From assembly GCA_965202585.1 (NCBI GenBank), contig OZ241828.1, positions 46,438,001-46,502,000 of the forward strand: a DNA stretch of 64,000 nucleotides, read 5' to 3'. Both the position numbers and the translations under genes were made by a program. The stretch comes from Thalia democratica. Lineage: Eukaryota. Below, in pieces: positions 1-64,000 of the stretch (positions are counted from its first letter, which is position 1; every line of letters begins with the position of its first letter). Under the pieces are notes generated by a model. It saw nothing but the letters and a program-made list of their open reading frames with translations, had not been told where the DNA came from and did no database searches.

Positions 1-243
1 GGTCCGGCCGGATATTGCCATTTTTGTCTAATATCCGGATCCGGCCGGATTCTAATTTGAAAAAAAAGTCCGGATCCGGTTCCGGCCGGACTCTAATTTG
101 AAAAAAAAGTCCGGATCCGGTTCCGGCCGGATTCCAAATTGAAAAAAAAAGTCCGGATCCGGTTCCGGCCGGATTCTAATTTGAAAAAAAAGTCCGGATC
201 CGGGTCCGGCCGGACCCGAAATTGTGGGTCCGGTACATCACTA
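1..243. mobile_element. Right end of a non-autonomous DNA transposon with internal ~39-40 bp tandem repeats
   Basis: About 4-5 copies of aatttgaaaaaaaagtccggatccggttccggccggattct, ending in ccggtacatcacta, whose reverse complement TAGTGATGTACCGG looks like a TAG-type terminus. The left end and TSD lie outside the window. Confidence 0.5.
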
Positions 244-972
244 GCCAAAAGTGAGCGATATCGCCTCCTATTACGTTTTTTCACAGGGAATAATAACTAG
301 CAATGAGGCGATGAAGCAAATAGGTTATTAAAATAGTAAGAGGCGATTTTTAATAAAGTAAAGGGCTATTACATTTTAAGTTTCTACCTAGAGGGCAATT
401 TTTAAAACAGATTTTAAAAACCTAATCTAATTGGATCATTCTAATCTTTATACCTTTTTTCTGATGATAATAGTGACTAAATTTTAAACCTACTAAAGTT
501 ATGTGTTAGTGGTGTATTCTTTAGTAATCTATGAAAGACAGAAATAGCTTAATCATTTAATTTAAAATAGTAATTTGACGGGACTGAAAACTTACTTTTA
601 GTTTTTAGTTTTAAATAAAAGATACATTATTCTATCAAATAATTTCTGCAGGCTTGTAACTATATTGTTTTATAGTGTACAATTTTTTATGTTTTAGTTT
701 TAGTGAAAAAAAAACAAAGATAGTTTATTTTTAGTCGTCATGGAAAGAGTCGAAATACAATTTTATATTGTTTTCTGTAAATTATATGATAAAGCTACTA
801 ACATTTATCATACATTTATTGTATCTAAAACTCAATACTTACATTTTCTAAAATTATAGTTAATGTTTTTAATTTTTAGTTTTATTGGATTTTATATTTA
901 TACTTAGCTGTTGTACCCCTTGCGTCTGAAGATATTTTTACATTTATATAAAACTATGTTTTTTTTTCACAG

Positions 973-1340
973 CAAAAACTAGAACAACAACACAAAAGAA
1001 AACTATTCGCACAACAACAACTAAAACCAAAGTACACTTAGATACAACAACAAAATACAAAGCAATTGCAACTACAAAAAACAATTTACAAATAGAAACA
1101 GGAAAATCATCATTACCAAAGTCAACTAGTCCAAAATATTCAACAAAGCATACAACAATAACTAATAAAAATGCTGCATATGTTCCTAACTTTGAAAAAA
1201 CAAATGCTTCATCATCGGGAAAAATAGTTGGATTAGTAATTGGAATGATAAGCTTAATATTTGTAACTGTTTTTGTTTACAAATGGAAAGTAAGAAGAGA
1301 AAACAACACCTTTCAACCTTTAACTCAAGTTTGTTTTTGA
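973..1340 (+). CDS. Exon (probably 3'-terminal) of a single-pass membrane protein: Thr/Lys-rich stalk, TM helix, short cytoplasmic tail
   Basis: Acceptor tttttttcacag at 961-972. The frame is open from 975 to TGA at 1338-1340: KTRTTTQKKTIRTTTTKTK...SSSGK-IVGLVIGMISLIFVTVFVY-KWKVRRENNTFQPLTQVCF*. The 19-aa hydrophobic stretch (1224-1280) is followed by basic stop-transfer residues. An alternative donor (AAA|gtaaga at 1290) is possible. Confidence 0.7.
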
Positions 1341-2182
1341 TAATATCATATTATTGGAATAGTTTAAAGAAAAGTACTACAATTGTTAATACATGATAAC
1401 TTAAAGATTTTAATATTTAAAAAATCTGTAGTGATAAAAAAAATTAAAGTAGGTCTAAGAAAGTCTATGTTGTATGGTTATTATATAAAACGCCTAAGAA
1501 GCACTTTTAGCCGTTTGAATTTGCTTAATTTATGATTTGGAAAAACGAAACACCAAACTATTTTACCAGTTTTAAAAATTCTAACACTAGTTCTAAGTGT
1601 TAGTGTATTTTTAAACATTGTTTCCAGAAGTATTGACAAAAATTATAAATTATTTAACAAAAAAATGTTATGAAGTACATATTTCTTTTTTTAGGATCTA
1701 CTTTTAAAAAGCTAAACCTAGAAAGTTAAACCATTTTACTTTAATTAAAAATAAAGATTTTTTCAAAAAAGTAAACTTTCTTAAAGTTTAGTTACAAAAA
1801 TTACAAAGAAAGTATGACATACTTTAAAACTAATTTTATAACTCTGTAAATTAGATTTTTTTAAATTTTTGTATTAATACCTTAATATTAACAAACTTTT
1901 TGTTTGAGTTAATATTGCAAGTATTAGTTAATTAGTTTTTATAAGTCAAAACTAATAAGTTGCAAATACTTAACTTGTTTAGATAGCGAAGTCTATCTTG
2001 TTTATAAGTGATAGTATACAGGTTTACACAAAAAATGTAATCATTTAGAATGAATCTTTTCAAAAATTATCTATTTTAATTTGACACAATATCCGGCTGT
2101 ACCATCACGCCCTGACCAAGTGGCACCCTTGGGGTCCATTACAGAGTTTTAGGGGGCCACAGAGGTTCCATGAGGTCATAAT

Positions 2183-2959
2183 TTAAACTTACACTAGGTT
2201 TCCTAGAGTTGATGATAAAGAACAAAAAAAATGTCTTAGGCGTTTTTAATGGGTAGTTTTAAAACTTATACTAGGTATTATGGAAAAACTTTTCATAAAA
2301 ATTTTGCTCAAACTACTAGAGATATCTATTGCTTTCTTTTCGTTGGCAAATTATCGAGAGTTCTCTAACACCTGGACATATTGCTCATCCACTCGGCCAT
2401 GATTTGAAATTTACACTAGAAATTCTGGAGTTGATGATGACGAGCAATAAAAAAAGGTCTTAGGCGTTTTTAAAGTTAGTTTTTTGAGAAATCTTGTTAA
2501 AAGGGGCCATAGCTTTTTTAATTACTTTAAAGAGGGTCTTTAAAAAAAATTAGGGCCCTGCTAGAGACATACATATCTTTTTGTTGAATTCGGGTTCAAA
2601 AAGTTTGCTTAAAATGAGGCTTGCAAGTTTTTTTGGTTGCAGAATAAATATTTTAAGTAGCGCATTTATACTCCTTATTTTGAATCTCTTTTGTTGCTGC
2701 ATTGATAAATATATTCAGGTCAGGATAAGTTTTAGGTTAATTTTACATAGACTCGTTTCTCAAGGAAACAAAAAATTAAAAACTTGTGGGTTGAAGTCGC
2801 ACAAGCGGCTAAATGTTTCATCAGACAAACGCCGCTGTTATAATGTGATAATGGTTATTATATAAAATTGTTGTTCAAACTACTAAAGATCTCTATTGAT
2901 TTATTTTCGTTGGCAAAATATCGGGAGTTCTCTAGTTTCTGGACATATTGCTCATCCAC
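2183..2959. repeat. Diverged direct duplications (relic repetitive element)
   Basis: 2183-2250 resembles 2403-2473 (ttacactag...gagttgatgat...gtcttaggcgtttttaa). 2298-2392 resembles 2864-2959 (caaactacta...ttcgttggcaaa...ggacatattgctcatccac). Confidence 0.6.
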
Positions 2960-3759
2960 GTCCAATGACTAATAGACGAGTGAACTTTTTATGCAATATT
3001 TAGAGATAGCAAACCATACAGTGCATTTCAGTAATTTGCATACGGGTGCACTATGGTTAAATTTCGGTTTAATCAAAACATGACAGTTCTGAAATTTAGT
3101 AAACTACCTCTTAGATATGCTTTTTCATATCATTTTTATTAGAAAATATTTGTTAGTATGACTTTCTGACAACTTTCTGTTTTAATTTAAAAAATAGTTT
3201 TGAGATATGATAAAATTAGTTTAAAAAAATTCTAGAATGTTTCTACATATAGAAATTATGAACTATCTCTTTTGTAATATTTCTTTATAAACTTTGTTAC
3301 CGTCATAATGTTCGTTAATTGCTTTTTATGGCACATATTCTAATTCTCAGTAAAATTTTTACTTAATAAATATATTTTAGTAGAAAAAATATTTAAGTTG
3401 GGTAATTACATATAAGTACAATGAGACCTAGATCTTTATTTTGTCATATTAATTACACAGTTTAAAGCAAATCTATAAACTATTTATGCTTCTTCGTCGT
3501 AAACAAGTTTCTCACTCATATGTTATCCATAACAATCAAAAAAATATTAAAAATTATATTTGTAAAACTAAAGTTAGAAATAATTTGAACTTTGCAACAA
3601 GTAGGTAACAAAACGATATTGGATCGATGATATTTATTTGTAATTACTTAGATTTTTTTGTACAGAAAATAATGAAGTTAAAACTAAAAATCCTACCGAA
3701 AATTAGAATTCTCCCCCTTTCTGATACATATATTCAAATGAGATTTTTTATATTCCAAA

Positions 3760-4400
3760 GGGAACTGGTCAAACTTGCACGAAGACAAAATTGCACGAGG
3801 GCACAAAACTGCACGAAGACAAATTTGCACCGAGGGTCAATTTTGCACGAGAGTAAAAAAAAACAACAATAATACTAAACAAAACTAAAAATGAATAAAA
3901 GATAAATTAATAGAACCAAAAAAAAGTTACTGACTGAGGGTAAGGGTTAGGGGCAACAGTGATAGTAAAAATAAAAATAAAATAATAACTAATAAAAATT
4001 CTTATTAAAAGAAAAGTAATTTAAATAAAAAAATAATAAGTTACCGACCGAGGGTAAGGGTTAGGGGTAACAGTGATAATAAAAAAAATAAAAATAATAA
4101 AAAAAATAAAATAATAATTAAAAAAAAGAAAGAAAATTACCGACCGACCGAGGGTAAGGGTTAGGAGTAACAGTGATAGTAAAAACAATTTGATTAAAAA
4201 AAAACAGAAAATTAATAAGAAAAAAAAAGAAAAATTCAACTCGTGCAAAAATGTCTCCGTGTAAAAGTGTCGCCGTGCAACTTTATATTCGAGTAATTTT
4301 ATCCCCTGGTCCTAAAATGTCTTCGTGCAATTTTGTGCTTTGGTGCAGTTTTGTCCCCTCGTACAATTTTGTACGCTCGTGCAAATTTGATAGCTACCCC
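3760..4400. mobile_element. MITE-like element with imperfect TIRs, subterminal ttgcacga repeats and internal TAAGGG/TTAGGG-containing repeats
   Basis: Left end gggaactggtcaaacttgcacga versus reverse complement of right end ggggtagctatcaaatttgcacga. Several (t)tgcacga motifs on the left and tcgtgca(a) motifs on the right. Three copies of gagggtaagggttagg(g/a)g(c/t)aacagtgata at ~3936, 4050 and 4150. No clean TSD. Confidence 0.65.
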
Positions 4401-6906
4401 TTAAAAATGTTTTAAAAATTTGAATTGTAGTGTAATTTTTGCAGACGATTCAATGTCTAGGGGGTTTTTGTTATTGAATTAATAAATGTAAAAAGCCAAA
4501 AACATAAGTTTTAATTGAAGTTTATCTGTATTTATAATTAAAAACATATCAGAATTCCGTGCCCAGTGGCATCTAGAGGATCAAAATTATTACAATTTTG
4601 TGTTATTTATTTAAAAATAATTCAAATATGAATAAGATATTATTCGCTAAACCAACTAAATTCGTGAAAAGTAATTTTGTACTATTAATTATAGCTACTT
4701 CAGTTTTAAAATTGATTAAAAACCATTAAGTATTTAGAAAATAATTAACCAGTGTATTAAAGTATCAGAAAATATATTACTAAACATTTAAGACTTAGTA
4801 AAAAACCAAGTTTCGTATTTAAGTTAGAAAATTGTTCACTGAGAGAACTTATAGATGGTTATTTTAAAAAAGAATAAAGTTAGTTGTTTGATATAGTTTT
4901 CTTTAAGTATATTATAAATGTTACTATTGAAAACATGGTTGACGAAAAATTGGTATTTTTTATAAAACATCTATTTTAACTTGCAATTAGATTAAATTTT
5001 GTTTGTATTTTGACTTGGTAAATACTTTATAGGATTCTAATTTGATAAGAGGTAGCAGTACATTGGCTATCCCTAATCCTACATACGATAGTACTACTTT
5101 TATGGGTCATATGATTGGTGAGTCGGAAACATAACCATCTGTTTTAGAACCCGTTAAGATTTAGAGTAAAGTCAATACTACTTTTGACTATTGTGGTTTT
5201 TTACTTACGTATTCAAAATAAAATGTTTAAAGTTAGCATTTCTCTTTTCTTAGATTTTGTAGTTTTTTATATTTCGCTTAATGTTAATGTAAAAATAAAG
5301 TGTAGTGATATATGCAACAGATACTACTATTTTTTTTATGGAGTGTTTATTTTTCTTCTTTTTATTCTATTTATTTTTATTTATACTAACTTATTTACCG
5401 TTTCATTTTTGAGTTTGTAATAAACCTTAAAATATTTATTGTTTCGACAAAATTATGTACTAGTTATAAAATAAATAAACTACATTACAACAGCTAATTT
5501 TATTTTTACGTTAAGTTACTTGTACTATTTAGTTTTTGTAAATTATCTTTAAAAAATAGAATGTTTAATTGTAAGGAAAATTCAAGAAATAAACAATAGC
5601 GACTGTATTTAGTGGTAGTAAAATAGTTTAACTTAACATAGTAACATAGAAGAGACTTAAGCTTTGTTGAATTTATACGATTCAAAAAACTATACAATCG
5701 TAACTAAACTAACTGCAACTAACCTAAAAAATTAATTTAATAACGAACAATTATACTTCTAAAAATAGCACTTTTATCATTTTTTTATTGTAAATTTAAC
5801 TTTATTAAAGTTTTTAAAAAGGCAAGTTGTATTAAAACTTAATTACATTTTTAAATATGCAATTTCTGTTGATAAAAGTAATAAACAAACTTACTTTATA
5901 TTTTTTAACCTCATGATCTTACTTGGATTTGACTAAAATAAAAAAAGTATTACTTTTTTTTAGTCTGAACACCAATTAATAAAACAATTAATAAAAGTAA
6001 AGTTAAATCTCAAGTTTTTCTTCTAAGTGTAGGTCCGAAATTGTAAACAAGTTTTAAGCAACCTAAAATCTAAGATTGAGATATCAAAATATATTTAAAA
6101 AAAATTGATGTTAACATTTTCTTTTAAATAGTTAGTTTTAGTCTAGACATAAATTTTCAGAGTATCAAAAAAAGCTTAAATTTATCATCTGACGAACTGG
6201 ATTTATTGAGTAAGGTAAACAGTGGTTTTTCATTTTATATATTGTTCTGTGTAATCACTTACAAAAAACTTCTTAAAATATATATATCAATAAAGTTTAG
6301 CAGTTTCAACCTAGCTTTAAAAAATACTTTAGATTTTTCATTATTTTTAATGCAAAAAAAAAGTTTTTAAATATCATATTGTGAATCAGCAATATAGCCA
6401 CTTGGCAAAAACTTTCTGACAAAATATTACAAATTATCAAAGCATTATTACCATTACACTAAAAAAAAGTTAGTTTACTTAGTTAATCTTTAAAAATGTC
6501 TGTGTACAAATATTTTCGGCTTAAAACTAGCTTCAACAGACAAAAAGGTATAACACAGAACTACCAAATAATGTATGAGAATAAAAGATATTAACAAGAA
6601 ATATAGCTTTAAAAAGTTAATAGTTTATAGAACCAAGAATAAAAAGACAAAACGTTTATGCAATTTCGAAAAAAAAACTTGTGTTTTTATATGAAATGAA
6701 AAGAGATTTTAATTTTAAAATAAAAAGTCTAGTATATTTTAATGAATTTATATTAGAAGGTATTAGTATTTATGTTGCTTAGATATGTATACTTAAATTT
6801 TGATGTTAATGCAGTACAAACTTTTAAAGTAACAGCTAAAGTAATAAAATCTAAAATATAAGTTATTTAAAAATATAACAGAATGCATTTCATTTTTCTT
6901 CAATTT

Positions 6907-6941
6907 ATTTTAGTACTTTCGTAGTAAGGCTCATCAGAAAT
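6907..6941 (-). ncRNA. Minimal hammerhead ribozyme-like motif
   Basis: Minus strand reads AUUU-CUGAUGA-GCCUUACUAC-GAAA-GUACU-A-AAAU: conserved core, 4-bp stem I, single G-C stem II pair, palindromic stem III AGUACU, triplet CUA. Confidence 0.5.
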
Positions 6942-7535
6942 TGTATCTTACTTAGTTAGAATGAATACAAATTAAAATAAAATCATACTGTAGTTAAAAG
7001 TTTTAAAATATAAAATGACGTAATAATCGAATGTTAAAAATTAACTAAGTGCTTATGCTATATACATTTGGTATACTAATAAAACTCGTTAGAATTAAAA
7101 CAATCTATAATAAACAAGCGATTAAAATTAAAGCTATACTTCAAAATAAAATTTAACAACAAACTAATTACTTTAAAATTACTTAATATAAGGTATTAAA
7201 AAGTCTAGTTTGGTATACGAACTTTTTCTGCTTACATAAACTGGGCCTTTTTAACTATAATAATAATTAAATTATAAAAAGGAGAATTTTTCAGTCTTAG
7301 TGAGAGCGGAGAACTCTTTTTAACTGCATATTCTGGAAGCCTAATGTATTCAATCTTTAAGGCCCAGTTTATGTAAGCAGAAAAAGTCCGTATACCAAAC
7401 TAGACTTTTTAATACCTTATATTAAGTAATTTTAAAGTAATTAGTTGGTTGTTAAATTTTATTTTAAAGTATAGTTTTAATTTTAATCGCTTGTTTATTA
7501 TAGATTGTTTCAATTCTAACGAGTTTTAATAGTAC

Positions 7536-9776
7536 CAGGGGCGTCGCGTGGGGTGTTGCACTGCCGCAACTGCACCACCTTGAAGTTTTGTAAGAAAAAA
7601 AATAAGTATCTATAACGTTTTCGTTATTTTTTAGAACGAAATCTCTTTTAAAGCTCCAATTTTGAAAACGACCATTTTGCCCACTTCACTGCCGCAAACT
7701 CTTAGCTGACTGCCGCAAACGAACTCAAAAAAGCAAAATTTCTTCAAGAATTACCGCAAAATCAATATCTTGCGGTAAGTAAGCTAAGTTGAAAATTCCC
7801 TAATACAGGACATGCTTAAGTATCATCTACAAGCTATTGTAAACAAAAATAAAAACAAAGCTAAGCTACTGCAAAGGATTAAACTTAAGTTTATGTACCC
7901 TCATGATTTTTGAAATTTAAGAGATCACTTCTATTAAAACGAAACAATAAAAGAACATAAATTGTCATAAATTACGTATTTTGAAAAAAATAGATAAAAA
8001 ACCTAAATCACCAAAGTCTTAAAAATTTGATTTTTTATTTTAATCTGCTTAGATAAACTTAACTATAACTGATTATAGTCATCATAAAATTAAAAAAATA
8101 TTTAATTAAATTATATTTAAATGTAAAATTTGAGTTCTGAAAAAAAATGTAAAAAAGTTTATTATAAACTTCTAGTTTACTCTTACAGAAAAATAATTTA
8201 GATTTGTATTAAATAAAAATTATTATTATTGAAACAGTCACATATTTAAATAAAGTAAATAGCCTTAACTTAAAATATTGGTCTGACCCCCAAGAAACTT
8301 TGACAACTTAGAGTAGTTTAACATTTTAGGAAAATTTAGTCTACTTTATATGACTTTTGGTCTAATTTTTTCACAAACAAAGCAAAAATTTTAGATAAAA
8401 TTGTTGTAACATGGTTGCCATGCCTCATAATCAGGACAACTTAGAAATGTTAAAAGAACTCAAGATGACCCAAGATAAATTAAAACTGACCAAGTTAGAA
8501 AAATAGCCAGGCTAGGCTGACTAAAGCAGTTTTAGTTTTTTACTCTGAAAATAACAAGCTTATTTAAAATTAAAAAATAAGTGTTTTACACCTATGGCCA
8601 CATGAAAACTGACTAACCATTTTTTTACTGCTATAATGGTTACATATTTATAATTACCTTTAAATTTCTTGAAAAGTTCAACAGCCTCACCAACTAAACT
8701 TTAAAAAGGTGAGCTTCTGAGAAAAATACTATCCTCAAAATGAAAAACAAGTTAAAATTAAATAAAGAAAAGATACACTTAAAAACCTATTAAATTTTAA
8801 ACTTCCAACAAAAAAACATTAATTTAGAAAAAAAGTTAACAAAAATCTTAATGTTTGTAAAAAAAATTGTGCAAAATAGTGAGTGGTAAGGGGAGGGGGG
8901 GTGTATAGGCACTTTTTTACATGTTGTTCTTCTTTTAACTTTTTCAGAGAGCTAATAGTTACTCTTTAATAAACTTGTTGCTGTATTTTTTTATTGTAAT
9001 ACATATTAGTCTAATTAATCTAAATTGTAATTTAGAGACTTCGTAAAATTTGATATTTATGAGATTGCTTATTTTTCTTTTGTGTTTTTAACTTAGTAGT
9101 CAAGCTGTTTTTTTTTCAAACATCAAAAATTGTAGTTAGTTATAAGTTGATCCTCGTTTATTTTTTTCAATATTCAGCAGTAAATAAACAATTATTTTCT
9201 ACTGAGTAAGATAAGTTTTACTTAAAATAAACTTGCAGTTTGTAGATAACATTTTTTTTTGCAGACTTTTTAATTTTCCTGCCAAGTCTAATAAGATTTT
9301 TTTTGTCAAGTTAAATATTAGTAAAATAACCATTCTTAGTATGATGTTTAAACAAATATTTTTTGAATAAGATTGAGGCAAAAAAAAGAACAACTAAAGT
9401 TGCTGTATTTTTCAATATAATAAAAATTTGTTTTGTCTAAATTTCTTCTACTGTTAGTTTAAACTTTTAAGCCTTCTTAAAGATTAATACTCATAAGTAA
9501 GCTAACATTTTTTGAGTCTTTTAAATTACTTAATTTTTTTTTTATTCCTATGTTTACTTTAATTTTCAAAGTATTTACTTTTTTTTTTATAGTTATTTTC
9601 ATAAATAATTTTTTTTTTAATTTTTTTTTTTTTAAACAAAATTTCTCCAGTTACATTAGCAATTTAATGTAATTGTTATAGAAAAAAGTTTTTATTTTAG
9701 ATAAAAATGAGTTTTAAGTTAGGGGATTTTTTTTCAATTCTGCACCACCTATAAAAAATACCACGCGACGCCACTG
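7536..9776. mobile_element. Non-autonomous hAT-family DNA transposon (2241 bp)
   Basis: 16-bp TIRs CAGGGGCGTCGCGTGG and CAGTGGCGTCGCGTGG (15/16 match). Perfect 8-bp TSD aatagtac at 7528-7535 and 9777-9784. Subterminal (c/t)t(g/a)ccgcaa repeats. No transposase ORF. Confidence 0.9.
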
Positions 9777-9923
9777 AATAGTACTATACCAAATGTATAT
9801 AGCATAAGCTAAGCACTTAATTAATTTTTAACATTCGATTATTACGTCGTTTTATATTCTAAAACTTTAAACTACAGTATGATTTTATTTTAATTTGTAT
9901 TCATTCTAACTAAGTAAGATACA

Positions 9924-9958
9924 ATTTCTGATGAGCCTTACTACGAAAGTACTATATA
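9924..9958 (+). ncRNA. Second copy of the minimal hammerhead-like motif (stem I mutated)
   Basis: attt-ctgatga-gccttactac-gaaa-gtact-a-tata. The core is identical to the 6907-6941 copy, but the 3' strand of stem I no longer pairs. Confidence 0.35.
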
Positions 9959-10224
9959 AATTGAATAAAAATGAAATGTATTCTGTTATATTTTTTAAAT
10001 AAAGATCTTAAATTAAGTAACATTTTAACAAAAGTCCTTAATCATAATATAGTTAAAGCTTTAAATTTTAAGCAGCATTTTTTATTAGTTACAAAACATG
10101 GAATTAGATGCAAAAATTAACTTATTGAAACTCAAAAGTGCATCAAATACCATTAAGTTAAGACAGTTGTATGCTAAATTAAAATCAGAAGACCAATTTT
10201 AAGAACTTGTCCTTAGTGATTTTA

Positions 10225-10830
10225 GCTGTGTTTAGTCTTTTTATGGGTATCCTTTTGAATTTTAACATCTAAAACAGTTTAAACAACATTTTAAAGTTTT
10301 TTAAGTAAAATAAAAACTTAAAACAAGATAATTTGATTAAACTCAAAAGGATCCCCATAAAAAGTTTTAAAGCTGTGTTTAGTCTTTTTATGGGTATCCT
10401 TTTGAATTTAAACATTTAAAACAATTTAAACAAGTTTTTAAAGGTATACAAGTAAAATAAAAGTTTAGAACAAGAAATTTTAAACAAACTCAAAAGGATA
10501 CCCATAAAAAGTTTTAAAGCTGTGTTTAGTCTTTTTATAGGTAGCTTTTTGAATTTTAACATTTAAACAGTTTAAACAAATTTTAAAGTCATTAAAATTA
10601 AGTTTCAGTTTAAAGAAATTAAACAATTTTTCGAAAAAGTATACGTAAAAAGACTTAAAAAAAATTGTGCAAAAAAGTTGAAAAAATACGTCACGTCGTA
10701 TAAAATTGTACAATTTTTTTAAATGATACCTAAGTCTTAAGATACTTAATTCCGACCTGGGGGGTTAAGTTTTTTTATGGGTATCCTTTTGCTGCAACTA
10801 GGATACCCATAAAAGGATACCCATAAAAAA
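10225..10830. repeat. 147-bp tandem repeat with internal inverted repeats
   Basis: gctgtgtttagtc recurs at 10225, 10372 and 10519 (exact 147-bp period). The motif aaaaggatacccataaaaa and its reverse complement tttttatgggtatcctttt alternate, and recur at ~10770-10830. Confidence 0.8.
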
Positions 10831-12569
10831 GACCAAACCTATTTATATATATGCATGCAAGTTTGCGTCAGTAAGTCACTCAACTTCGTTGATGATGGCC
10901 GAAATAAATAATTACTAGTAGCTTAAAATGTTAAAGTTACAAATAATTTATGTAATACTTACAATAGACTTGTAATCCTAAGTTATAAATTATAAGACAC
11001 TTAGAATCAATTTCAAGTACTTTATTTATGAAATTGATATCTTTTAGATCTTAAGAAAAAAAAAGAAATGTCTTAATTAATAAACAAGTAATCTATAATA
11101 ATACAATACATTTAATGCAACAATACTTTAAGTAACTAAAAGCTTCATTTCCTACAGCTAGCTAAAATGTATGAATATTTTTACGGTTCAAGTTTTACTT
11201 TTTTGCGAAACAATAGAAATTGCTTTAGTAAATGGATCTTTCACGTAACAACTATCTTCATTGAATGTTTTGGCATCATTTTACTACAAAGTGCGTTTTT
11301 TCTTAAGTCATTTAAGGTTTTATACGCAATTAAAAGAGTTCAACTCCGTTTAATAAAAAGCTTATTTATTTTATCGGTGCATCGTCTTAGGAAAGTTCAT
11401 AAAACTTTTATTTTAATATTTATTTTGAGTCTAAAATAAAATCCTTTTTAAAGCTGAAAAATGATGCATGCCTTTGGAAGAGTATTAGTTTTAACAGAGT
11501 TGATTTTACGTTCGAGATTAGTAAAATTTTTTTAAGAATTTAGTAGTTCAGCAGTTTAACATAAGAAACATGTAAGTTGTACTTTTAATACTGTTATACG
11601 ATTTTCTTTTAAAATTTTATTGTTAGTTTAACTTTTTACTTCATAATACTTAACTTTTGGTGAATAAGTTTTTCATCGTAATAATATGCTAGAAAAGATA
11701 AATCATTTGATAGTGAAGATGTAAAATGCGGTTTCAAAAGGTGTTTTAATTACGCCTATCAAAAGGTTTTAGTAATAAATAATTCTATTATTGAAAATGA
11801 ACAATAAAACCTTACGAATACACACACTGTCTAGTGCAAATAGAGATGCTAGTAATAATTTTTAAAGTTTATAAATTTTGAGTATTTCAGCTTTTAATAT
11901 GTTTTAAGTATTTCTATAAGTAGAAATTACAGAAAAAATCAGTGTGCTAATTTAAACAATTGTTGTTAAAGGATAATAAATAGTTTATCTTTTATATCTG
12001 TTTGTAAACTTAACTTATTTTTATTGCTTCAAAGACATGTAAGCATAGTCGCCAGAATTATTCAGCTATCGATTGCCCTCCTATTATTTTTGTAGGAAAA
12101 TAGACGTATACAATTTTTATCCATTGAGTATAGCTCAAGAGCCAAGTTAGACTCTATTTTGACTATCTATAAATTATTAGCTTACTGTTTAAAAGTTATA
12201 AAATAGTGCTTTCCTCACAAACTTTTAGTTTATGAAAGTAAACTTATTCATAAAAATACTAAAAGACATTTTGCAACGGAGCAAAACAAGCTCAGATATA
12301 GTATTTTAGGTGATTAAAAAGTTAATTCTAAAAAATATATTTTTATTTGTTAAAGTACTTATGACTTCCAAATATAAAAGTCTGAGTTCGCATTTCTTGA
12401 ACTAGCATACTCATTTAATTTTGCAGATTTTGTGTTCGCACTGCTGGTTAAGTTTGCGTTTTTAACCATAAATTTTTTGCTCAAATGTAACTCTTTGCAA
12501 ATTCAAAATATGTATAATATATATAATATATATATATGTTTTTAATATAAAAAAACAACTAGTTTTCAA

Positions 12570-12614
12570 ATCGTTTACTTAGTTTCGATGCTTTATGCAT
12601 CTCCTCAGAACGAT
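12570..12614 (-). ncRNA. Type I hammerhead ribozyme motif within a (TA)n-flanked ~260-bp insertion (~12538-12795)
   Basis: Minus strand reads AUCGUU-CUGAGGA-GAUGC(AUAAA)GCAUC-GAAA-CU-A-AGU-A-AACGAU: 6-bp stem I, 5-bp stem II with G10.1-C11.1, very short stem III (ACU/AGU), GUA cleavage triplet. Confidence 0.8.
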
Positions 12615-13689
12615 AATAAAGAACAAAGTAAGATTTTTAAAGAATAAAACAAAAAAACACATTGTGACGTTTCAACTAAAATTGAATAATTTTAGTTAGC
12701 CTATTTTAAAAACAACTTATGTACAAGTTAACTTATCTTTGCTTTGTTTGTTCTTGTTTTTAGATTTATTTTGTTGTTATTTTTTTTGTTATTTAATATA
12801 TATATGCATATATAATTCAAGCTGAAAGTTAGTTTTAAAACATATTTATTTTAAACTAAATGATTTTTTCAAAAAATTGATTTGAATATGTAAAAAAGTA
12901 ATAATTTAATAAAAACACAATGTAAAGTTTTTAATTATATTAAACGAACCAGTCAACAAAAATAATTTGTTAGTTCACAATTATATTTTTCTTTGTAAAT
13001 TCAGTCTTAAAATAAAATTAATTAACACTTTCAATTCAAAAAACGTAAACTGCACGATTGTTTATGAATCTTTATTCAAAACTGACCCCATTAAATATAT
13101 GTAAATTTAGTTAATGATTAGATTTTTACTAATTAAAAAAAAAATGTTTACAGTAACTTTAACATGTATAAACTTTATGTAGAAAAAGTTTGTTTAAGTA
13201 CTAAAATCAATAGTGAATAAAATAAAATAAAATTTATTATTAATAAATTAACTTATTTATCAAAAAAAGTTGTTAAGCATTGAACACTAACATTTATTTT
13301 TTACAAATTTATATTGACTAAAAAATGACATTTAGTGTTAGTGTACTTAATAAAAATTTTATTTTACATTTTTATAATACAATTTATAAACTAAAAGCTT
13401 TTAATTTAGATTAATTAGTATATATTCCTGTTATAAATAATTTTTTGTACATACTTGTAATTAAAAAAACAAATAAAAATAGTTTAAATGACTTCGAAGT
13501 TTGCATGCATTTTGGGTATAGAGTACAGAAAATGTTTAAATTAAAAAATAAACTATATAAATAAAGCAAATCAACTAGTAAAAAGTTTAAATTTTAAAGC
13601 CAATTTATGCAGTTTTTTACGTACTAGAATTATGTTAAGTTCTTATAAAAAAATTGTCTAAAAAAAGTTTAAATATTAACTTATAAAAA

Positions 13690-14300
13690 TTAAAGCTTTA
13701 TCACAATAAACATATAAAAAACATAAATCAAATCAAAGTCCGTACATTTATTGTAAAAATAAAAAGCAGTTTGCTGTTTAAAATCTAGCAAAACTAAAAA
13801 AGAATAAAACACTATACAAACAGTAACTATATTTAGAAATTTAAAGTACCTGGAATTATTTTTTAATACGATTACAATCGATTTTAATCTTTCGTCTAGG
13901 TTTTTGTATTTACTTTCGTGTAGGTTTTTCTTTTTATGAGGTTCACCCGAGTTAAATCTTTCGATTTGATTGCTTTGACTTTTTTGCTCTTTCATTAATT
14001 TAGCAATACATTTAAATACTCCAGGTTTGGCACACTGCATGACAGCTTTAAACCTTCTGTGCCAACCCTCCACACAATTGTTAGTCCGAAAGCAGTACGA
14101 AAGCGTTCTTTCATTGACATTCCAAAAGGTAATAGGAAACAATGGTGGTTAAGCATCAACACCATTGCTACCAATATAGGTATTAATAAAACACCTAATG
14201 ATTGGTATCTCTTCAGTTGGATTGCTTGAATTAGCATGTATAACTTTAGTAAATATGTAGTTAGAAGTAAAGTTGCAATATATAGTTTTAAATAACGCAT
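13690..14300 (-). pseudogene. Degraded MULE (Mutator-like) transposase C-terminal fragment
   Basis: Translation ...EIPIIRCFINTYIGSNGVDA*PPLFPITFWNVNERTLSYCFRTNNCVEGWHRRF matches the animal MULE transposase motif (YFExTYIG...PLFPxxxWN...RTNNxxEGWHxxF). It has an in-frame stop at ~14145 and decayed upstream sequence. Confidence 0.8.
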
Positions 14301-15791
14301 AAGTTAATGAAAAGTCTTCTTTACAAACAAAGTTTCAAAAGTTATAAGTCGTTTATGACACAATGAAAAGAAAATAAAGCCTTTTCTTATTAGCGCATAT
14401 CACAAAAACAAACCTTTTTTACGATAAAATAAAATGTTTGCATTTTTTATTGCATTTGATTGTTAAAGCATTTTTAATACTCGTTGATTTAACATTTACA
14501 ATTTTGGAAAGAAAGCACAAGCGAAACAAGTAAAAGTTTATGAATAAACAGCTTTTTTGGTTAATAAACGAAACTTTCTTTTTCTCTTTTTCGTCTTTAT
14601 CATGGATCAAAGTAGAAAAAAAAAAGCATATTTCAAAAGATAGGAAAATTGTTGTTATTAGTATTATTTCTTATTAAATATGTAATTGTAACGGTGCTTA
14701 CTTTTATCTTTTTATTTATTCATAAAAGTTAAGTTTATTGTTGAATTCACCCCTTTAGTAGGTATCAAATATTTTTCAATCATTTAAGTATAAATTTCCT
14801 TAACTTTTTTAACCACATTATTACATAAATAAACTGAATAGTTAAACTTTTAGCGTAAAGTACTGACAAAGTTTAAAGTTAGAATATTTCATTTTTACCT
14901 TTTTAAAAGAAGTTACGAACCATCTTTCAAAAAGTTTCATCTTATTTTGTTATAAGTTTTCGTTAGAGTTTTTTAGGTCTTAAAATATTTTCTACTTAAT
15001 TTTTTTATTCTTTAAAAGTTTTAGGCTCAGTTTTTTTAATTTGTATGTTCTAGCTTGACAACTTTTGGTATATATTTTGAATACAACTTTTTCGTATAAA
15101 TTTATTACGTAGTTAATTTTTGCTTAGTTTTATTTTCTTTTTATCGTTTGTTTTATTTGCTAAAGTTTAAAACTTAAAACTTTGAGAATTAATTTTCTAT
15201 AGCTCGTAATAGATTGTAGAAGCATGTGATGTACGACTCGATAACCGAAAGATTCATTCGTACACCAGGTCTTAAGACCATATTTTTTACGCTTTTCATT
15301 TGTCGTTCAACATACGATATTAATTTTAAAAACATTTTTAAAGATCAAAGTAATAAAAGTAACTGAGTGAAATTTAACTCAAAAGACTTTTACACACCAT
15401 GTCTATTATGGATGAGCACTTATTTAAATTTTGTCTTAAACAAACTTAAAATTTTATTGTATTGGGCTCTCTTCATTGACAGAATATTAAAATATAATAA
15501 TAACTAAATAAAAAGCCTTTCGAAAAATATTTAACAGTACTTCTAGTTATTAAATTAATAAATAATAATCTAATATTTTGTTTTAAAAAAAGATTTTTAT
15601 TTCACTGAAGTTTCTTAATTTTAATTAAAAAAAAATTGTTTTAACAGTTTATTAATCGAACAAAAAGCACTAAAAAGTGAATTAAAAGACTAGTTAAAAT
15701 TAAAAGAATATATATAGCGGCCTTTAACAACTAATAGTAAACAATAAATTTGTTAAAAGTTAAAATAAACTTTAAAGTGAGTTTTCTTATA

Positions 15792-15797
15792 TTTATT
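15792..15797 (-). terminator. Candidate polyadenylation signal AATAAA of the giant gene
   Basis: First AATAAA downstream of the stop codon (42 nt). The region is AT-rich, so chance occurrence is likely. Confidence 0.35.
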
Positions 15798-15839
15798 ATG
15801 CAAAAAGATTCACCAACACACCAAATATAAAGTTTTTAT

Positions 15840-16132
15840 CTAAAGTTCGTCGTCACATTTTCTAGAACGGCATCCACATTGGGTTGCGCTCATGTAAGAA
15901 ACGGTTTTTACAGAGTTATCAGGACAAGTAAGTTGCACCATTTTTATTTCAGTTTCTTGTGCGTGACAACAACTGCAAGTTCTTGTAAAGTTTCCAGACT
16001 CGAAAGAGTACACAGAACTGCTGACACAAGCTCCTTCACAAACTGACATTTCAACTGCTGTTTCGCTAGTGCACTCATCGATTGTTAACATTTCTTCGTA
16101 AGTTTTCTTCATTGCACAACTGCTTAGTTTTT
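15840..16132 (-). CDS. Terminal exon: C-terminal cystine knot (CTCK), ending KCDDEL*
   Basis: Acceptor ttttacag. Translation EKLSSCAMKK...CEGACVSS...TCSCCHAQ...TCPDNS...QCGCRSRKCDDEL*. The CxGxC, CSCC and CxC pattern matches vWF/mucin CTCK. Stop TAG at 15840-15842. Confidence 0.92.
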
Positions 16133-19100
16133 CTGTAAAAGATAGATAATAAAGGAAACATTAAATAGTTTTTAGTCGTACTTTTCAACAAACACTGAAA
16201 TAGAAAACTTTTTTTTATAGCGGAGTTAGTAATGGTGAAATTATAAAAAACAACACATATTTTGATAGATAAAGTTAAACAAACCAGTTTCACAGTATTG
16301 ACAGCATCCATCTTCAGTTGCTCTAATCTTGTCAACTGGACAATCTTTATCAAGAGGAGCGCACGAAGGTTTTGAGCAAGTTGTGTAAACTTCCCCAGTC
16401 TCCTTGTTCATCTCACATTTACAAGAGGTGCACGTGTCGTTCTTGGCTGCCCATGTCTGACCAACCTAAAAAGAAAATAATTAATATACTTTTTTACTTA
16501 CAACATTGTAGAAATTATTCTTGTGTATCATTACTTACTGTATGCTCAACTCCATCGTAGTGACAAGTAGTCGGTACGCAGTCTCCACAACAAGCGCCAG
16601 GTACCGGTACGTATGTGTATCCTGAGCTACATCTTCCACACGAGACCGAAGTGCACTTGGCTTCAAACTCGCCAATGCTATTTGGTTCTAATGGACAAGA
16701 ACATTCAGTGCAAATATCTTCATTCCAAGTAGTACCTGGCTTGTAAGACTCGTCGTTGTGAACACACATATCAGGTGGTGAGCAAGATCCTAAAAATTAT
16801 GTTATAATTATTTATAGACTAGTAATTAAACGACCTGATTTTTTGGATTAATTGAGATAAGTTCGAAGGTTTCTTTGAGTTCATGATGACTACTAACATC
16901 ATTAAACAATTTAAAAACTGTGTAAAACATTTAGCATTAAAAGTTCTACTGGTTATAAAAAAAGAATGTTAACTAACGTTGTTTGCAACCACAACTATCA
17001 GTTTCTTCAACAGTAATCCATCCATTTTTACACGTAATTGAAATATCTTGACATTCGTTGCAAACGCATGTTGATTTTTTACAACATGGATTAATTTGTT
17101 CATAAACAGTATGCTCGTTTTCTTTGCAAACAGCTTCCTTACCATCATCGCATACGTCACATTCGCATCTTGTTTGTGTACAGCAGGATGAAATTGAAAC
17201 TTCAACTCTCTTCTCCCAAGACTCGCACTTAAGTTCATTTAATGGACACAAAGAACTGTATATAAGTTATTGAGTTTGATTTAGTTTTTATTTATTACAA
17301 ATAGAACATTAGTTATGATAAATTACCTGTCACAAGTGCAAACTTGTTCGAAAACACTTGGACAACATGACATCTGTTTTGGATGAGTCCATCTAGTAGA
17401 TGTAGTAACTAATTTGAGACCCTTTGATACATCACAAGAAGGTGCAACATACAGTGGACATTGAGTTGAATCACATTCACACTGTGTGGTTTCTACGCAG
17501 CACTTGCTTTGGTCGATCATTTTCTAAATGTTTAAAGATTTTTGCTATTACTTGAAAGTAAATGAATCAAAACTAAAACGTTTATTAGATTTATACACGA
17601 GTAAAAATGAAATTAATAAATATTTACACAGTATATTTTAAAACTAAACTAAATAGTTTTTATAAAAAATCTTTGTTTTTAGACTTTTTAAACATAATCA
17701 AAAAAACTAACTCACCTTGAGCTTGTAACCAAATGCACATTCAGTAACTGCGACTGAACATGTAGAACTATCACATACGCATTGGTATTGCACACAACAT
17801 TGACCTGGGTTTCTAACTTGTAGTTTTTCACCTTCTGAGCAAACTGGTTGCTCAACAGAAGGACACGAAGCTCTATCACATCTTCAGAGAAAAACACCAC
17901 ATCATTAATATTGAACAAATAAAAAAATACAGTCAATTGATTGTTATTTAGATAAACTATTGATACAAATCTAGAAGCATATTGACAAATATAAAAAAAT
18001 ATGTATTACTTACACGCATTCATACTCATTACAGCAACGCCCGTTTTTGATTAATTGAAGCTTGAATCCAGAATCTTCACACGATGGCGCTACTGGACAA
18101 GTTTCTGGCTTGCACTCACAGACTTGAGACTTACAACATTCATCTCCTTGTGATTGTACAAGAACTTCACCGCTCTCGCAATTTGGTAACTCGATAACAG
18201 GGCATAGTTTGTTATTACATGTACACCTAAACTCAACACAACATTCATCGTGAATTACTGACTGAATTTCTTCTGCAACGCCGCAAATCGGTTTTTCAAA
18301 CACTGGACATTTGAAATCCTTAAAAAAGTAATTTAGACTGTATTTTAAAATTTATAGTTAACTAAGCGTAAAAAAAAATAATACAAACTTTGCATGTTTC
18401 CTGAGGTACGCATTCATTAACTTGACAGCATGTGTTTGTAGCAATAGTTTTTGTTATTTCGTTCGGTCGACAAGTTTTCGGAACATCACAAGCTGCAGTC
18501 ATTTGCACCTAAATATCAGAAAATAATTTATAAAAACGTAATAAAACCTAAACAATTTGCTTTGTCGGTTAGTTAGGACTGACTTTGCTGCATTGCTATT
18601 AAATTTTTAAAGCTTAAGTAAAAACAACAAAACTCACAATATTTCCATCATTTGTACATGTACTTGTTACACAAAGGTTATCACTCTTAGTCCATGATTC
18701 TCCAATAAACCTTCCTTTACCAGATTCGTCTACACAAACAGGACAGTTAGATGGTTTTACACAAACTCCGTCGAGTAGAACCTAAGTTTTGTTTAATTAG
18801 TTTAAAATTAAGCTAATAAAGTTTTAAGTTTCATAAGGTTGATAAGGTTCTAAAATACTACAATAAAAAGAAACCATGTTATCGTTACAGAAGCATCCGT
18901 CAGTCAAATATTGTCGAGTTAAAATTGTCTTGTAGTTTGTACATGTTGGTACATCTTTTTGTGCACATGCTTTGTATGTTGTTCCTACAGGGCATTCAAC
19001 TGGGCAAAGTTCATCATTTCTCCAATCAACACAAACTTTGTCGCAGGTTGTACAAGTATTAGCCAATGATGACAGAGCGTGGCAAGGAGTAGCTCCTAAA

Positions 19101-20420
19101 ATTTAAAAAAAAATATTAACCTTTTGTTAAAAATGCTGTAGTTCAATAGAATTTAAACGAACCGTTGCTCAAGTATGATGCACAAGAACCTAAGTACATA
19201 AGTTTATCAACCGAGCACGATGCGAACTGGTTGGCCATAAATTCTCCACATAATTGAATATCACCTATTGTAGCTTCCTTTAATGGCATGAATGAACGAG
19301 GAGCTCCAGAAATTAAGTTAAAGCTATCTATAGTTGCATCAGTGATAGAACCAATCTATAATAGTTTTTTTTCTTTGTAATTTTTAAGTTGCTACATGTT
19401 AAATGACAAAACTTACTTCTACTTCAGTTCCGAAGCAGGTTTCCGATGAACATGCTCCACACAAACCGGTAACTTGGTTTTGGTAGGTGTGTGGCACTGA
19501 TACAGACCAGCTGTGACCGTTTTCAGACATTGAAACTGTCACGCCGCTTGTACTTGACTTCACTGAAGTTTTAGATCTACTACTTTCTACGATGAAGTTG
19601 AATTTTCTTATTAACCCTTCCAATTCTAGTTCATGGTTTTCTCCATCAATTTCAATCTAGAAAATTTTAAATAAATTTGTAAAATAATAAAAACTAGTAG
19701 AAGCTTATAAACTTCACAAACTTTTCCGTTGTTAAAAAGCCTTAAAACGTGGTTTCCAACTTGATCATGGATAGTAATGCTTGTCAAACATACGGCTGAG
19801 TCACACTCAGCTCGTTCTACTGTAACAGCAAAGTCATTTGTTTCTACATCACTAACAAGTGTAAAAGTACCTACACGCGACGAAGATACTAGCTTGTGGT
19901 CGAACATAGTCCAGTAGGTTGAAAGACCCTTGCATACACCTTCAAATAAAGTAAAAACTTGTTATCAGCTTTTTAAATTTTAAGATTTAAACTACTTACA
20001 GCTACAAGTGTATAATGGGCAACAGCCATTTTCAGTGGTAATCAGTACGGGTTCAGAGTTATCTTTACACTTTGGCTTATGCAAAACTGGACAAATCTTT
20101 TTCTGACAGATCGGGTTTCCGTTCTTATCACAAACACATTCTGAGCAGTGGTCGTTTGAATCAGCAAAAACATCACCAGCGTGATAAACTACACCATTTT
20201 TGTCAAGGCATTGAACTTGTTCACATCTGAATAATTTAGTAAAAAATAGTAAAAACGTTAATTTAACATAAAATAGAGTAAGTGTACATATATTATGAAA
20301 ATATATTAATGTATATATACATATATATATAGAAATAACATACACAAAATAAACTTTTGCTTGGTACAGCTGTTTCTGCGTTTAATACGCGTCCTCAGCC
20401 AAGTTTTATTCAATGAAAAA

Positions 20421-20475
<55 letters not shown>

Positions 20476-23400
20476 GATATCAATGTAATGTAATAGTTAT
20501 GTTGAAATAGCAGTAAGTTATAATTTAAGTAGACTTATTTAAGAAATACTAGTCTTAGTATGGTATATTTTATTAAAAAGTTCAAAAAAACATCGGTTGG
20601 TACTAGATTTTGTCAAAAATGGTTACCTGTAAGTTGGACAGCAATCGAACTCTTCTTCTATAAGAACTTTACGTTCTCCATCTTTACAGTAAGTAGATGG
20701 ACATCTTTCCTGAGCACAAAGACACCTATATTCTGGACAACAAGCTCCATCAACATTTATAGCGACCATTTCGTAGTTTTCACCGCAAACTGGTTTTGTA
20801 CTATTGCTACACATGCTGTGGTCACATACGCATTCGTACGTAGGACAACAACCTGTCACCTTCTGAACAAGTTCATATCCATGTGCACATTGTGGTGTAT
20901 CATTTTGTGGACAATCTATAGCAGAACATTGAGTTCCACTTTCTAAGCAAGTGCACTCCTCACAATTCTCGTTCCAGACTTCTCCGATCTAGTTTAGTAA
21001 AATTTACTTAACGAACTCATTGAAATAAAAAAGAAATGTTTAAAGAATCTAGTTTAAGTCTTAAAAAATTTGTAATTGTGCTAAAAAAAAATTACAATTT
21101 TTTTTTTAATTAATGTATTATAAAGAAAATAAACTTTTTTAGTTTTTTTAATTGCATCATAGCATTACAATTTTAACTACAATAAAGAGTATTAGTGCTA
21201 AACTTTAGAAGTATAATGTTTTTACTATAAGGAAACAAAATTTTATTAGAGTAAAAATAAGTCAAATTAAATAACTATATTTAAATTGTCGTTTTTATAA
21301 TGAGATATAGTTATTAAAAAAAAAGTACTACGGGTTTTTATTTAGAGAAAAAAGAAACATAATTATTTTTACTTTTAAAAAACAAATAAATTGTCATTAC
21401 TAGAATTAAAAAGTATAAAGTGCTTTATATACTTTGTCCAACATTTAAAACTGGATAAAAGAAATTAAAAACTAACAGTTTTTGTTCCACTCTCACAAGT
21501 TTTATCAGAAGGAACACAAGATGGACAACAATCGCCAGACAAAATAGTCTGTGAATAACCTTGAGGACATGTAACGGTATCACAAATTTCTTGAGTACAT
21601 TTCGAAATACCACCAATACAAATACAATTTGTACATCCTCTGTTTTCTTTCCAAACTGAGCCACTCTAATTTTGAAAATTTTGAATTTAAAAAATTAACT
21701 TTATAGTATTGAATTGTAAAAATTAAGTCAGAAGAGTGACCATAAAAAAAAACTAACAGTATAATAATTATGTTCAGTAGTACATGGACAGTCTTCGCTT
21801 GAAACACAGTTTCTTCCGTCCCAAACTTGGCTACTAGGGCATGGGAGAGAATCTTTAATATTTATACCTGGGCATGTTTGTAAAGTGTTGTTACTAGACA
21901 AAAGTGAAGAAGATTCAATCTTTTTATCCGCAGAAATAAATGTGTATGCATTGTTATTTGACAATTGCGACACTTTTCCATTTTCGACAAGAACCGGTGT
22001 ATATCCTGCGGCATATCCGCCAGCAAATGGTTTGTCACCGGCCATTGGTTTGCCTCCTACAGCCAATCGTGCTGAGTCAAAGTCTCCGAGGTCTTTGTGA
22101 TCGTCAGCGAACACAATACCGTCGTGATCTCCGTAGTAAGAACCGTCTCCCTTGAATGCTGCTGGCATGAAACCTCCGTCGGTAACAATTGAGCTGTCAC
22201 CGTAGACTTCGTCATCTGCAGCTGGCACTCCTTGGATCACAATGGCTTGTTGAGCTGGAGCTGAATCTCCCTTGAACGGCTTGCCGCTGTCGGCAGCAAC
22301 CGGTGAGTATCCTGCGCCGTATCCGCCAGCAAATGGTCTGTCACCGGCCATTGGTTTGCCTCCTACAGCCAATCGTGCTGAGTCAAAGTCTCCGAGGTCT
22401 TTGTGATCGTCAGCGAACACAATACCGTCGTGATCTCCGTAGTAAGAACCGTCTCCCTTGAATGCTGCTGGCATGAAACCTCCGTCGGTAACAATTGAGC
22501 TGTCACCGTAGACTTCGTCATCTGCAGCTGGCACTCCTTGGATCACAATGGCTTGTTGAGCTGGTGCTGAATCTCCCTTGAACGGCTTGCCGCTGTCGGC
22601 AGCAACCGGTGAGTATCCTGCGCCGTATCCGCCAGCAAATGGTCTGTCACCGGCCATTGGTTTGCCTCCTACAGCCAATCGTGCTGAGTCAAAGTCTCCG
22701 AGGTCTTTGTGATCGTCAGCGAACACAATACCGTCGTGATCTCCGTAGTAAGAACCGTCTCCCTTGAATGCTGCTGGCAAGAAACTTCCGTCGGTAACAA
22801 TTGAGCTGTCACCGTAGACTTCGTCATCTGCAGCTGGCACTCCTTGGATCACAATGGCTTGTTGAGCTGGTGCTGAATCTCCCTTGAACGGCTTGCCGCT
22901 GTCGGCAGCAACCGGTGAGTATCCTGCGCCGTATCCGCCAGCAAATGGTCTGTCACCTGCCATTGGTTTGCCTCCTACAGCCAATCGTGATGGATGGTCG
23001 TAACCCTTGTCCTTATGGTTGTTATCGAAGATAACACCTTGATCGTCTGCAACGTATCCGGCGTTGTCGAAGAACGGAACGTCAAACTTGTTACTGTCAC
23101 TGAGAACTTGTTCGTCAGCGTAGAAAGCGTCACTCAATGCTGGAGCACCTCCAACAATAATGGCTTGTTGAGCTGGTGCTGAATCTCCCTTGAACGGCTT
23201 GCCGCTGTCGGCAGCAACCGGTGAGTATCCTGCGCCGTATCCGCCAGCAAATGGTCTGTCACCGGCCATTGGTTTGCCTCCTACAGCCAATCGTGCTGAG
23301 TCAAAGTCTCCGAGGTCTTTGTGATCGTCAGCGAACACAATACCGTCGTGATCTCCGTAGTAAGAACCGTCTCCCTTGAATGCTGCTGGCATGAAACCTC

Positions 23401-26400
23401 CGTCGGTAACAATTGAGCTGTCACCGTAGACTTCGTCATCTGCAGCTGGCACTCCTTGGATCACAATGGCTTGTTGAGCTGGAGCTGAATCTCCCTTGAA
23501 CGGCTTGCCGCTGTCGGCAGCAACCGGTGAGTATCCTGCGCCGTATCCGCCAGCAAATGGTCTGTCACCGGCCATTGGTTTGCCTCCTACAGCCAATCGT
23601 GCTGAGTCAAAGTCTCCGAGGTCTTTGTGATCGTCAGCGAACACAATACCGTCGTGATCTCCGTAGTAAGAACCGTCTCCCTTGAATGCTGCTGGCATGA
23701 AACCTCCGTCGGTAACAATTGAGCTGTCACCGTAGACTTCGTCATCTGCAGCTGGCATTCCTTGGATCACAATGGCTTGTTGAGCTGGTGCTGAATCTCC
23801 CTTGAACGGCTTGCCGCTGTCGGCAGCAACCGGTGAGTATCCTGCGCCGTATCCGCCAGCAAATGGTCTGTCACCTGCCATTGGTTTGCCTCCTACAGCC
23901 AATCGTGCTGAGTCAAAGTCTCCGAGGTCTTTGTGATCGTCAGCGAACACAATACCGTCGTGATCTCCGTAGTAAGAACCGTCTCCCTTGAATGCTGCTG
24001 GCATGAAACCTCCGTCGGTAACAATTGAGCTGTCACCGTAGACTTCGTCATCTGCAGCTGGCACTCCTTGGATCACAATGGCTTGTTGAGCTGGTGCTGA
24101 ATCTCCCTTGAACGGCTTGCCGCTGTCGGCAGCAACCGGTGAGTATCCTGCGCCGTATCCGCCAGCAAATGGTCTGTCACCTGCCATTGGTTTGCCTCCT
24201 ACAGCCAATCGTGATGGATGGTCGTAACCCTTGTCCTTGTGGTTTTTATCGAAGATAACACCTTGATCGTCTGCAACGTATCCGGCGTTGTCGAAGAACG
24301 GAACGTCGAACTTGTTACCGTCACTGAGAACTTGTTCGTCAGCGTAGAAAGCGTCACTCAATGCTGGAGCACCTCCAACAATAATGGCTTGTTGAGCTGG
24401 AGCTGAATCTCCCTTGAACGGCTTGCCGCTGTCGGCAGCAACCGGTGAGTATCCTGCGCCGTATCCGCCAGCAAATGGTCTGTCACCGGCCATTGGTTTG
24501 CCTCCTACAGCCAATCGTGCTGAGTCAAAGTCTCCGAGGTCTTTGTGATCGTCAGCGAACACAATACCGTCGTGATCTCCGTAGTAAGAACCGTCTCCCT
24601 TGAATGCTGCTGGCATGAAACCTCCGTCGGTAACAATTGAGCTGTCACCGTAGACTTCGTCATCTGCAGCTGGCACTCCTTGGATCACAATGGCTTGTTG
24701 AGCTGGTGCTGAATCTCCCTTGAACGGCTTGCCGCTGTCGGCAGCAACCGGTGAGTATCCTGCGCCGTATCCGCCAGCAAATGGTCTGTCACCTGCCATT
24801 GGTTTGCCTCCTACAGCCAATCGTGATGGATGGTCGTAACCCTTGTCCTTGTGGTTGTCATCGAAGATAACACCTTGATCGTCTGCAACGTATCCGGCGT
24901 TGTCGAAGAACGGAACGTCGAACTTGTTACCGTCACTGAGAACTTGTTCGTCAGCGTAGAAAGCGTCACTCAATGCTGGAGCACCTCCAACAATAATGGC
25001 TTGTTGAGCTGGAGCTGAATCTCCCTTGAACGGCTTGCCGCTGTCGGCAGCAACCGGTGAGTATCGTGCGCCGTATCCGCCAGCAAATGGTCTGTCACCG
25101 GCCATTGGTTTGCCTCCTACAGCCAATCGTGCTGAGTCAAAGTCTCCGAGGTCTTTGTGATCGTCAGCGAACACAATACCGTCGTGATCTCCGTAGTAAG
25201 AACCGTCTCCCTTGAATGCTGCTGGCATGAAACCTCCGTCGGTAACAATTGAGCTGTCACCGTAGACTTCGTCATCTGCAGCTGGCACTCCTTGGATCAC
25301 AATGGCTTGTTGAGCTGGTGCTGAATCTCCCTTGAACGGCTTGCCGCTGTCGGCAGCAACCGGTGAGTATCCTGCGCCGTATCCGCCAGCAAATGGTCTG
25401 TCACCTGCCATTGGTTTGCCTCCTACAGCCAATCGTGATGGATGGTCGTAACCCTTGTCCTTGTGGTTGTTATCGAAGATAACACCTTGATCGCCTGCAA
25501 CGTATCCGGCGTTGTCGAAGAACGGAACGTCGAACTTGTTACCGTCACTGAGAACTTGTTCGTCAGCGTAGAAAGCGTCACTCAATGCTGGAGCACCTCC
25601 AACAATAATGGCTTGTTGAGCTGGAGCTGAATCTCCCTTGAACGGCTTGCCGCTGTCGGCAGCAACCGGTGAGTATCGTGCGCCGTATCCGCCAGCAAAT
25701 GGTCTGTCACCGGCCATTGGTTTGCCTCCTACAGCCAATCGTGCTGAGTCAAAGTCTCCGAGGTCTTTGTGATCGTCAGCGAACACAATACCGTCGTGAT
25801 CTCCGTAGTAAGAACCGTCTCCCTTGAATGCTGCTGGCATGAAACCTCCGTCGGTAACAATTGAGCTGTCACCGTAGACTTCGTCATCTGCAGCTGGCAC
25901 TCCTTGGATCACAATGGCTTGTTGAGCTGGTGCTGAATCTCCCTTGAACGGCTTGCCGCTGTCGGCAGCAACCGGTGAGTATCCTGCGCCGTATCCGCCA
26001 GCAAATGGTCTGTCACCTGCCATTGGTTTGCCTCCTACAGCCAATCGTGATGGATGGTCGTAACCCTTGTCCTTGTGGTTGTTATCGAAGATAACACCTT
26101 GATCGTCTGCAACGTATCCGGCGTTGTCGAAGAACGGAACGTCGAACTTGTTACCGTCACTGAGAACTTGTTCGTCAGCGTAGAAAGCGTCACTCAATGC
26201 TGGAGCACCTCCAACAATAATGGCTTGTTGAGCTGGAGCTGAATCTCCCTTGAACGGCTTGCCGCTGTCGGCAGCAACCGGTGAGTATCCTGCGCCGTAT
26301 CCGCCAGCAAATGGTCTGTCACCGGCCATTGGTTTGCCTCCTACAGCCAATCGTGCTGAGTCAAAGTCTCCGAGGTCTTTGTGATCGTCAGCGAACACAA

Positions 26401-29400
26401 TACCGTCGTGATCTCCGTAGTAAGAACCGTCTCCCTTGAATGCTGCTGGCATGAAACCTCCGTCGGTAACAATTGAGCTGTCACCGTAGACTTCGTCATC
26501 TGCAGCTGGCACTCCTTGGATCACAATGGCTTGTTGAGCTGGTGCTGAATCTCCCTTGAACGGCTTGCCGCTGTCGGCAGCAACCGGTGAGTATCCTGCG
26601 CCGTATCCGCCAGCAAATGGTCTGTCACCGGCCATTGGTTTGCCTCCTACAGCCAATCGTGCTGAGTCAAAGTCTCCGAGGTCTTTGTGATCGTCAGCGA
26701 ACACAATACCGTCGTGATCTCCGTAGTAAGAACCGTCTCCCTTGAATGCTGCTGGCATGAAACCTCCGTCGGTAACAATTGAGCTGTCACCGTAGACTTC
26801 GTCATCTGCAGCTGGCACTCCTTGGATCACAATGGCTTGTTGAGCTGGTGCTGAATCTCCCTTGAACGGCTTGCCGCTGTCGGCAGCAACCGGTGAGTAT
26901 CCTGCGCCGTATCCGCCAGCAAATGGTCTGTCACCTGCCATTGGTTTGCCTCCTACAGCCAATCGTGATGGATGGTCGTAACCCTTGTCCTTGTGGTTGT
27001 TATCGAAGATAACACCTTGATCGTCTGCAACGTATCCGGCGTTGTCGAAGAACGGAACGTCGAACTTGTTACCGTCACTGAGAACTTGTTCGTCAGCGTA
27101 GAAAGCGTCACTCAATGCTGGAGCACCTCCAACAATAATGGCTTGTTGAGCTGGAGCTGAATCTCCCTTGAACGGCTTGCCGCTGTCGGCAGCAACCGGT
27201 GAGTATCCTGCGCCGTATCCGCCAGCAAATGGTCTGTCACCTGCCATTGGTTTGCCTCCTACAGCCAATCGTGCTGAGTCAAAGTCTCCGAGGTCTTTGT
27301 GATCGTCAGCGAACACAATACCGTCGTGATCTCCGTAGTAAGAACCGTCTCCCTTGAATGCTGCTGGCATGAAACCTCCGTCGGTAACAATTGAGCTGTC
27401 ACCGTAGACTTCGTCATCTGCAGCTGGCACTCCTTGGATCACAATGGCTTGTTGAGCTGGTGCTGAATCTCCCTTGAACGGCTTGCCGCTGTCGGCAGCA
27501 ACCGGTGAGTATCCTGCGCCGTATCCGCCAGCAAATGGTCTGTCACCTGCCATTGGTTTGCCTCCTACAGCCAATCGTGATGGATGGTCGTAACCCTTGT
27601 CCTTGTGGTTTTTATCGAAGATAACACCTTGATCGTCTGCAACGTATCCGGCGTTGTCTAAGAACGGAACGTCGAACTTGTTACCGTCACTGAGAACTTG
27701 TTCGTCAGCGTAGAAAGCGTCACTCAATGCTGGAGCACCTCCAACAATAATGGCTTGTTGAGCTGGAGCTGAATCTCCCTTGAACGGCTTGCCGCTGTCG
27801 GCAGCAACCGGTGAGTATCCTGCGCCGTATCCGCCAGCAAATGGTCTGTCACCGGCCATTGGTTTGCCTCCTACAGCCAATCGTGCTGAGTCAAAGTCTC
27901 CGAGGTCTTTGTGATCGTCAGCGAACACAATACCGTCGTGATCTCCGTAGTAAGAACCGTCTCCCTTGAATGCTGCTGGCATGAAACCTCCGTCGGTAAC
28001 AATTGAGCTGTCACCGTAGACTTCGTCATCTGCAGCTGGCACTCCTTGGATCACAATGGCTTGTTGAGCTGGTGCTGAATCTCCCTTGAACGGCTTGCTG
28101 CTGTCGGCAGCAACCGGTGAGTATCCTGCGCCGTATCCGCCAGCAAATGGTCTGTCACCTGCCATTGGTTTGCCTCCTACAGCCAATCGTGATGGATGGT
28201 CGTAACCCTTGTCCTTGTGGTTGTTATCGAAGATAACACCTTGATCGTCTGCAACGTATCCGGCGTTGTCGAAGAACGGAACGTCGAACTTGTTACCGTC
28301 ACTGAGAACTTGTTCGTCAGCGTAGAAAGCGTCACTCAATGCTGGAGCACCTCCAACAATAATGGCTTGTTGAGCTGGAGCTGAATCTCCCTTGAACGGC
28401 TTGCCGCTGTCGGCAGCAACCGGTGAGTATCGTGCGCCGTATCCGCCAGCAAATGGTCTGTCACCGGCCATTGGTTTGCCTCCTACAGCCAATCGTGCTG
28501 AGTCAAAGTCTCCGAGGTCTTTGTGATCGTCAGCGAACACAATACCGTCGTGATCTCCGTAGTAAGAACCGTCTCCCTTGAATGCTGCTGGCATGAAACC
28601 TCCGTCGGTAACAATTGAGCTGTCACCGTAGACTTCGTCATCTGCAGCTGGCACTCCTTGGATCACAATGGCTTGTTGAGCTGGTGCTAAATCTCCCTTG
28701 AACGGCTTGCCGCTGTCGGCAGCAACCGGTGAGTATCCTGCGCCGTATCCGCCAGCAAATGGTCTGTCACCTGCCATTGGTTTGCCTCCTACAGCCAATC
28801 GTGATGGATGGTCGTAACCCTTGTCCTTGTGGTTGTTATCGAAGATAACACCTTGATCGTCTGCAACGTATCCGGCGTTGTCGAAGAACGGAACGTCGAA
28901 CTTGTTACCGTCACTGAGAACTTGTTCGTCAGCGTAGAAAGCGTCACTCAATGCTGGAGCACCTCCAACAATAATGGCTTGTTGAGCTGGAGCTGAATCT
29001 CCCTTGAACGGCTTGCCGCTGTCGGCAGCAACCGGTGAGTATCGTGCGCCGTATCCGCCAGCAAATGGTCTGTCACCGGCCATTGGTTTGCCTCCTACAG
29101 CCAATCGTGCTGAGTCAAAGTCTCCGAGGTCTTTGTGATCGTCAGCGAACACAATACCGTCGTGATCTCCGTAGTAAGAACCGTCTCCCTTGAATGCTGC
29201 TGGCATGAAACCTCCGTCGGTAACAATTGAGCTGTCACCGTAGACTTCGTCATCTGCAGCTGGCACTCCTTGGATCACAATGGCTTGTTGAGCTGGTGCT
29301 GAATCTCCCTTGAACGGCTTGCCGCTGTCGGCAGCAACCGGTGAGTATCCTGCGCCGTATCCGCCAGCAAATGGTCTGTCACCGGCCATTGGTTTGCCTC

Positions 29401-32400
29401 CTACAGCCAATCGTGCTGAGTCAAAGTCTCCGAGGTCTTTGTGATCGTCAGCGAACACAATACCGTCGTGATCTCCGTAGTAAGAACCGTCTCCCTTGAA
29501 TGCTGCTGGCATGAAACCTCCGTCGGTAACAATTGAGCTGTCACCGTAAACTTCGTCATCTGCAGCTGGCACTCCTTGGATCACAATGGCTTGTTGAGCT
29601 GGTGCTGAATCTCCCTTGAACGGCTTGCCGCTGTCGGCAGCAACCGGTGAGTATCGTGCGCCGTATCCGCCAGCAAATGGTCTGTCACCGGCCATTGGTT
29701 TGCCTCCTACAGCCAATCGTGCTGAGTCAAAGTCTCCGAGGTCTTTGTGATCGTCAGCGAACACAATACCGTCGTGATCTCCGTAGTAAGAACCGTCTCC
29801 CTTGAATGCTGCTGGCATGAAACCTCCGTCGGTAACAATTGAGCTGTCACCGTAGACTTCGTCATCTGCAGCTGGCACTCCTTGGATCACAATGGCTTGT
29901 TGAGCTGGTGCTGAATCTCCCTTGAACGGCTTGCCGCTGTCGGCAGCAACCGGTGAGTATCCTGCGCCGTATCCGCCAGCAAATGGTCTGTCACCTGCCA
30001 TTGGTTTGCCTCCTACAGCCAATCGTGATGGATGGTCGTAACCCTTGTCCTTGTGGTTGTTATCGAAGATAACACCTTGATCGTCTGCAACGTATCCGGC
30101 GTTGTCGAAGAACGGAACGTCGAACTTGTTACCGTCACTGAGAACTTGTTCGTCAGCGTAGAAAGCGTCACTCAATGCTGGAGCACCTCCAACAATAATG
30201 GCTTGTTGAGCTGGAGCTGAATCTCCCTTGAACGGCTTGCCGCTGTCGGCAGCAACCGGTGAGTATCCTGCGCCGTATCCGCCAGCAAATGGTCTGTCAC
30301 CGGCCATTGGTTTGCCTCCTACAGCCAATCGTGCTGAGTCAAAGTCTCCGAGGTCTTTGTGATCGTCAGCGAACACAATACCGTCGTGATCTCCGTAGTA
30401 AGAACCGTCTCCCTTGAATGCTGCTGGCATGAAACCTCCGTCGGTAACAATTGAGCTGTCACCGTAGACTTCGTCATCTGCAGCTGGCACTCCTTGGATC
30501 ACAATGGCTTGTTGAGCTGGTGCTGAATCTCCCTTGAACGGCTTGCCGCTGTCGGCAGCAACCGGTGAGTATCCTGCGCCGTATCCGCCAGCAAATGGTC
30601 TGTCACCTGCCATTGGTTTGCCTACTACAGCCAATCGTGATGGATGGTCGTAACCCTTGTCCTTGTGGTTGTTATCGAAGATAACACCTTGATCGTCTGC
30701 AACGTATCCGGCGTTGTCGAAGAACGGAACGTCGAACTTGTTACTGTCACTGAGAACTTGTTCGTCAGCGTAGAAAGCGTCACTCAATGCTTGAGCACCT
30801 CCAACAATAATGGCTTGTTGAGCTGGAGCTGAATCTCCCTTGAACGGCTTGCCGCTGTCGGCAGCAACCGGTGAGTATCCTGCGCCGTATCCGCCAGCAA
30901 ATGGTCTGTCACCGGCCATTGGTTTGCCTCCTACAGCCAATCGTGCTGAGTCAAAGTCTCCGAGGTCTTTGTGATCGTCAGCGAACACAATACCGTCGTG
31001 ATCTCCGTAGTAAGAACCGTCTCCCTTGAATGCTGCTGGCATGAAACCTCCGTCGGTAACAATTGAGCTGTCACCGTAGACTTCGTCATCTGCAGCTGGC
31101 ACTCCTTGGATCACAATGGCTTGTTGAGCTGGAGCTGAATCTCCCTTGAACGGCTTGCCGCTGTCGGCAGCAACCGGTGAGTATCCTGCGCCGTATCCGC
31201 CAGCAAATGGTCTGTCACCGGCCATTGGTTTGCCTCCTACAGCCAATCGTGCTGAGTCAAAGTCTCCAAGGTCTTTGTGATCATCAGCGAACACAATACC
31301 GTCGTGATCTCCGTAGTAAGAACCGTCTCCCTTGAATGCTGCTGGCATGAAACCTCCGTCGGTAACAATTGAGCTGTCACCGTAGACTTCGTCATCTGCA
31401 GCTGGCACTCCTTGGATCACAATGGCTTGTTGAGCTGGTGCTGAATCTCCCTTGAACGGCTTGCCGCTGTCGGCAGCAACCGGTGAGTATCCTGCGCCGT
31501 ATCCGCCAGCAAATGGTCTGTCACCGGCCATTGGTTTGCCTCCTACAGCCAATCGTCCTGAGTCAAAGTCTCCGAGGTCTTTGTGATCGTCAGCGAACAC
31601 AATACCGTCGTGATCTCCGTAGTAAGAACCGTCTCCCTTGAATGCTGCTGGCATGAAACCTCCGTCGGTAACAATTGAGCTGTCACCGTAGACTTCGTCA
31701 TCTGCAGCTGGCACTCCTTGGATCACAATGGCTTGTTGAGCTGGTGCTGAATCTCCCTTGAACGGCTTGCCGCTGTCGGCAGCAACCGGTGAGTATCCTG
31801 CGCCGTATCCGCCAGCAAATGGTCTGTCACCTGCCATTGGTTTGCCTCCTACAGCCAATCGTGCTGAGTCAAAGTCTCCGAGGTCTTTGTGATCGTCAGC
31901 GAACACAATACCGTCGTGATCTCCGTAGTAAGAACCGTCTCCCTTGAATGCTGCTGGCATGAAACCTCCGTCGGTAACAATTGAGCTGTCACCGTAGACT
32001 TCGTCATCTGCAGCTGGCACTCCTTGGATCACAATGGCTTGTTGAGCTGGTGCTGAATCTCCCTTGAACGGCTTGCCGCTGTCGGCAGCAACCGGTGAGT
32101 ATCCTGCGCCGTATCCGCCAGCAAATGGTCTGTCACCTGCCATTGGTTTGCCTCCTACAGCCAATCGTGATGGATGGTCGTAACCCTTGTCCTTGTGGTT
32201 GTCATCGAAGATAACACCTTGATCGTCTGCAACGTATCCGGCGTTGTCGAAGAACGGAACGTCGAACTTGTTACCGTCACTGAGAACTTGTTCGTCAGCG
32301 TAGAAAGCGTCACTCAATGCTGGAGCACCTCCAACAATAATGGCTTGTTGAGCTGGAGCTGAATCTCCCTTGAACGGCTTGCCGCTGTCGGCAGCAACCG

Positions 32401-35400
32401 GTGAGTATCCTGCGCCGTATCCGCCAGCAAATGGTCTGTCACCGGCCATTGGTTTGCCTCCTACAGCCAATCGTGCTGAGTCAAAGTCTCCAAGGTCTTT
32501 GTGATCGTCAGCGAACACAATACCGTCGTGATCTCCGTAGTAAGAACCGTCTCCCTTGAATGCTGCTGGCATGAAACCTCCGTCGGTAACAATTGAGCTG
32601 TCACCGTAGACTTCGTCATCTGCAGCTGGCACTCCTTGGATCACAATGGCTTGTTGAGCTGGAGCTGAATCTCCCTTGAACGGCTTGCCGCTGTCGGCAG
32701 CAACCGGTGAGTATCCTGCGCCGTATCCGCCAGCAAATGGTCTGTCACCGGCCATTGGTTTGCCTCCTACAGCCAATCGTGCTGAGTCAAAGTCTCCGAG
32801 GTCTTTGTGATCGTCAGCGAACACAATACCGTCGTGATCTCCGTAGTAAGAACCGTCTCCCTTGAATGCTGCTGGCATGAAACCTCCGTCGGTAACAATT
32901 GAGCTGTCACCGTAGACTTCGTCATCTGCAGCTGGCACTCCTTGGATCACAATGGCTTGTTGAGCTGGAGCTGAATCTCCCTTGAACGGCTTGCCGCTGT
33001 CGGCAGCAACCGGTGAGTATCCTGCGCCGTATCCGCCAGCAAATGGTCTGTCACCGGCCATTGGTTTGCCTCCTACAGCCAATCGTGCTGAGTCAAAGTC
33101 TCCAAGGTCTTTGTGATCATCAGCGAACACAATACCGTCGTGATCTCCGTAGTAAGAACCGTCTCCCTTGAATGCTGCTGGCATGAAACCTCCGTCGGTA
33201 ACAATTGAGCTGTCACCGTAGACTTCGTCATCTGCAGCTGGCACTCCTTGGATCACAATGGCTTGTTGAGCTGGTGCTGAATCTCCCTTGAACGGCTTGC
33301 CGCTGTCGGCAGCAACCGGTGAGTATCCTGCGCCGTATCCGCCAGCAAATGGTCTGTCACCTACCATTGGTTTGCCTCCTACAGCCAATCGTGCTGAGTC
33401 AAAGTCTCCGAGGTCTTTGTGATCGTCAGCGAACACAATACCGTCGTGATCTCCGTAGTAAGAACCGTCTCCCTTGAATGCTGCTGGCATGAAACCTCCG
33501 TCGGTAACAATTGAGCTGTCACAGTAGACTTCGTCATCTGCAGCTGGCACTCCTTGGATCACAATGGCTTGTTGAGCTGGTGCTGAATCTCCCTTGAACG
33601 GCTTGCCGCTGTCGGCAGCAACCGGTGAGTATCCTGCGCCGTATCCGCCAGCAAATGGTCTGTCACCTGCCATTGGTTTGCCTCCTACAGCCAATCGTGC
33701 TGAGTCAAAGTCTCCGAGGTCTTTGTGATCGTCAGCGAACACAATACCGTCGTGATCTCCGTAGTAAGAACCGTCTCCCTTGAATGCTGCTGGCATGAAA
33801 CTTCCGTCGGTAACAATTGAGCTGTCACCGTAGACTTCGTCATCTGCAGCTGGCACTCCTTGGATCACAATGGCTTGTTGAGCTGGTGCTGAATCTCCCT
33901 TGAACGGCTTGCCGCTGTCGGCAGCAACCGGTGAGTATCCTGCGCCGTATCCGCCAGCAAATGGTCTGTCACCTGCCATTGGTTTGCCTCCTACAGCCAA
34001 TCGTGATGGATGGTCGTAACCCTTGTCCTTGTGGTTGTCATCGAAGATAACACCTTGATCGTCTGCAACGTATCCGGCGTTGTCGAAGAACGGAACGTCG
34101 AACTTGTTACCGTCACTGATAACTTGTTCGTCAGCGTAGAAAGCGTCACTCAATGCCTGAGCACCTCCAACAATAATGGCTTGTTGAGCTGGAGCTGAAT
34201 CTCCCTTGAACGGCTTGCCGCTGTCGGCAGCAACCGGTGAGTATCCTGCGCCGTATCCGCCAGCAAATGGTCTGTCACCGGCCATTGGTTTGCCTCCTAC
34301 AGCCAATCGTGCTGAGTCAAAGTCTCCGAGGTCTTTGTGATCGTCAGCGAACACAATACCGTCGTGATCTCCGTAGTAAGAACCGTCTCCCTTGAATGCT
34401 GCTGGCATGAAACCTCCGTCGGTAACAATTGAGCTGTCACCGTAGACTTCGTCATCTGCAGCTGGCACTCCTTGGATCACAATGGCTTGTTGAGCTGGTG
34501 CTGAATCTCCCTTGAACGGCTTGCCGCTGTCGGCAGCAACCGGTGAGTATCCTGCGCCGTATCCGCCAGCAAATGGTCTGTCACCTGCCATTGGTTTGCC
34601 TCCTACAGCCAATCGTGCTGAGTCAAAGTCTCCGAGGTCTTTGTGATCGTCAGCGAACACAATACCGTCGTGATCTCCGTAGTAAGAACCGTCTCCCTTG
34701 AATGCTGCTGGCATGAAACCTCCGTCGGTAACAATTGAGCTGTCACCGTAGACTTCGTCATCTGCAGCTGGCACTCCTTGGATCACAATGGCTCGTTGAG
34801 CTGGTGCTGAATCTCCCTTGAACGGCTTGCCGCTGTCGGCAGCAACCGGTGAGTATCCTGCGCCGTATCCGCCAGCAAATGGTCTGTCACCTGCCATTGG
34901 TTTGCCTCCTACAGCCAATCGTGATGGATGGTCGTAACCCTTGTCCTTGTGGTTGTCATCGAAGATAACACCTTGATCGTCTGCAACGTATCCGGCGTTG
35001 TCGAAGAACGGAACGTCGAACTTGTTACCGTCACTGAGAACTTGTTCGTCAGCGTAGAAAGCGTCACTCAATGCCTGAGCACCTCCAACAATAATGGCTT
35101 GTTGAGCTGGAGCTGAATCTCCCTTGAACGGCTTGCCGCTGTCGGCAGCAACCGGTGAGTATCCTGCGCCGTATCCGCCAGCAAATGGTCTGTCACCGGC
35201 CATTGGTTTGCCTCCTACAGCCAATCGTGCTGAGTCAAAGTCTCCGAGGTCTTTGTGATCGTCAGCGAACACAATACCGTCGTGATCTCCGTAGTAAGAA
35301 CCGTCTCCCTTGAATGCTGCTGGCATGAAACCTCCGTCGGTAACAATTGAGCTGTCACCGTAAACTTCGTCATCTGCAGCTGGCACTCCTTGGATCACAA

Positions 35401-38400
35401 TGGCTTGTTGAGCTGGTGCTGAATCTCCCTTGAACGGCTTGCCGCTGTCGGCAGCAACCGGTGAGTATCCTGCGCCGTATCCGCCAGCAAATGGTCTGTC
35501 ACCGGCCATTGGTTTGCCTCCTACAGCCAATCGTGCTGAGTCAAAGTCTCCGAGGTCTTTGTGATCGTCAGCGAACACAATACCGTCGTGATCTCCGTAG
35601 TAAGAACCGTCTCCCTTGAATGCTGCTGGCATGAAACCTCCGTCGGTAACAATTGAGCTGTCACCGTAGACTTCGTCATCTGCAGCTGGCACTCCTTGGA
35701 TCACAATGGCTTGTTGAGCTGGTGCTGAATCTCCCTTGAACGGCTTGCCGCTGTCGGCAGCAACCGGTGAGTATCCTGCGCCGTATCCGCCAGCAAATGG
35801 TCTGTCACCTGCCATTGGTTTGCCTCCTACAGCCAATCGTGATGGATGGTCGTAACCCTTGTCCTTGTGGTTGTTATCGAAGATAACACCTTGATCGTCT
35901 GCAACGTATCCGGCGTTGTCGAAGAACGGAACGTCGAACTTGTTACCGTCACTGAGAACTTGTTCGTCAGCGTAGAAAGCGTCACTCAATGCTGGAGCAC
36001 CTCCAACAATAATTGCTTGTTGAGCTGGAGCTGAATCTCCCTTGAACGGCTTGCCGCTGTCGGCAGCAACCGGTGAGTATCCTGCGCCGTATCCGCCAGC
36101 AAATGGTCTGTCACCGGTTATTGGTTTGCCTCCTACAGCCAATCGTGCTGAGTCAAAGTCTCCGAGGTCTTTGTGATCGTCAGCGAACACAACACCGTCG
36201 TGATCTCCGTAGTAAGAACCGTCTCCCTTGAATGCTGCTGGCATGAAACCTCCGTCGGTAACAATTGAGCTGTCACCGTAGACTTCGTCATCTGCAGCTG
36301 GCACTCCTTGGATCACAATGGCTTGTTGAGCTGGTGCTGAATCTCCCTTGAACGGCTTGCCGCTGTCGGCAGCAACCGGTGAGTATCCTGCGCCGTATCC
36401 GCCAGCAAATGGTCTGTCACCTGCCATTGGTTTGCCTCCTACAGCCAATCGTGATGGATGGTCGTAACCCTTGTCCTTGTGGTTGTTATCGAAGATAACA
36501 CCTTGATCGTCTGCAACGTATCCGGCGTTGTCGAAGAACGGAACGTCGAACTTGTTACCGTCACTGAGAACTTGTTCGTCAGCGTAGAAAGCGTCACTCA
36601 ATGCTGGAGCACCTCCAACAATAATTGCTTGTTGAGCTGGTGCTGAATCTCCCTTGAACGGCTTGCCGCTGTCGGCAGCAACCGGTGAGTATCCTGCGCC
36701 GTATCCGCCAGCAAATGGTCTGTCACCGGCCATTGGTTTGCCTCCTACAGCCAATCGTGCTGAGTCAAAGTCTCCGAGGTCTTTGTGATCGTCAGCGAAC
36801 ACAATACCGTCGTGATCTCCGTAGTAAGAACCGTCTCCCTTGAATGCTGCTGGCATGAAACCTCCGTCGGTAACAATTGAGCTGTCACCGTAGACTTCGT
36901 CATCTGCAGCTGGCACTCCTTGGATCACAATGGCTTGTTGAGCTGGTACTGAATCTCCCTTGAACGGCTTGCCGCTGTCGGCAGCAACCGGTGAGTATCC
37001 TGCGCCGTATCCGCCAGCAAATTGTCTGTCACCTGCCATTGGTTTGCCTCCTACAGCCAATCGTGATGGATGGTCGTAACCCTTGTCCTTGTGGTTGTTA
37101 TCGAAGATAACACCTTGATCGTCTGCAACGTATCCGGCGTTGTCGAAGAACGGAACGTCGAACTTGTTACCGTCACTGAGAACTTGTTCGTCAGCGTAGA
37201 AAGCGTCACTCAATGCTGGAGCACCTCCAACAATAATGGCTTGTTGAGCTGGAGCTGAATCTCCCTTGAACGGCTTGCCGCTGTCGGCAGCAACCGGTGA
37301 GTACCCTGCGCCGTATCCGCCAGCAAATGGTCTGTCACCGGCCATTGGTTTGCCTCCTACAGCCAATCGTGCTGAGTCAAAGTCTCCGAGGTCTTTGTGA
37401 TCGTCAGCGAACACAATACCGTCGTGATCTCCGTAGTAAGAACCGTCTCCCTTGAATGCTGCTGGCATGAAACCTCCGTCGGTAACAATTGAGTTGTCAC
37501 CGTAAACTTCGTCATCTGCAGCTGGCACTCCTTGGATCACAATGGCTTGTTGAGCTGGTGCTGAATCTCCCTTGAACGGCTTGCCGCTGTCGGCAGCAAC
37601 CGGTGAGTATCGTGCGCCGTATCCGCCAGCAAATGGTCTGTCACCGGCCATTGGTTTGCCTCCTACAGCCAATCGTGCTGAGTCAAAGTCTCCGAGGTCT
37701 TTGTGATCGTCAGCGAACACAATACCGTCGTGATCTCCGTAGTAAGAACCGTCTCCCTTGAATGCTGCTGGCATGAAACCTCCGTCGGTAACAATTGAGT
37801 TGTCACCGTAGACTTCGTCATCTGCAGCTGGCACTCCTTGGATCACAATGGCTTGTTGAGCTGGTGCTGAATCTCCCTTGAACGGCTTGCCGCTGTCGGC
37901 AGCAACCGGTGAGTATCCTGCGCCGTATCCGCCAGCAAATGGTCTGTCACCTGCCATTGGTTTGCCTCCTACAGCCAATCGTGATGGATGGTCGTAACCC
38001 TTGTCCTTGTGGTTGTTATCGAAGATAACACCTTGATCGTCTGCAACGTATCCGGCGTTGTCGAAGAACGGAACGTCGAACTTGTTACCGTCACTGAGAA
38101 CTTGTTCGTCAGCGTAGAAAGCGTCACTCAATGCTGGAGCACCTCCAACAATAATGGCTTGTTGAGCTGGAGCTGAATCTCCCTTGAACGGCTTGCCGCT
38201 GTCGGCAGCAACCGGTGAGTATCCTGCGCCGTATCCGCCAGCAAATGGTCTGTCACCGGCCATTGGTTTGCCTCCTACAGCCAATCGTGCTGAGTCAAAG
38301 TCTCCGAGGTCTTTGTGATCGTCAGCGAACACAATACCGTCGTGATCTCCGTAGTAAGAACCGTCTCCCTTGAATGCTGCTGGCATGAAACCTCCGTCGG

Positions 38401-41400
38401 TAACAATTGAGCTGTCACCGTAGACTTCGTCATCTGCAGCTGGCACTCCTTGGATCACAATGGCTTGTTGAGCTGGTGCTGAATCTCCCTTGAACGGCTT
38501 GCCGCTGTCGGCAGCAACCGGTGAGTATCCTGCGCCGTATCCGCCAGCAAATGGTCTGTCACCTGCCATTGGTTTGCCTCCTACAGCCAATCGTGATGGA
38601 TGGTCGTAACCCTTGTCCTTGTGGTTGTTATCGAAGATAACACCTTGATCGTCTGCAACGTATCCGGCGTTGTCGAAGAACGGAACGTCGAACTTGTTAC
38701 CGTCACTGAGAACTTGTTCGTCAGCGTAGAAAGCGTCACTCAATGCTGGAGCACCTCCAACAATAATGGCTTGTTGAGCTGGGGCTGAATCTCCCTTGAA
38801 CGGCTTGCCGCTGTCGGCAGCAACCGGTGAGTACCCTGCGCCGTATCCGCCAGCAAATGGTCTGTCACCGGCCATTGGTTTGCCTCCTACAGCCAATCGT
38901 GCTGAGTCAAAGTCTCCGAGGTCTTTGTGATCGTCAGCGAACACAATACCGTCGTGATCTCCGTAGTAAGAACCGTCTCCCTTGAATGCTGCTGGCATGA
39001 AACCTCCGTCGGTAACAATTGAGTTGTCACCGTAGATTTCGTCATCTGCAGCTGGCACTCCTTGGATCACAATGGCTTGTTGAGCTGGTGCTGAATCTCC
39101 CTTGAACGGCTTGCCGCTGTCGGCAGCAACCGGTGAGTATCCTGCGCCGTATCCGCCAGCAAATGGTCTGTCACCGGCCATTGGTTTGCCTCCTACAGCC
39201 AATCGTGCTGAGTCAAAGTCTCCGAGGTCTTTGTGATCGTCAGCGAACACAATACCGTCGTGATCTCCGTAGTAAGAACCGTCTCCCTTGAATGCTGCTG
39301 GCATGAAACCTCCGTCGGTAACAATTGAGCTGTCACCGTAGACTTCGTCATCTGCAGCTGGCACTCCTTGGATCACAATGGCTTGTTGAGCTGGTGCTGA
39401 ATCTCCCTTGAACGGCTTGCCGCTGTCGGCAGCAACCGGTGAGTATCCTGCGCCGTATCCGCCAGCAAATGGTCTGTCACCTGCCATTGGTTTGCCTCCT
39501 ACAGCCAATCGTGATGGATGGTCGTAACCCTTGTCCTTGTGGTTGTTATCGAAGATAACACCTTGATCGTCTGCAACGTATCCGGCGTTGTCGAAGAACG
39601 GAACGTCGAACTTGTTACCGTCACTGAGAACTTGTTCGTCAGCGTAGAAAGCGTCACTCAATGCTGGAGCACCTCCAACAATAATGGCTTGTTGAGCTGG
39701 AGCTGAATCTCCCTTGAACGGCTTGCCGCTGTCGGCAGCAACCGGTGAGTATCGTGCGCCGTATCCGCCAGCAAATGGTCTGTCACCGGCTATTGGTTTG
39801 CCTCCTACAGCCAATCGTGCTGAGTCAAAGTCTCCGAGGTCTTTGTGATCGTCAGCGAACACAATACCGTCGTGATCTCCGTAGTAAGAACCGTCTCCCT
39901 TGAATGCTGCTGGCATGAAACCTCCGTCGGTAACAATTGAGTTGTCACCGTAGATTTCGTCATCTGCAGCTGGCACTCCTTGGATCACAATGGCTTGTTG
40001 AGCTGGTGCTGAATCTCCCTTGAACGGCTTGCCGCTGTCGGCAGCAACCGGTGAGTATCGTGCGCCGTATCCGCCAGCAAATGGTCTGTCACCGGCCATT
40101 GGTTTGCCTCCTACAGCCAATCGTGCTGAGTCAAAGTCTCCGAGGTCTTTGTGATCGTCAGCGAACACAATACCGTCGTGATCTCCGTAGTAAGAACCGT
40201 CTCCCTTGAATGCTGCTGGCATGAAACCTCCGTCGGTAACAATTGAGCTGTCACCGTAGACTTCGTCATCTGCAGCTGGCACTCCTTGGATCACAATGGC
40301 TTGTTGAGCTGGTGCTGAATCTCCCTTGAACGGCTTGCCGCTGTCGGCAGCAACCGGTGAGTATCCTGCGCCGTATCCGCCAGCAAATGGTCTGTCACCT
40401 GCCATTGGTTTGCCTCCTACAGCCAATCGTGATGGATGGTCGTAACCCTTGTCCTTGTGGTTGTTATCGAAGATAACACCTTGATCGTCTGCAACGTATC
40501 CGGCGTTGTCGAAGAACGGAACGTCGAACTTGTTACCGTCACTGAGAACTTGTTCGTCAGCGTAGAAAGCGTCACTCAATGCTGGAGCACCTCCAACAAT
40601 AATGGCTTGTTGAGCTGGAGCTGAATCTCCCTTGAACGGCTTGCCGCTGTCGGCAGCAACCGGTGAGTATCGTGCGCCGTATCCGCCAGCAAATGGTCTG
40701 TCACCGGCTATTGGTTTGCCTCCTACAGCCAATCGTGCTGAGTCAAAGTCTCCGAGGTCTTTGTGATCGTCAGCGAACACAATACCGTCGTGATCTCCGT
40801 AGTAAGAACCGTCTCCCTTGAATGCTGCTGGCATGAAACCTCCGTCGGTAACAATTGAGCTGTCACCGTAGACTTCGTCATCTGCAGCTGGCACTCCTTG
40901 GATCACAATGGCTTGTTGAGCTGGTGCTGAATCTCCCTTGAACGGCTTGCCGCTGTCGGCAGCAACCGGTGAGTATCCTGCGCCGTATCCGCCAGCAAAT
41001 GGTCTGTCACCGGCCATTGGTTTGCCTCCTACAGCCAATCGTGCTGAGTCAAAGTCTCCGAGGTCTTTGTGATCGTCAGCGAACACAATACCGTCGTGAT
41101 CTCCGTAGTAAGAACCGTCTCCCTTGAATGCTGCTGGCATGAAACCTCCGTCGGTAACAATTGAGCTGTCACCGTAGACTTCGTCATCTGCAGCTGGCAC
41201 TCCTTGGATCACAATGGCTTGTTGAGCTGGTGCTAAATCTCCCTTGAACGGCTTGCCGCTGTCGGCAGCAACCGGTGAGTATCCTGCGCCGTATCCGCCA
41301 GCAAATGGTCTGTCACCTGCCATTGGTTTGCCTCCTACAGCCAATCGTGATGGATGGTCGTAACCCTTGTCCTTGTGGTTGTTATCGAAGATAACACCTT

Positions 41401-44400
41401 GATCGTCTGCAACGTATCCGGCGTTGTCGAAGAACGGAACGTCGAACTTGTTACCGTCACTGAGAACTTGTTCGTCAGCGTAGATAGCGTCACTCAATGC
41501 TGGAGCACCTCCAACAATAATGGCTTGTTGAGCTGGTGCTGAATCTCCCTTGAACGGCTTGCCGCTGTCGGCAGCAACCGGTGAGTATCCTGCGCCGTAT
41601 CCGCCAGCAAATGGTCTGTCACCTGCCATTGGTTTGCCTCCTACAGCCAATCGTGCTGAGTCAAAGTCTCCGAGGTCTTTGTGATCGTCAGCGAACATAA
41701 TACCGTCGTGATCTCCGTAGTAAGAACCGTCTCCCTTGAATGCTGCTGGCATGAAACCTCCGTCGGTAACAATTGAGTTGTCACCGTAGATTTCGTCATC
41801 TGCAGCTGGCACTCCTTGGATCACAATGGCTTGTTGAGCTGGTGCTGAATCTCCCTTGAACGGCTTGCCGCTGTCGGCAGCAACCGGTGAGTATCCTGCG
41901 CCGTATCCGCCAGCAAATGGTCTGTCACCGGCCATTGGTTTGCCTCCTACAGCCAATCGTGCTGAGTCAAAGTCTCCGAGGTCTTTGTGATCGTCAGCGA
42001 ACACAATACCGTCGTGATCTCCGTAGTAAGAACCGTCTCCCTTGAATGCTGCTGGCATGAAACCTCCGTCGGTAACAATTGAGCTGTCACCGTAGACTTC
42101 GTCATCTGCAGCTGGCACTCCTTGGATCACAATGGCTTGTTGAGCTGGTGCTGAATCTCCCTTGAACGGCTTGCCGCTGTCGGCAGCAACCGGTGAGTAT
42201 CCTGCGCCGTATCCGCCAGCAAATGGTCTGTCACCGGCCATTGGCTTGCCTCCTACAGCCAATCGTGCTGAGTCAAAGTCTCCGAGGTCTTTATGATCGT
42301 CAGCGAACACAATACCGTCGTGATCTCCGTAGTAAGAACTGTCTCCCTTGAATGCTGCTGGCATGAAACCTCCGTCGGTAACAATTGAGCTGTCACCGTA
42401 GACTTCGTCATCTGCAGCTGGCACTCCTTGGATCACAATGGCTTGTTGAGCTGATGCTGAATCTCCCTTGAACGGCTTGCCGCTGTCGGCAGCAACCGGT
42501 GAGTATCCTGCGCCGTATCCGCCAGCAAATGGTCTGTCACCTGCCATTGGTTTGCCTCCTACAGCCAATCGTGATGGATGGTCGTAACCCTTGTCCTTGT
42601 GGTTGTTATCGAAGATAACACCTTGATCGTCTGCAACGTATCCGGCGTTGTCGAAGAACGGAACGTCGAACTTGTTACCGTCACTGAGAACTTGTTCGTC
42701 AGCGTAGAAAGCGTCACTCAATGCTGGAGCACCTCCAACAATAATGGCTTGTTGAGCTGGAGCTGAATCTCCCTTGAACGGCTTGCCGCTGTCGGCAGCA
42801 ACCGGTGAGTATCCTGCGCCGTATCCGCCAGCAAATGGTCTGTCACCGGCCATTGGTTTGCCTCCTACAGCCAATCGTGCTGAGTCAAAGTCTCCGAGGT
42901 CTTTGTGATCGTCAGCGAACACAATACCGTCGTGATCTCCGTAGTAAGAACCGTCTCCCTTGAATGCTGCTGGCATGAAACCTCCGTCGGTAACAATTGA
43001 GTTGTCACCGTAGATTTCGTCATCTGCAGCTGGCACTCCTTGGATCACAATGGCTTGTTGAGCTGGTGCTGAATCTCCCTTGAACGGCTTGCCGCTGTCG
43101 GCAGCAACCGGTGAGTATCCTGCGCCGTATCCGCCAGCAAATGGTCTGTCACCGGCCATTGGTTTGCCTCCTACAGCCAATCGTGCTGAGTCAAAGTCTC
43201 CGAGGTCTTTGTGATCGTCAGCGAACACAATACCGTCGTGATCTCCGTAGTAAGAGCCGTCTCCCTTGAATGCTGCTGGCATGAAACCTCCGTCGGTAAC
43301 AATTGAGTTGTCACCGTAGATTTCGTCATCTGCAGCTGGCACTCCTTGGATCACAATGGCTTGTTGAGCTGGTGCTGAATCTCCCTTGAACGGCTTGCCG
43401 CTGTCGGCAGCAACCGGTGAGTATCCTGCGCCGTATCCGCCAGCAAATGGTCTGTCACCTGCCATTGGTTTGCCTCCTACAGCCAATCGTGATGGATGGT
43501 CGTAACCCTTGTCCTTGTGGTTGTTATCGAAGATAACACCTTGATCGTCTGCAACGTATCCGGCGTTGTCGAAGAACGGAACGTCGAACTTGTTACCGTC
43601 ACTGAGAACTTGTTCGTCAGCGTAGAAAGCGTCACTCAATGCTGGAATACCTCCAACAATAATGGCTTGTTGAGCTGGAGCTGAATCTCCCTTGAACGGC
43701 TTGCCGCTGTCGGCAGCAACCGGTGAGTATCCTGCGCCGTATCCGCCAGCAAATGGTCTGTCACCGGCCATTGGTTTGCCTCCTACAGCCAATCGTGCTG
43801 AGTCAAAGTCTCCGAGGTCTTTGTGATCGTCAGCGAACACAATACCGTCGTGATCTCCGTAGTAAGAACCGTCTCCCTTGAATGCTGCTGGCATGAAACC
43901 TCCGTCGGTAACAATTGAGCTGTCACCGTAGACTTCGTCATCTGCAGCTGGCACTCCTTGGATCACAATGGCTTGTTGAGCTGGTGCTGAATCTCCCTTG
44001 AACGGCTTGCCGCTGTCGGCAGCAACCGGTGAGTATCCTGCGCCGTATCCGCCAGCAAATGGTCTGTCACTTGCCATTGGTTTGCCTCCTACAGCCAATC
44101 GTGCTGAGTCAAAGTCTCCGAGGTCTTTGTGATCGTCAGCGAACACAATACCGTCGTGATCTCCGTGGTAAGAACCGTCTCCCTTGAATGCTGCTGGCAT
44201 GAAACCTCCGTCGGTAACAATTGAGCTGTCACCGTAGACTTCGACATCTGCAGCTGGCACTCCTTGGATCACAATGGCTTGTTGAGCTGGTGCTGAATCT
44301 CCCTTGAACGGCTTGCCGCTGTCGGCAGCAACCGGTGAGTATCCTGCGCCGTATCCGCCAGCAAATGGTCTGTCACCTGCCATTGGTTTGCCTCCTACAG

Positions 44401-47400
44401 CCAATCGTGATGGATGGTCGTAACCCTTGTCCTTGTGGGTGTTATCGAAGATAACACCTTGATCGTCTGCAACGTATCCGGCGTTGTCGAAGAACGGAAC
44501 GTCGAACTTGTTACCGTCACTGAGAACTTGTTCGTCAGCGTAGAAAGCGTCACTCAATGCTGGAGCACCTCCAACAATAATGGCTTGTTGAGCTGGAGCT
44601 GAATCTCCCTTGAACGGCTTGCCGCTGTCGGCAGCAACCGGTGAGTATCCTGCGCCGTATCCGCCAGCAAATGGTCTGTCACCGGCCATTGGTTTGCCTC
44701 CTACAGCCAATCGTGCTGAGTCAAAGTCTCCGAGGTCTTTGTGATCGTCAGCGAACACAATACCGTCGTGATCTCCGTAGTAAGAACCGTCTCCCTTGAA
44801 TGCTGCTGGCATGAAACCTCCGTCGGTAACAATTGAGCTGTCACCGTAGACTTCGTCATCTGCAGCTGGCACTCCTTGGATCACAATGGCTTGTTGAGCT
44901 GGTGCTGAATCTCCCTTGAACGGCTTGCCGCTGTCGGCAGCAACCGGTGAGTATCCTGCGCCGTATCCGCCAGCAAATGGTCTGTCACCTGCCATTGGTT
45001 TGCCTCCTACAGCCAATCGTGATGGATGGTCGTAACCCTTGTCCTTGTGGTTGTTATCGAAGATAACACCTTGATCGTCTGCAACGTATCCGGCGTTGTC
45101 GAAGAACGGAACGTCGAACTTGTTACCGTCTCTGAGAACTTGTTCGTCAGCGTAGAAAGCGTCACTCAATGCTGGAGCACCTCCAACAATAATGGCTTGT
45201 TGAGCTGGGGCTGAATCTCCCTTGAACGGCTTGCCGCTGTCGGCAGCAACCGGTGAGTATCCTGCGCCGTATCCGCCAGCAAATGGTCTGTCACCGGCCA
45301 TTGGTTTGCCTCCTACAGCCAATCGTGCTGAGTCAAAGTCTCCGAGGTCTTTGTGATCGTCAGCGAACACAATACCGTCGTGATCTCCGTAGTAAGAACC
45401 GTCTCCCTTGAATGCTGCTGGCATGAAACCTCCGTCGGTAACAATTGAGCTGTCACCGTAGACTTCGTCATCTGCAGCTGGCACTCCTTGGATCACAATG
45501 GCTTGTTGAGCTGGTGCTGAATCTCCCTTGAACGGCTTGCCGCTGTCGGCAGCAACCGGTGAGTATCCTGCGCCGTATCCGCCAGCAAATGGTCTGTCAC
45601 CTGCCATTGGTTTGCCTCCTACAGCCAATCGTGATGGATAGTCGTAACCCTTGTCCTTGTGGTTGTTATCGAAGATAACACCTTGATCGTCTGCAACGTA
45701 TCCGGCGTTGTCGAAGAACGGAACGTCGAACTTGTTACCGTCACTGAGAACTTGTTCGTCAGCGTAGAAAGCGTCACTCAATGCTGGAGCACCTCCAACA
45801 ATAATGGCTTGTTGAGCTGGAGCTGAATCTCCCTTGAACGGCTTGCCGCTGTCGGCAGCAACCGGTGAGTATCCTGCGCCGTATCCGCCAGCAAATGGTC
45901 TGTCACCGGCCATTGGTTTGCCTCCTACAGCCAATCGTGCTGAGTCAAAGTCTCCGAGGTCTTTGTGATCGTCAGCGAACACAATACCGTCGTGATCTCC
46001 GTAGTAAGAACCGTCTCCCTTGAATGCTGCTGGCATGAAACCTCCGTCGGTAACAATTGAGTTGTCACCGTAGATTTCGTCATCTGCAGCTGGCACTCCT
46101 TGGATCACAATGGCTTGTTGAGCTGGTGCTGAATCTCCCTTGAACGGCTTGCCGCTGTCGTCAGCAACCGGTGAGTATCCTGCGCCGTATCCGCCAGCAA
46201 ATGGTCTGTCACCTGCCATTGGTTTGCCTCCTACAGCCAATCGTGATGGATGGTCGTAACCCTTGTCCTTGTGGTTGTTATCGAAGATAACACCTTGATC
46301 GTCTGCAACGTATCCGGTGTTGTCGAAGAACGGAACGTCGTACTTGTTACCGTCACTGAGAACTTGTTCGTCAGCGTAGAAAGCGTCACTCAATGCTGGA
46401 GCACCTCCAACAATAATGGCTTGTTGAGCTGGAGCTGAATCTCCCTTGAACGGCTTGCCGCTGTCGGCAGCAACCGGTGAGTATCCTGCGCCGTATCCGC
46501 CAGCAAATGGTCTGTCACCGGCCATTGGTTTGCCTCCTACAGCCAATCGTGCTGAGTCAAAGTCTCCGAGGTCTTTGTGATCGTCAGCGAACACAATACC
46601 GTCGTGATCTCCGTAGTAAGAACCGTCTCCCTTGAATGCTGCTGGCATGAAACCTCCGTCGGTAACAATTGAGCTGTCACCGTAGACTTCGTCATCTGCA
46701 GCTGGCACTCCTTGGATCACAATGGCTTGTTGAGCTGGTGCTGAATCTCCCTTGAACGGCTTGCCGCTGTCGGCAGCAAACGGTGAGTATAGTGCGCCGT
46801 ATCCGCCAGCAAATGGTCTGTCACCTGCCACTGGTTTGCCTCCTACCGCCAATCGTGATGGATGGTCGTAACCCTTGTCCTTGTGGTTGTTATCGAAGAT
46901 AACACCTTGATCGTCTGCAACGTATCCGGCGTTGTCGAAGAACGGAACGTCGAACTTGTTACCGTCACTGAGAACTTGTTCGTCAGCGTAGAAAGCGTCA
47001 CTCAATGCTGGAGCACCTCCAACAATAATTGCTTGTTGAGCTGGAGCTGAATCTCCCTTGAACGGCTTGCCGCTGTCGGCAGCAACCGGTGAGTATCCTG
47101 CGCCGTATCCGCCAGCAAATGGTCTGTCACCGGCCATTGGTTTGCCTCCTACAGCCAATCGTGCTGAGTCAAAGTCTCCGAGGTCTTTGTGATCGTCAGC
47201 GAACACAATACCGTCGTGATCTCCGTAGTAAGAACCGTCTTCCTTGAATGCTGCTGGCATGAAACCTCCGTCGGTAACAATTGAGTTGTCACCGTAGATT
47301 TCGTCATCTGCAGCTGGCACTCCTTGGATCACAATGGCTTGTTGAGCTGGTGCTGAATCTCCCTTGAACGGCTTGCCGCTGTCGGCAGCAACCGGTGAGT

Positions 47401-50400
47401 ATCCTGCGCCGTATCCGCCAGCAAATGGTCTGTCACCTGCCATTGGTTTGCCTCCTACAGCCAATCGTGATGGATGGTCGTAACCCTTGTCCTTGTGGTT
47501 GTTATCGAAGATAACACCTTGATCGTCTGCAACGTATCCGGCGTTGTCGAAGAACGGAACGTCGTACTTGTTACCGTCACTGAGAACTTGTTCGTCAGCG
47601 TAGAAAGCGTCACTCAATGCTGGAGCACCTCCAACAATAATGGCTTGTTGAGCTGGAGCTGAATCTCCCTTGAACGGCTTGACGCTGTCGGCAGCAACCG
47701 GTGAGTATCCTGCGCCGTATCCGCCAGCAAATGGTCTGTCACCGGCCATTGGTTTGCCTCCTACAGCCAATCGTGCTGAGTCAAAGTCTCCGAGGTCTTT
47801 GTGATCGTCAGCGAACACAATACCGTCGTGATCTCCGTAGTAAGAACCGTCTCCCTTGAATGCTGCTGGCATGAAACCTCCGTCGGTAACAATTGAGTTG
47901 TCACCGTAGATTTCGTCATCTGCAGCTGGCACTCCTTGGATCACAATGGCTTGTTGAGCTGGTGCTGAATCTCCCTTGAACGGCTTGCCGCTGTCGGCAG
48001 CAACCGGTGAGTATCCTGCGCCGTATCCGCCAGCAAATGGTCTGTCACCTGCCATTGGTTTGCCTCCTACAGCCAATCGTGATGGATGGTCGTAACCCTT
48101 GTCCTTGTGGTTGTTATCGAAGATAACACCTTGATCGTCTGCAACGTATCCGGCGTTGTCGAAGAACGGAACGTCGAACTTGTTACCGTCACTGAGAACT
48201 TGTTCGTCAGCGTAGAAAGCGTCACTCAATGCTGGAGCACCTCCAACAATAATGGCTTGTTGAGCTGGTGCTGAATCTCCCTTGAACGGCTTGCCGCTGT
48301 CGGCAGCAACCGGTGAGTATCCTGCGCCGTATCCGCCAGCAAATGGTCTGTCACCGGCCATTGGTTTGCCTCCTACAGCCAATCGTGCTGAGTCAAAGTC
48401 TCCGAGGTCTTTGTGATCGTCAGCGAACACAATACCGTCGTGATCTCCGTAGTAAGAACCGTCTCCCTTGAATGCTGCTGGCATGAAACCTCCGTCGGTA
48501 ACAATTGAGCTGACACCGTAGACTTCGTCATCTGCAGCTGGCACTCCTTGGATCACAATGGCTTGTTGAGCTGGTGCTGAATCTCCCTTGAACGGCTTGC
48601 CGCTGTCGGAAGCAACCGGTGAGTATCCTGCGCCGTATCCGCCAGCAAATGGTCTGTCACCTGCCATTGGTTTGCCTCCTACAGCCAATCGTGATGGATG
48701 GTCGTAACCCTTGTCCTTGTGGTTGTTATCGAAGATAACACCTTGATCGTCTGCAACGTATCCGGCGTTGTCGAAGAACGGAACGTCGAACTTGTTACCG
48801 TCACTGAGAACTTGTTCGTCAGCGTAGAAAGCGTCACTCAATGCTGGACCACCTCCAACAATAATGGCTTGTTGAGCTGGTGCTGAATCTCCCTTGAACG
48901 GCTTGCCGCTGTCGGCAGCAACCGGTGAGTATCCTGCGCCGTATCCAGAAGCAAATGGTCTGTCACCAGCCATTGGTTTGCCTCCTACAGCCAATCGTGC
49001 TGAGTCAAAGTCTCCGAGGTCTTTGTGATCGTCAGCGAACACAATACCGTCGTGATCTCCGTAGTAAGAACCGTCTCCCTTGAATGCTGCTGGCATGAAA
49101 CCTCCGTCGGTAACAATTGAGCTGTCACCGTAGACTTCGTCATCTGCAGCTGGCACTCCTTGGATCACAATGGCTTGTTGAGCTGGTGCTGAATCTCCCT
49201 TGAACGGCTTGCCGCTGTCGGCAGCAACCGGTGAGTATCCTGCGCCGTATCCGCCAGCAAATGGTCTGTCACCTGCCATTGGTTTGCCTCCTACAGCCAA
49301 TCGTGATGGATGGTCGTAACCCTTGTCCTTGTGGTTGTTATCGAAGATAACACCTTGATCGTCTGCAACGTATCCGGCGTTGTCGAAGAACGGAACGTCG
49401 AACTTGTTACCGTCACTGAGAACTTGTTCGTCAGCGTAGAAAGCGTCACTTAATGCTGGAGCACCTCCAACAATAATGGCTTGTTGAGCTGGAGCTGAAT
49501 CTCCCTTGAACGGCTTGCCGCTGTCGGCAGCAACCGGTGAGTATCCTGCGCCGTATCCGCCAGCAAATGGTCTGTCACCGGCCATTGGTTTGCCTCCTAC
49601 AGCCAATCGTGCTGAGTCAAAGTCTCCGAGGTCTTTGTGATCGTCAGCGAACACAATACCGTCGTGATCTACGTAGTAAGAACCGTCTCCCTTGAATGCT
49701 GCTGGCATGAAACCTCCGTCGGTAACAATTGAGCTGTCACCGTAGACTTCGTCATCTGCAGCTGGCACTCCTTGGATCACAATGGCTTGTTGAGCTGGTG
49801 CTGAATCTCCCTTGAACGGCTTGCCGCTGTCGGCAGCAACCGGTGAGTATCCTGCGCCGTATCCGCCAGCAAATGGTCTGTCACCGGCCATTGGTTTGCC
49901 TCCTACAGCCAATCGTGCTGAGTCAAAGTCTCCGAGGTCTTTGTGATCGTCAGCGAACACAATACCGTCGTGATCTCCGTAGTAAGAACCGTCTCCCTTG
50001 AATGCTGCTGGCATGAAACCTCCGTCGGTAACAATTGAGCTGTCACCGTAGACTTCGTCATCTGCAGCTGGCACTCCTTGGATCACAATGGCTTGTTGAG
50101 CTGGTGCTGAATCTCCCTTGAACGGCTTGCCGCTGTCGGCAGCAACCGGTGAGTATCCTGCGCCGTATCCGCCAGCAAATGGTCTGTCACCTGCCATTGG
50201 TTTGCCTCCTACAGCCAATCGTGATGGATGGTCGTAACCCTTGTCCTTGTGGTTGTTATCGAAGATAACACCTTGATCGTCTGCAACGTATCCGGCGTTG
50301 TCGAAGAACGGAACGTCGAACTTGTTACCGTCACTGAGAACTTGTTCGTCAGCGTAGAAAGCGTCACTCAATGCTGGAGCACCTCCAACAATAATGGCTT

Positions 50401-53400
50401 GTTGAGCTGGAGCTGAATCTCCCTTGAACGGCTTGCCGCTGTCGGCAGCAACCGGTGAGTATCCTGCGCCGTATCCGCCAGCAAATGGTCTGTCACCGGC
50501 CATTGGTTTGCCTCCTACAGCCAATCGTGCTGAGTCAAAGTCTCCGAGGTCTTTGTGATCGTCAGCGAACACAATACCGTCGTGATCTCCGTAGTAAGAA
50601 CCGTCTCCCTTGAATGCTGCTGGCATGAAACCTCCGTCGGTAACAATTGAGCTGTCACCGTAGACTTCGTCATCTGCAGCTGGCACTCCTTGGATCACAA
50701 TGGCTTGTTGAGCTGGTGCTGAATCTCCCTTGAACGGCTTGCCGCTGTCGGCAGCAACCGGTGAGTATCCTGCGCCGTATCCGCCAGCAAATGGTCTGTC
50801 ACCGGCCATTGGTTTGCCTCCTACAGCCAATCGTGATGGATGGTCGTAACCCTTGTCCTTGTGGTTGTTATCGAAGATAACACCTTGATCGTCTGCAACG
50901 TAGCCGGCGTTGTCGAAGAACGGAACGTCGAACTTGTTACCGTCACTGAGAACTTGTTCGTCAGCGTAGAAAGCGTCACTCAATGCTGGAGCACCTCCAA
51001 CAATAATGGCTTGTTGAGCTGGAGCTGAATCTCCCTTGAACGGCTTGCCGCTGTCGGCAGCAACCGGTGAGTATCCTGCGCCGTATCCGCCAGCAAATGG
51101 TCTGTCACCTGCCATTGGTTTGCCTCCTACAGCCAATCGTGATGGATGGTCGTAACCCTTGTCCTTGTGGTTGTTATCGAAGATAACACCTTGATCGTCT
51201 GCAACGTATCCGGCGTTGTCGAAGAACGGAACGTCGAACTTGTTACCGTCACTGAGAACTTGTTCGTCAGCGTAGAAAGCGTCACTTAATGCTGGAGCAC
51301 CTCCAACAATAATGGCTTGTTGAGCTGGAGCTGAATCTCCCTTGAACGGCTTGCCGCTGTCGGCAGCAACCGGTGAGTATCCTGCGCCGTATCCGCCAGC
51401 AAATGGTCTGTCACCGGCCATTGGTTTGCCTCCTACAGCCAATCGTGCTGAGTCAAAGTCTCCGAGGTCTTTGTGATCGTCAGCGAACACAATACCGTCG
51501 TGATCTACGTAGTAAGAACCGTCTCCCTTGAATGCTGCTGGCATGAAACCTCCGTCGGTAACAATTGAGCTGTCACCGTAGACTTCGTCATCTGCAGCTG
51601 GCACTCCTTGGATCACAATGGCTTGTTGAGCTGGTGCTGAATCTCCCTTGAACGGCTTGCCGCTGTCGGCAGCAACCGGTGAGTATCCTGCGCCGTATCC
51701 GCCAGCAAATGGTCTGTCACCGGCCATTGGTTTGCCTCCTACAGCCAATCGTGCTGAGTCAAAGTCTCCGAGGTCTTTGTGATCGTCAGCGAACACAATA
51801 CCGTCGTGATCTCCGTAGTAAGAACCGTCTCCCTTGAATGCTGCTGGCATGAAACCTCCGTCGGTAACAATTGAGCTGTCACCGTAGACTTCGTCATCTG
51901 CAGCTGGCACTCCTTGGATCACAATGGCTTGTTGAGCTGGTGCTGAATCTCCCTTGAACGGCTTGCCGCTGTCGGCAGCAACCGGTGAGTATCCTGCGCC
52001 GTATCCGCCAGCAAATGGTCTGTCACCTGCCATTGGTTTGCCTCCTACAGCCAATCGTGATGGATGGTCGTAACCCTTGTCCTTGTGGTTGTTATCGAAG
52101 ATAACACCTTGATCGTCTGCAACGTATCCGGCGTTGTCGAAGAACGGAACGTCGAACTTGTTACCGTCACTGAGAACTTGTTCGTCAGCGTAGAAAGCGT
52201 CACTCAATGCTGGAGCACCTCCAACAATAATGGCTTGTTGAGCTGGAGCTGAATCTCCCTTGAACGGCTTGCCGCTGTCGGCAGCAACCGGTGAGTATCC
52301 TGCGCCGTATCCAGAAGCAAATGGTCTGTCACCGGCCATTGGTTTGCCTCCTACAGCCAATCGTGCTGAGTCAAAGTCTCCGAGGTCTTTGTGATCGTCA
52401 GCGAACACAATACCGTCGTGATCTCCGTAGTAAGAACCGTCTCCCTTGAATGCTGCTGGCATGAAACCTCCGTCGGTAACAATTGAGCTGTCACCGTAGA
52501 CTTCGTCATCTGCAGCTGGCACTCCTTGGATCACAATGGCTTGTTGAGCTGGTGCTGAATCTCCCTTGAACGGCTTGCCGCTGTCGGCAGCAACCGGTGA
52601 GTATCCTGCGCCGTATCCGCCAGCAAATGGTCTGTCACCGGCCATTGGTTTGCCTCCTACAGCCAATCGTGATGGATGGTCGTAACCCTTGTCCTTGTGG
52701 TTGTTATCGAAGATAACACCTTGATCGTCTGCAACGTAGCCGGCGTTTTCGAAGAACGGAACGTCGAACTTGTTACCGTCACTGAGAACTTGTTCGTCAG
52801 CGTAGAAAGCGTCACTCAATGCTGGAGCACCTCCAACAATAATGGCTTGTTGAGCTGGAGCTGAATCTCCCTTGAACGGCTTGCCGCTGTCGGCAGCAAC
52901 CGGTGAGTATCCTGCGCCGTATCCGCCAGCAAATGGTCTGTCACCGGCCATTGGTTTGCCTCCTACAGCCAATCGTGCTGAGTCAAAGTCTCCGAGGTCT
53001 TTGTGATCGTCAGCGAACACAATACCGTCGTGATCTCCGTAGTAAGAACCGTCTCCCTTGAATGCTGCTGGCATGAAACCTCCGTCGGTAACAATTGAGC
53101 TGTCACCGTAGACTTCGTCATCTGCAGCTGGCACTCCTTGGATCACAATGGCTTGTTGAGCTGGTGCTGAATCTCCCTTGAACGGCTTGCCGCTGTCGGC
53201 AGCAACCGGTGAGTATCCTGCGCCGTATCCGCCAGCAAATGGTCTGTCACCTGCCATTGGTTTGCCTCCTACAGCCAATCGTGATGGATGGTCGTAACCC
53301 TTGTCCTTGTGGTTGTTATCGAAGATAACACCTTGATCGTCTGCAAAGTATCCGGCGTTGTCGAAGAACGGAACGTCGAACTTGTTACCGTCACTGAGAA

Positions 53401-56400
53401 CTTGTTCGTCAGCGTAGAAAGCGTCACTCAATGCTGGAGCACCTCCAACAATAATGGCTTGTTGAGCTAGTGCTGAATCTCCCTTGAACGGCTTGCCGCT
53501 GTCGGCAGCAACCGGTGAGTATCCTGCACCGTATCCGCCAGCAAATGGTCTGTCACCTGCCATTGGTTTGCCTCCTACAGCCAATCGTGATGGATGGTCG
53601 TAACCCTTGTCCTTGTGGTTGTTATCGAAGATAACACCTTGATCGTCTGCAACGTAGCCGGCGTTGTCGAAGAACGGAACATCGAACTTGTTACCGTCAC
53701 TGAGAACTTGTTCGTCAGCGTAGACAGCGTCACTCAATGCTGGAGCACTTCCAACAATAATGGCTTGTTGAGCTGGTGCTGAATCTCCCTTGAACGGCTT
53801 GCCGCTGTCGGCAGCAACCGGTGAGTATCCTGCGCCGTATCCGCCAGCAAATGGTCTGTCACCGGCCATTGGTTTGCCTCCTACAGCCAATCGTGCTGAG
53901 TCAAAGTCTCCGAGGTCTTTGTGATCGTCAGCGAACACAATACCGTCGTGATCTCCGTAGTAAGAACCGTCTCCCTTGAATGCTGCTGGCATGAAACCTC
54001 CGTCGGTAACAATTGAGCTGTCACCGTAGACTTCGTCATCTGCAGCTGGCACTCCTTGGATCACAATGGCTTGTTGAGCTGGTGCTGAATCTCCCTTGAA
54101 CGGCTTGCCGCTGTCGGCAGCAACCGGTGAGTATCCTGCGCCGTATCCGCCAGCAAATGGTCTGTCACCTGCCATTGGTTTGCCACCTACAGCCAATCGT
54201 GCTGAGTCAAAGTCTCCGAGGTCTTTGTGATCGTCAGCGAACACAATACCGTCGTGATCTCCGTAGTAAGAACCGTCTCCCTTGAATGCTGCTGGCATGA
54301 AACCTCCGTCGGTAACAATTGAGCTGTCACCGTAGACTTCGTCATCTGCAGCTGGCACTCCTTGGATCACAATGGCTTGTTGAGCTGGTGCTGAATCTCC
54401 CTTGAACGGCTTGCCGCTGTCGGCAGCAACCGGTGAGTATCCTGCGCCGTATCCGCCAGCAAATGGTCTGTCACCTGCCATTGGTTTGCCTCCTACAGCC
54501 AATCGTGATGGATGGTCGTAACCCTTGTCCTTGTGGTTGTTATCGAAGATAACACCTTGATCGTCTGCAACGTATCCGGCGTTGTCGAAGAACGGAACGT
54601 CGAACTTGTTACCGTCACTGAGAACTTGTTCGTCAGCGTAGAAAGCGTCACTCAATGCTGGAGCACCTCCAACAATAATGGCTTGTTGAGCTGGAGCTGA
54701 ATCTCCCTTGAACGGCTTGCCGCTGTCGGCAGCAACCGGTGAGTATCCTGCGCCGTATCCAGAAGCAAATGGTCTGTCACCGGCCATTGGTTTGCCTCCT
54801 ACAGCCAATCGTGCTGAGTCAAAGTCTCCGAGGTCTTTGTGATCGTCAGCGAACACAATACCGTCGTGATCTCCGTAGTAAGAACCGTCTCCCTTGAATG
54901 CTGCTGGCATGAAACCTCCGTCGGTAACAATTGAGCTGTCACCGTAGACTTCGTCATCTGCAGCTGGCACTCCTTGGATCACAATGGCTTGTTGAGCTGG
55001 TGCTGAATCTCCCTTGAACGGCTTGCCGCTGTCGGCAGCAACCGGTGAGTATCCTGCGCCGTATCCGCCAGCAAATGGTCTGTCACCGGCCATTGGTTTG
55101 CCTCCTACAGCCAATCGTGATGGATGGTCGTAACCCTTGTCCTTGTGGTTGTTATCGAAGATAACACCTTGATCGTCTGCAACGTAGCCGGCGTTTTCGA
55201 AGAACGGAACGTCGAACTTGTTACCGTCACTGAGAACTTGTTCGTCAGCGTAGAAAGCGTCACTCAATGCTGGAGCACCTCCAACAATAATGGCTTGTTG
55301 AGCTGGAGCTGAATCTCCCTTGAACGGCTTGCCGCTGTCGGCAGCAACCGGTGAGTATCCTGCGCCGTATCCGCCAGCAAATGGTCTGTCACCGGCCATT
55401 GGTTTGCCTCCTACAGCCAATCGTGCTGAGTCAAAGTCTCCGAGGTCTTTGTGATCGTCAGCGAACACAATACCGTCGTGATCTCCGTAGTAAGAACCGT
55501 CTCCCTTGAATGCTCCTGGCATGAAACCTCCGTCGGTAACAATTGAGCTGTCACCGTAGACTTCGTCATCTGCAGCTGGCAATCCTTGGATCACAATGGC
55601 TTGTTGAGCTGGTGCTGAATCTCCCTTGAACGGCTTGCCGCTGTCGGCAGCAACCGGTGAGTATCCTGCGCCGTATCCGCCAGCAAATGGTCTGTCACCG
55701 GCCATTGGTTTGCCTCCTACAGCCAATCGTGATGGATGGTCGTAACCCTTGTCCTTGTGGTTGTTATCGAAGATAACACCTTGATCGTCTGCAACGTATC
55801 CGGCGTTGTCGAAGAACGGAACGTCGAACTTGTTACCGTCACTGAGAACTTGTTCGTCAGCGTAGAAAGCGTCACTCAATGCTGGAGCACCTCCAACAAT
55901 AATGGCTTGTTGAGCTAGTGCTGAATCTCCCTTGAACGGCTTGCCGCTGTCGGCAGCAACCGGTGAGTATCCTGCACCGTATCCGCCAGCAAATGGTCTG
56001 TCACCTGCCATTGGTTTGCCTCCTACAGCCAATCGTGATGGATGGTCGTAACCCTTGTCCTTGTGGTTGTTATCGAAGATAACACCTTGATCGTCTGCAA
56101 CGTAGCCGGCGTTGTCGAAGAACGGAACGTCGAACTTGTTACCGTCACTGAGAACTTGTTCGTCAGCGTAGACAGCGTCACTCAATGCTGGAGCACTTCC
56201 AACAATAATGGCTTGTTGAGCTGGTGCTGAATCTCCCTTGAACGGCTTGCCACTGTCGGCAGCAACCGGTGAGTATCCTGCGCCGTATCCGCCAGCAAAT
56301 GGTCTGTCACCGGCCATTGGTTTGCCTCCTACAGCCAATCGTGCTGAGTCAAAGTCTCCGAGGTCTTTGTGATCGTCAGCGAACACAATACCGTCGTGAT

Positions 56401-59400
56401 CTCCGTAGTAAGAACCGTCTCCCTTGAATGCTGCTGGCATGAAACCTCCGTCGGTAACAATTGAGCTGTCACCGTAGACTTCGTCATCTGCAGCTGGCAC
56501 TCCTTGGATCACAATGGCTTGTTGAGCTGGTGCTGAATCTCCCTTGAACGGCTTGCCGCTGTCGGCAGCAACCGGTGAGTATCCTGCGCCGTATCCGCCA
56601 GCAAATGGTCTGTCACCTGCCATTGGTTTGCCACCTACAGCCAATCGTGCTGAGTCAAAGTCTCCGAGGTCTTTGTGATCGTCAGCGAACACAATACCGT
56701 CGTGATCTCCGTAGTAAGAACCGTCTCCCTTGAATGCTGCTGGCATGAAACCTCCGTCGGTAACAATTGAGCTGTCACCGTAGACTTCGTCATCTGCAGC
56801 TGGCACTCCTTGGATCACAATGGCTTGTTGAGCTGGTGCTGAATCTCCCTTGAACGGCTTGCCGCTGTCGGCAGCAACCGGTGAGTATCCTGCGCCGTAT
56901 CCGCCAGCAAATGGTCTGTCACCGGCCATTGGTTTGCCTCCTACAGCCAATCGTGCTGAGTCAAAGTCTCCGAGGTCTTTGTGATCGTCAGCGAACACAA
57001 TACCGTCGTGATCTCCGTAGTAAGAACCGTCTCCCTTGAATGCTGCTGGCATGAAACCTCCGTCGGTAACAATTGAGCTGTCACCGTAGACTTCGTCATC
57101 TGCAGCTGGCACTCCTTGGATCACAATGGCTTGTTGAGCTGGTGCTGAATCTCCCTTGAACGGCTTGCCGCTGTCGGCAGCAACCGGTGAGTATCCTGCG
57201 CCGTATCCGCCAGCAAATGGTCTGTCACCTGCCATTGGTTTGCCTCCTACAGCCAATCGTGATGGATGGTCGTAACCCTTGTCCTTGTGGTTGTTATCGA
57301 AGATAACACCTTGATCGTCTGCAACGTATCCGGCGTTGTCGAAGAACGGAACGTCGAACTTGTTACCGTCACTGAGAACTTGTTCGTCAGCGTAGAAAGC
57401 GTCACTCAATGCTGGAGCACCTCCAACAATAATGGCTTGTTGAGCTGGAGCTGAATCTCCCTTGAACGGCTTGCCGCTGTCGGCAGCAACCGGTGAGTAT
57501 CCTGCGCCGTATCCGCCAGCAAATGGTCTGTCACCGGCCATTGGTTTGCCTCCTACAGCCAATCGTGCTGAGTCAAAGTCTCCGAGGTCTTTGTGATCGT
57601 CAGCGAACACAATACCGTCGTGATCTCCGTAGTAAGAACCGTCTCCCTTGAATGCTCCTGGCATGAAACCTCCGTCGGTAACAATTGAGCTGTCACCGTA
57701 GACTTCGTCATCTGCAGCTGGCAATCCTTGGATCACAATGGCTTGTTGAGCTGGTGCTGAATCTCCCTTGAACGGCTTGCCGCTGTCGGCAGCAACCGGT
57801 GAGTATCCTGCGCCGTATCCGCCAGCAAATGGTCTGTCACCGGCCATTGGTTTGCCTCCTACAGCCAATCGTGATGGATGGTCGTAACCCTTGTCCTTGT
57901 GGTTGTTATCGAAGATAACACCTTGATCGTCTGCAACGTATCCGGCGTTGTCGAAGAACGGAACGTCGAACTTGTTACCGTCACTGAAAACTTGTTCGTC
58001 AGCGTAGAAAGCGTCACTCAATGCTGGAGCACCTCCAACAATAATGGCTTGTTGAGCTAGTGCTGAATCTCCCTTGAACGGCTTGCCGCTGTCGGCAGCA
58101 ACCGGTGAGTATCCTGCACCGTATCCGCCAGCAAATGGTCTGTCACCTGCCATTGGTTTGCCTCCTACAGCCAATCGTGATGGATGGTCGTAACCCTTGT
58201 CCTTGTGGTTGTTATCGAAGATAACACCTTGATCGTCTGCAACGTAGCCGGCGTTGTCGAAGAACGGAACATCGAACTTGTTACCGTCACTGAGAACTTG
58301 TTCGTCAGCGTAGACAGCGTCACTCAATGCTGGAGCACTTCCAACAATAATGGCTTGTTGAGCTGGTGCTGAATCTCCCTTGAACGGCTTGCCGCTGTCG
58401 GCAGCAACCGGTGAGTATCCTGCGCCGTATCCGCCAGCAAATGGTCTGTCACCGGCCATTGGTTTGCCTCCTACAGCCAATCGTGCTGAGTCAAAGTCTC
58501 CGAGGTCTTTGTGATCGTCAGCGAACACAATACCGTCGTGATCTCCGTAGTAAGAACCGTCTCCCTTGAATGCTGCTGGCATGAAACCTCCGTCGGTAAC
58601 AATTGAGCTGTCACCGTAGACTTCGTCATCTGCAGCTGGCACTCCTTGGATCACAATGGCTTGTTGAGCTGGTGCTGAATCTCCCTTGAACGGCTTGCCG
58701 CTGTCGGCAGCAACCGGTGAGTATCCTGCGCCGTATCCGCCAGCAAATGGTCTGTCACCTGCCATTGGTTTGCCACCTACAGCCAATCGTGCTGAGTCAA
58801 AGTCTCCGAGGTCTTTGTGATCGTCAGCGAACACAATACCGTCGTGATCTCCGTAGTAAGAACCGTCTCCCTTGAATGCTGCTGGCATGAAACCTCCGTC
58901 GGTAACAATTGAGCTGTCACCGTAGACTTCGTCATCTGCAGCTGGCACTCCTTGGATCACAATGGCTTGTTGAGCTGGTGCTGAATCTCCCTTGAACGGC
59001 TTGCCGCTGTCGGCAGCAACCGGTGAGTATCCTGCGCCGTATCCGCCAGCAAATGGTCTGTCACCGGCCATTGGTTTGCCTCCTACAGCCAATCGTGCTG
59101 AGTCAAAGTCTCCGAGGTCTTTGTGATCGTCAGCGAACACAATACCGTCGTGATCTCCGTAGTAAGAACCGTCTCCCTTGAATGCTGCTGGCATGAAACC
59201 TCCGTCGGTAACAATTGAGCTGTCACCGTAGACTTCGTCATCTGCAGCTGGCACTCCTTGGATCACAATGGCTTGTTGAGCTGGTGCTGAATCTCCCTTG
59301 AACGGCTTGCCGCTGTCGGCAGCAACCGGTGAGTATCCTGCGCCGTATCCGCCAGCAAATGGTCTGTCACCTGCCATTGGTTTGCCTCCTACAGCCAATC

Positions 59401-62400
59401 GTGATGGATGGTCGTAACCCTTGTCCTTGTGGTTGTTATCGAAGATAACACCTTGATCGTCTGCAACGTATCCGGCGTTGTCGAAGAACGGAACGTCGAA
59501 CTTGTTACCGTCACTGAGAACTTGTTCGTCAGCGTAGAAAGCGTCACTCAATGCTGGAGCACCTCCAACAATAATGGCTTGTTGAGCTGGAGCTGAATCT
59601 CCCTTGAACGGCTTGCCGCTGTCGGCAGCAACCGGTGAGTATCCTGCGCCGTATCCGCCAGCAAATGGTCTGTCACCGGCCATTGGTTTGCCTCCTACAG
59701 CCAATCGTGCTGAGTCAAAGTCTCCGAGGTCTTTGTGATCGTCAGCGAACACAATACCGTCGTGATCTCCGTAGTAAGAACCGTCTCCCTTGAATGCTGC
59801 TGGCATGAAACCTCCGTCGGTAACAATTGAGTTGTCACCGTAGATTTCGTCATCTGCAGCTGGCACTCCTTGGATCACAATGGCTTGTTGAGCTGGTGCT
59901 GAATCTCCCTTGAACGGCTTGCCGCTGTCGGCAGCAACCGGTGAGTATCCTGCGCCGTATCCGCCAGCAAATGGTCTGTCACCTGCCATTGGTTTGCCTC
60001 CTACAGCCAATCGTGATGGATGGTCGTAACCCTTGTCCTTGTGGTTGTTATCGAAGATAACACCTTGATCGTCTGCAACGTATCCGGCGTTGTCGAAGAA
60101 CGGAACGTCGAACTTGTTACCGTCACTGAGAACTTGTTCGTCAGCGTAGAAAGCGTCACTCAATGCTGGAGCACCTCCAACAATAATGGCTTGTTGAGCT
60201 GGAGCTGAATCTCCCTTGAACGGCTTGCCGCTGTCGGCAGCAACCGGTGAGTATCCTGCGCCGTATCCAGAAGCAAATGGTCTGTCACCGGCCATTGGTT
60301 TGCCTCCTACAGCCAATCGTGCTGAGTCAAAGTCTCCGAGGTCTTTGTGATCGTCAGCGAACACAATACCGTCGTGATCTCCGTAGTAAGAACCGTCTCC
60401 CTTGAATGCTGCTGGCATGAAACCTCCGTCGGTAACAATTGAGCTGTCACCGTAGACTTCGTCATCTGCAGCTGGCACTCCTTGGATCACAATGGCTTGT
60501 TGAGCTGGTGCTGAATCTCCCTTGAACGGCTTGCCGCTGTCGGCAGCAACCGGTGAGTATCCTGCGCCGTATCCGCCAGCAAATGGTCTGTCACCTGCCA
60601 TTGGTTTGCCTCCTACAGCCAATCGTGATGGATGGTCGTAACCCTTGTCCTTGTGGTTGTTATCGAAGATAACACCTTGATCGTCTGCAACGTATCCGGC
60701 GTTGTCGAAGAACGGAACGTCGAACTTGTTACCGTCACTGAGAACTTGTTCGTCAGCGTAGAAAGCGTCACTCAATGCTGGAGCACCTCCAACAATAATG
60801 GCTTGTTGAGCTGGAGCTGAATCTCCCTTAAACGGCTTGCCGCTGTCGGCAGCAACCGGTGAGTATCCTGCGCCGTATCCGCCAGCAAATGGTCTGTCAC
60901 CGGCCATTGGTTTGCCTCCTACATCCAATCGTGCTGAGTCAAAGTCTCCGAGGTCTTTGTGATCGTCAGCGAACACAATACCGTCGTGATCTCCGTAGTA
61001 AGAACCGTCTCCCTTGAATGCTGCTGGCATGAAACCTCCGTCGGTAACAATTGAGCTGTCACCGTAGACTTCGTCATCTGCAGCTGGCACTCCTTGGATC
61101 ACAATGGCTTGTTGAGCTAGTGCTGAATCTCCCTTGAACGGCTTGCCGCTGTCGGCAGCAACCGGTGAGTATCCTGCGCCGTATCCGCCAGCAAATGGTC
61201 TGTCACCTGCCATTGGTTTTCCTCCTACAGCCAATCGTGCTGAGTCAAAGTCTCCGAGGTCTTTGTGATCGTCAGCGAACACAATACCGTCGTGATCTCC
61301 GTAGTAAGAACCGTCTCCCTTGAATGCTGCTGGCATGAAACCTCCGTCGGTAACAATTGAACTGTCACCGTAGACTTCGTCATATGCAGCTGGCACTCCT
61401 TGGATCACAATGGCTTGTTGAGCTGGTGCTGAATCTCCCTTGAACGGCTTGCCGCTGTCGGCAGCAACCGGTGAGTATCCTGCGCCGTATCCGCCAGCAA
61501 ATGGTCTGTCACCGGCCATTGGTTTGCCTCCTACAGCCAATCGTGCTGAGTCAAAGTCTCCGAGGTCTTTGTGATCGTCAGCGAACACAATACTGTCGTG
61601 ATCTCCGTAGTAAGAACCGTCTCCCTTGAATGCTGCTGGCATGAAACCTCCGTCGGTAACAATTGAGCTGTCACCGTAGACTTCGTCATCTGCAGCTGGC
61701 ACTCCTTGGATCACAATGGCTTGTTGAGCTGGTGCTGAATCTCCCTTGAACGGCTTGCCGCTGTCGGCAGCAACCGGTGAGTATCCTGCGCCGTATCCGC
61801 CAGCAAATGGTCTGTCACCGGCCATTGGTTTGCCTCCTACAGCCAATCGTGCTGAGTCAAAGTCTCCGAGGTCTTTGTGATCGTCAGCGAACACAATACC
61901 GTCGTGATCTCCGTAGTAAGAACCGTCTCCCTTGAATGCTGCTGGCATGAAACCTCCGTCGGTAACAATTGAGCTGTCACCGTAGACTTCGTCATCTGCA
62001 GCTGGCACTCCTTGGATCACAATGGCTTGTTGAGCTGGTGCTGAATCTCCCTTGAACGGCTTGCCGCTGTCGGCAGCAACCGGTGAGTATCCTGCGCCGT
62101 ATCCGCCAGCAAATGGTCTGTCACCTGCCATTGGTTTGCCTCCTACAGCCAATCGTGATGGATGGTCGTAATCCTTGTCCTTGTGGTTGTTATCGAAGAT
62201 AACACCTTGATCGTCTGCAACGTATCCGGCGTTGTCGAAGAACGGAACGTCGAACTTGTTACCGTCACTGAGAACTTGTTCGTCAGCGTAGAAAGCGTCA
62301 CTCAATAATGGAGCACCTCCAACAATAATGGCTTGTTGAGCTGGAGCTGAATCTCCCTTGAACGGCTTGCCGCTGTCGGCAGCAACCGGTGAGTATCCTG

Positions 62401-64000
62401 CGCCGTATCCGCCAGCAAATGGTCTGTCACCGGCCATTGGTTTGCCTCCTACAGCCAATCGTGCTGAGTCAAAGTCTCCGAGGTCTTTGTGATCGTCAGC
62501 GAACACAATACCGTCGTGATCTCCGTAGTAAGAACCGTCTCCCTTGAATGCTGCTGGCATGAAACCTCCGTCGGTAACAATTGAGCTGTCACCGTAGACT
62601 TCGTCATCTGCAGCTGGCACTCCTTGGATCACAATGGCTTGTTGAGCTGGAGCTGAATCTCCCTTGAACGGCTTGCCGCTGTCGGCAGCAACCGGTGAGT
62701 ATCCTGCGCCGTATCCGCCAGCAAATGGTCTGTCACCGGCCATTGGTTTGCCTCCTACAGTCAATCGTGCTGAGTCAAAGTCTCCGAGGTCTTTGTGATC
62801 GTCAGCGAACACAATACCGTCGTGATCTCCGTAGTAAGAACCGTCTCCCTTGAATGCTGCTGGCATGAAACCTCCGTCGGTAACAATTGAGCTGTCACCG
62901 TAGACTTCGTCATCTGCAGCTGGCACTCCTTGGATCACAATGGCTTGTTGAGCTGGTGCTGAATCTCCCTTGAACGGCTTGCCGCTGTCGGCAGCAACCG
63001 GTGAGTATCCTGCGCCGTATCCGCCAGCAAATGGTCTGTCACCGGCCATTGGTTTGCCTCCTACAGCCAATCGTGCTGAGTCAAAGTCTCCGAGGTCTTT
63101 GTGATCGTCAGCGAACACAATACGGTCGTGATCTCCGTAGTAAGAACCGTCTCCCTTGAATGCTCCTGGCATGAAACCTCCGTCGGTAACAATTGAGCTG
63201 TCACCGTAGACTTCGTCATCTGCAGCTGGCAATCCTTGGATCACAATGGCTTGTTGAGCTGGTGCTGAATCTCCCTTGAACGGCTTGCCGCTGTCGGCAG
63301 CAACCGGTGAGTATCCTGCGCCGTATCCGCCAGCAAATGGTCTGTCACCGGCCATTGGTTTGCCTCCTACAGCCAATCGTGCTGAGTCAAAGTCTCCGAG
63401 GTCTTTGTGATCGTCAGCGAACACAATACCGTCGTGATCTCCGTAGTAAGAACCGTCTCCCTTGAATGCTGCTGGCATGAAACCTCCGTCGGTAACAATT
63501 GAGCTGTCACCGTAGACTTCGTCATCTGCAGCTGGCACTCCTTGGATCACAATGGCTTGTTGAGCTGGTGCTGAATCACCCTTGAACGGCTTGCCGCTGT
63601 CGGCAGCAACCGGTGAGTATCCTGCGCCGTATCCGCCAGCAAATGGTCTGTCACCTGCCATTGGTTTGCCTCCTACAGCCAATCGTGATGGATGGTCGTA
63701 ACCCTTGTCCTTGTGGTTGTTATCGAAGATAACACCTTGATCGTCTGCAACGTATCCGGCGTTGTCGAAGAACGGAACGTCGAACTTGTTACCGTCACTG
63801 AGAACTTGTTCGTCAGCGTAGAAAGCGTCACTCAATGCTGGAGCACCTCCAACAATAATGGCTTGTTGAGCTGGAGCTGAATCTCCCTTGAACGGCTTGC
63901 CGCTGTCGGCAGCAACCGGTGAGTATCCTGCGCCGTATCCGCCAGCAAATGGTCTGTCACCGGCCATTGGTTTGCCTCCTACAGCCAATCGTGCTGAGTC
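15840..64000 (-). CDS. Giant secreted vWF/gel-forming-mucin-family protein (5'-truncated in window; 17 exons; at least 15,275 aa) with a non-PTS Asp/Gly/Ala/Tyr-rich tandem repeat domain
   Basis: All 16 introns are GT-AG and every exon phase matches by manual translation. 14,081 codons from the giant exon plus 1,194 aa from 16 Cys-rich exons. The domain order VWC-VWD-C8-TIL-VWC(n)-CTCK is the established vWF/mucin C-terminal arrangement. Confidence 0.93.
16285..16465 (-). CDS. Exon: VWC-like module
   Basis: VGQTWAAKNDTCTSCKCEM...GCCQYCET; ttttag acceptor, gtttgt donor, phase 0 to 1. Confidence 0.88.
16539..16789 (-). CDS. Exon: VWC module
   Basis: SCSPPDMCVHNDESYKPGTTWNEDICTECSC...ACCGDCVPTTCHYDGVEHT; donor gtaagt, phase 1 to 0. 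Confidence 0.9.
16978..17255 (-). CDS. Exon: Cys-rich VWC-like repeats
   Basis: SLCPLNELKCESW...SCCTQTRCECD...CCKKSTCVC...CGCKQ; donor gttagt, phase 2 to 1. Confidence 0.88.
17327..17523 (-). CDS. Exon: Cys-rich VWC-like repeats
   Basis: KMIDQSKCCVETTQCECDSTQC...SCCPSVFEQVCTCD; donor gtaatt, phase 0 to 2. Confidence 0.88.
17716..17881 (-). CDS. Exon: Cys-rich VWC-like repeats
   Basis: CDRASCPSVEQPVCSEGEKLQVRNPGQCCVQYQCVCDSSTC...YKLK; donor gtgagt, phase 2 to 0. Confidence 0.88.
18014..18318 (-). CDS. Exon: Cys-rich VWC-like repeats
   Basis: DFKCPVFEKPICG...ECCVEFRCTC...ECCKSQVCEC...RCCNEYEC; donor gtaagt, phase 0 to 2. Confidence 0.88.
18389..18508 (-). CDS. Exon: Cys-rich VWC-like segment
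   Basis: VQMTAACDVPKTCRPNEITKTIATNTCCQVNECVPQETCK; phase 0 to 0; not in the ORF track. Confidence 0.85.
18638..18781 (-). CDS. Exon: end of TIL and start of VWC
   Basis: VLLDGVCVKPSNCPVCVDESGKGRFIGESWTKSDNLCVTSTCTNDGNI; donor gtgagt, phase 0 to 0. Confidence 0.87.
18875..19095 (-). CDS. Exon: end of C8 and TIL domain
   Basis: ATPCHALSSLANTCTTCDKVCVDWRNDELCPVECPVGTTYKACAQ...GCFCNDNM. The WR...CPxxCP...Y..C...GCxC pattern is C8-TIL. Phase 1 to 0. Confidence 0.9.
19163..19355 (-). CDS. Exon: linker and C8 domain
   Basis: IGSITDATIDSFNL...YQLCGEFMANQFASCSVDKLMYLGSCASYLSN; phase 0 to 1. Confidence 0.85.
19417..19656 (-). CDS. Exon: second half of VWD domain
   Basis: IEIDGENHELELEG...WSVSVPHTYQNQVTGLCGAC. 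The (Y/F)xxxxxGLCGxC motif is diagnostic of VWD. Donor gtaagt. Confidence 0.92.
19722..19939 (-). CDS. Exon: first half of VWD domain
   Basis: CVCKGLSTYWTMFDHKL...GTFTLV...DFAVTVERAECDSAVCLTSITI. This corresponds to the VWD start CxxxGxxHYxTFD, without GDPH. Phase 1 to 0. Confidence 0.9.
20000..20226 (-). CDS. Exon: VWC module
   Basis: CEQVQCLDKNGVVYHAGDVF...CSECVCDKNGNPICQKKICP...GCCPLYTCS; donor gtaagt, phase 2 to 1. Confidence 0.9.
20360..20403 (-). ncRNA. Hammerhead ribozyme-like motif in an intron of the giant gene (sense orientation)
   Basis: Minus strand reads CUUGG-CUGAGGA-C-GCGU(AUUAA)ACGC-A-GAAA-CAGCUG-U-A-CCAAG: 5-bp stem I, 4-bp stem II with a C.A mismatch at the closing position, palindromic stem III ACAGCUGU, GUA triplet. 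It lies between (TA)n tracts. Confidence 0.65.
20421..20468. repeat. (TA)n microsatellite
   Basis: About 48 bp of near-perfect AT dinucleotide repeat in intron 20227-20626. Confidence 0.95.
20627..20988 (-). CDS. Exon: VWC and VWC-like repeats
   Basis: IGEVWNENCEECTCLESGTQC...GCCPTYECVCDHSMC...ACCPEYRCLC...DCCPTY; phase 0 to 2. Confidence 0.9.
21477..21665 (-). CDS. Exon: VWC module
   Basis: SGSVWKENRGCTNCICIGGISKCTQEICDTVTCPQG...GDCCPSCVPSDKTCESGTKT; attag acceptor, gttagt donor, 189 nt, phase 0 to 0. The ORF track shows this region in the wrong frame. Confidence 0.92.
21758..64000 (-). CDS. Giant coding exon (at least 42,243 nt, open at window edge)
   Basis: No stop or frameshift from 64000 to 21758. 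Donor ACT|gttagt at 21757 is in phase with the next exon. The last ~110 aa are a degenerate repeat, a Ser/Asn-rich linker and CPG...CPSSQVWDGRNCVSSEDCPC. Confidence 0.92.
22064..63985 (-). repeat. Coding tandem array: 137 complete 306-bp units of two types (52 A, 85 B)
   Basis: 41,922 bp / 306 = 137. Shared 42 aa: AVGGKPMAGDRPFAGGYGAGYSPVAADSGKPFKGDSAPAQQA. A module: IIVGGAPALSDAFYADEQVLSDGNKFDVPFFDNAGYVADDQGVIFDNNHKDKGYDHPSRL. B module: IVIQGVPAADDEVYGDSSIVTDGGFMPAAFKGDGSYYGDHDGIVFADDHKDLGDFDSARL. A degenerate partial unit lies at ~21975-22063. Confidence 0.97.

Follow-up and report, generated by a model that had tools for sequence, protein, structure and literature searches.

A 59.5-kb tandem-repeat coding exon in a probable VWF/mucin-scaffold gene of the pelagic tunicate Thalia democratica

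In the genome of the pelagic tunicate Thalia democratica, one minus-strand reading frame runs uninterrupted through a tandem array until it leaves the analysed stretch of DNA (64,000 nt, positions 46,438,001 to 46,502,000 of contig OZ241828.1, assembly GCA_965202585.1; hereafter the window), which raises the question of whether a single animal exon can be so long and what kind of protein it would encode. An earlier note, made from the letters of the window, had proposed a single coding exon of at least 42.2 kb with no stop or frameshift. We consider it likely that the exon is the central one of a gene whose secreted product is built on the scaffold of VWF and the gel-forming mucins and comprises roughly 23,000 residues, a figure that is a rough sum.

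Extent and boundaries of the giant exon

The minus-strand frame is open from 21731 to 64000 (42,270 nt, no N), and none of the remaining five frames of that region has an open stretch longer than 456 nt. Past the window edge it stays open for a further 17,220 nt, up to a TAA at window-equivalent 81221-81223. The complete open frame of 59,490 nt contains no stop, N or indel, and a genome-wide search independently returned 19,830 aa of open frame free of stops. The exon itself comprises 59,456 nt with 19,818 full codons (C4:46,459,758-46,519,213, up to window-equivalent 81213), and its product has a computed mass of about 2.02 MDa and a pI of 4.3. The earlier note's single exon, which it described as still open at the window edge, is thereby confirmed and is in fact larger than was proposed. 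Its statement that no AT-rich, intron-like interruption is present also holds: the GC content of the array is 0.53 against 0.22-0.35 in the flanks, and that of any 60-nt window in the array is at least 0.42, compared with 0.18-0.21 in the confirmed introns.

Contigs from RNA runs X8 and X5 place the 3' boundary exactly, connecting 21758 to 21665 with GT..AG ends, which answers the junction check suggested in the earlier note, and the joint is absent from DNA run X1. Together, the spliced RNA contigs from three runs of two studies contain this joint and five more downstream introns, and reach the first repeat; the confirmed introns of the gene measure 60-490 nt. The unique 3' tail closes the repeats and starts a Cys-rich module (..CPGINIKDSLPCPSSQVWDGRNCVSSEDCPC..), and a Tara transcript-derived protein, P0001, has a C-terminal tail similar to it. 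The 5' acceptor is predicted, with 81213 as the first exon base and a predicted upstream intron of 160 nt, which gives a predicted junction at window-equivalent 81374/81213. In an orthologous Tara scaffold an intron lies at the matching position before a big exon, followed by the same repeat family. In the Thalia gene the exons on both sides connect in frame to the giant exon. A search of transcript-derived proteins with the exon's unique 5' part gave matches in the repeat region only and no RNA support for the 5' junction or the 5' exons, and the relatives found with the preceding exon were genomic, none of them RNA. On L027, a 229-kb contig of a relative, no repeat exon was seen within 10 kb, and the contig was left aside as being too distant. 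The features within the window are listed in Table 1.

Table 1. Features of the giant-exon gene in window coordinates
Feature	Position	Strand	Evidence
Giant coding exon, in-window part	21758..64000	-	Open frame; spliced RNA contigs at 3' end
Tandem array of 306-bp (102-aa) units, 137 units in window	21992..64000	-	TRF; translation
Unique 3' tail of giant exon	21758..21991	-	Translation; RNA contigs cover 21758-22043
Intron, 92 nt, GTTAGT..TTAG, GC 0.18, just downstream of giant exon	21666..21757	-	RNA joint in X8, X5
Exon, Cys-rich VWC-like segment, phase 0 with giant exon	21477..21665	-	RNA contigs; translation
Intron, 488 nt	20989..21476	-	RNA joint in X8, X5, X12
Exon with VWC domain	20627..20988	-	RNA contigs; Pfam VWC (E 5.9e-5)
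Intron, 400 nt, with (AT)n microsatellite 20421-20480	20227..20626	-	RNA joint; TRF
Three exons: 19998-20226, 19722-19937, 19417-19656	19417..20226	-	RNA joints; introns of 60 and 65 nt
C-terminal exons with C8/TIL, CxxC-rich modules and VWC (approximate limits)	16244..19355	-	Open-frame pieces; Pfam C8, TIL, VWC
Last coding exon, cystine knot, ends ..RKCDDEL then stop	15843..16160	-	Pfam Cys_knot (E 5.3e-9)

The tandem array, its transcription and its copy number

TRF reports a period of 306 with 137.3 copies in 21992-64000, and the 4% indels that it also reports are an artefact of aligning two unit types. When written in lines of 102 residues, the translation from 64000 down to 22079 keeps one register (DSARL/HPSRL) through 137 units with no indel, just as had been claimed. 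In all, the array comprises 191 full units (80524-22079). Type A accounts for 115-116 of them and type B for 75, and every unit joins a 58-codon variable module, of which there are two forms, to a constant module of 44 codons. Between A and B the variable modules are equal in length and differ with dN 0.67 and dS 1.52 (ratio 0.44), and the constant modules with dN 0 and dS 0.06. Within the types there are 122 distinct variants, 36 synonymous and 86 non-synonymous, with no indels and no stops where 4.3 stops were expected (P about 0.013). The strong selection on frame and unit length postulated earlier is supported on both counts and does not extend to the variants within the array, which are close to neutral. 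Shared variants are clustered locally, with a mean gap of 18 units against 45 when permuted (0 of 1000 permutations as low), and two-fold codons prefer C or G endings (TAC 100%, GAC 74%, TTC 74%, AAG 70%). Elsewhere in the genome a search for the repeat unit found only one 55-aa fragment.

Such an array may be maintained by in-register unequal exchange together with gene conversion, which would spread and homogenise the units; the signs of homogenisation are the constant half, identical in both unit types, and the local clustering of shared variants. Because the unit length is divisible by three, the array keeps its frame, and stops and frameshifts would be purged by selection.

Whether the array is transcribed in full is a separate matter. 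Between 35 and 60% of the repeat words are present in at least 12 RNA runs, a share equal to that in the organism's DNA runs. In three RNA runs generic repeat unitigs are 0.4-1.9 times as deep as the unique 3' exons, as opposed to 41-82x single-copy depth in DNA, and for most of the sequenced RNA molecules it is therefore not demonstrable that they contain the array in full. Two of the three runs are oligo-dT libraries, in which a 3' bias is expected, the third is listed as cDNA, and contig depth is a poor measure, but the discrepancy stands. This bears on the strongest alternative, which we nevertheless regard as unlikely, namely that the genome does contain the exon while far fewer units are present in mature transcripts, or in the other allele and in most individuals, owing to internal splicing or length polymorphism, with 59 kb as the long extreme. 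The near-parity of repeat words with the unique 3' exons in RNA (about 1x, against about 80x in DNA) agrees with it, as do a DNA depth of the repeat unitigs that is 0.72-0.77 of the word multiplicity in the assembly, which fits a shorter second allele, and the several-fold allelic variation of human mucin central exons (PMC13345508). A fall-off more than 4 kb from the poly(A) end is, however, what oligo-dT libraries should give for a transcript longer than 60 kb, and the B/A ratio in RNA, 0.42-0.73, resembles that of the whole array rather than that of the last few units. Nor did the search for unit-skipping splices suggested earlier turn one up, none of the RNA-only joints within the repeat region covered being a splice. 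One joint with GT..AG-like ends, 22071/22241, was rejected as such, the contig carrying a B-type module and the DNA run showing B-type loose ends at both places. The unit has neither an AT-rich, intron-like stretch nor a donor of the GTAAGT/GTTAGT type, and the frame is intact across the array.

A substantial over-expansion or misjoining of the array by the assembler, with a much shorter exon in reality, is improbable. Assembly errors are well known from long tandem arrays, and the DNA depth, which rests on one DNA run possibly from the assembled sample, lies 25% under expectation. The same depth, at 41-82 times single copy, nevertheless requires well over 100 units; no exact internal repeat is longer than 1,527 bp, none of the 2-kb windows recurs, and no 15-unit self-match exceeds 99.5%. 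Local clusters of shared variants are what a real history would leave, and giant exons of this kind are also predicted for another gene, about 1 Mb away. With all 2-kb windows unique and a DNA depth of about 75%, gross over-expansion is unlikely. The read-depth check of copy number proposed in the earlier note supports about three quarters of the assembled copies, and the shortfall of about 25% could reflect a shorter second allele, coverage bias or modest over-expansion.

It is hardly credible that the array is a non-coding satellite or a pseudogene in decay whose frame is open by accident, after the recent amplification of one open unit: the openness of 191 near-identical copies could indeed come down to one 306-bp unit with a few mutations, and within-array variants are near neutral, but poly(A) RNA shows in-frame splicing to the 3' coding exons, the old A and B types have kept equal length at a dN/dS below one half, motifs and the 102-aa period are conserved in divergent transcript relatives, and the two-fold codons lean to C or G endings.

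The scaffold of the gene and the nature of the repeat

The likely reading of the locus as the central exon of a VWF/mucin-scaffold gene draws on the exons that flank the array. The RNA contigs reach about 2.5 kb beyond 19417, and the three exons in 19417..20226 encode a VWC2L-like module and a fourth VWD (Pfam VWC2L_1st, VWD). The best solved relative of the cystine knot in the last coding exon is the CTCK dimerisation domain of VWF (9qrv, E 9.4e-12; 4nt5, E 6.5e-11), and the knot also matches MUC2. Upstream of the giant exon, open-frame pieces contain, according to Pfam, Sushi domains and then three VWD-C8-TIL assemblies together with a VWF E-like/VWC module; in a phmmer search the upstream C8 piece matched FCGBP, VWF, MUC2, MUC5B and MUC5AC. 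A candidate first exon, taken from genomic DNA, starts with an ATG at window-equivalent 93723 (MSAKTSSLLSILTLLLPLWF..) and would encode a candidate signal peptide. Pfam scans of the pieces gave no match to a VWA domain, and no chitin-binding domain was found in the gene; what fills the gap between D3 and D4 is the giant exon with its repeats, along with short modules rich in Cys. The gene has the N-terminal VWD-C8-TIL assemblies, the C-terminal D4, VWC and cystine knot, and the single large central repeat exon by which gel-forming mucins are recognised.

The central region itself is of another kind. In gel-forming mucins the PTS domains contain much Pro, Thr and Ser and carry dense O-glycosylation. 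The array consists of 16.3% Gly, 14.6% Ala, 13.9% Asp, 7.2% Pro, 6.5% Ser and 0.6% Thr, and with Ser+Thr at 7.1% and Pro at 7.2% it falls outside the definition of a PTS domain. Each unit has 6-8 Ser+Thr per 102 residues and no N-X-S/T sequon, and is Cys-free, strongly acidic and rich in Gly, Ala, Asp, Phe and Tyr, which gives the array a net charge of about -1,500. The repeat is an acidic Gly/Ala/Asp/aromatic orphan module, not a PTS domain. Pfam returned only sub-threshold noise for three repeat units, and an ESM Atlas feature search with two units gave no usable match. AlphaFold2 yielded no fold for the units, with pLDDT 34 for three units alone and again 34 for two units with a 9-row alignment; the array is probably disordered, disorder being the default reading of these models rather than a result.

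Only six matches came from a HMMER search run exhaustively against 1.84 billion representatives, five of them short marine fragments. The sixth, P0006, was rejected as a relative, having 26% identity and looking like an unrelated repeat protein. Marine transcript catalogues contain relatives of the repeat at 38-49% identity; one transcript-derived relative, about 47% identical, retains the 102-aa period, and in the relative P0009 the motif RLAVG recurs every 102 residues. For the second gene, a paralogue that lies about 1 Mb away, exons of 27.5 and 50.8 kb are predicted. Its 111-aa unit shows no significant similarity to the 102-aa unit (z 1.2 and -0.4), and homology of the two genes' repeats is accordingly not claimed.

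Comparison with known systems and possible role

The size yardsticks of the earlier note, TTN with about 17 kb and MUC16 with about 22 kb, are outdated, since a 2026 long-read study described human MUC12 alleles of up to 23,080 aa, with a central exon called the largest in the human genome (PMC13345508). Chironomus Balbiani ring genes of about 40 kb have only four introns (PMC4192438); with introns so few and short, their exons are giant as well. The exon described here is therefore among the largest, as had been proposed, yet it has precedents. Like MUC4, MUC12 and MUC16, the gene has one giant central tandem-repeat exon, and like mucins in general its array evolves as a variable tandem repeat, in the size class of the longest human MUC12 alleles (PMC13345508).

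How the spliceosome defines such an exon had been presented as an open question. This was overstated, for the flanking introns are short, 92 nt (confirmed) and 160 nt (predicted). Short flanking introns are the standard setting for intron definition. Splice sites may be paired across each of the two introns, and an exon length of 59 kb would be possible because the flanking introns are short and AT-rich and their splice sites can be paired in this way. The confirmed introns of 60-490 nt fit intron definition as the reason for unconstrained exon length. Intron definition has likewise been invoked for the Balbiani ring genes, whose host genome is AT-rich and contains many introns that are short (PMC4192438). 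BR1, BR2.1, BR2.2 and BR6 resemble the present gene in having giant tandem-repeat exons and a secreted product, in their case a structural protein of about 1 MDa, but they belong to an insect, their scaffold and their repeat, which combines subrepeats with a constant region containing Cys, are probably unrelated, and their arrays were incompletely assembled in that study (PMC4192438); the likeness is one of gene architecture only.

The closest relatives by domain order are the gel-forming mucins (MUC2, MUC5AC/B, MUC6, MUC19), with D1-D2-D'D3, a huge central repeat exon, D4, VWC and a cystine knot. Unlike them, the Thalia gene has no Pro/Thr/Ser-rich centre and no N-glycosylation sequons, derives its charge from Asp instead of glycans, alternates two forms of a 102-aa unit, and carries Sushi domains at its N-terminus. 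VWF and Ciona Ci-GFM1 share the polymer scaffold, and the best match of the cystine knot is the CTCK of VWF. Members of this family differ in the insert between D3 and D4, which consists of A domains, PTS or chitin-binding domains (PMC6109156). In contrast to VWF and Ci-GFM1, no VWA or chitin-binding domain was found here, and the insert is an orphan repeat of about 19,500 residues. The mucin/VWF scaffold gains here a third kind of central module, an acidic, probably disordered repeat that is neither PTS nor A domains. Among tunicates, the larvacean oikosin 30 family comprises filter-house proteins with VWD domains (PMC3390340). As far as that description goes, the family is like the gene studied here in being tunicate, extracellular and VWD-bearing, and differs from it in that the description notes no giant repeat (PMC3390340).

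By analogy with VWF and MUC2, the protein may dimerise tail to tail by way of its cystine knot and build disulfide multimers head to head by way of the D3 assembly. The multimers would be very long polyanionic polymers suited to an extracellular gel or fibre, the likeliest use being the animal's mucous feeding filter or house material, and charge, hydration and cation binding would be supplied by the Asp-rich chain instead of glycans. Only tentatively can a further step be taken, in which a glycan-poor protein polyanion of more than 2 MDa, built on the mucin/VWF scaffold, is the main polymer of the pelagic-tunicate mucous filter or house, charge and extension come from the orphan repeat, and the 59.5-, 50.8- and 27.5-kb exons of the gene family are fully transcribed and translated. 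If the glycan-poor polyanion reading is true, proteins that form gels or fibres would gain a new class. Pelagic-tunicate mucous filters handle a large share of ocean particles, and their proteins are, to our knowledge, largely uncharacterised; the giant-exon gene and its neighbour about 1 Mb away are concrete candidates for filter proteins. Apart from this, the locus provides a gap-free, fully assembled 59.5-kb animal coding exon with one splice junction confirmed by RNA, and records the upper range of exon size and tandem-array maintenance outside mammals. A minor observation concerns the mitochondrial COX1 gene, in which AGA/AGG codons stand at conserved Gly sites, in line with the tunicate mitochondrial code.

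Extent of the central exon and soundness of its assembly

In a six-frame scan of the window, one minus-strand frame stays open for 42,270 nt, from 21731 to 64000; in the other five no open stretch exceeds 456 nt, and the window contains no N. The flanks have a GC content of 0.22-0.35, but beyond 22,000 it jumps to a constant 0.53, and here TRF finds an array (21992-64000, period 306, 137.3 copies). Set out in 102-residue lines, the translation keeps one register, without indels among the window's 137 units. The earlier note, which from the sequence alone had described a stop-free coding exon of at least 42.2 kb at 21758-64000, was thus correct in coordinates, codon count and unit count, and right that the frame is still open at the window edge. 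In a further 80 kb examined beyond it, the frame stays open to window-equivalent 81220 (the same numbering continued), giving 59,490 nt and 19,830 codons in all; a search of translated open frames in the 801.8-Mb genome returns the same 19,830-codon figure, without stops. The exon's first base is set by a predicted acceptor, tttacag/G, and the intron before it is predicted from sequence (see the table). Two metagenome scaffolds from Tara, belonging to a relative with 62% identity over the preceding exon, carry an intron (about 60 nt) at this same codon position, and the exon downstream of it has the same Cys-rich start followed by the same repeat family.

Features of the mucin/VWF-scaffold gene and its paralogue (window or window-equivalent coordinates; C4 is contig OZ241828.1)
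Feature	Position	Strand	Basis
Candidate signal-peptide exon	93723	minus	sequence candidate
Cys-rich exon preceding the giant exon	3' end at 81374, before GTGAGC	minus	predicted
Intron 5' of the giant exon	between 81374 and 81213, 160 nt, phase 1	minus	predicted, sequence only
Giant exon	81213..21758 (C4:46,459,758-46,519,213), 59,456 nt	minus	3' end by RNA, 5' acceptor predicted
Intron directly 3' of the giant exon	21666-21757, 92 nt	minus	GT..AG joint in RNA contigs of X8 and X5 only
Intron	20989-21476	minus	GT..AG joint in contigs of all three RNA runs
Intron	20227-20626	minus	GT..AG joint in contigs of all three RNA runs
Intron	19938-19997	minus	GT..AG joint in contigs of all three RNA runs
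Intron	19657-19721	minus	GT..AG joint in contigs of all three RNA runs
Intron	19356-19416	minus	GT..AG joint in contigs of all three RNA runs
Paralogous mucin-scaffold gene (L011-L019)	C4:45,436,748-45,518,387, 0.92-1.0 Mb upstream	plus	predicted

The possibility raised in the earlier note that assembly had over-expanded the array is opposed, as regards gross over-expansion, by both uniqueness and depth. Exact repeats inside the array reach at most 1,527 bp, and no 2-kb window of it occurs twice; since blocks of 15 units match one another at 99.5% identity at best, there is no large duplicated block. Fifty of the 122 distinct variants are common to more than one unit, and their carriers cluster (mean gap 18 units versus 45 permuted, with none of 1000 permutations as low), which is what a local duplication history would give. 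In the DNA run X1 the single-copy flanks have a depth of 78-89, whereas repeat unitigs of type A reach 6,470-6,970 and those of type B 3,455. For five unitigs the observed depth is 0.72-0.77 of that expected from their 31-mer multiplicity in the assembly; the depth therefore supports about 140 units on average per haploid genome, against the assembled 191. The shortfall may come from a shorter second allele, from coverage bias or from a modest over-expansion of up to a quarter; a gross over-expansion is effectively ruled out. Elsewhere in the genome the search for the 102-aa unit found only one 55-aa fragment (C5:14,484,083-14,484,244; 87% identical, with one internal TAA), probably a stray dead copy.

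The repeat unit and its relatives

The 191 full units (80524-22079), with a partial unit at either end, each consist of a 58-codon variable module, in form A (IVIQGVPAADDEVYGDSS..) or B (IIVGGAPALSDAFYADEQ..), and a 44-codon constant module (RLAVGGKPMAGDRPFAGGYGAGYSPVAADSGKPFKGDSAPAQQA). Form A is present in 115-116 units and form B in 75, the order being mostly AB, AAB or AAAB. The two variable forms are old and constrained as protein, since they are of equal length although 81 of 174 nt differ (dN 0.67, dS 1.52, ratio 0.44). The constant modules of A and B differ at two sites, both synonymous, and this half has thus been homogenised across all units. Within types, the distinct variants comprise 36 synonymous and 86 non-synonymous changes, with no nonsense change and no indel; a neutral spectrum (26, 70.5 and 3.5%, respectively, for the first three classes) predicts 4.3 stops versus none seen (P about 0.013). 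Recent variation is thus nearly neutral, save for the removal of disruptive changes. The strong selection on frame and unit length proposed earlier holds for the missing stops and indels and the equal length of A and B, but not for this recent variation. The GC content of the array at the three codon positions is 0.67/0.47/0.45; codons for Gly, Ala, Asp, Pro and Val account for most of the high value, together with a preference for TAC, GAC, TTC and AAG.

By itself the exon encodes 19,818 residues (2.02 MDa, pI 4.3, net charge about -1,500), with a single Cys in the whole array. Pfam and the ESM Atlas gave no match to the repeat units, and AlphaFold obtained no fold for them. An exhaustive search of 1.84 billion representatives returned only six matching proteins. 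Five of these are short fragments of marine origin, three in the Tara transcript catalogue and two in ENA assemblies. One marine relative is 94% identical and ends in the same kind of tail as the giant exon; others have 38-49% identity. The transcript-catalogue protein P0009 has RLAVG at exactly 102-residue spacing and likewise two unit forms, and the relatives share the pattern ..Y.D....D....PF...GY..DD.G[IV]V[FY].D..KD.GD...RLAVG..P.A.D.P.A.GY...Y.P.; unit length and motif are thus kept across divergent species, and this conservation is the strongest indication of translation of the array. In P0011, a close relative's fragment from the Tara transcript catalogue, an A-type module passes from ..AAFKGD to SAPAQQA, skipping 63 residues between the unit's two FKGD motifs; either the unit has a shorter variant or the fragment is chimeric through misassembly.

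Transcription and splicing

The repeats are transcribed. Of the 31-mers sampled from ten units, 35-60% are present in at least 12 RNA runs, the same share as in DNA runs of the organism; in all, 20 runs from 11 studies contain repeat words (at least 12 recorded as RNA), the matching runs being metagenomes and metatranscriptomes of marine plankton. For 19300-22290, contigs were aligned from three RNA runs, which belong to two studies, and from one DNA run. The junction 21758/21665 is borne out by spliced RNA contigs, the frames joining in phase 0, and no splice joint of this region was seen in the DNA run X1. In the RNA runs X8 and X5 the contigs extend past 21758 and enter the first repeat, reaching 22043, where assembly graphs break. 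Contigs of all runs also break at a 60-nt (AT)n microsatellite (20421-20480) in the 400-nt intron.

Relative to the unique 3' exons, generic repeat unitigs have only 0.7-1.9x (A) and 0.4-1.0x (B) depth in RNA, versus 82x and 41x in DNA and an expected ratio of about 100 for an evenly covered full-length transcript, contig depth being a poor measure. Mature transcripts or alleles shorter than the full array would account for this, but they are improbable: oligo-dT libraries underlie two of the three RNA runs (cDNA is the only description of the third), the array begins 3.8 kb inward of the 3' end in a transcript exceeding 60 kb, and 3' bias with a decay length of 1.5-2 kb reproduces the A ratio. 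The same decay model predicts a B/A ratio of 0.29-0.35 versus the observed 0.42-0.73, which is nearer the array-wide value and suggests thin coverage from the whole array.

For short-intron genomes the accepted view is that splice sites are paired across the intron (intron definition). Both introns flanking the giant exon are short and AT-rich, so its length is compatible with splicing. The earlier note had treated spliceosomal definition of a 42-kb exon as an open question, which is an overstatement in view of such introns; intron definition has been invoked for Chironomus (PMC4192438).

A mucin-type scaffold with an acidic insert

Upstream open-frame pieces encode Sushi, three successive VWD, C8 and TIL sets and a VWF E-like module; those downstream encode VWC, VWD, C8/TIL, VWC and a cystine knot. 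Solved relatives of one C8 piece are FCGBP, VWF, MUC2, MUC5B and MUC5AC, and that of the last exon is the VWF CTCK domain. Judged by these domains, the scaffold is the one common to gel-forming mucins and VWF. Mucins as a rule have a giant central exon of repeats, and so has the present gene. A PTS domain, which defines gel-forming mucins, is ruled out for the repeat by 7.1% Ser+Thr, 7.2% Pro and the absence of N-glycosylation sequons. Proteins on this scaffold differ by the module inserted between D3 and D4 (PMC6109156); what is new here is this module, an orphan acidic repeat so far found only in marine plankton sequences, together with the lack of the PTS domain by which mucins are defined. 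The exon is extreme in size, as the earlier note had claimed in placing it among the largest reported, but it has precedents in human MUC12, with alleles of 4,677 to 23,080 aa and an exon called the largest in the human genome (2026 long-read study, PMC13345508), and in the Balbiani ring genes of about 40 kb with four introns (PMC4192438).

The predicted paralogue has two giant exons (27,536 and 50,839 nt) with about 80 and 147 copies of a 333-bp (111-aa), Gly/Asp/Tyr-rich unit; in sequence comparison this unit and the 102-aa one are not significantly similar. The exons are separated by a 3,265-nt intron (GC 22.5%, GTATGT..TAG), and excising it brings the units back into frame.

If the protein is analogous to VWF and MUC2, dimers would form through the cystine knot and multimers through D3, giving long disulfide-linked polymers in which the spacer is a flexible acidic chain about 19,500 residues long. 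Such a chain would be expected to bind Ca2+ and Mg2+ in seawater and to retain water, a role played by glycans in mucins, and its 11% Phe + Tyr could give stickiness. The endostyle of tunicates supplies the mucous nets with which they feed (PMC6109156), and VWD proteins are present in the houses of larvaceans (PMC3390340); a structural role in a filter or house is therefore tentatively preferred.

The predicted protein ends in ..RKCDDEL (15843-15860), which resembles a KDEL-type ER retrieval signal without matching it, an unexpected ending in a secreted polymer. A minus-strand 152-aa open frame (13693-14148; motif ..NNCVEGWHRRFKAV..; no Pfam match) follows closely downstream of the gene and is possibly a transposase remnant. 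Upstream, a minus-strand 558-aa Ser/Pro/Arg-rich frame (window-equivalent 107211-108884, L006:3211-4884; no Pfam match) is probably part of a neighbouring gene. On the mitochondrial contig C1833 (L024), COX1 has AGA/AGG at invariant glycines (FDPxGGGDP, FFGHPEV, LPGFG, HLAGVSS, IPTGIK), which is the ascidian (tunicate) mitochondrial code, with AGA/AGG as Gly and TGA as Trp. Taken with the marine plankton origin of the matching runs, this makes the host a pelagic tunicate. Several COX1-like pieces with many stops, at C4:56.84-56.94 Mb and on C757, look like nuclear copies of mitochondrial DNA.

Follow-up and report, generated by a model that had tools for sequence, protein, structure and literature searches.

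A giant gene of the von Willebrand factor/gel-forming mucin superfamily in Thalia democratica, with an acidic cysteine-free array at its centre, probably encodes a polymer of the mucous filter net

The divergence between von Willebrand factor (VWF) and the mucins has been ascribed to the gain of differing central modules, either VWA domains or PTS repeats (PMC6109156). In tunicates, VWF-like genes have been associated with the endostyle: PMC8462739, citing Sasaki et al. 2003, describes the CiVWFL genes (CiVWFL1/2, published as KY.Chr1.1785 and KY.Chr10.1161) as endostyle-specific in Ciona, endostyle clusters of Botrylloides contain VWF transcripts (PMC12212465), and endostyle cells of Oikopleura show strong VWF-like expression, which its authors read as mucus secretion (bioRxiv 10.64898/2026.03.31.715263). 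Here we analyse a stretch of 64,000 nucleotides of Thalia democratica DNA (the window), which in our preferred reading holds the 3' part of one gene for a giant secreted polymer of the VWF/gel-forming mucin superfamily, probably released by the endostyle to form the filaments or gel of the mucous filter net. The features of the locus are the following:

22067-64000, minus strand: central array of 137 complete units, cut off by the window edge within a further one; it belongs to one giant exon that extends past the window.
21758-22066, minus strand: 3' end of the giant exon, with the last degenerate unit, a Ser/Asn-rich unique linker and the first Cys-rich stretch; protein P0012 has an identical junction.
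21477-21665, minus strand: VWC exon (Pfam VWC, E 3.8e-7); the joint 20988/21477 is found in RNA contigs.
19998-20988, minus strand: two exons (20627-20988 and 19998-20226) with VWC or VWC2L-like domains, CCP..C.C Cys modules.
18872-19937, minus strand: four exons (19722-19937, 19417-19656, 19162-19355 and 18872-19094) with a D4-type VWD-C8-TIL assembly.
16977-18778, minus strand: six exons (18635-18778, 18388-18505, 18014-18317, 17716-17881, 17327-17523 and 16977-17255) with a VWC-like Cys-rich run, collinear with the ascidian orthologues.
16285-16788, minus strand: two exons (16537-16788 and 16285-16463) with two VWC domains (Pfam VWC, E 8.1e-9 and 1.3e-3).
15659-16132, minus strand: last exon, with the C-terminal cystine knot and about 180 nt of 3' UTR; stop TAG at 15840-15842 and AATAAA near 15650.

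The giant exon, more than 42 kb long and built from 102-aa modules, corresponds to a single minus-strand ORF of 14,086 aa (21728-63988) that is still open at the window edge (DSAR, 63989-64000) and has its splice donor GT at 21757-21756. It is the one frame of six open across 42 kb; the remaining five carry 289-742 stops each across the array. Tandem Repeats Finder reported a period of 306 with 137.3 copies at 21992-64000, and we delimited 137 complete units of exactly 102 aa with zero indels, from unit 0 (63683-63988) to unit 136 (22067-22372). This is the same array that a sequence-only reading had placed at 22064-63985, at an offset of 3 nt from our unit coordinates. The units fall into 52 of type A and 85 of type B, which do not alternate strictly, although A units avoid each other (4 AA pairs seen against 19.4 expected). 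Residues 1-45 are common to both types (97% nucleotide identity) and the final 57 differ (51% nucleotide identity, 17/57 aa), so that the module consists of a shared 45-aa Gly/Ala/Pro/Tyr linker followed by an acidic, aromatic cassette of 57 aa, of which two old versions exist.

The composition that had been read from the sequence was reproduced throughout. The consensus contains 6 (A) or 8 (B) Ser+Thr, 14 or 16 Asp+Glu, 8 or 7 Lys+Arg and 5 Tyr in either type, for a net charge of -6 or -9 per unit and -1,067 for the array within the window, where a value beyond -1000 had been predicted. Cys is missing from the consensus and occurs once in the entire array, Trp does not occur in it, and the motif GGYGAGY is present in 123 of the 137 units. 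Each unit carries 11-12 aromatic residues and Pro makes up 7% of the repeat. Within the window the array amounts to 13,974 aa, about 1.42 MDa, with 688 Tyr. No N-x-S/T sequon was found in the repeat, and Thr is 0.7% of the ORF. With Ser+Thr at 6-8 per 102 aa, the array does not have the composition of the Pro/Thr/Ser-rich, densely O-glycosylated tandem repeat of a strict gel-forming mucin.

Contigs from marine metatranscriptomes join the 3' end of the array to the Cys-rich exons through 16 GT-AG introns, and the fifteen GT-AG joints listed were found in contigs from three RNA runs. The resulting 17-exon model is open through to the stop. As independent support, a JGI metatranscriptome protein (P0012) contains units A and B, the linker and the entire C-terminus in one frame, and repeat words of the array are present in at least 13 RNA runs, including poly(A)-selected libraries; the sources of all these transcripts are bulk plankton metatranscriptomes only. 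Lack of array transcripts had been named as an outcome that would speak against the sequence-only reading; both the array and the C-terminus are transcribed. One open frame over 42 kb, 137 indel-free units, spliced contigs, P0012 and the words in RNA runs together establish that the gene is real and transcribed. Its product, at least 15,270 aa inside the window alone, is among the largest chordate proteins and a candidate biomaterial. No Rfam match to a hammerhead ribozyme was obtained in the 400-nt intron at E up to 0.1.

These data also bear on the possibility that the array has no function and that an ordinary gene has been inflated, either by recent expansion of a coding minisatellite or by an error of assembly. 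Units of one type are 98.7-99.2% identical, their variants show a weak synonymous excess (16:32 and 13:37 observed against 208:710 and 217:701 possible), and multi-unit blocks of the array are recent duplications, all of which would fit. However, at the nucleotide level 81 of the 137 units are distinct, and no exact shifted repeat exceeds 1.4 kb, which puts the array within reach of long reads; array words occur in poly(A)-selected RNA libraries; and, as described below, diverged relatives hold the period, both cassettes and key residues, and an independent giant array lies at the same place in Styela. We therefore regard this explanation as extremely improbable.

To what family the repeat might belong had not been recognised from the sequence, and no characterised family was matched here either, by Pfam, ESM Atlas or exhaustive phmmer. 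Pfam gave no match; weak TLD-type matches summed over the repeat included no stretch that passed, as was also the case for the Styela array, and were taken as an artefact of repetition. The best ESM Atlas features scored 0.60 and belonged to unrelated bacterial repeat proteins. The phmmer search, over 1.84 billion representative proteins, found five real relatives, all of them fragments from marine samples; the bacterial protein P0007, sixth among the matches (E 3e-5, 26% identity), has an Ig-like repeat rich in Asp and Gly and was judged spurious. Weak pieces resembling the unit also occur in P0006, an AT-rich, degenerate contig from ENA. Neither additional relatives nor the N-terminal junction turned up when JGI metagenome contigs were scanned, and strings of the repeat peptide had no real match in the literature. 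AlphaFold2 produced no fold, with a pLDDT of 46.7 for one unit (10 rows) and 34.6 for two units (9 rows), so that the formation of a fibre or gel, discussed below, has no support from a model.

The relatives, at 41-54% identity, retain the 102-aa period, the A-like and B-like cassettes and 19 invariant residues, R-L-A-V-G among them. Given this retention and the spacing of A units, the repeat appears to be under constraint. The invariant junction could instead be a protease site in a polyprotein precursor, comparable to profilaggrin or the nematode polyprotein antigens, that would release acidic A and B peptides of about 100 aa and use its VWF-type ends for packaging only. Arg occupies position 102 in all 137 units, R-L-A-V-G is kept across the diverged relatives and unit length is strictly conserved, in keeping with such a precursor. 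Strict periodicity is equally predicted by unequal crossing-over, though, and the residues before the junction Arg (S-A, P-S, P-T or S-P) form no dibasic or furin-type motif. Since a cystine knot and a D4-type assembly mark covalent polymers rather than precursors, we consider processing of this kind quite improbable.

The exons downstream of the array encode the C-terminal side of a mucin framework. Pfam VWC matches were obtained on four exons. The VWD-C8-TIL region was matched by Pfam VWD on P0012:500-900 (E 2.8e-9, 37.9 bits against a cut-off of 22.9) and by Pfam TIL (E 0.004), while C8 had no Pfam match of its own and is covered by the alignment to MUC2, whose C-terminal structure (7qcu) was the best solved match to the region (E 1.5e-31); the Atlas VWD/C8/TIL clusters scored 0.95. 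The C-terminal knot was matched by Pfam Cys_knot (E 2.2e-9 and 3.6e-8, both above cut-off) and by the structure of the VWF CK domain (E 4e-9). It aligns without gaps to human VWF CK (4nt5, 9qrv), and all VWF Cys in the aligned stretch are matched, including C-x-C and the last Cys; Cys at such positions of VWF CK are said, by Zhou and Springer in 2014, to make interchain bonds. The order of a D4-type VWD-C8-TIL, then VWC, then a C-terminal knot is that of VWF and the gel-forming mucins. The mucin framework proposed from the sequence thus stands on the C-terminal side (VWC, VWD-C8-TIL, knot); its N-terminal side would lie beyond the window. Retention in the ER through a C-terminal DDEL was ruled out, as the close relative P0013 ends in DDEN.

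The resemblance of the knot to VWF CK, its closest counterpart, raises a haemostatic or immune role, in which a blood-borne or wound-plug polymer from blood cells would rely on the array as a tether that extends and responds to shear; in Botryllus, rejection reactions induce VWF-type components (PMC2527998). Pfam detected no VWA domain in the ORF or exons of the window, however, and the A1-A3 domains that define VWF strictly are thus not seen there. In addition, the D4-type region is nearer to MUC2 than to VWF and the family is reported from the endostyle, which makes a haemostatic polymer very improbable.

The C-terminal 994 aa align over 99% of their length with Ciona F6TIX8 (P0015), the Styela clava VWF-like protein (P0016) and P0014 (E 1e-183 to 1e-194). 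The alignments to Ciona and Styela are collinear, at 35-36% identity (E 1e-183 to 1e-191), while vertebrate VWF reaches only 1e-62 where the tunicate orthologues reach about 1e-190. Judged on these alignments, the gene is orthologous, over its C-terminal ~1,000 aa, to the ascidian proteins named von Willebrand factor-like. The correspondence extends to the architecture, as the boundary between repeat and Cys-rich part lies at a matching position. Directly upstream of the Cys-rich part at the Styela locus we found a Cys-free acidic ORF of no less than 5,063 aa, in which Gly, Ser, Asp, Ala and aromatics abound and whose 206-aa units each consist of two 103-aa halves; the P0014 transcript likewise carries a Gly/Tyr/Asp-rich sequence upstream of its Cys-rich part. 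A giant, Cys-free, acidic Gly/Ala/Asp/aromatic array at the centre is a trait that the Thalia gene has as well; this trait is our own observation on the family and not a published definition of it.

The Thalia and Styela arrays are alike in being giant single ORFs, Cys-free and acidic, each built from two versions of a module, which is 102 aa long in Thalia and about 103 aa, with diverged versions, in Styela. They differ in that the Styela halves alternate strictly in a unit of 206 aa with 11.7% Ser and almost no Pro, whereas the Thalia units are of 102 aa, with A and B irregularly mixed and 7% Pro, and in that the ascidians have an additional VWC/Cys island between array and C-terminus. Homology of the two repeats was tried and rejected (hmmsearch rank 374 among 2,000 shuffles, hhalign probability 1.3%, BLASTP E 2.7), and since none is detectable the two central domains may differ in function. 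The candidate new class of protein put forward in the sequence-only reading is hence only partly sustained: an acidic Gly/Ala/Asp/Tyr/Phe repeat does replace the PTS domain, but with ascidian orthologues and a Styela analogue the claim of novelty was overstated. Because the Styela orthologue has an analogous giant acidic Cys-free repeat exon, the design is that of an under-described tunicate family and not a one-off. The literature we searched holds no description of the central array domain in tunicates, since public gene models truncate it; the Styela model, of 1,707 aa, conceals the exon of at least 5,063 aa.

The ascidian VWF-like proteins probably correspond to the CiVWFL genes that Sasaki et al. 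2003 gave as endostyle markers. For the Thalia gene, endostyle expression is presumed, being carried over by name and orthology only, because Ciona has 17 multi-VWD proteins (PMC4948705) and the correspondence between F6TIX8 and CiVWFL1/2 is itself presumed. Our best reading, held with somewhat better than even confidence, is a fibre or gel, linked by disulfides, in the mucous filter net of the pharynx. By analogy with VWF, MUC2 and MUC5B, the cystine knots would join chains tail-to-tail in the ER, N-terminal D assemblies beyond the window would drive multimerisation, and the product would be stored condensed with Ca2+ and expand upon secretion. The polyanion would be the protein itself, carrying about -6 to -9 for every 102 aa and over -1,000 within the window, with no sequon and 6-8% Ser+Thr, and the 11-12 aromatics per unit could supply cohesion and adhesion of particles. 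Cation binding and Tyr cross-linking, suggested in the sequence-only reading, would be putative properties of such a polymer. Orthology and published expression suggest secretion by glandular endostyle cells into net filaments or gel.

The glue, cuticle, egg coat or capsule matrix suggested earlier appears less likely, as published expression of tunicate VWF-like genes points to the endostyle. Invertebrate glues do use VWD-containing giants, and the acidic, aromatic-rich Gly/Ala/Tyr composition recalls elastomeric and adhesive proteins, so that the protein might instead be made elsewhere than in the endostyle, for a structural or adhesive matrix (tunic or test, inter-zooid glue, egg or embryo coat, or gut lining), with the chemistry of the polymer turned to another extracellular material. 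Tunicates have many multi-VWD proteins (PMC4948705), and one of them, Ci-GFM1, lines the gut membrane (PMC6109156). Ci-GFM1 is of a different design, however, with a chitin-binding domain and a small PTS, and the nearest named relatives of the Thalia protein are VWF-like, and genes of this name are reported to mark the endostyle in three tunicate lineages (PMC8462739, PMC12212465, bioRxiv 10.64898/2026.03.31.715263). We thus find a matrix elsewhere in the body unlikely. A thyroglobulin-like iodination precursor, conceivable for a Tyr-rich array in an endostyle family, was rejected: the ascidian hormone precursor is reported as a Tg1-domain protein in PMC12992692, which makes no mention of VWF-type proteins. 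Tyr iodination or dityrosine formation is possible as a side reaction, though unsupported.

The net polymer, our favoured reading, matters beyond this gene. Large amounts of seawater are strained through secreted nets by salps, doliolids, pyrosomes, appendicularians and sea squirts, and the composition of the nets decides which particles are retained; to our knowledge, the molecular composition of these nets has never been established. The present result supplies concrete probes and peptides for testing it, and shows that current annotation truncates tunicate VWF-like genes, as in Styela. The Thalia gene and its Styela counterpart show that the sister group of vertebrates has filled the place of the central module in a third way, with a Cys-free acidic aromatic array between 5,000 and over 14,000 residues long. 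More tentatively, and at rather less than even confidence, the feeding net of pelagic tunicates, and probably of tunicates generally, may be built on a third VWF/mucin branch with a megadalton, sugar-poor, polyanionic aromatic array, and not on a glycosylated mucin. If this is true, the surface chemistry of the array protein would determine which ocean microbes adhere to the mesh, and the array itself would count as a new type of protein-based material, fibre or gel.

Among known systems, MUC2, MUC5AC and MUC5B share with the Thalia protein the VWD-C8-TIL (D4), VWC and cystine knot in the same order, and in all of them a giant exon of tandem repeats lies at the centre and the middle of the protein is polyanionic. 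Unlike the gel-forming mucins, the Thalia array has neither a PTS domain nor interrupting CysD domains, and its charge comes from Asp and Glu instead of sialylated or sulfated glycans. VWF is alike in its knot, which aligns gap-free with every aligned Cys, and differs in its VWA domains, for which the window offers no counterpart, and in its E value (1e-62 against 1e-190 for the tunicate orthologues). Sea-star Sfp1 and Macrostomum Mlig-ap1/2 combine VWD-type domains with repeats, and together with resilin and silk fibroin (GAGAGY/GGY) they resemble the Thalia protein in Gly/Ala/Tyr motifs (here GGYGAGY), great size and secretion as extracellular material. None of these elastomeric and adhesive proteins was among the exhaustive phmmer matches of the repeat, to which they have no sequence relationship; in contrast to them, the Thalia unit is long (102 aa), of fairly high complexity and strongly acidic.

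Tandem Repeats Finder resolved one array at 21992-64000 with a period of 306 nucleotides, and the features of the window, whose GC content is 22-35% in the AT-rich segment 1-22,000 and 53% from about 22,000 to its end, are as follows:

1-229: weak, sub-threshold Rfam matches, probably due to chance
33-214: non-coding tandem array of 41/83-nt units with CCGG-rich cores, 92-94% identical
10224-10588: non-coding tandem array of 147-nt units, 2.5 copies, 88% identical
13690-14142, minus strand: 150-aa ORF with a Cys/His-rich stretch (...NNCVEGWHRRF...), resembling a MULE-type transposase remnant; no Pfam match
15840-21665, minus strand: C-terminal exons, completing the domain order array, linker, VWC, VWC/Cys modules, VWD-C8-TIL, about ten Cys modules, VWC, VWC, cystine knot
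20227-20626: 400-nt intron with a candidate hammerhead motif (20360-20403); no match in Rfam up to E 0.1; skipped whole in RNA contigs
21728-63988, minus strand: 14,086-aa frame, the sole ORF of at least 200 aa in the window, open up to the window edge
21992-64000: the array, 137.3 copies

The remaining five frames carry 289-742 stops each. The ORF consists of 137 units of exactly 102 aa, with zero indels, and two types of unit can be distinguished (A, n=52; B, n=85). Residues 1-45 are common to both (97% nucleotide identity), whereas the 57-residue cassettes of A and B share 51% of nucleotides and 17 of 57 amino acids, retaining a common hydrophobic and acidic pattern. The motif GGYGAGY is present in 123 of the 137 units, each unit has 11-12 aromatic residues and a pI of 4.2-4.5, several Tyr lie in acidic contexts, and in a charge-hydropathy plot the units fall near the order/disorder boundary. 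The array portion inside the window amounts to 13,974 aa and ~1.42 MDa, with a net charge of -1,067, 688 Tyr and one Cys. The sequence-only reading had described this array and given counts for Ser+Thr, Asp+Glu, Lys+Arg, Tyr, Cys and net charge; our recount reproduced all of them exactly and confirmed its description of the array as a whole.

Since A units are almost never adjacent (4 AA neighbour pairs against 19.4 expected; 0 of 20,000 shuffles as low), their arrangement is consistent with descent from an (AB)n array to which B copies were added. The 137 units include 81 distinct nucleotide sequences. No exact shifted repeat exceeds 1.4 kb, and blocks of four units come back at offsets of 7-8 units; long reads can therefore resolve the array, which evolves by unequal exchange. 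Unique variants comprise 16 synonymous and 32 non-synonymous changes in A units (208:710 possible) and 13 and 37 in B units (217:701 possible), and homogenisation masks most of the selection signal within the array. GC3 differs within the gene (array at 22067-63988, 0.45; C-terminal exons, 0.29), introns have 20% GC, and the preferred Asp codon of the array, GAC (74%), gives way to GAT (71%) in the C-terminus, a contrast that could stem from translational selection or from biased gene conversion as the array recombines.

No Pfam family and no ESM Atlas cluster fits the repeat unit. Using HMMER, we obtained six matches among 1.84 billion representative proteins and judged five to be real, all of them fragments, which come from eukaryotic metatranscriptomes of the Tara Oceans type or from marine assemblies in ENA. 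The distant relatives P0003, P0010, P0004 and P0011 (41-54% identity over one unit) retain the 102-aa period, cassettes resembling both A and B, and 19 positions that never vary, mostly in the cassette and the R-L-A-V-G junction; this is evidence that purifying selection acts on specific residues, and it argues against a mere low-complexity spacer. The repeat is an orphan yet constrained module, and beside this conservation an artefact or a neutral minisatellite can be given almost no credence. A polyprotein cleaved at the invariant R-L junction is another reading of the conserved residues, which we regard as improbable. AlphaFold2 returned no fold (pLDDT 46.7 for one unit, 34.6 for two), weak evidence in view of the shallow alignment, and the array may be non-globular or assembly-dependent.

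Contigs of three marine metatranscriptome runs contain 15 listed joints on 15835-21834, all of them CT..AC on the plus strand, that is, GT..AG for a minus-strand gene, and a DNA run covers the same interval without joints. The spliced exons form an open frame of 1,297 aa with 161 Cys that extends from the last degenerate unit as far as a TAG (15840-15842). P0012, an independent protein of 1,493 aa from a JGI metatranscriptome, has an A unit, a B unit, the unique linker and all of the C-terminus within a single frame, and every splice choice of the gene model agrees with it. The sequence-only reading had hinged on detectable peptides or transcripts of the array; at least 13 RNA runs, drawn from several studies and including oligo-dT libraries, contain array words at shares of 0.42-0.78, and the transcripts originate from marine plankton samples. 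The gene is real, spliced and transcribed. On the contig encoding P0012 (L002), positions 1-490 hold out-of-frame array units that precede a masked-N run. Short-read assembly evidently collapses the array or joins it wrongly, and for this reason protein databases have only fragments of the family.

In the C-terminal part, Pfam detected VWC on four exons, VWD (37.9 bits; cut-off 22.9), Cys_knot (38 bits; cut-off 24) and, weakly, TIL. The top solved-structure match of the Cys-rich part was the MUC2 C-terminus (7qcu, E 1.5e-31, across VWD-C8-TIL), followed by FCGBP and VWF; the knot matched VWF CK. Its alignment with human VWF CK is gap-free and matches all VWF Cys in the aligned stretch, including the C-x-C and the last Cys, which reportedly (Zhou and Springer, in 2014) make interchain disulfides. 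By its domains, this part corresponds to the stretch of a VWF/mucin polymer from D4 to CK, with the N-terminal half lying outside the window. The last 994 residues of P0012, used as a query, gave full-length collinear matches to P0014, a metatranscriptome protein (E 4e-194), Ciona intestinalis F6TIX8 (4e-191) and a Styela clava "von Willebrand factor-like" protein (3e-183), at 35-36% identity. Since these values are far better than those of vertebrate VWF (6.5e-62) and mucins (2.9e-38 or weaker), the four form a tunicate-specific orthologue group, with ascidians as the closest named relatives. Three further marine metatranscriptome proteins (P0013, P0001, P0009) show that there is a second, closely related gene or a sister-species copy, which has a C-terminus 88% identical, DDEN instead of DDEL at the end and a different array-to-linker junction.

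In Ciona, expression of CiVWFL genes is specific to the endostyle (PMC8462739, in confirmation of Sasaki et al. 2003), in Botrylloides VWF transcripts are markers of endostyle clusters (PMC12212465), and a VWF-like gene is strongly expressed in Oikopleura endostyle cells, which its authors read as mucus secretion (bioRxiv 10.64898/2026.03.31.715263). Since VWF-like genes are thus endostyle markers and the rectangular mucus net that serves filter feeding is an endostyle secretion (PMC6109156), we infer from this published expression of VWF-like-named genes that the protein is probably secreted by the endostyle and is a main feeding-net polymer. Set against these data, another extracellular material (tunic, glue, egg coat or gut lining) is unlikely, and a VWF-like role in blood or wound improbable. 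By analogy with VWF and mucins, a feeding-net polymer would form knot-mediated dimers in the ER, then multimerise N-terminally, and its polyanion would be condensed with Ca2+ in granules and expand upon release. Asp and Glu would take the place of charged glycans, and the aromatics might provide cohesion and stickiness. Tyr in acidic context would be suited to sulfation, and putative peroxidase-driven cross-linking or iodination in the endostyle is conceivable; in ascidians the role of thyroid-hormone precursor is now attributed to another protein, one of the Tg1-domain type (PMC12992692).

The C-terminal likeness of the tunicate VWF-like family to VWF has reportedly been noted since the work of Sasaki and colleagues in 2003. 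The proposal of a giant mucin-framework protein with an acidic repeat is accordingly supported in part: as a free-standing new class it does not hold, the protein being a member of this family. Its central domain, a predicted megadalton, sugar-poor, acidic and aromatic array, is absent from Pfam, public gene models and, as far as searchable, the literature. Just before the Cys-rich part, the orthologues have non-PTS sequence rich in Gly/Asp/Tyr/Ala/Ser. At the Styela clava locus (L003:26-15217, plus strand; OZ123514.1, ~3.87 Mb), the annotated 1,707-aa NCBI model overlaps an ORF lying directly upstream of it and retains only ~200 aa of that ORF. The ORF measures at least 5,063 aa and is still open where the retrieved DNA begins. 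Its 206-aa units (mean 95% identity to consensus) are internal duplications of two 103-aa halves (local score 102, null maximum 64), with 14.5% Gly, 11.7% Ser, 11.0% Asp, 10.7% Ala, 4.6% Tyr, 4.1% Phe, 0.6% Pro and 0.1% Cys. P0014 has a Gly/Tyr/Asp-rich sequence at the array position, with weak similarity (E 0.005) to the unit of Styela. The window and Styela repeats have no detectable sequence homology, and either diverged past recognition or arose independently under the same demands. Like the array in the window, that of Styela is giant, Cys-free, acidic and aromatic, built of ~102-103-aa modules in two versions; the same design is therefore present in a benthic ascidian, hidden by annotation, and such a central domain occurs in at least two distant tunicate lineages.

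Follow-up and report, generated by a model that had tools for sequence, protein, structure and literature searches.

An irregular two-type repeat array in a giant mucin/VWF-scaffold exon of Thalia democratica as a probable record of repeat turnover

The window analysed here, a stretch of 64,000 nucleotides from the genome of Thalia democratica, contains part of a giant coding exon built from tandem 102-residue units of two types, X and Y, which follow one another in irregular order. This order is probably a record of repeat turnover from an old X-Y dimer rather than a code, carried in a giant, expressed gene of the gel-forming mucin/VWF type in a marine planktonic animal; this reading as a whole is given a probability of roughly 0.7. 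According to it, the array would derive from an old two-unit X-Y repeat whose 57-aa modules are now too diverged to recombine with each other and would be homogenised within their own type only. The 135-bp block that precedes each module could pair with any other copy and would therefore evolve in concert along the whole array. A crossover placed in this block, through out-of-register exchange or through loop-out deletion, would create in-frame X-X or Y-Y junctions, which multi-unit block duplications would afterwards have spread. With turnover proceeding by exchange and block duplication, the irregular order would be the history of that turnover.

The array and the gene that contains it

Tandem Repeats Finder reports a single 306-bp tandem array of 137.3 copies from 21992 to the window end, where G+C is 53% compared with 22-35% in the flanks. 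The array is coded on the minus strand in a single open frame, which runs from 21728 to the window end in the ORF list. Followed into the adjoining 80 kb, and with its 3' border set by a spliced RNA contig, this frame defines an exon of ~59.5 kb (~59 kb) in which 19,830 codons are open from 21758 to ~17,220 nt past the window end (contig position ~46,519,220), without a frameshift, stop or indel. The whole array comprises 191 complete, gap-free units (116 X and 75 Y), each consisting of a 45-aa (135-bp) constant block and then a 57-aa (171-bp) module, and every module of the 191 units is assignable cleanly to one of the two types. It opens in the exon with a partial variable module and closes with a partial constant block. 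The window holds 85 X and 52 Y units, and its type string contains four Y-Y pairs, no Y-Y-Y and a longest X run of five. X and Y are the B and A of an earlier note on this DNA, and its description (modules with 33% identity, B runs reaching 5, AA four times, AAA never) is reproduced in every point; the array end that it placed at 63985 is superseded, as the repeats continue past the window to 191 units. The features of the exon and of the gene are as follows.

21758..64000, minus strand: window part of the giant coding exon (ORF list and extension into the adjoining 80 kb)
22070..63991, minus strand: 137 complete 306-bp/102-aa units (units 54-190 of 191), no indels or stops
22241..22375, minus strand: example constant block, unit 190, with marker sites 30 (22346) and 117 (22259)
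21992..22069, minus strand: trailing partial constant block, decaying to unique sequence where the array ends (3' side)
21666..21757, minus strand: intron of 92 nt, GT..AG, 3' of the giant exon (RNA joint 21665/21758)
21477..21665, minus strand: next exon, cysteine-rich, frame open to 21468; the low end is the limit of the run X9 RNA contig
20626..20988, minus strand: open frame with a sub-cut-off VWC match (PF00093, E = 5.9e-5, 23.7 vs 27.6 bits); borders of the frame, not of the exon
16518..16796, minus strand: open frame with a VWC match (PF00093, E = 1.1e-8); borders of the frame, not of the exon
15843..16160, minus strand: open frame with a CTCK cystine knot (PF00007, E = 5.3e-9); 3' end is the stop codon, exon start unset
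beyond the Sushi exons, >92.6 kb in extended coordinates, minus strand: 5' end of the gene

Pfam matches to Sushi, VWD, C8, TIL, VWC and Cys_knot flank the array on both sides and share its strand. Sushi matches come first, followed by VWD, C8 and TIL matches, which on the minus strand precede the giant exon by 2-9 kb. These include one VWD above the Pfam cut-off (E = 1.5e-7) and one just below it (21.6 vs 22.9 bits), two C8 (E = 2.2e-16 and 6.7e-10), and four TIL, of which two are above the cut-off (2e-13, 1.2e-10) and two weaker; the matches suggest about three VWD-C8-TIL assemblies. Downstream of the giant exon is a run of cysteine-rich exons, two with a VWC match, and then the cystine knot. 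Both the N-terminal D assemblies and the C-terminal VWC and cystine knot of the mucin/VWF scaffold are thus present. The centre is not the Pro/Thr/Ser-rich domain of mucins proper, so the gene is filed as mucin/VWF-scaffold and not as a classical mucin. Its units are acidic (D+E 14-16, K+R 7-8 per 102-aa unit), rich in Gly, Ala, Asp, Tyr and Phe, free of Cys, and, with S+T at 6-8 per unit, poor in Ser and Thr; P is at 7-8 per unit. Pfam gave no matches for the YX dimer and both non-repeat ends of the exon, and AlphaFold2, run on a 10-row dimer alignment, returned a pLDDT of 35 with no secondary structure and no confident fold or interface. The 111-aa unit of a neighbouring giant gene (L022) shows no significant similarity to the 102-aa unit (BLASTP E ~0.5), and the two have only short motifs in common, for example I-V-G-G-A. 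Judged only from composition and scaffold, the protein may serve as a polyanionic spacer within a secreted, disulfide-linked polymer, for example feeding mucus or a filter or house.

The joint 21665/21758 is present in a 4,061-nt oligo-dT RNA contig (run X9) and in run X11; because the contig crosses the 92-nt intron, the gene is spliced and expressed. About half of the sampled words were also found in several marine metatranscriptome runs. A separate Rfam scan of the intron at 19900-20700 detected no hammerhead at E <= 0.01, and a sub-threshold mir-297 match there falls on an (AT)n run.

One shared block between two kinds of module

The X and Y modules are homologous along their length and differ from the block before them by an abrupt step in divergence. 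They align without gaps over 60 aa with 20 identities (17/57 with a shared block of 45 aa), and this similarity far exceeds chance (z = 7.9 for the ungapped BLOSUM score, z = 12.7 for local alignment). Between the consensus DNAs of X and Y, identity is 98.5% over unit positions 1-135 and 50% over positions 136-306 (171 bp), with a sharp boundary at position 135/136. Nei-Gojobori synonymous divergence (dS) between X and Y climbs from 0.06 in the constant block to a saturated 1.62 in the module, where dN is 0.69; this is a 27-fold rise over one codon boundary. The constant blocks of X and Y are identical at 45/45 amino acids, and since silent sites are homogenised too, their identity reflects concerted evolution and not protein constraint alone. 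A special homogenisation of the shared block was considered and rejected, as the modules are equally uniform within their own type: pi is ~0.008 in the shared block (two markers excluded) and 0.007 and 0.010 within the two module types.

The edges of the array have escaped this homogenisation, as concerted evolution predicts. Differences number 19/171 in the leading partial module and 9 in unit 0, whereas interior units average 1.2, and the trailing partial block decays progressively away from the array. Among variants within the array, the N:S ratio is close to neutral, with almost no purifying selection. Near-neutral N:S and diverged edges are both characteristic of repeat turnover through unequal exchange.

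Two silent third-codon sites are polymorphic in the constant block, site 30 (C/A) and site 117 (A/T). Site 30 goes with the type of module upstream (Fisher p = 1e-26) and site 117 with the type downstream (Fisher p = 3e-27), and the states of the two sites at each kind of junction are as follows.

Y-to-X junctions, sites 30..117 = A..A: 62/70
X-to-Y junctions, sites 30..117 = C..T: 50/69
X-to-X junctions, sites 30..117 = C..A: 30/46
X-to-X junctions, sites 30..117 = A..A: 10/46
X-to-X junctions, sites 30..117 = C..T: 6/46

The haplotype C..A is the recombinant expected if X-to-Y and Y-to-X blocks exchange out of register, and X-X blocks mostly carry it, which supports the action of unequal crossover inside the shared block. 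The X-X split of 10:30:6 (A..A, C..A, C..T) compares with 10.2:29.6:6.1 for a crossover uniform over 30/87/18 bp; as the junctions are non-independent, this fit to a uniform crossover point is suggestive. The two-marker pattern thus supports the shared block as an in-frame re-joining site of modules. The earlier note had proposed such an in-frame recombination cassette, kept homogenised over both unit types, and had asked for crossover points to be mapped and for divergence to be compared between shared and variable blocks; the marker sites and the contrast between a dS of 0.06 with 45/45 residues identical and a dS of 1.62 uphold the proposal on each of these points.

Order of the two unit types

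The type string departs strongly from random order. Only 4 Y-Y pairs are seen in the window against 19.4 ± 2.8 expected, and 0 of 100,000 shuffles gave a number that low; the depletion of AA pairs against shuffled strings, which the earlier note had offered for testing, is therefore very strong. Over the full array there are 46 X-X and 5 Y-Y junctions. The window pairs are placed as follows.

53282..58483, minus strand: block with three Y-Y pairs (units 72/73, 79/80 and 87/88), identified from private variants at lags 7-8
50834-51445, minus strand: fourth Y-Y pair (units 95/96), identified from the type string and variants

The first three pairs have private variants in common, which span three neighbouring units and recur at lags of 7 and 8, and the first Y of each carries the same two amino-acid changes. 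The pair 95/96 lies within the same periodic pattern and has one of those variants in common. At least three of the four window Y-Y pairs are copies of one event, spread by block duplication, and the view of them as four separate events no longer holds. X-X junctions were also propagated in blocks, as local (XXY)n, (XY)n and XXXXY repeats indicate. The evidence for block duplication consists of rare private variants in common together with matches of the type string, in an array with ~120 distinct variants, nearly one marker per one or two units. No global higher-order period is evident beside the local lags of 7-8, no lag being prominent in mean DNA distance, and no block pair was significantly closer in DNA distance after correction for 834 tests.

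Neutral simulations, in which any two shared blocks may recombine and modules only within their own type, gave results that depend on how the array is taken to have grown. A steady-length, small-offset model starting from a long alternating array yielded an asymmetry of <=5/51 with P <= 0.012, which leaves some room for selection or a mutational bias. Growth from a short seed by multi-unit duplications produced an asymmetry as strong in 19-37% of runs, so selection against Y-Y is not needed. Agreement of AA frequency with a neutral model, which the earlier note had set against its own proposal, is thus found for growth by block duplication (19-37%) and rarely for the steady state (<=1.2%). Its suggestion of selection against A runs is not supported, given one event behind at least three of four pairs and a neutral growth model that reaches the asymmetry, and its two-letter code becomes superfluous, the order being explained by repeat turnover. 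From the one haplotype read, we infer that X-X outnumbers Y-Y through a founder effect and not through selection. An apparent 'grammar' in a repeat string can stem from a few founder events that were later copied, which calls for caution with similar findings.

The depletion could instead reflect a constrained order in which Y needs flanking X, for example within an X-Y structural or binding unit, and the ratio of the two tunes the polymer. Such a constraint would account for the deficit of Y-Y against both shuffles and the steady-state neutral model, for the inequality of X-X and Y-Y, which reciprocal exchange should yield equally often, and for the absence of a Y-Y-type junction from the few related transcript fragments. 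However, five Y-Y junctions stand inside an open, expressed exon, and the event behind at least three of them was duplicated rather than purged; neutral block duplication reaches the observed asymmetry, the variants within the array are almost free of purifying selection, and no fold or interface is predicted. A constrained order is therefore considered unlikely. More doubtful still is a related proposal in which the order is selected or varies between individuals and the shared block retunes the ratio or spacing of modules in a feeding or housing polymer. In a second sample, run X3, X-specific unitigs reach ~1.7-2.3x the assembly copy count and a Y-specific one 1.1x, and these depths are a weak hint of variation in composition. 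If true, selection on or variation of the order would amount to a natural modular 'block copolymer' tuned by recombination.

Slightly less probable still is a misassembly of the order or number of near-identical units. Over 58 kb the units are ~99% identical, short-read contigs break the collapsed array into pieces of 58-248 nt, so that the order is the one given by the assembly, and the assembly has no alternative haplotig. Nevertheless, the frame is intact through all 19,830 codons, the k-mer depth of six unitigs in run X1, relative to flank depth, is 0.8-1.23x the assembly copy counts, the ~120 variants provide closely spaced markers along the array, and X-to-Y and X-to-X junctions are also seen in independent ocean transcripts. 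Repeat turnover from an X-Y dimer is the preferred source of the assembled order.

Relatives, age and comparison with known systems

Relatives of the array were recovered as short ocean metatranscriptome fragments only, in two large protein searches (MERC source, ERR run accessions). A handful of such ocean-transcript fragments were found among 5.8 billion clustered proteins, and only 6 matches came from profiles compared exhaustively with 1.84 billion representatives. A profile match to a bacterial S-layer/Ig protein, P0010, was rejected as compositional. A further word search, which took the distant P0007 as its query, contributed P0008 alone, a scan of JGI metagenomes gave 102 pattern matches and 0 relatives, an ESM Atlas feature search gave nothing usable, and no DNA was found in a search for contigs encoding P0001, P0002 and P0004.

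Close relatives have both X and Y, with a constant block identical at 45/45 aa and modules that differ at 4-8/57. P0007, a distant relative, carries a separate pair of unit types, the constant blocks of which are alike at 39/45 positions and match the Thalia array at 24/45; by inspection, the divergent island in P0007 is ~25 aa wide, compared with 57 aa in the Thalia array. Copies are thus more alike within a genome than between taxa, as expected under concerted evolution, the relatives being represented by protein fragments. A maximum-likelihood tree of the variable modules places Y with one P0007 type (support 86/87) and X with the P0008 unit (support 94/92), and X and Y as sisters are rejected at a borderline AU p = 0.042; the tree is built on 57 columns with long branches from short metatranscriptome fragments. 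Together with the unit types of the relatives, it implies an X/Y split older than these taxa. On these thin data, the X and Y types would thus predate the sampled taxa and the shared block would have been homogenised in each taxon. The ancient duplication that the earlier note had invoked gains from both the saturated dS and the tree with its AU test.

GH6 and cellulose synthase, sought exon by exon as a test of tunicate identity, were not detected. Elsewhere in the genome, decayed motifs that resemble the ends of X and of Y persist in an ORF on contig C7, and a stray X-type fragment lies on contig C5. Recent import of one module type from a paralogue, by non-allelic recombination beside an existing block, could have left such remnants and would produce a boundary as sharp as that at position 135/136, but it is very unlikely, as X and Y are in register and gap-free over the full 57 aa, both types are adjacent in transcripts of close and distant relatives, and no other locus in the genome bears an intact X or Y module.

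In its scaffold the gene resembles gel-forming mucins and VWF, in which a common scaffold carries differing central modules (PMC6109156). As in MUC2 and Ciona Ci-GFM1, it has VWD-C8-TIL assemblies at the N terminus, VWC and a cystine knot at the C terminus and a very large central tandem-repeat exon between them. It differs from gel-forming mucins in a centre with 6-8% S+T, 7-8% P, 14-16% D+E, no Cys and no Pfam match, in its 191 102-aa units of two types in a ~59.5-kb exon, and in the Sushi domains that precede the D assemblies. The repeats are a new central module for the mucin/VWF scaffold, undescribed before and without a Pfam family. The largest human coding exons measure ~17-22 kb, and to our knowledge the ~59.5-kb exon is among the longest coding exons known.

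Spider silk genes are alike in evolutionary mode only. In Latrodectus, MaSp1 has a regular and MaSp2 an irregular order of several unit types in a giant single exon, with near-identical DNA copies ascribed to unequal crossing over and concerted evolution (PMC1885213), and intragenic homogenisation is reported for AcSp1 (PMC3933166). Thalia units are three times longer than the ~30-aa ensemble repeats of MaSp (PMC1885213). The array is unrelated to spidroins in sequence, and spidroin terminal domains are absent, those of the Thalia gene being only mucin/VWF-type by Pfam. Unlike MaSp, it has two unit types only and an identical 135-bp block with silent markers that map crossovers. Chironomus Balbiani-ring genes encode secreted polymer proteins of ~1 MDa from tandem units with constant and variable parts, the constant regions carrying cysteines and the variable part being a short subrepeat. 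Thalia units likewise combine a constant with a variable part; however, they are Cys-free, they draw their variable part from two discrete homologous modules, and the gene has mucin/VWF-type terminal domains.

Dimeric A/B alpha-satellite is an old two-unit repeat in which the monomer types are distinct and each is homogenised, and in alpha-satellite and higher-order arrays unequal exchange disturbs the order and divergence is greater at the edges than inside. The Thalia array is similar in keeping two old types apart and in its more diverged edges, and differs in being protein-coding, in frame and without an evident regular higher-order period. It also differs in that part of each unit is homogenised over both types, which makes it an unusually clean case of mosaic concerted evolution, with two silent markers from which crossover points can be read directly in one haplotype.

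X- and Y-type sequence on other contigs

Sequence resembling parts of the 102-aa units of the giant gene was found at two further sites in the assembly (G000; L handles denote stretches of the genome):

L023:2083-2247 (G000:C5, about 14484083-14484247), minus strand: lone X-type fragment of ~165 bp, comprising the end of the constant block and most of the X module
L024/L025 (G000:C7:18573299-18577350), minus strand: open frame of 1,351 aa with ~15 copies of a ~46-aa repeat

The C5 fragment lies in AT-rich DNA, shares 83% amino acid identity with the X type, is one codon shorter, and is bordered by AG and GT dinucleotides in the manner of a small exon. A 654-nt contig from short-read run X1 carries a 129-nt match to this fragment with the same 3-nt gap, at about half the flank depth, and appears on this sequence likeness to be the C5 locus. 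The ~46-aa repeat of the C7 open frame is unrelated to the X/Y units, and the frame retains the Y-module end, plus the X-module end followed by ‘RL’, as decayed copies. Ocean transcript protein P0011 is 51-59% identical to this open frame.

X:Y unit ratio in a second sample

Unit composition was also read from run X3, which is a different sample and bears the label of another organism, using unitigs at window:22348-22595 and window:23103-23161. Relative to assembly copy counts, depth over flank depth was ~1.7-2.3x for X-specific unitigs and 1.1x for one Y-specific unitig. This excess of X-specific unitigs may represent a real difference in the X:Y ratio, or coverage bias.

Non-coding repeats and the predicted C terminus

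Repeats also occur in an intron of the giant gene and downstream of it:

window:20270-20480: interspersed element of ~120-180 bp, intronic, adjoining an (AT)n run
window:10224-10588: non-coding downstream tandem repeat, 147-bp unit, 2.5 copies
window:33-214: non-coding downstream tandem repeat, 41/83-bp unit with a CCGG-rich core, 4.4 copies

The intronic element has >70 genome copies at 80-99% identity, mostly >90%, and an Rfam search of its region returned no hammerhead at E <= 0.01.

The predicted giant protein terminates in C-D-D-E-L, immediately after the cystine knot (window:15843-15863). Endoplasmic reticulum (ER) retrieval signals usually end in K/H-DEL, which the terminal D-D-E-L approaches without actually matching, and the likeness is probably coincidental.
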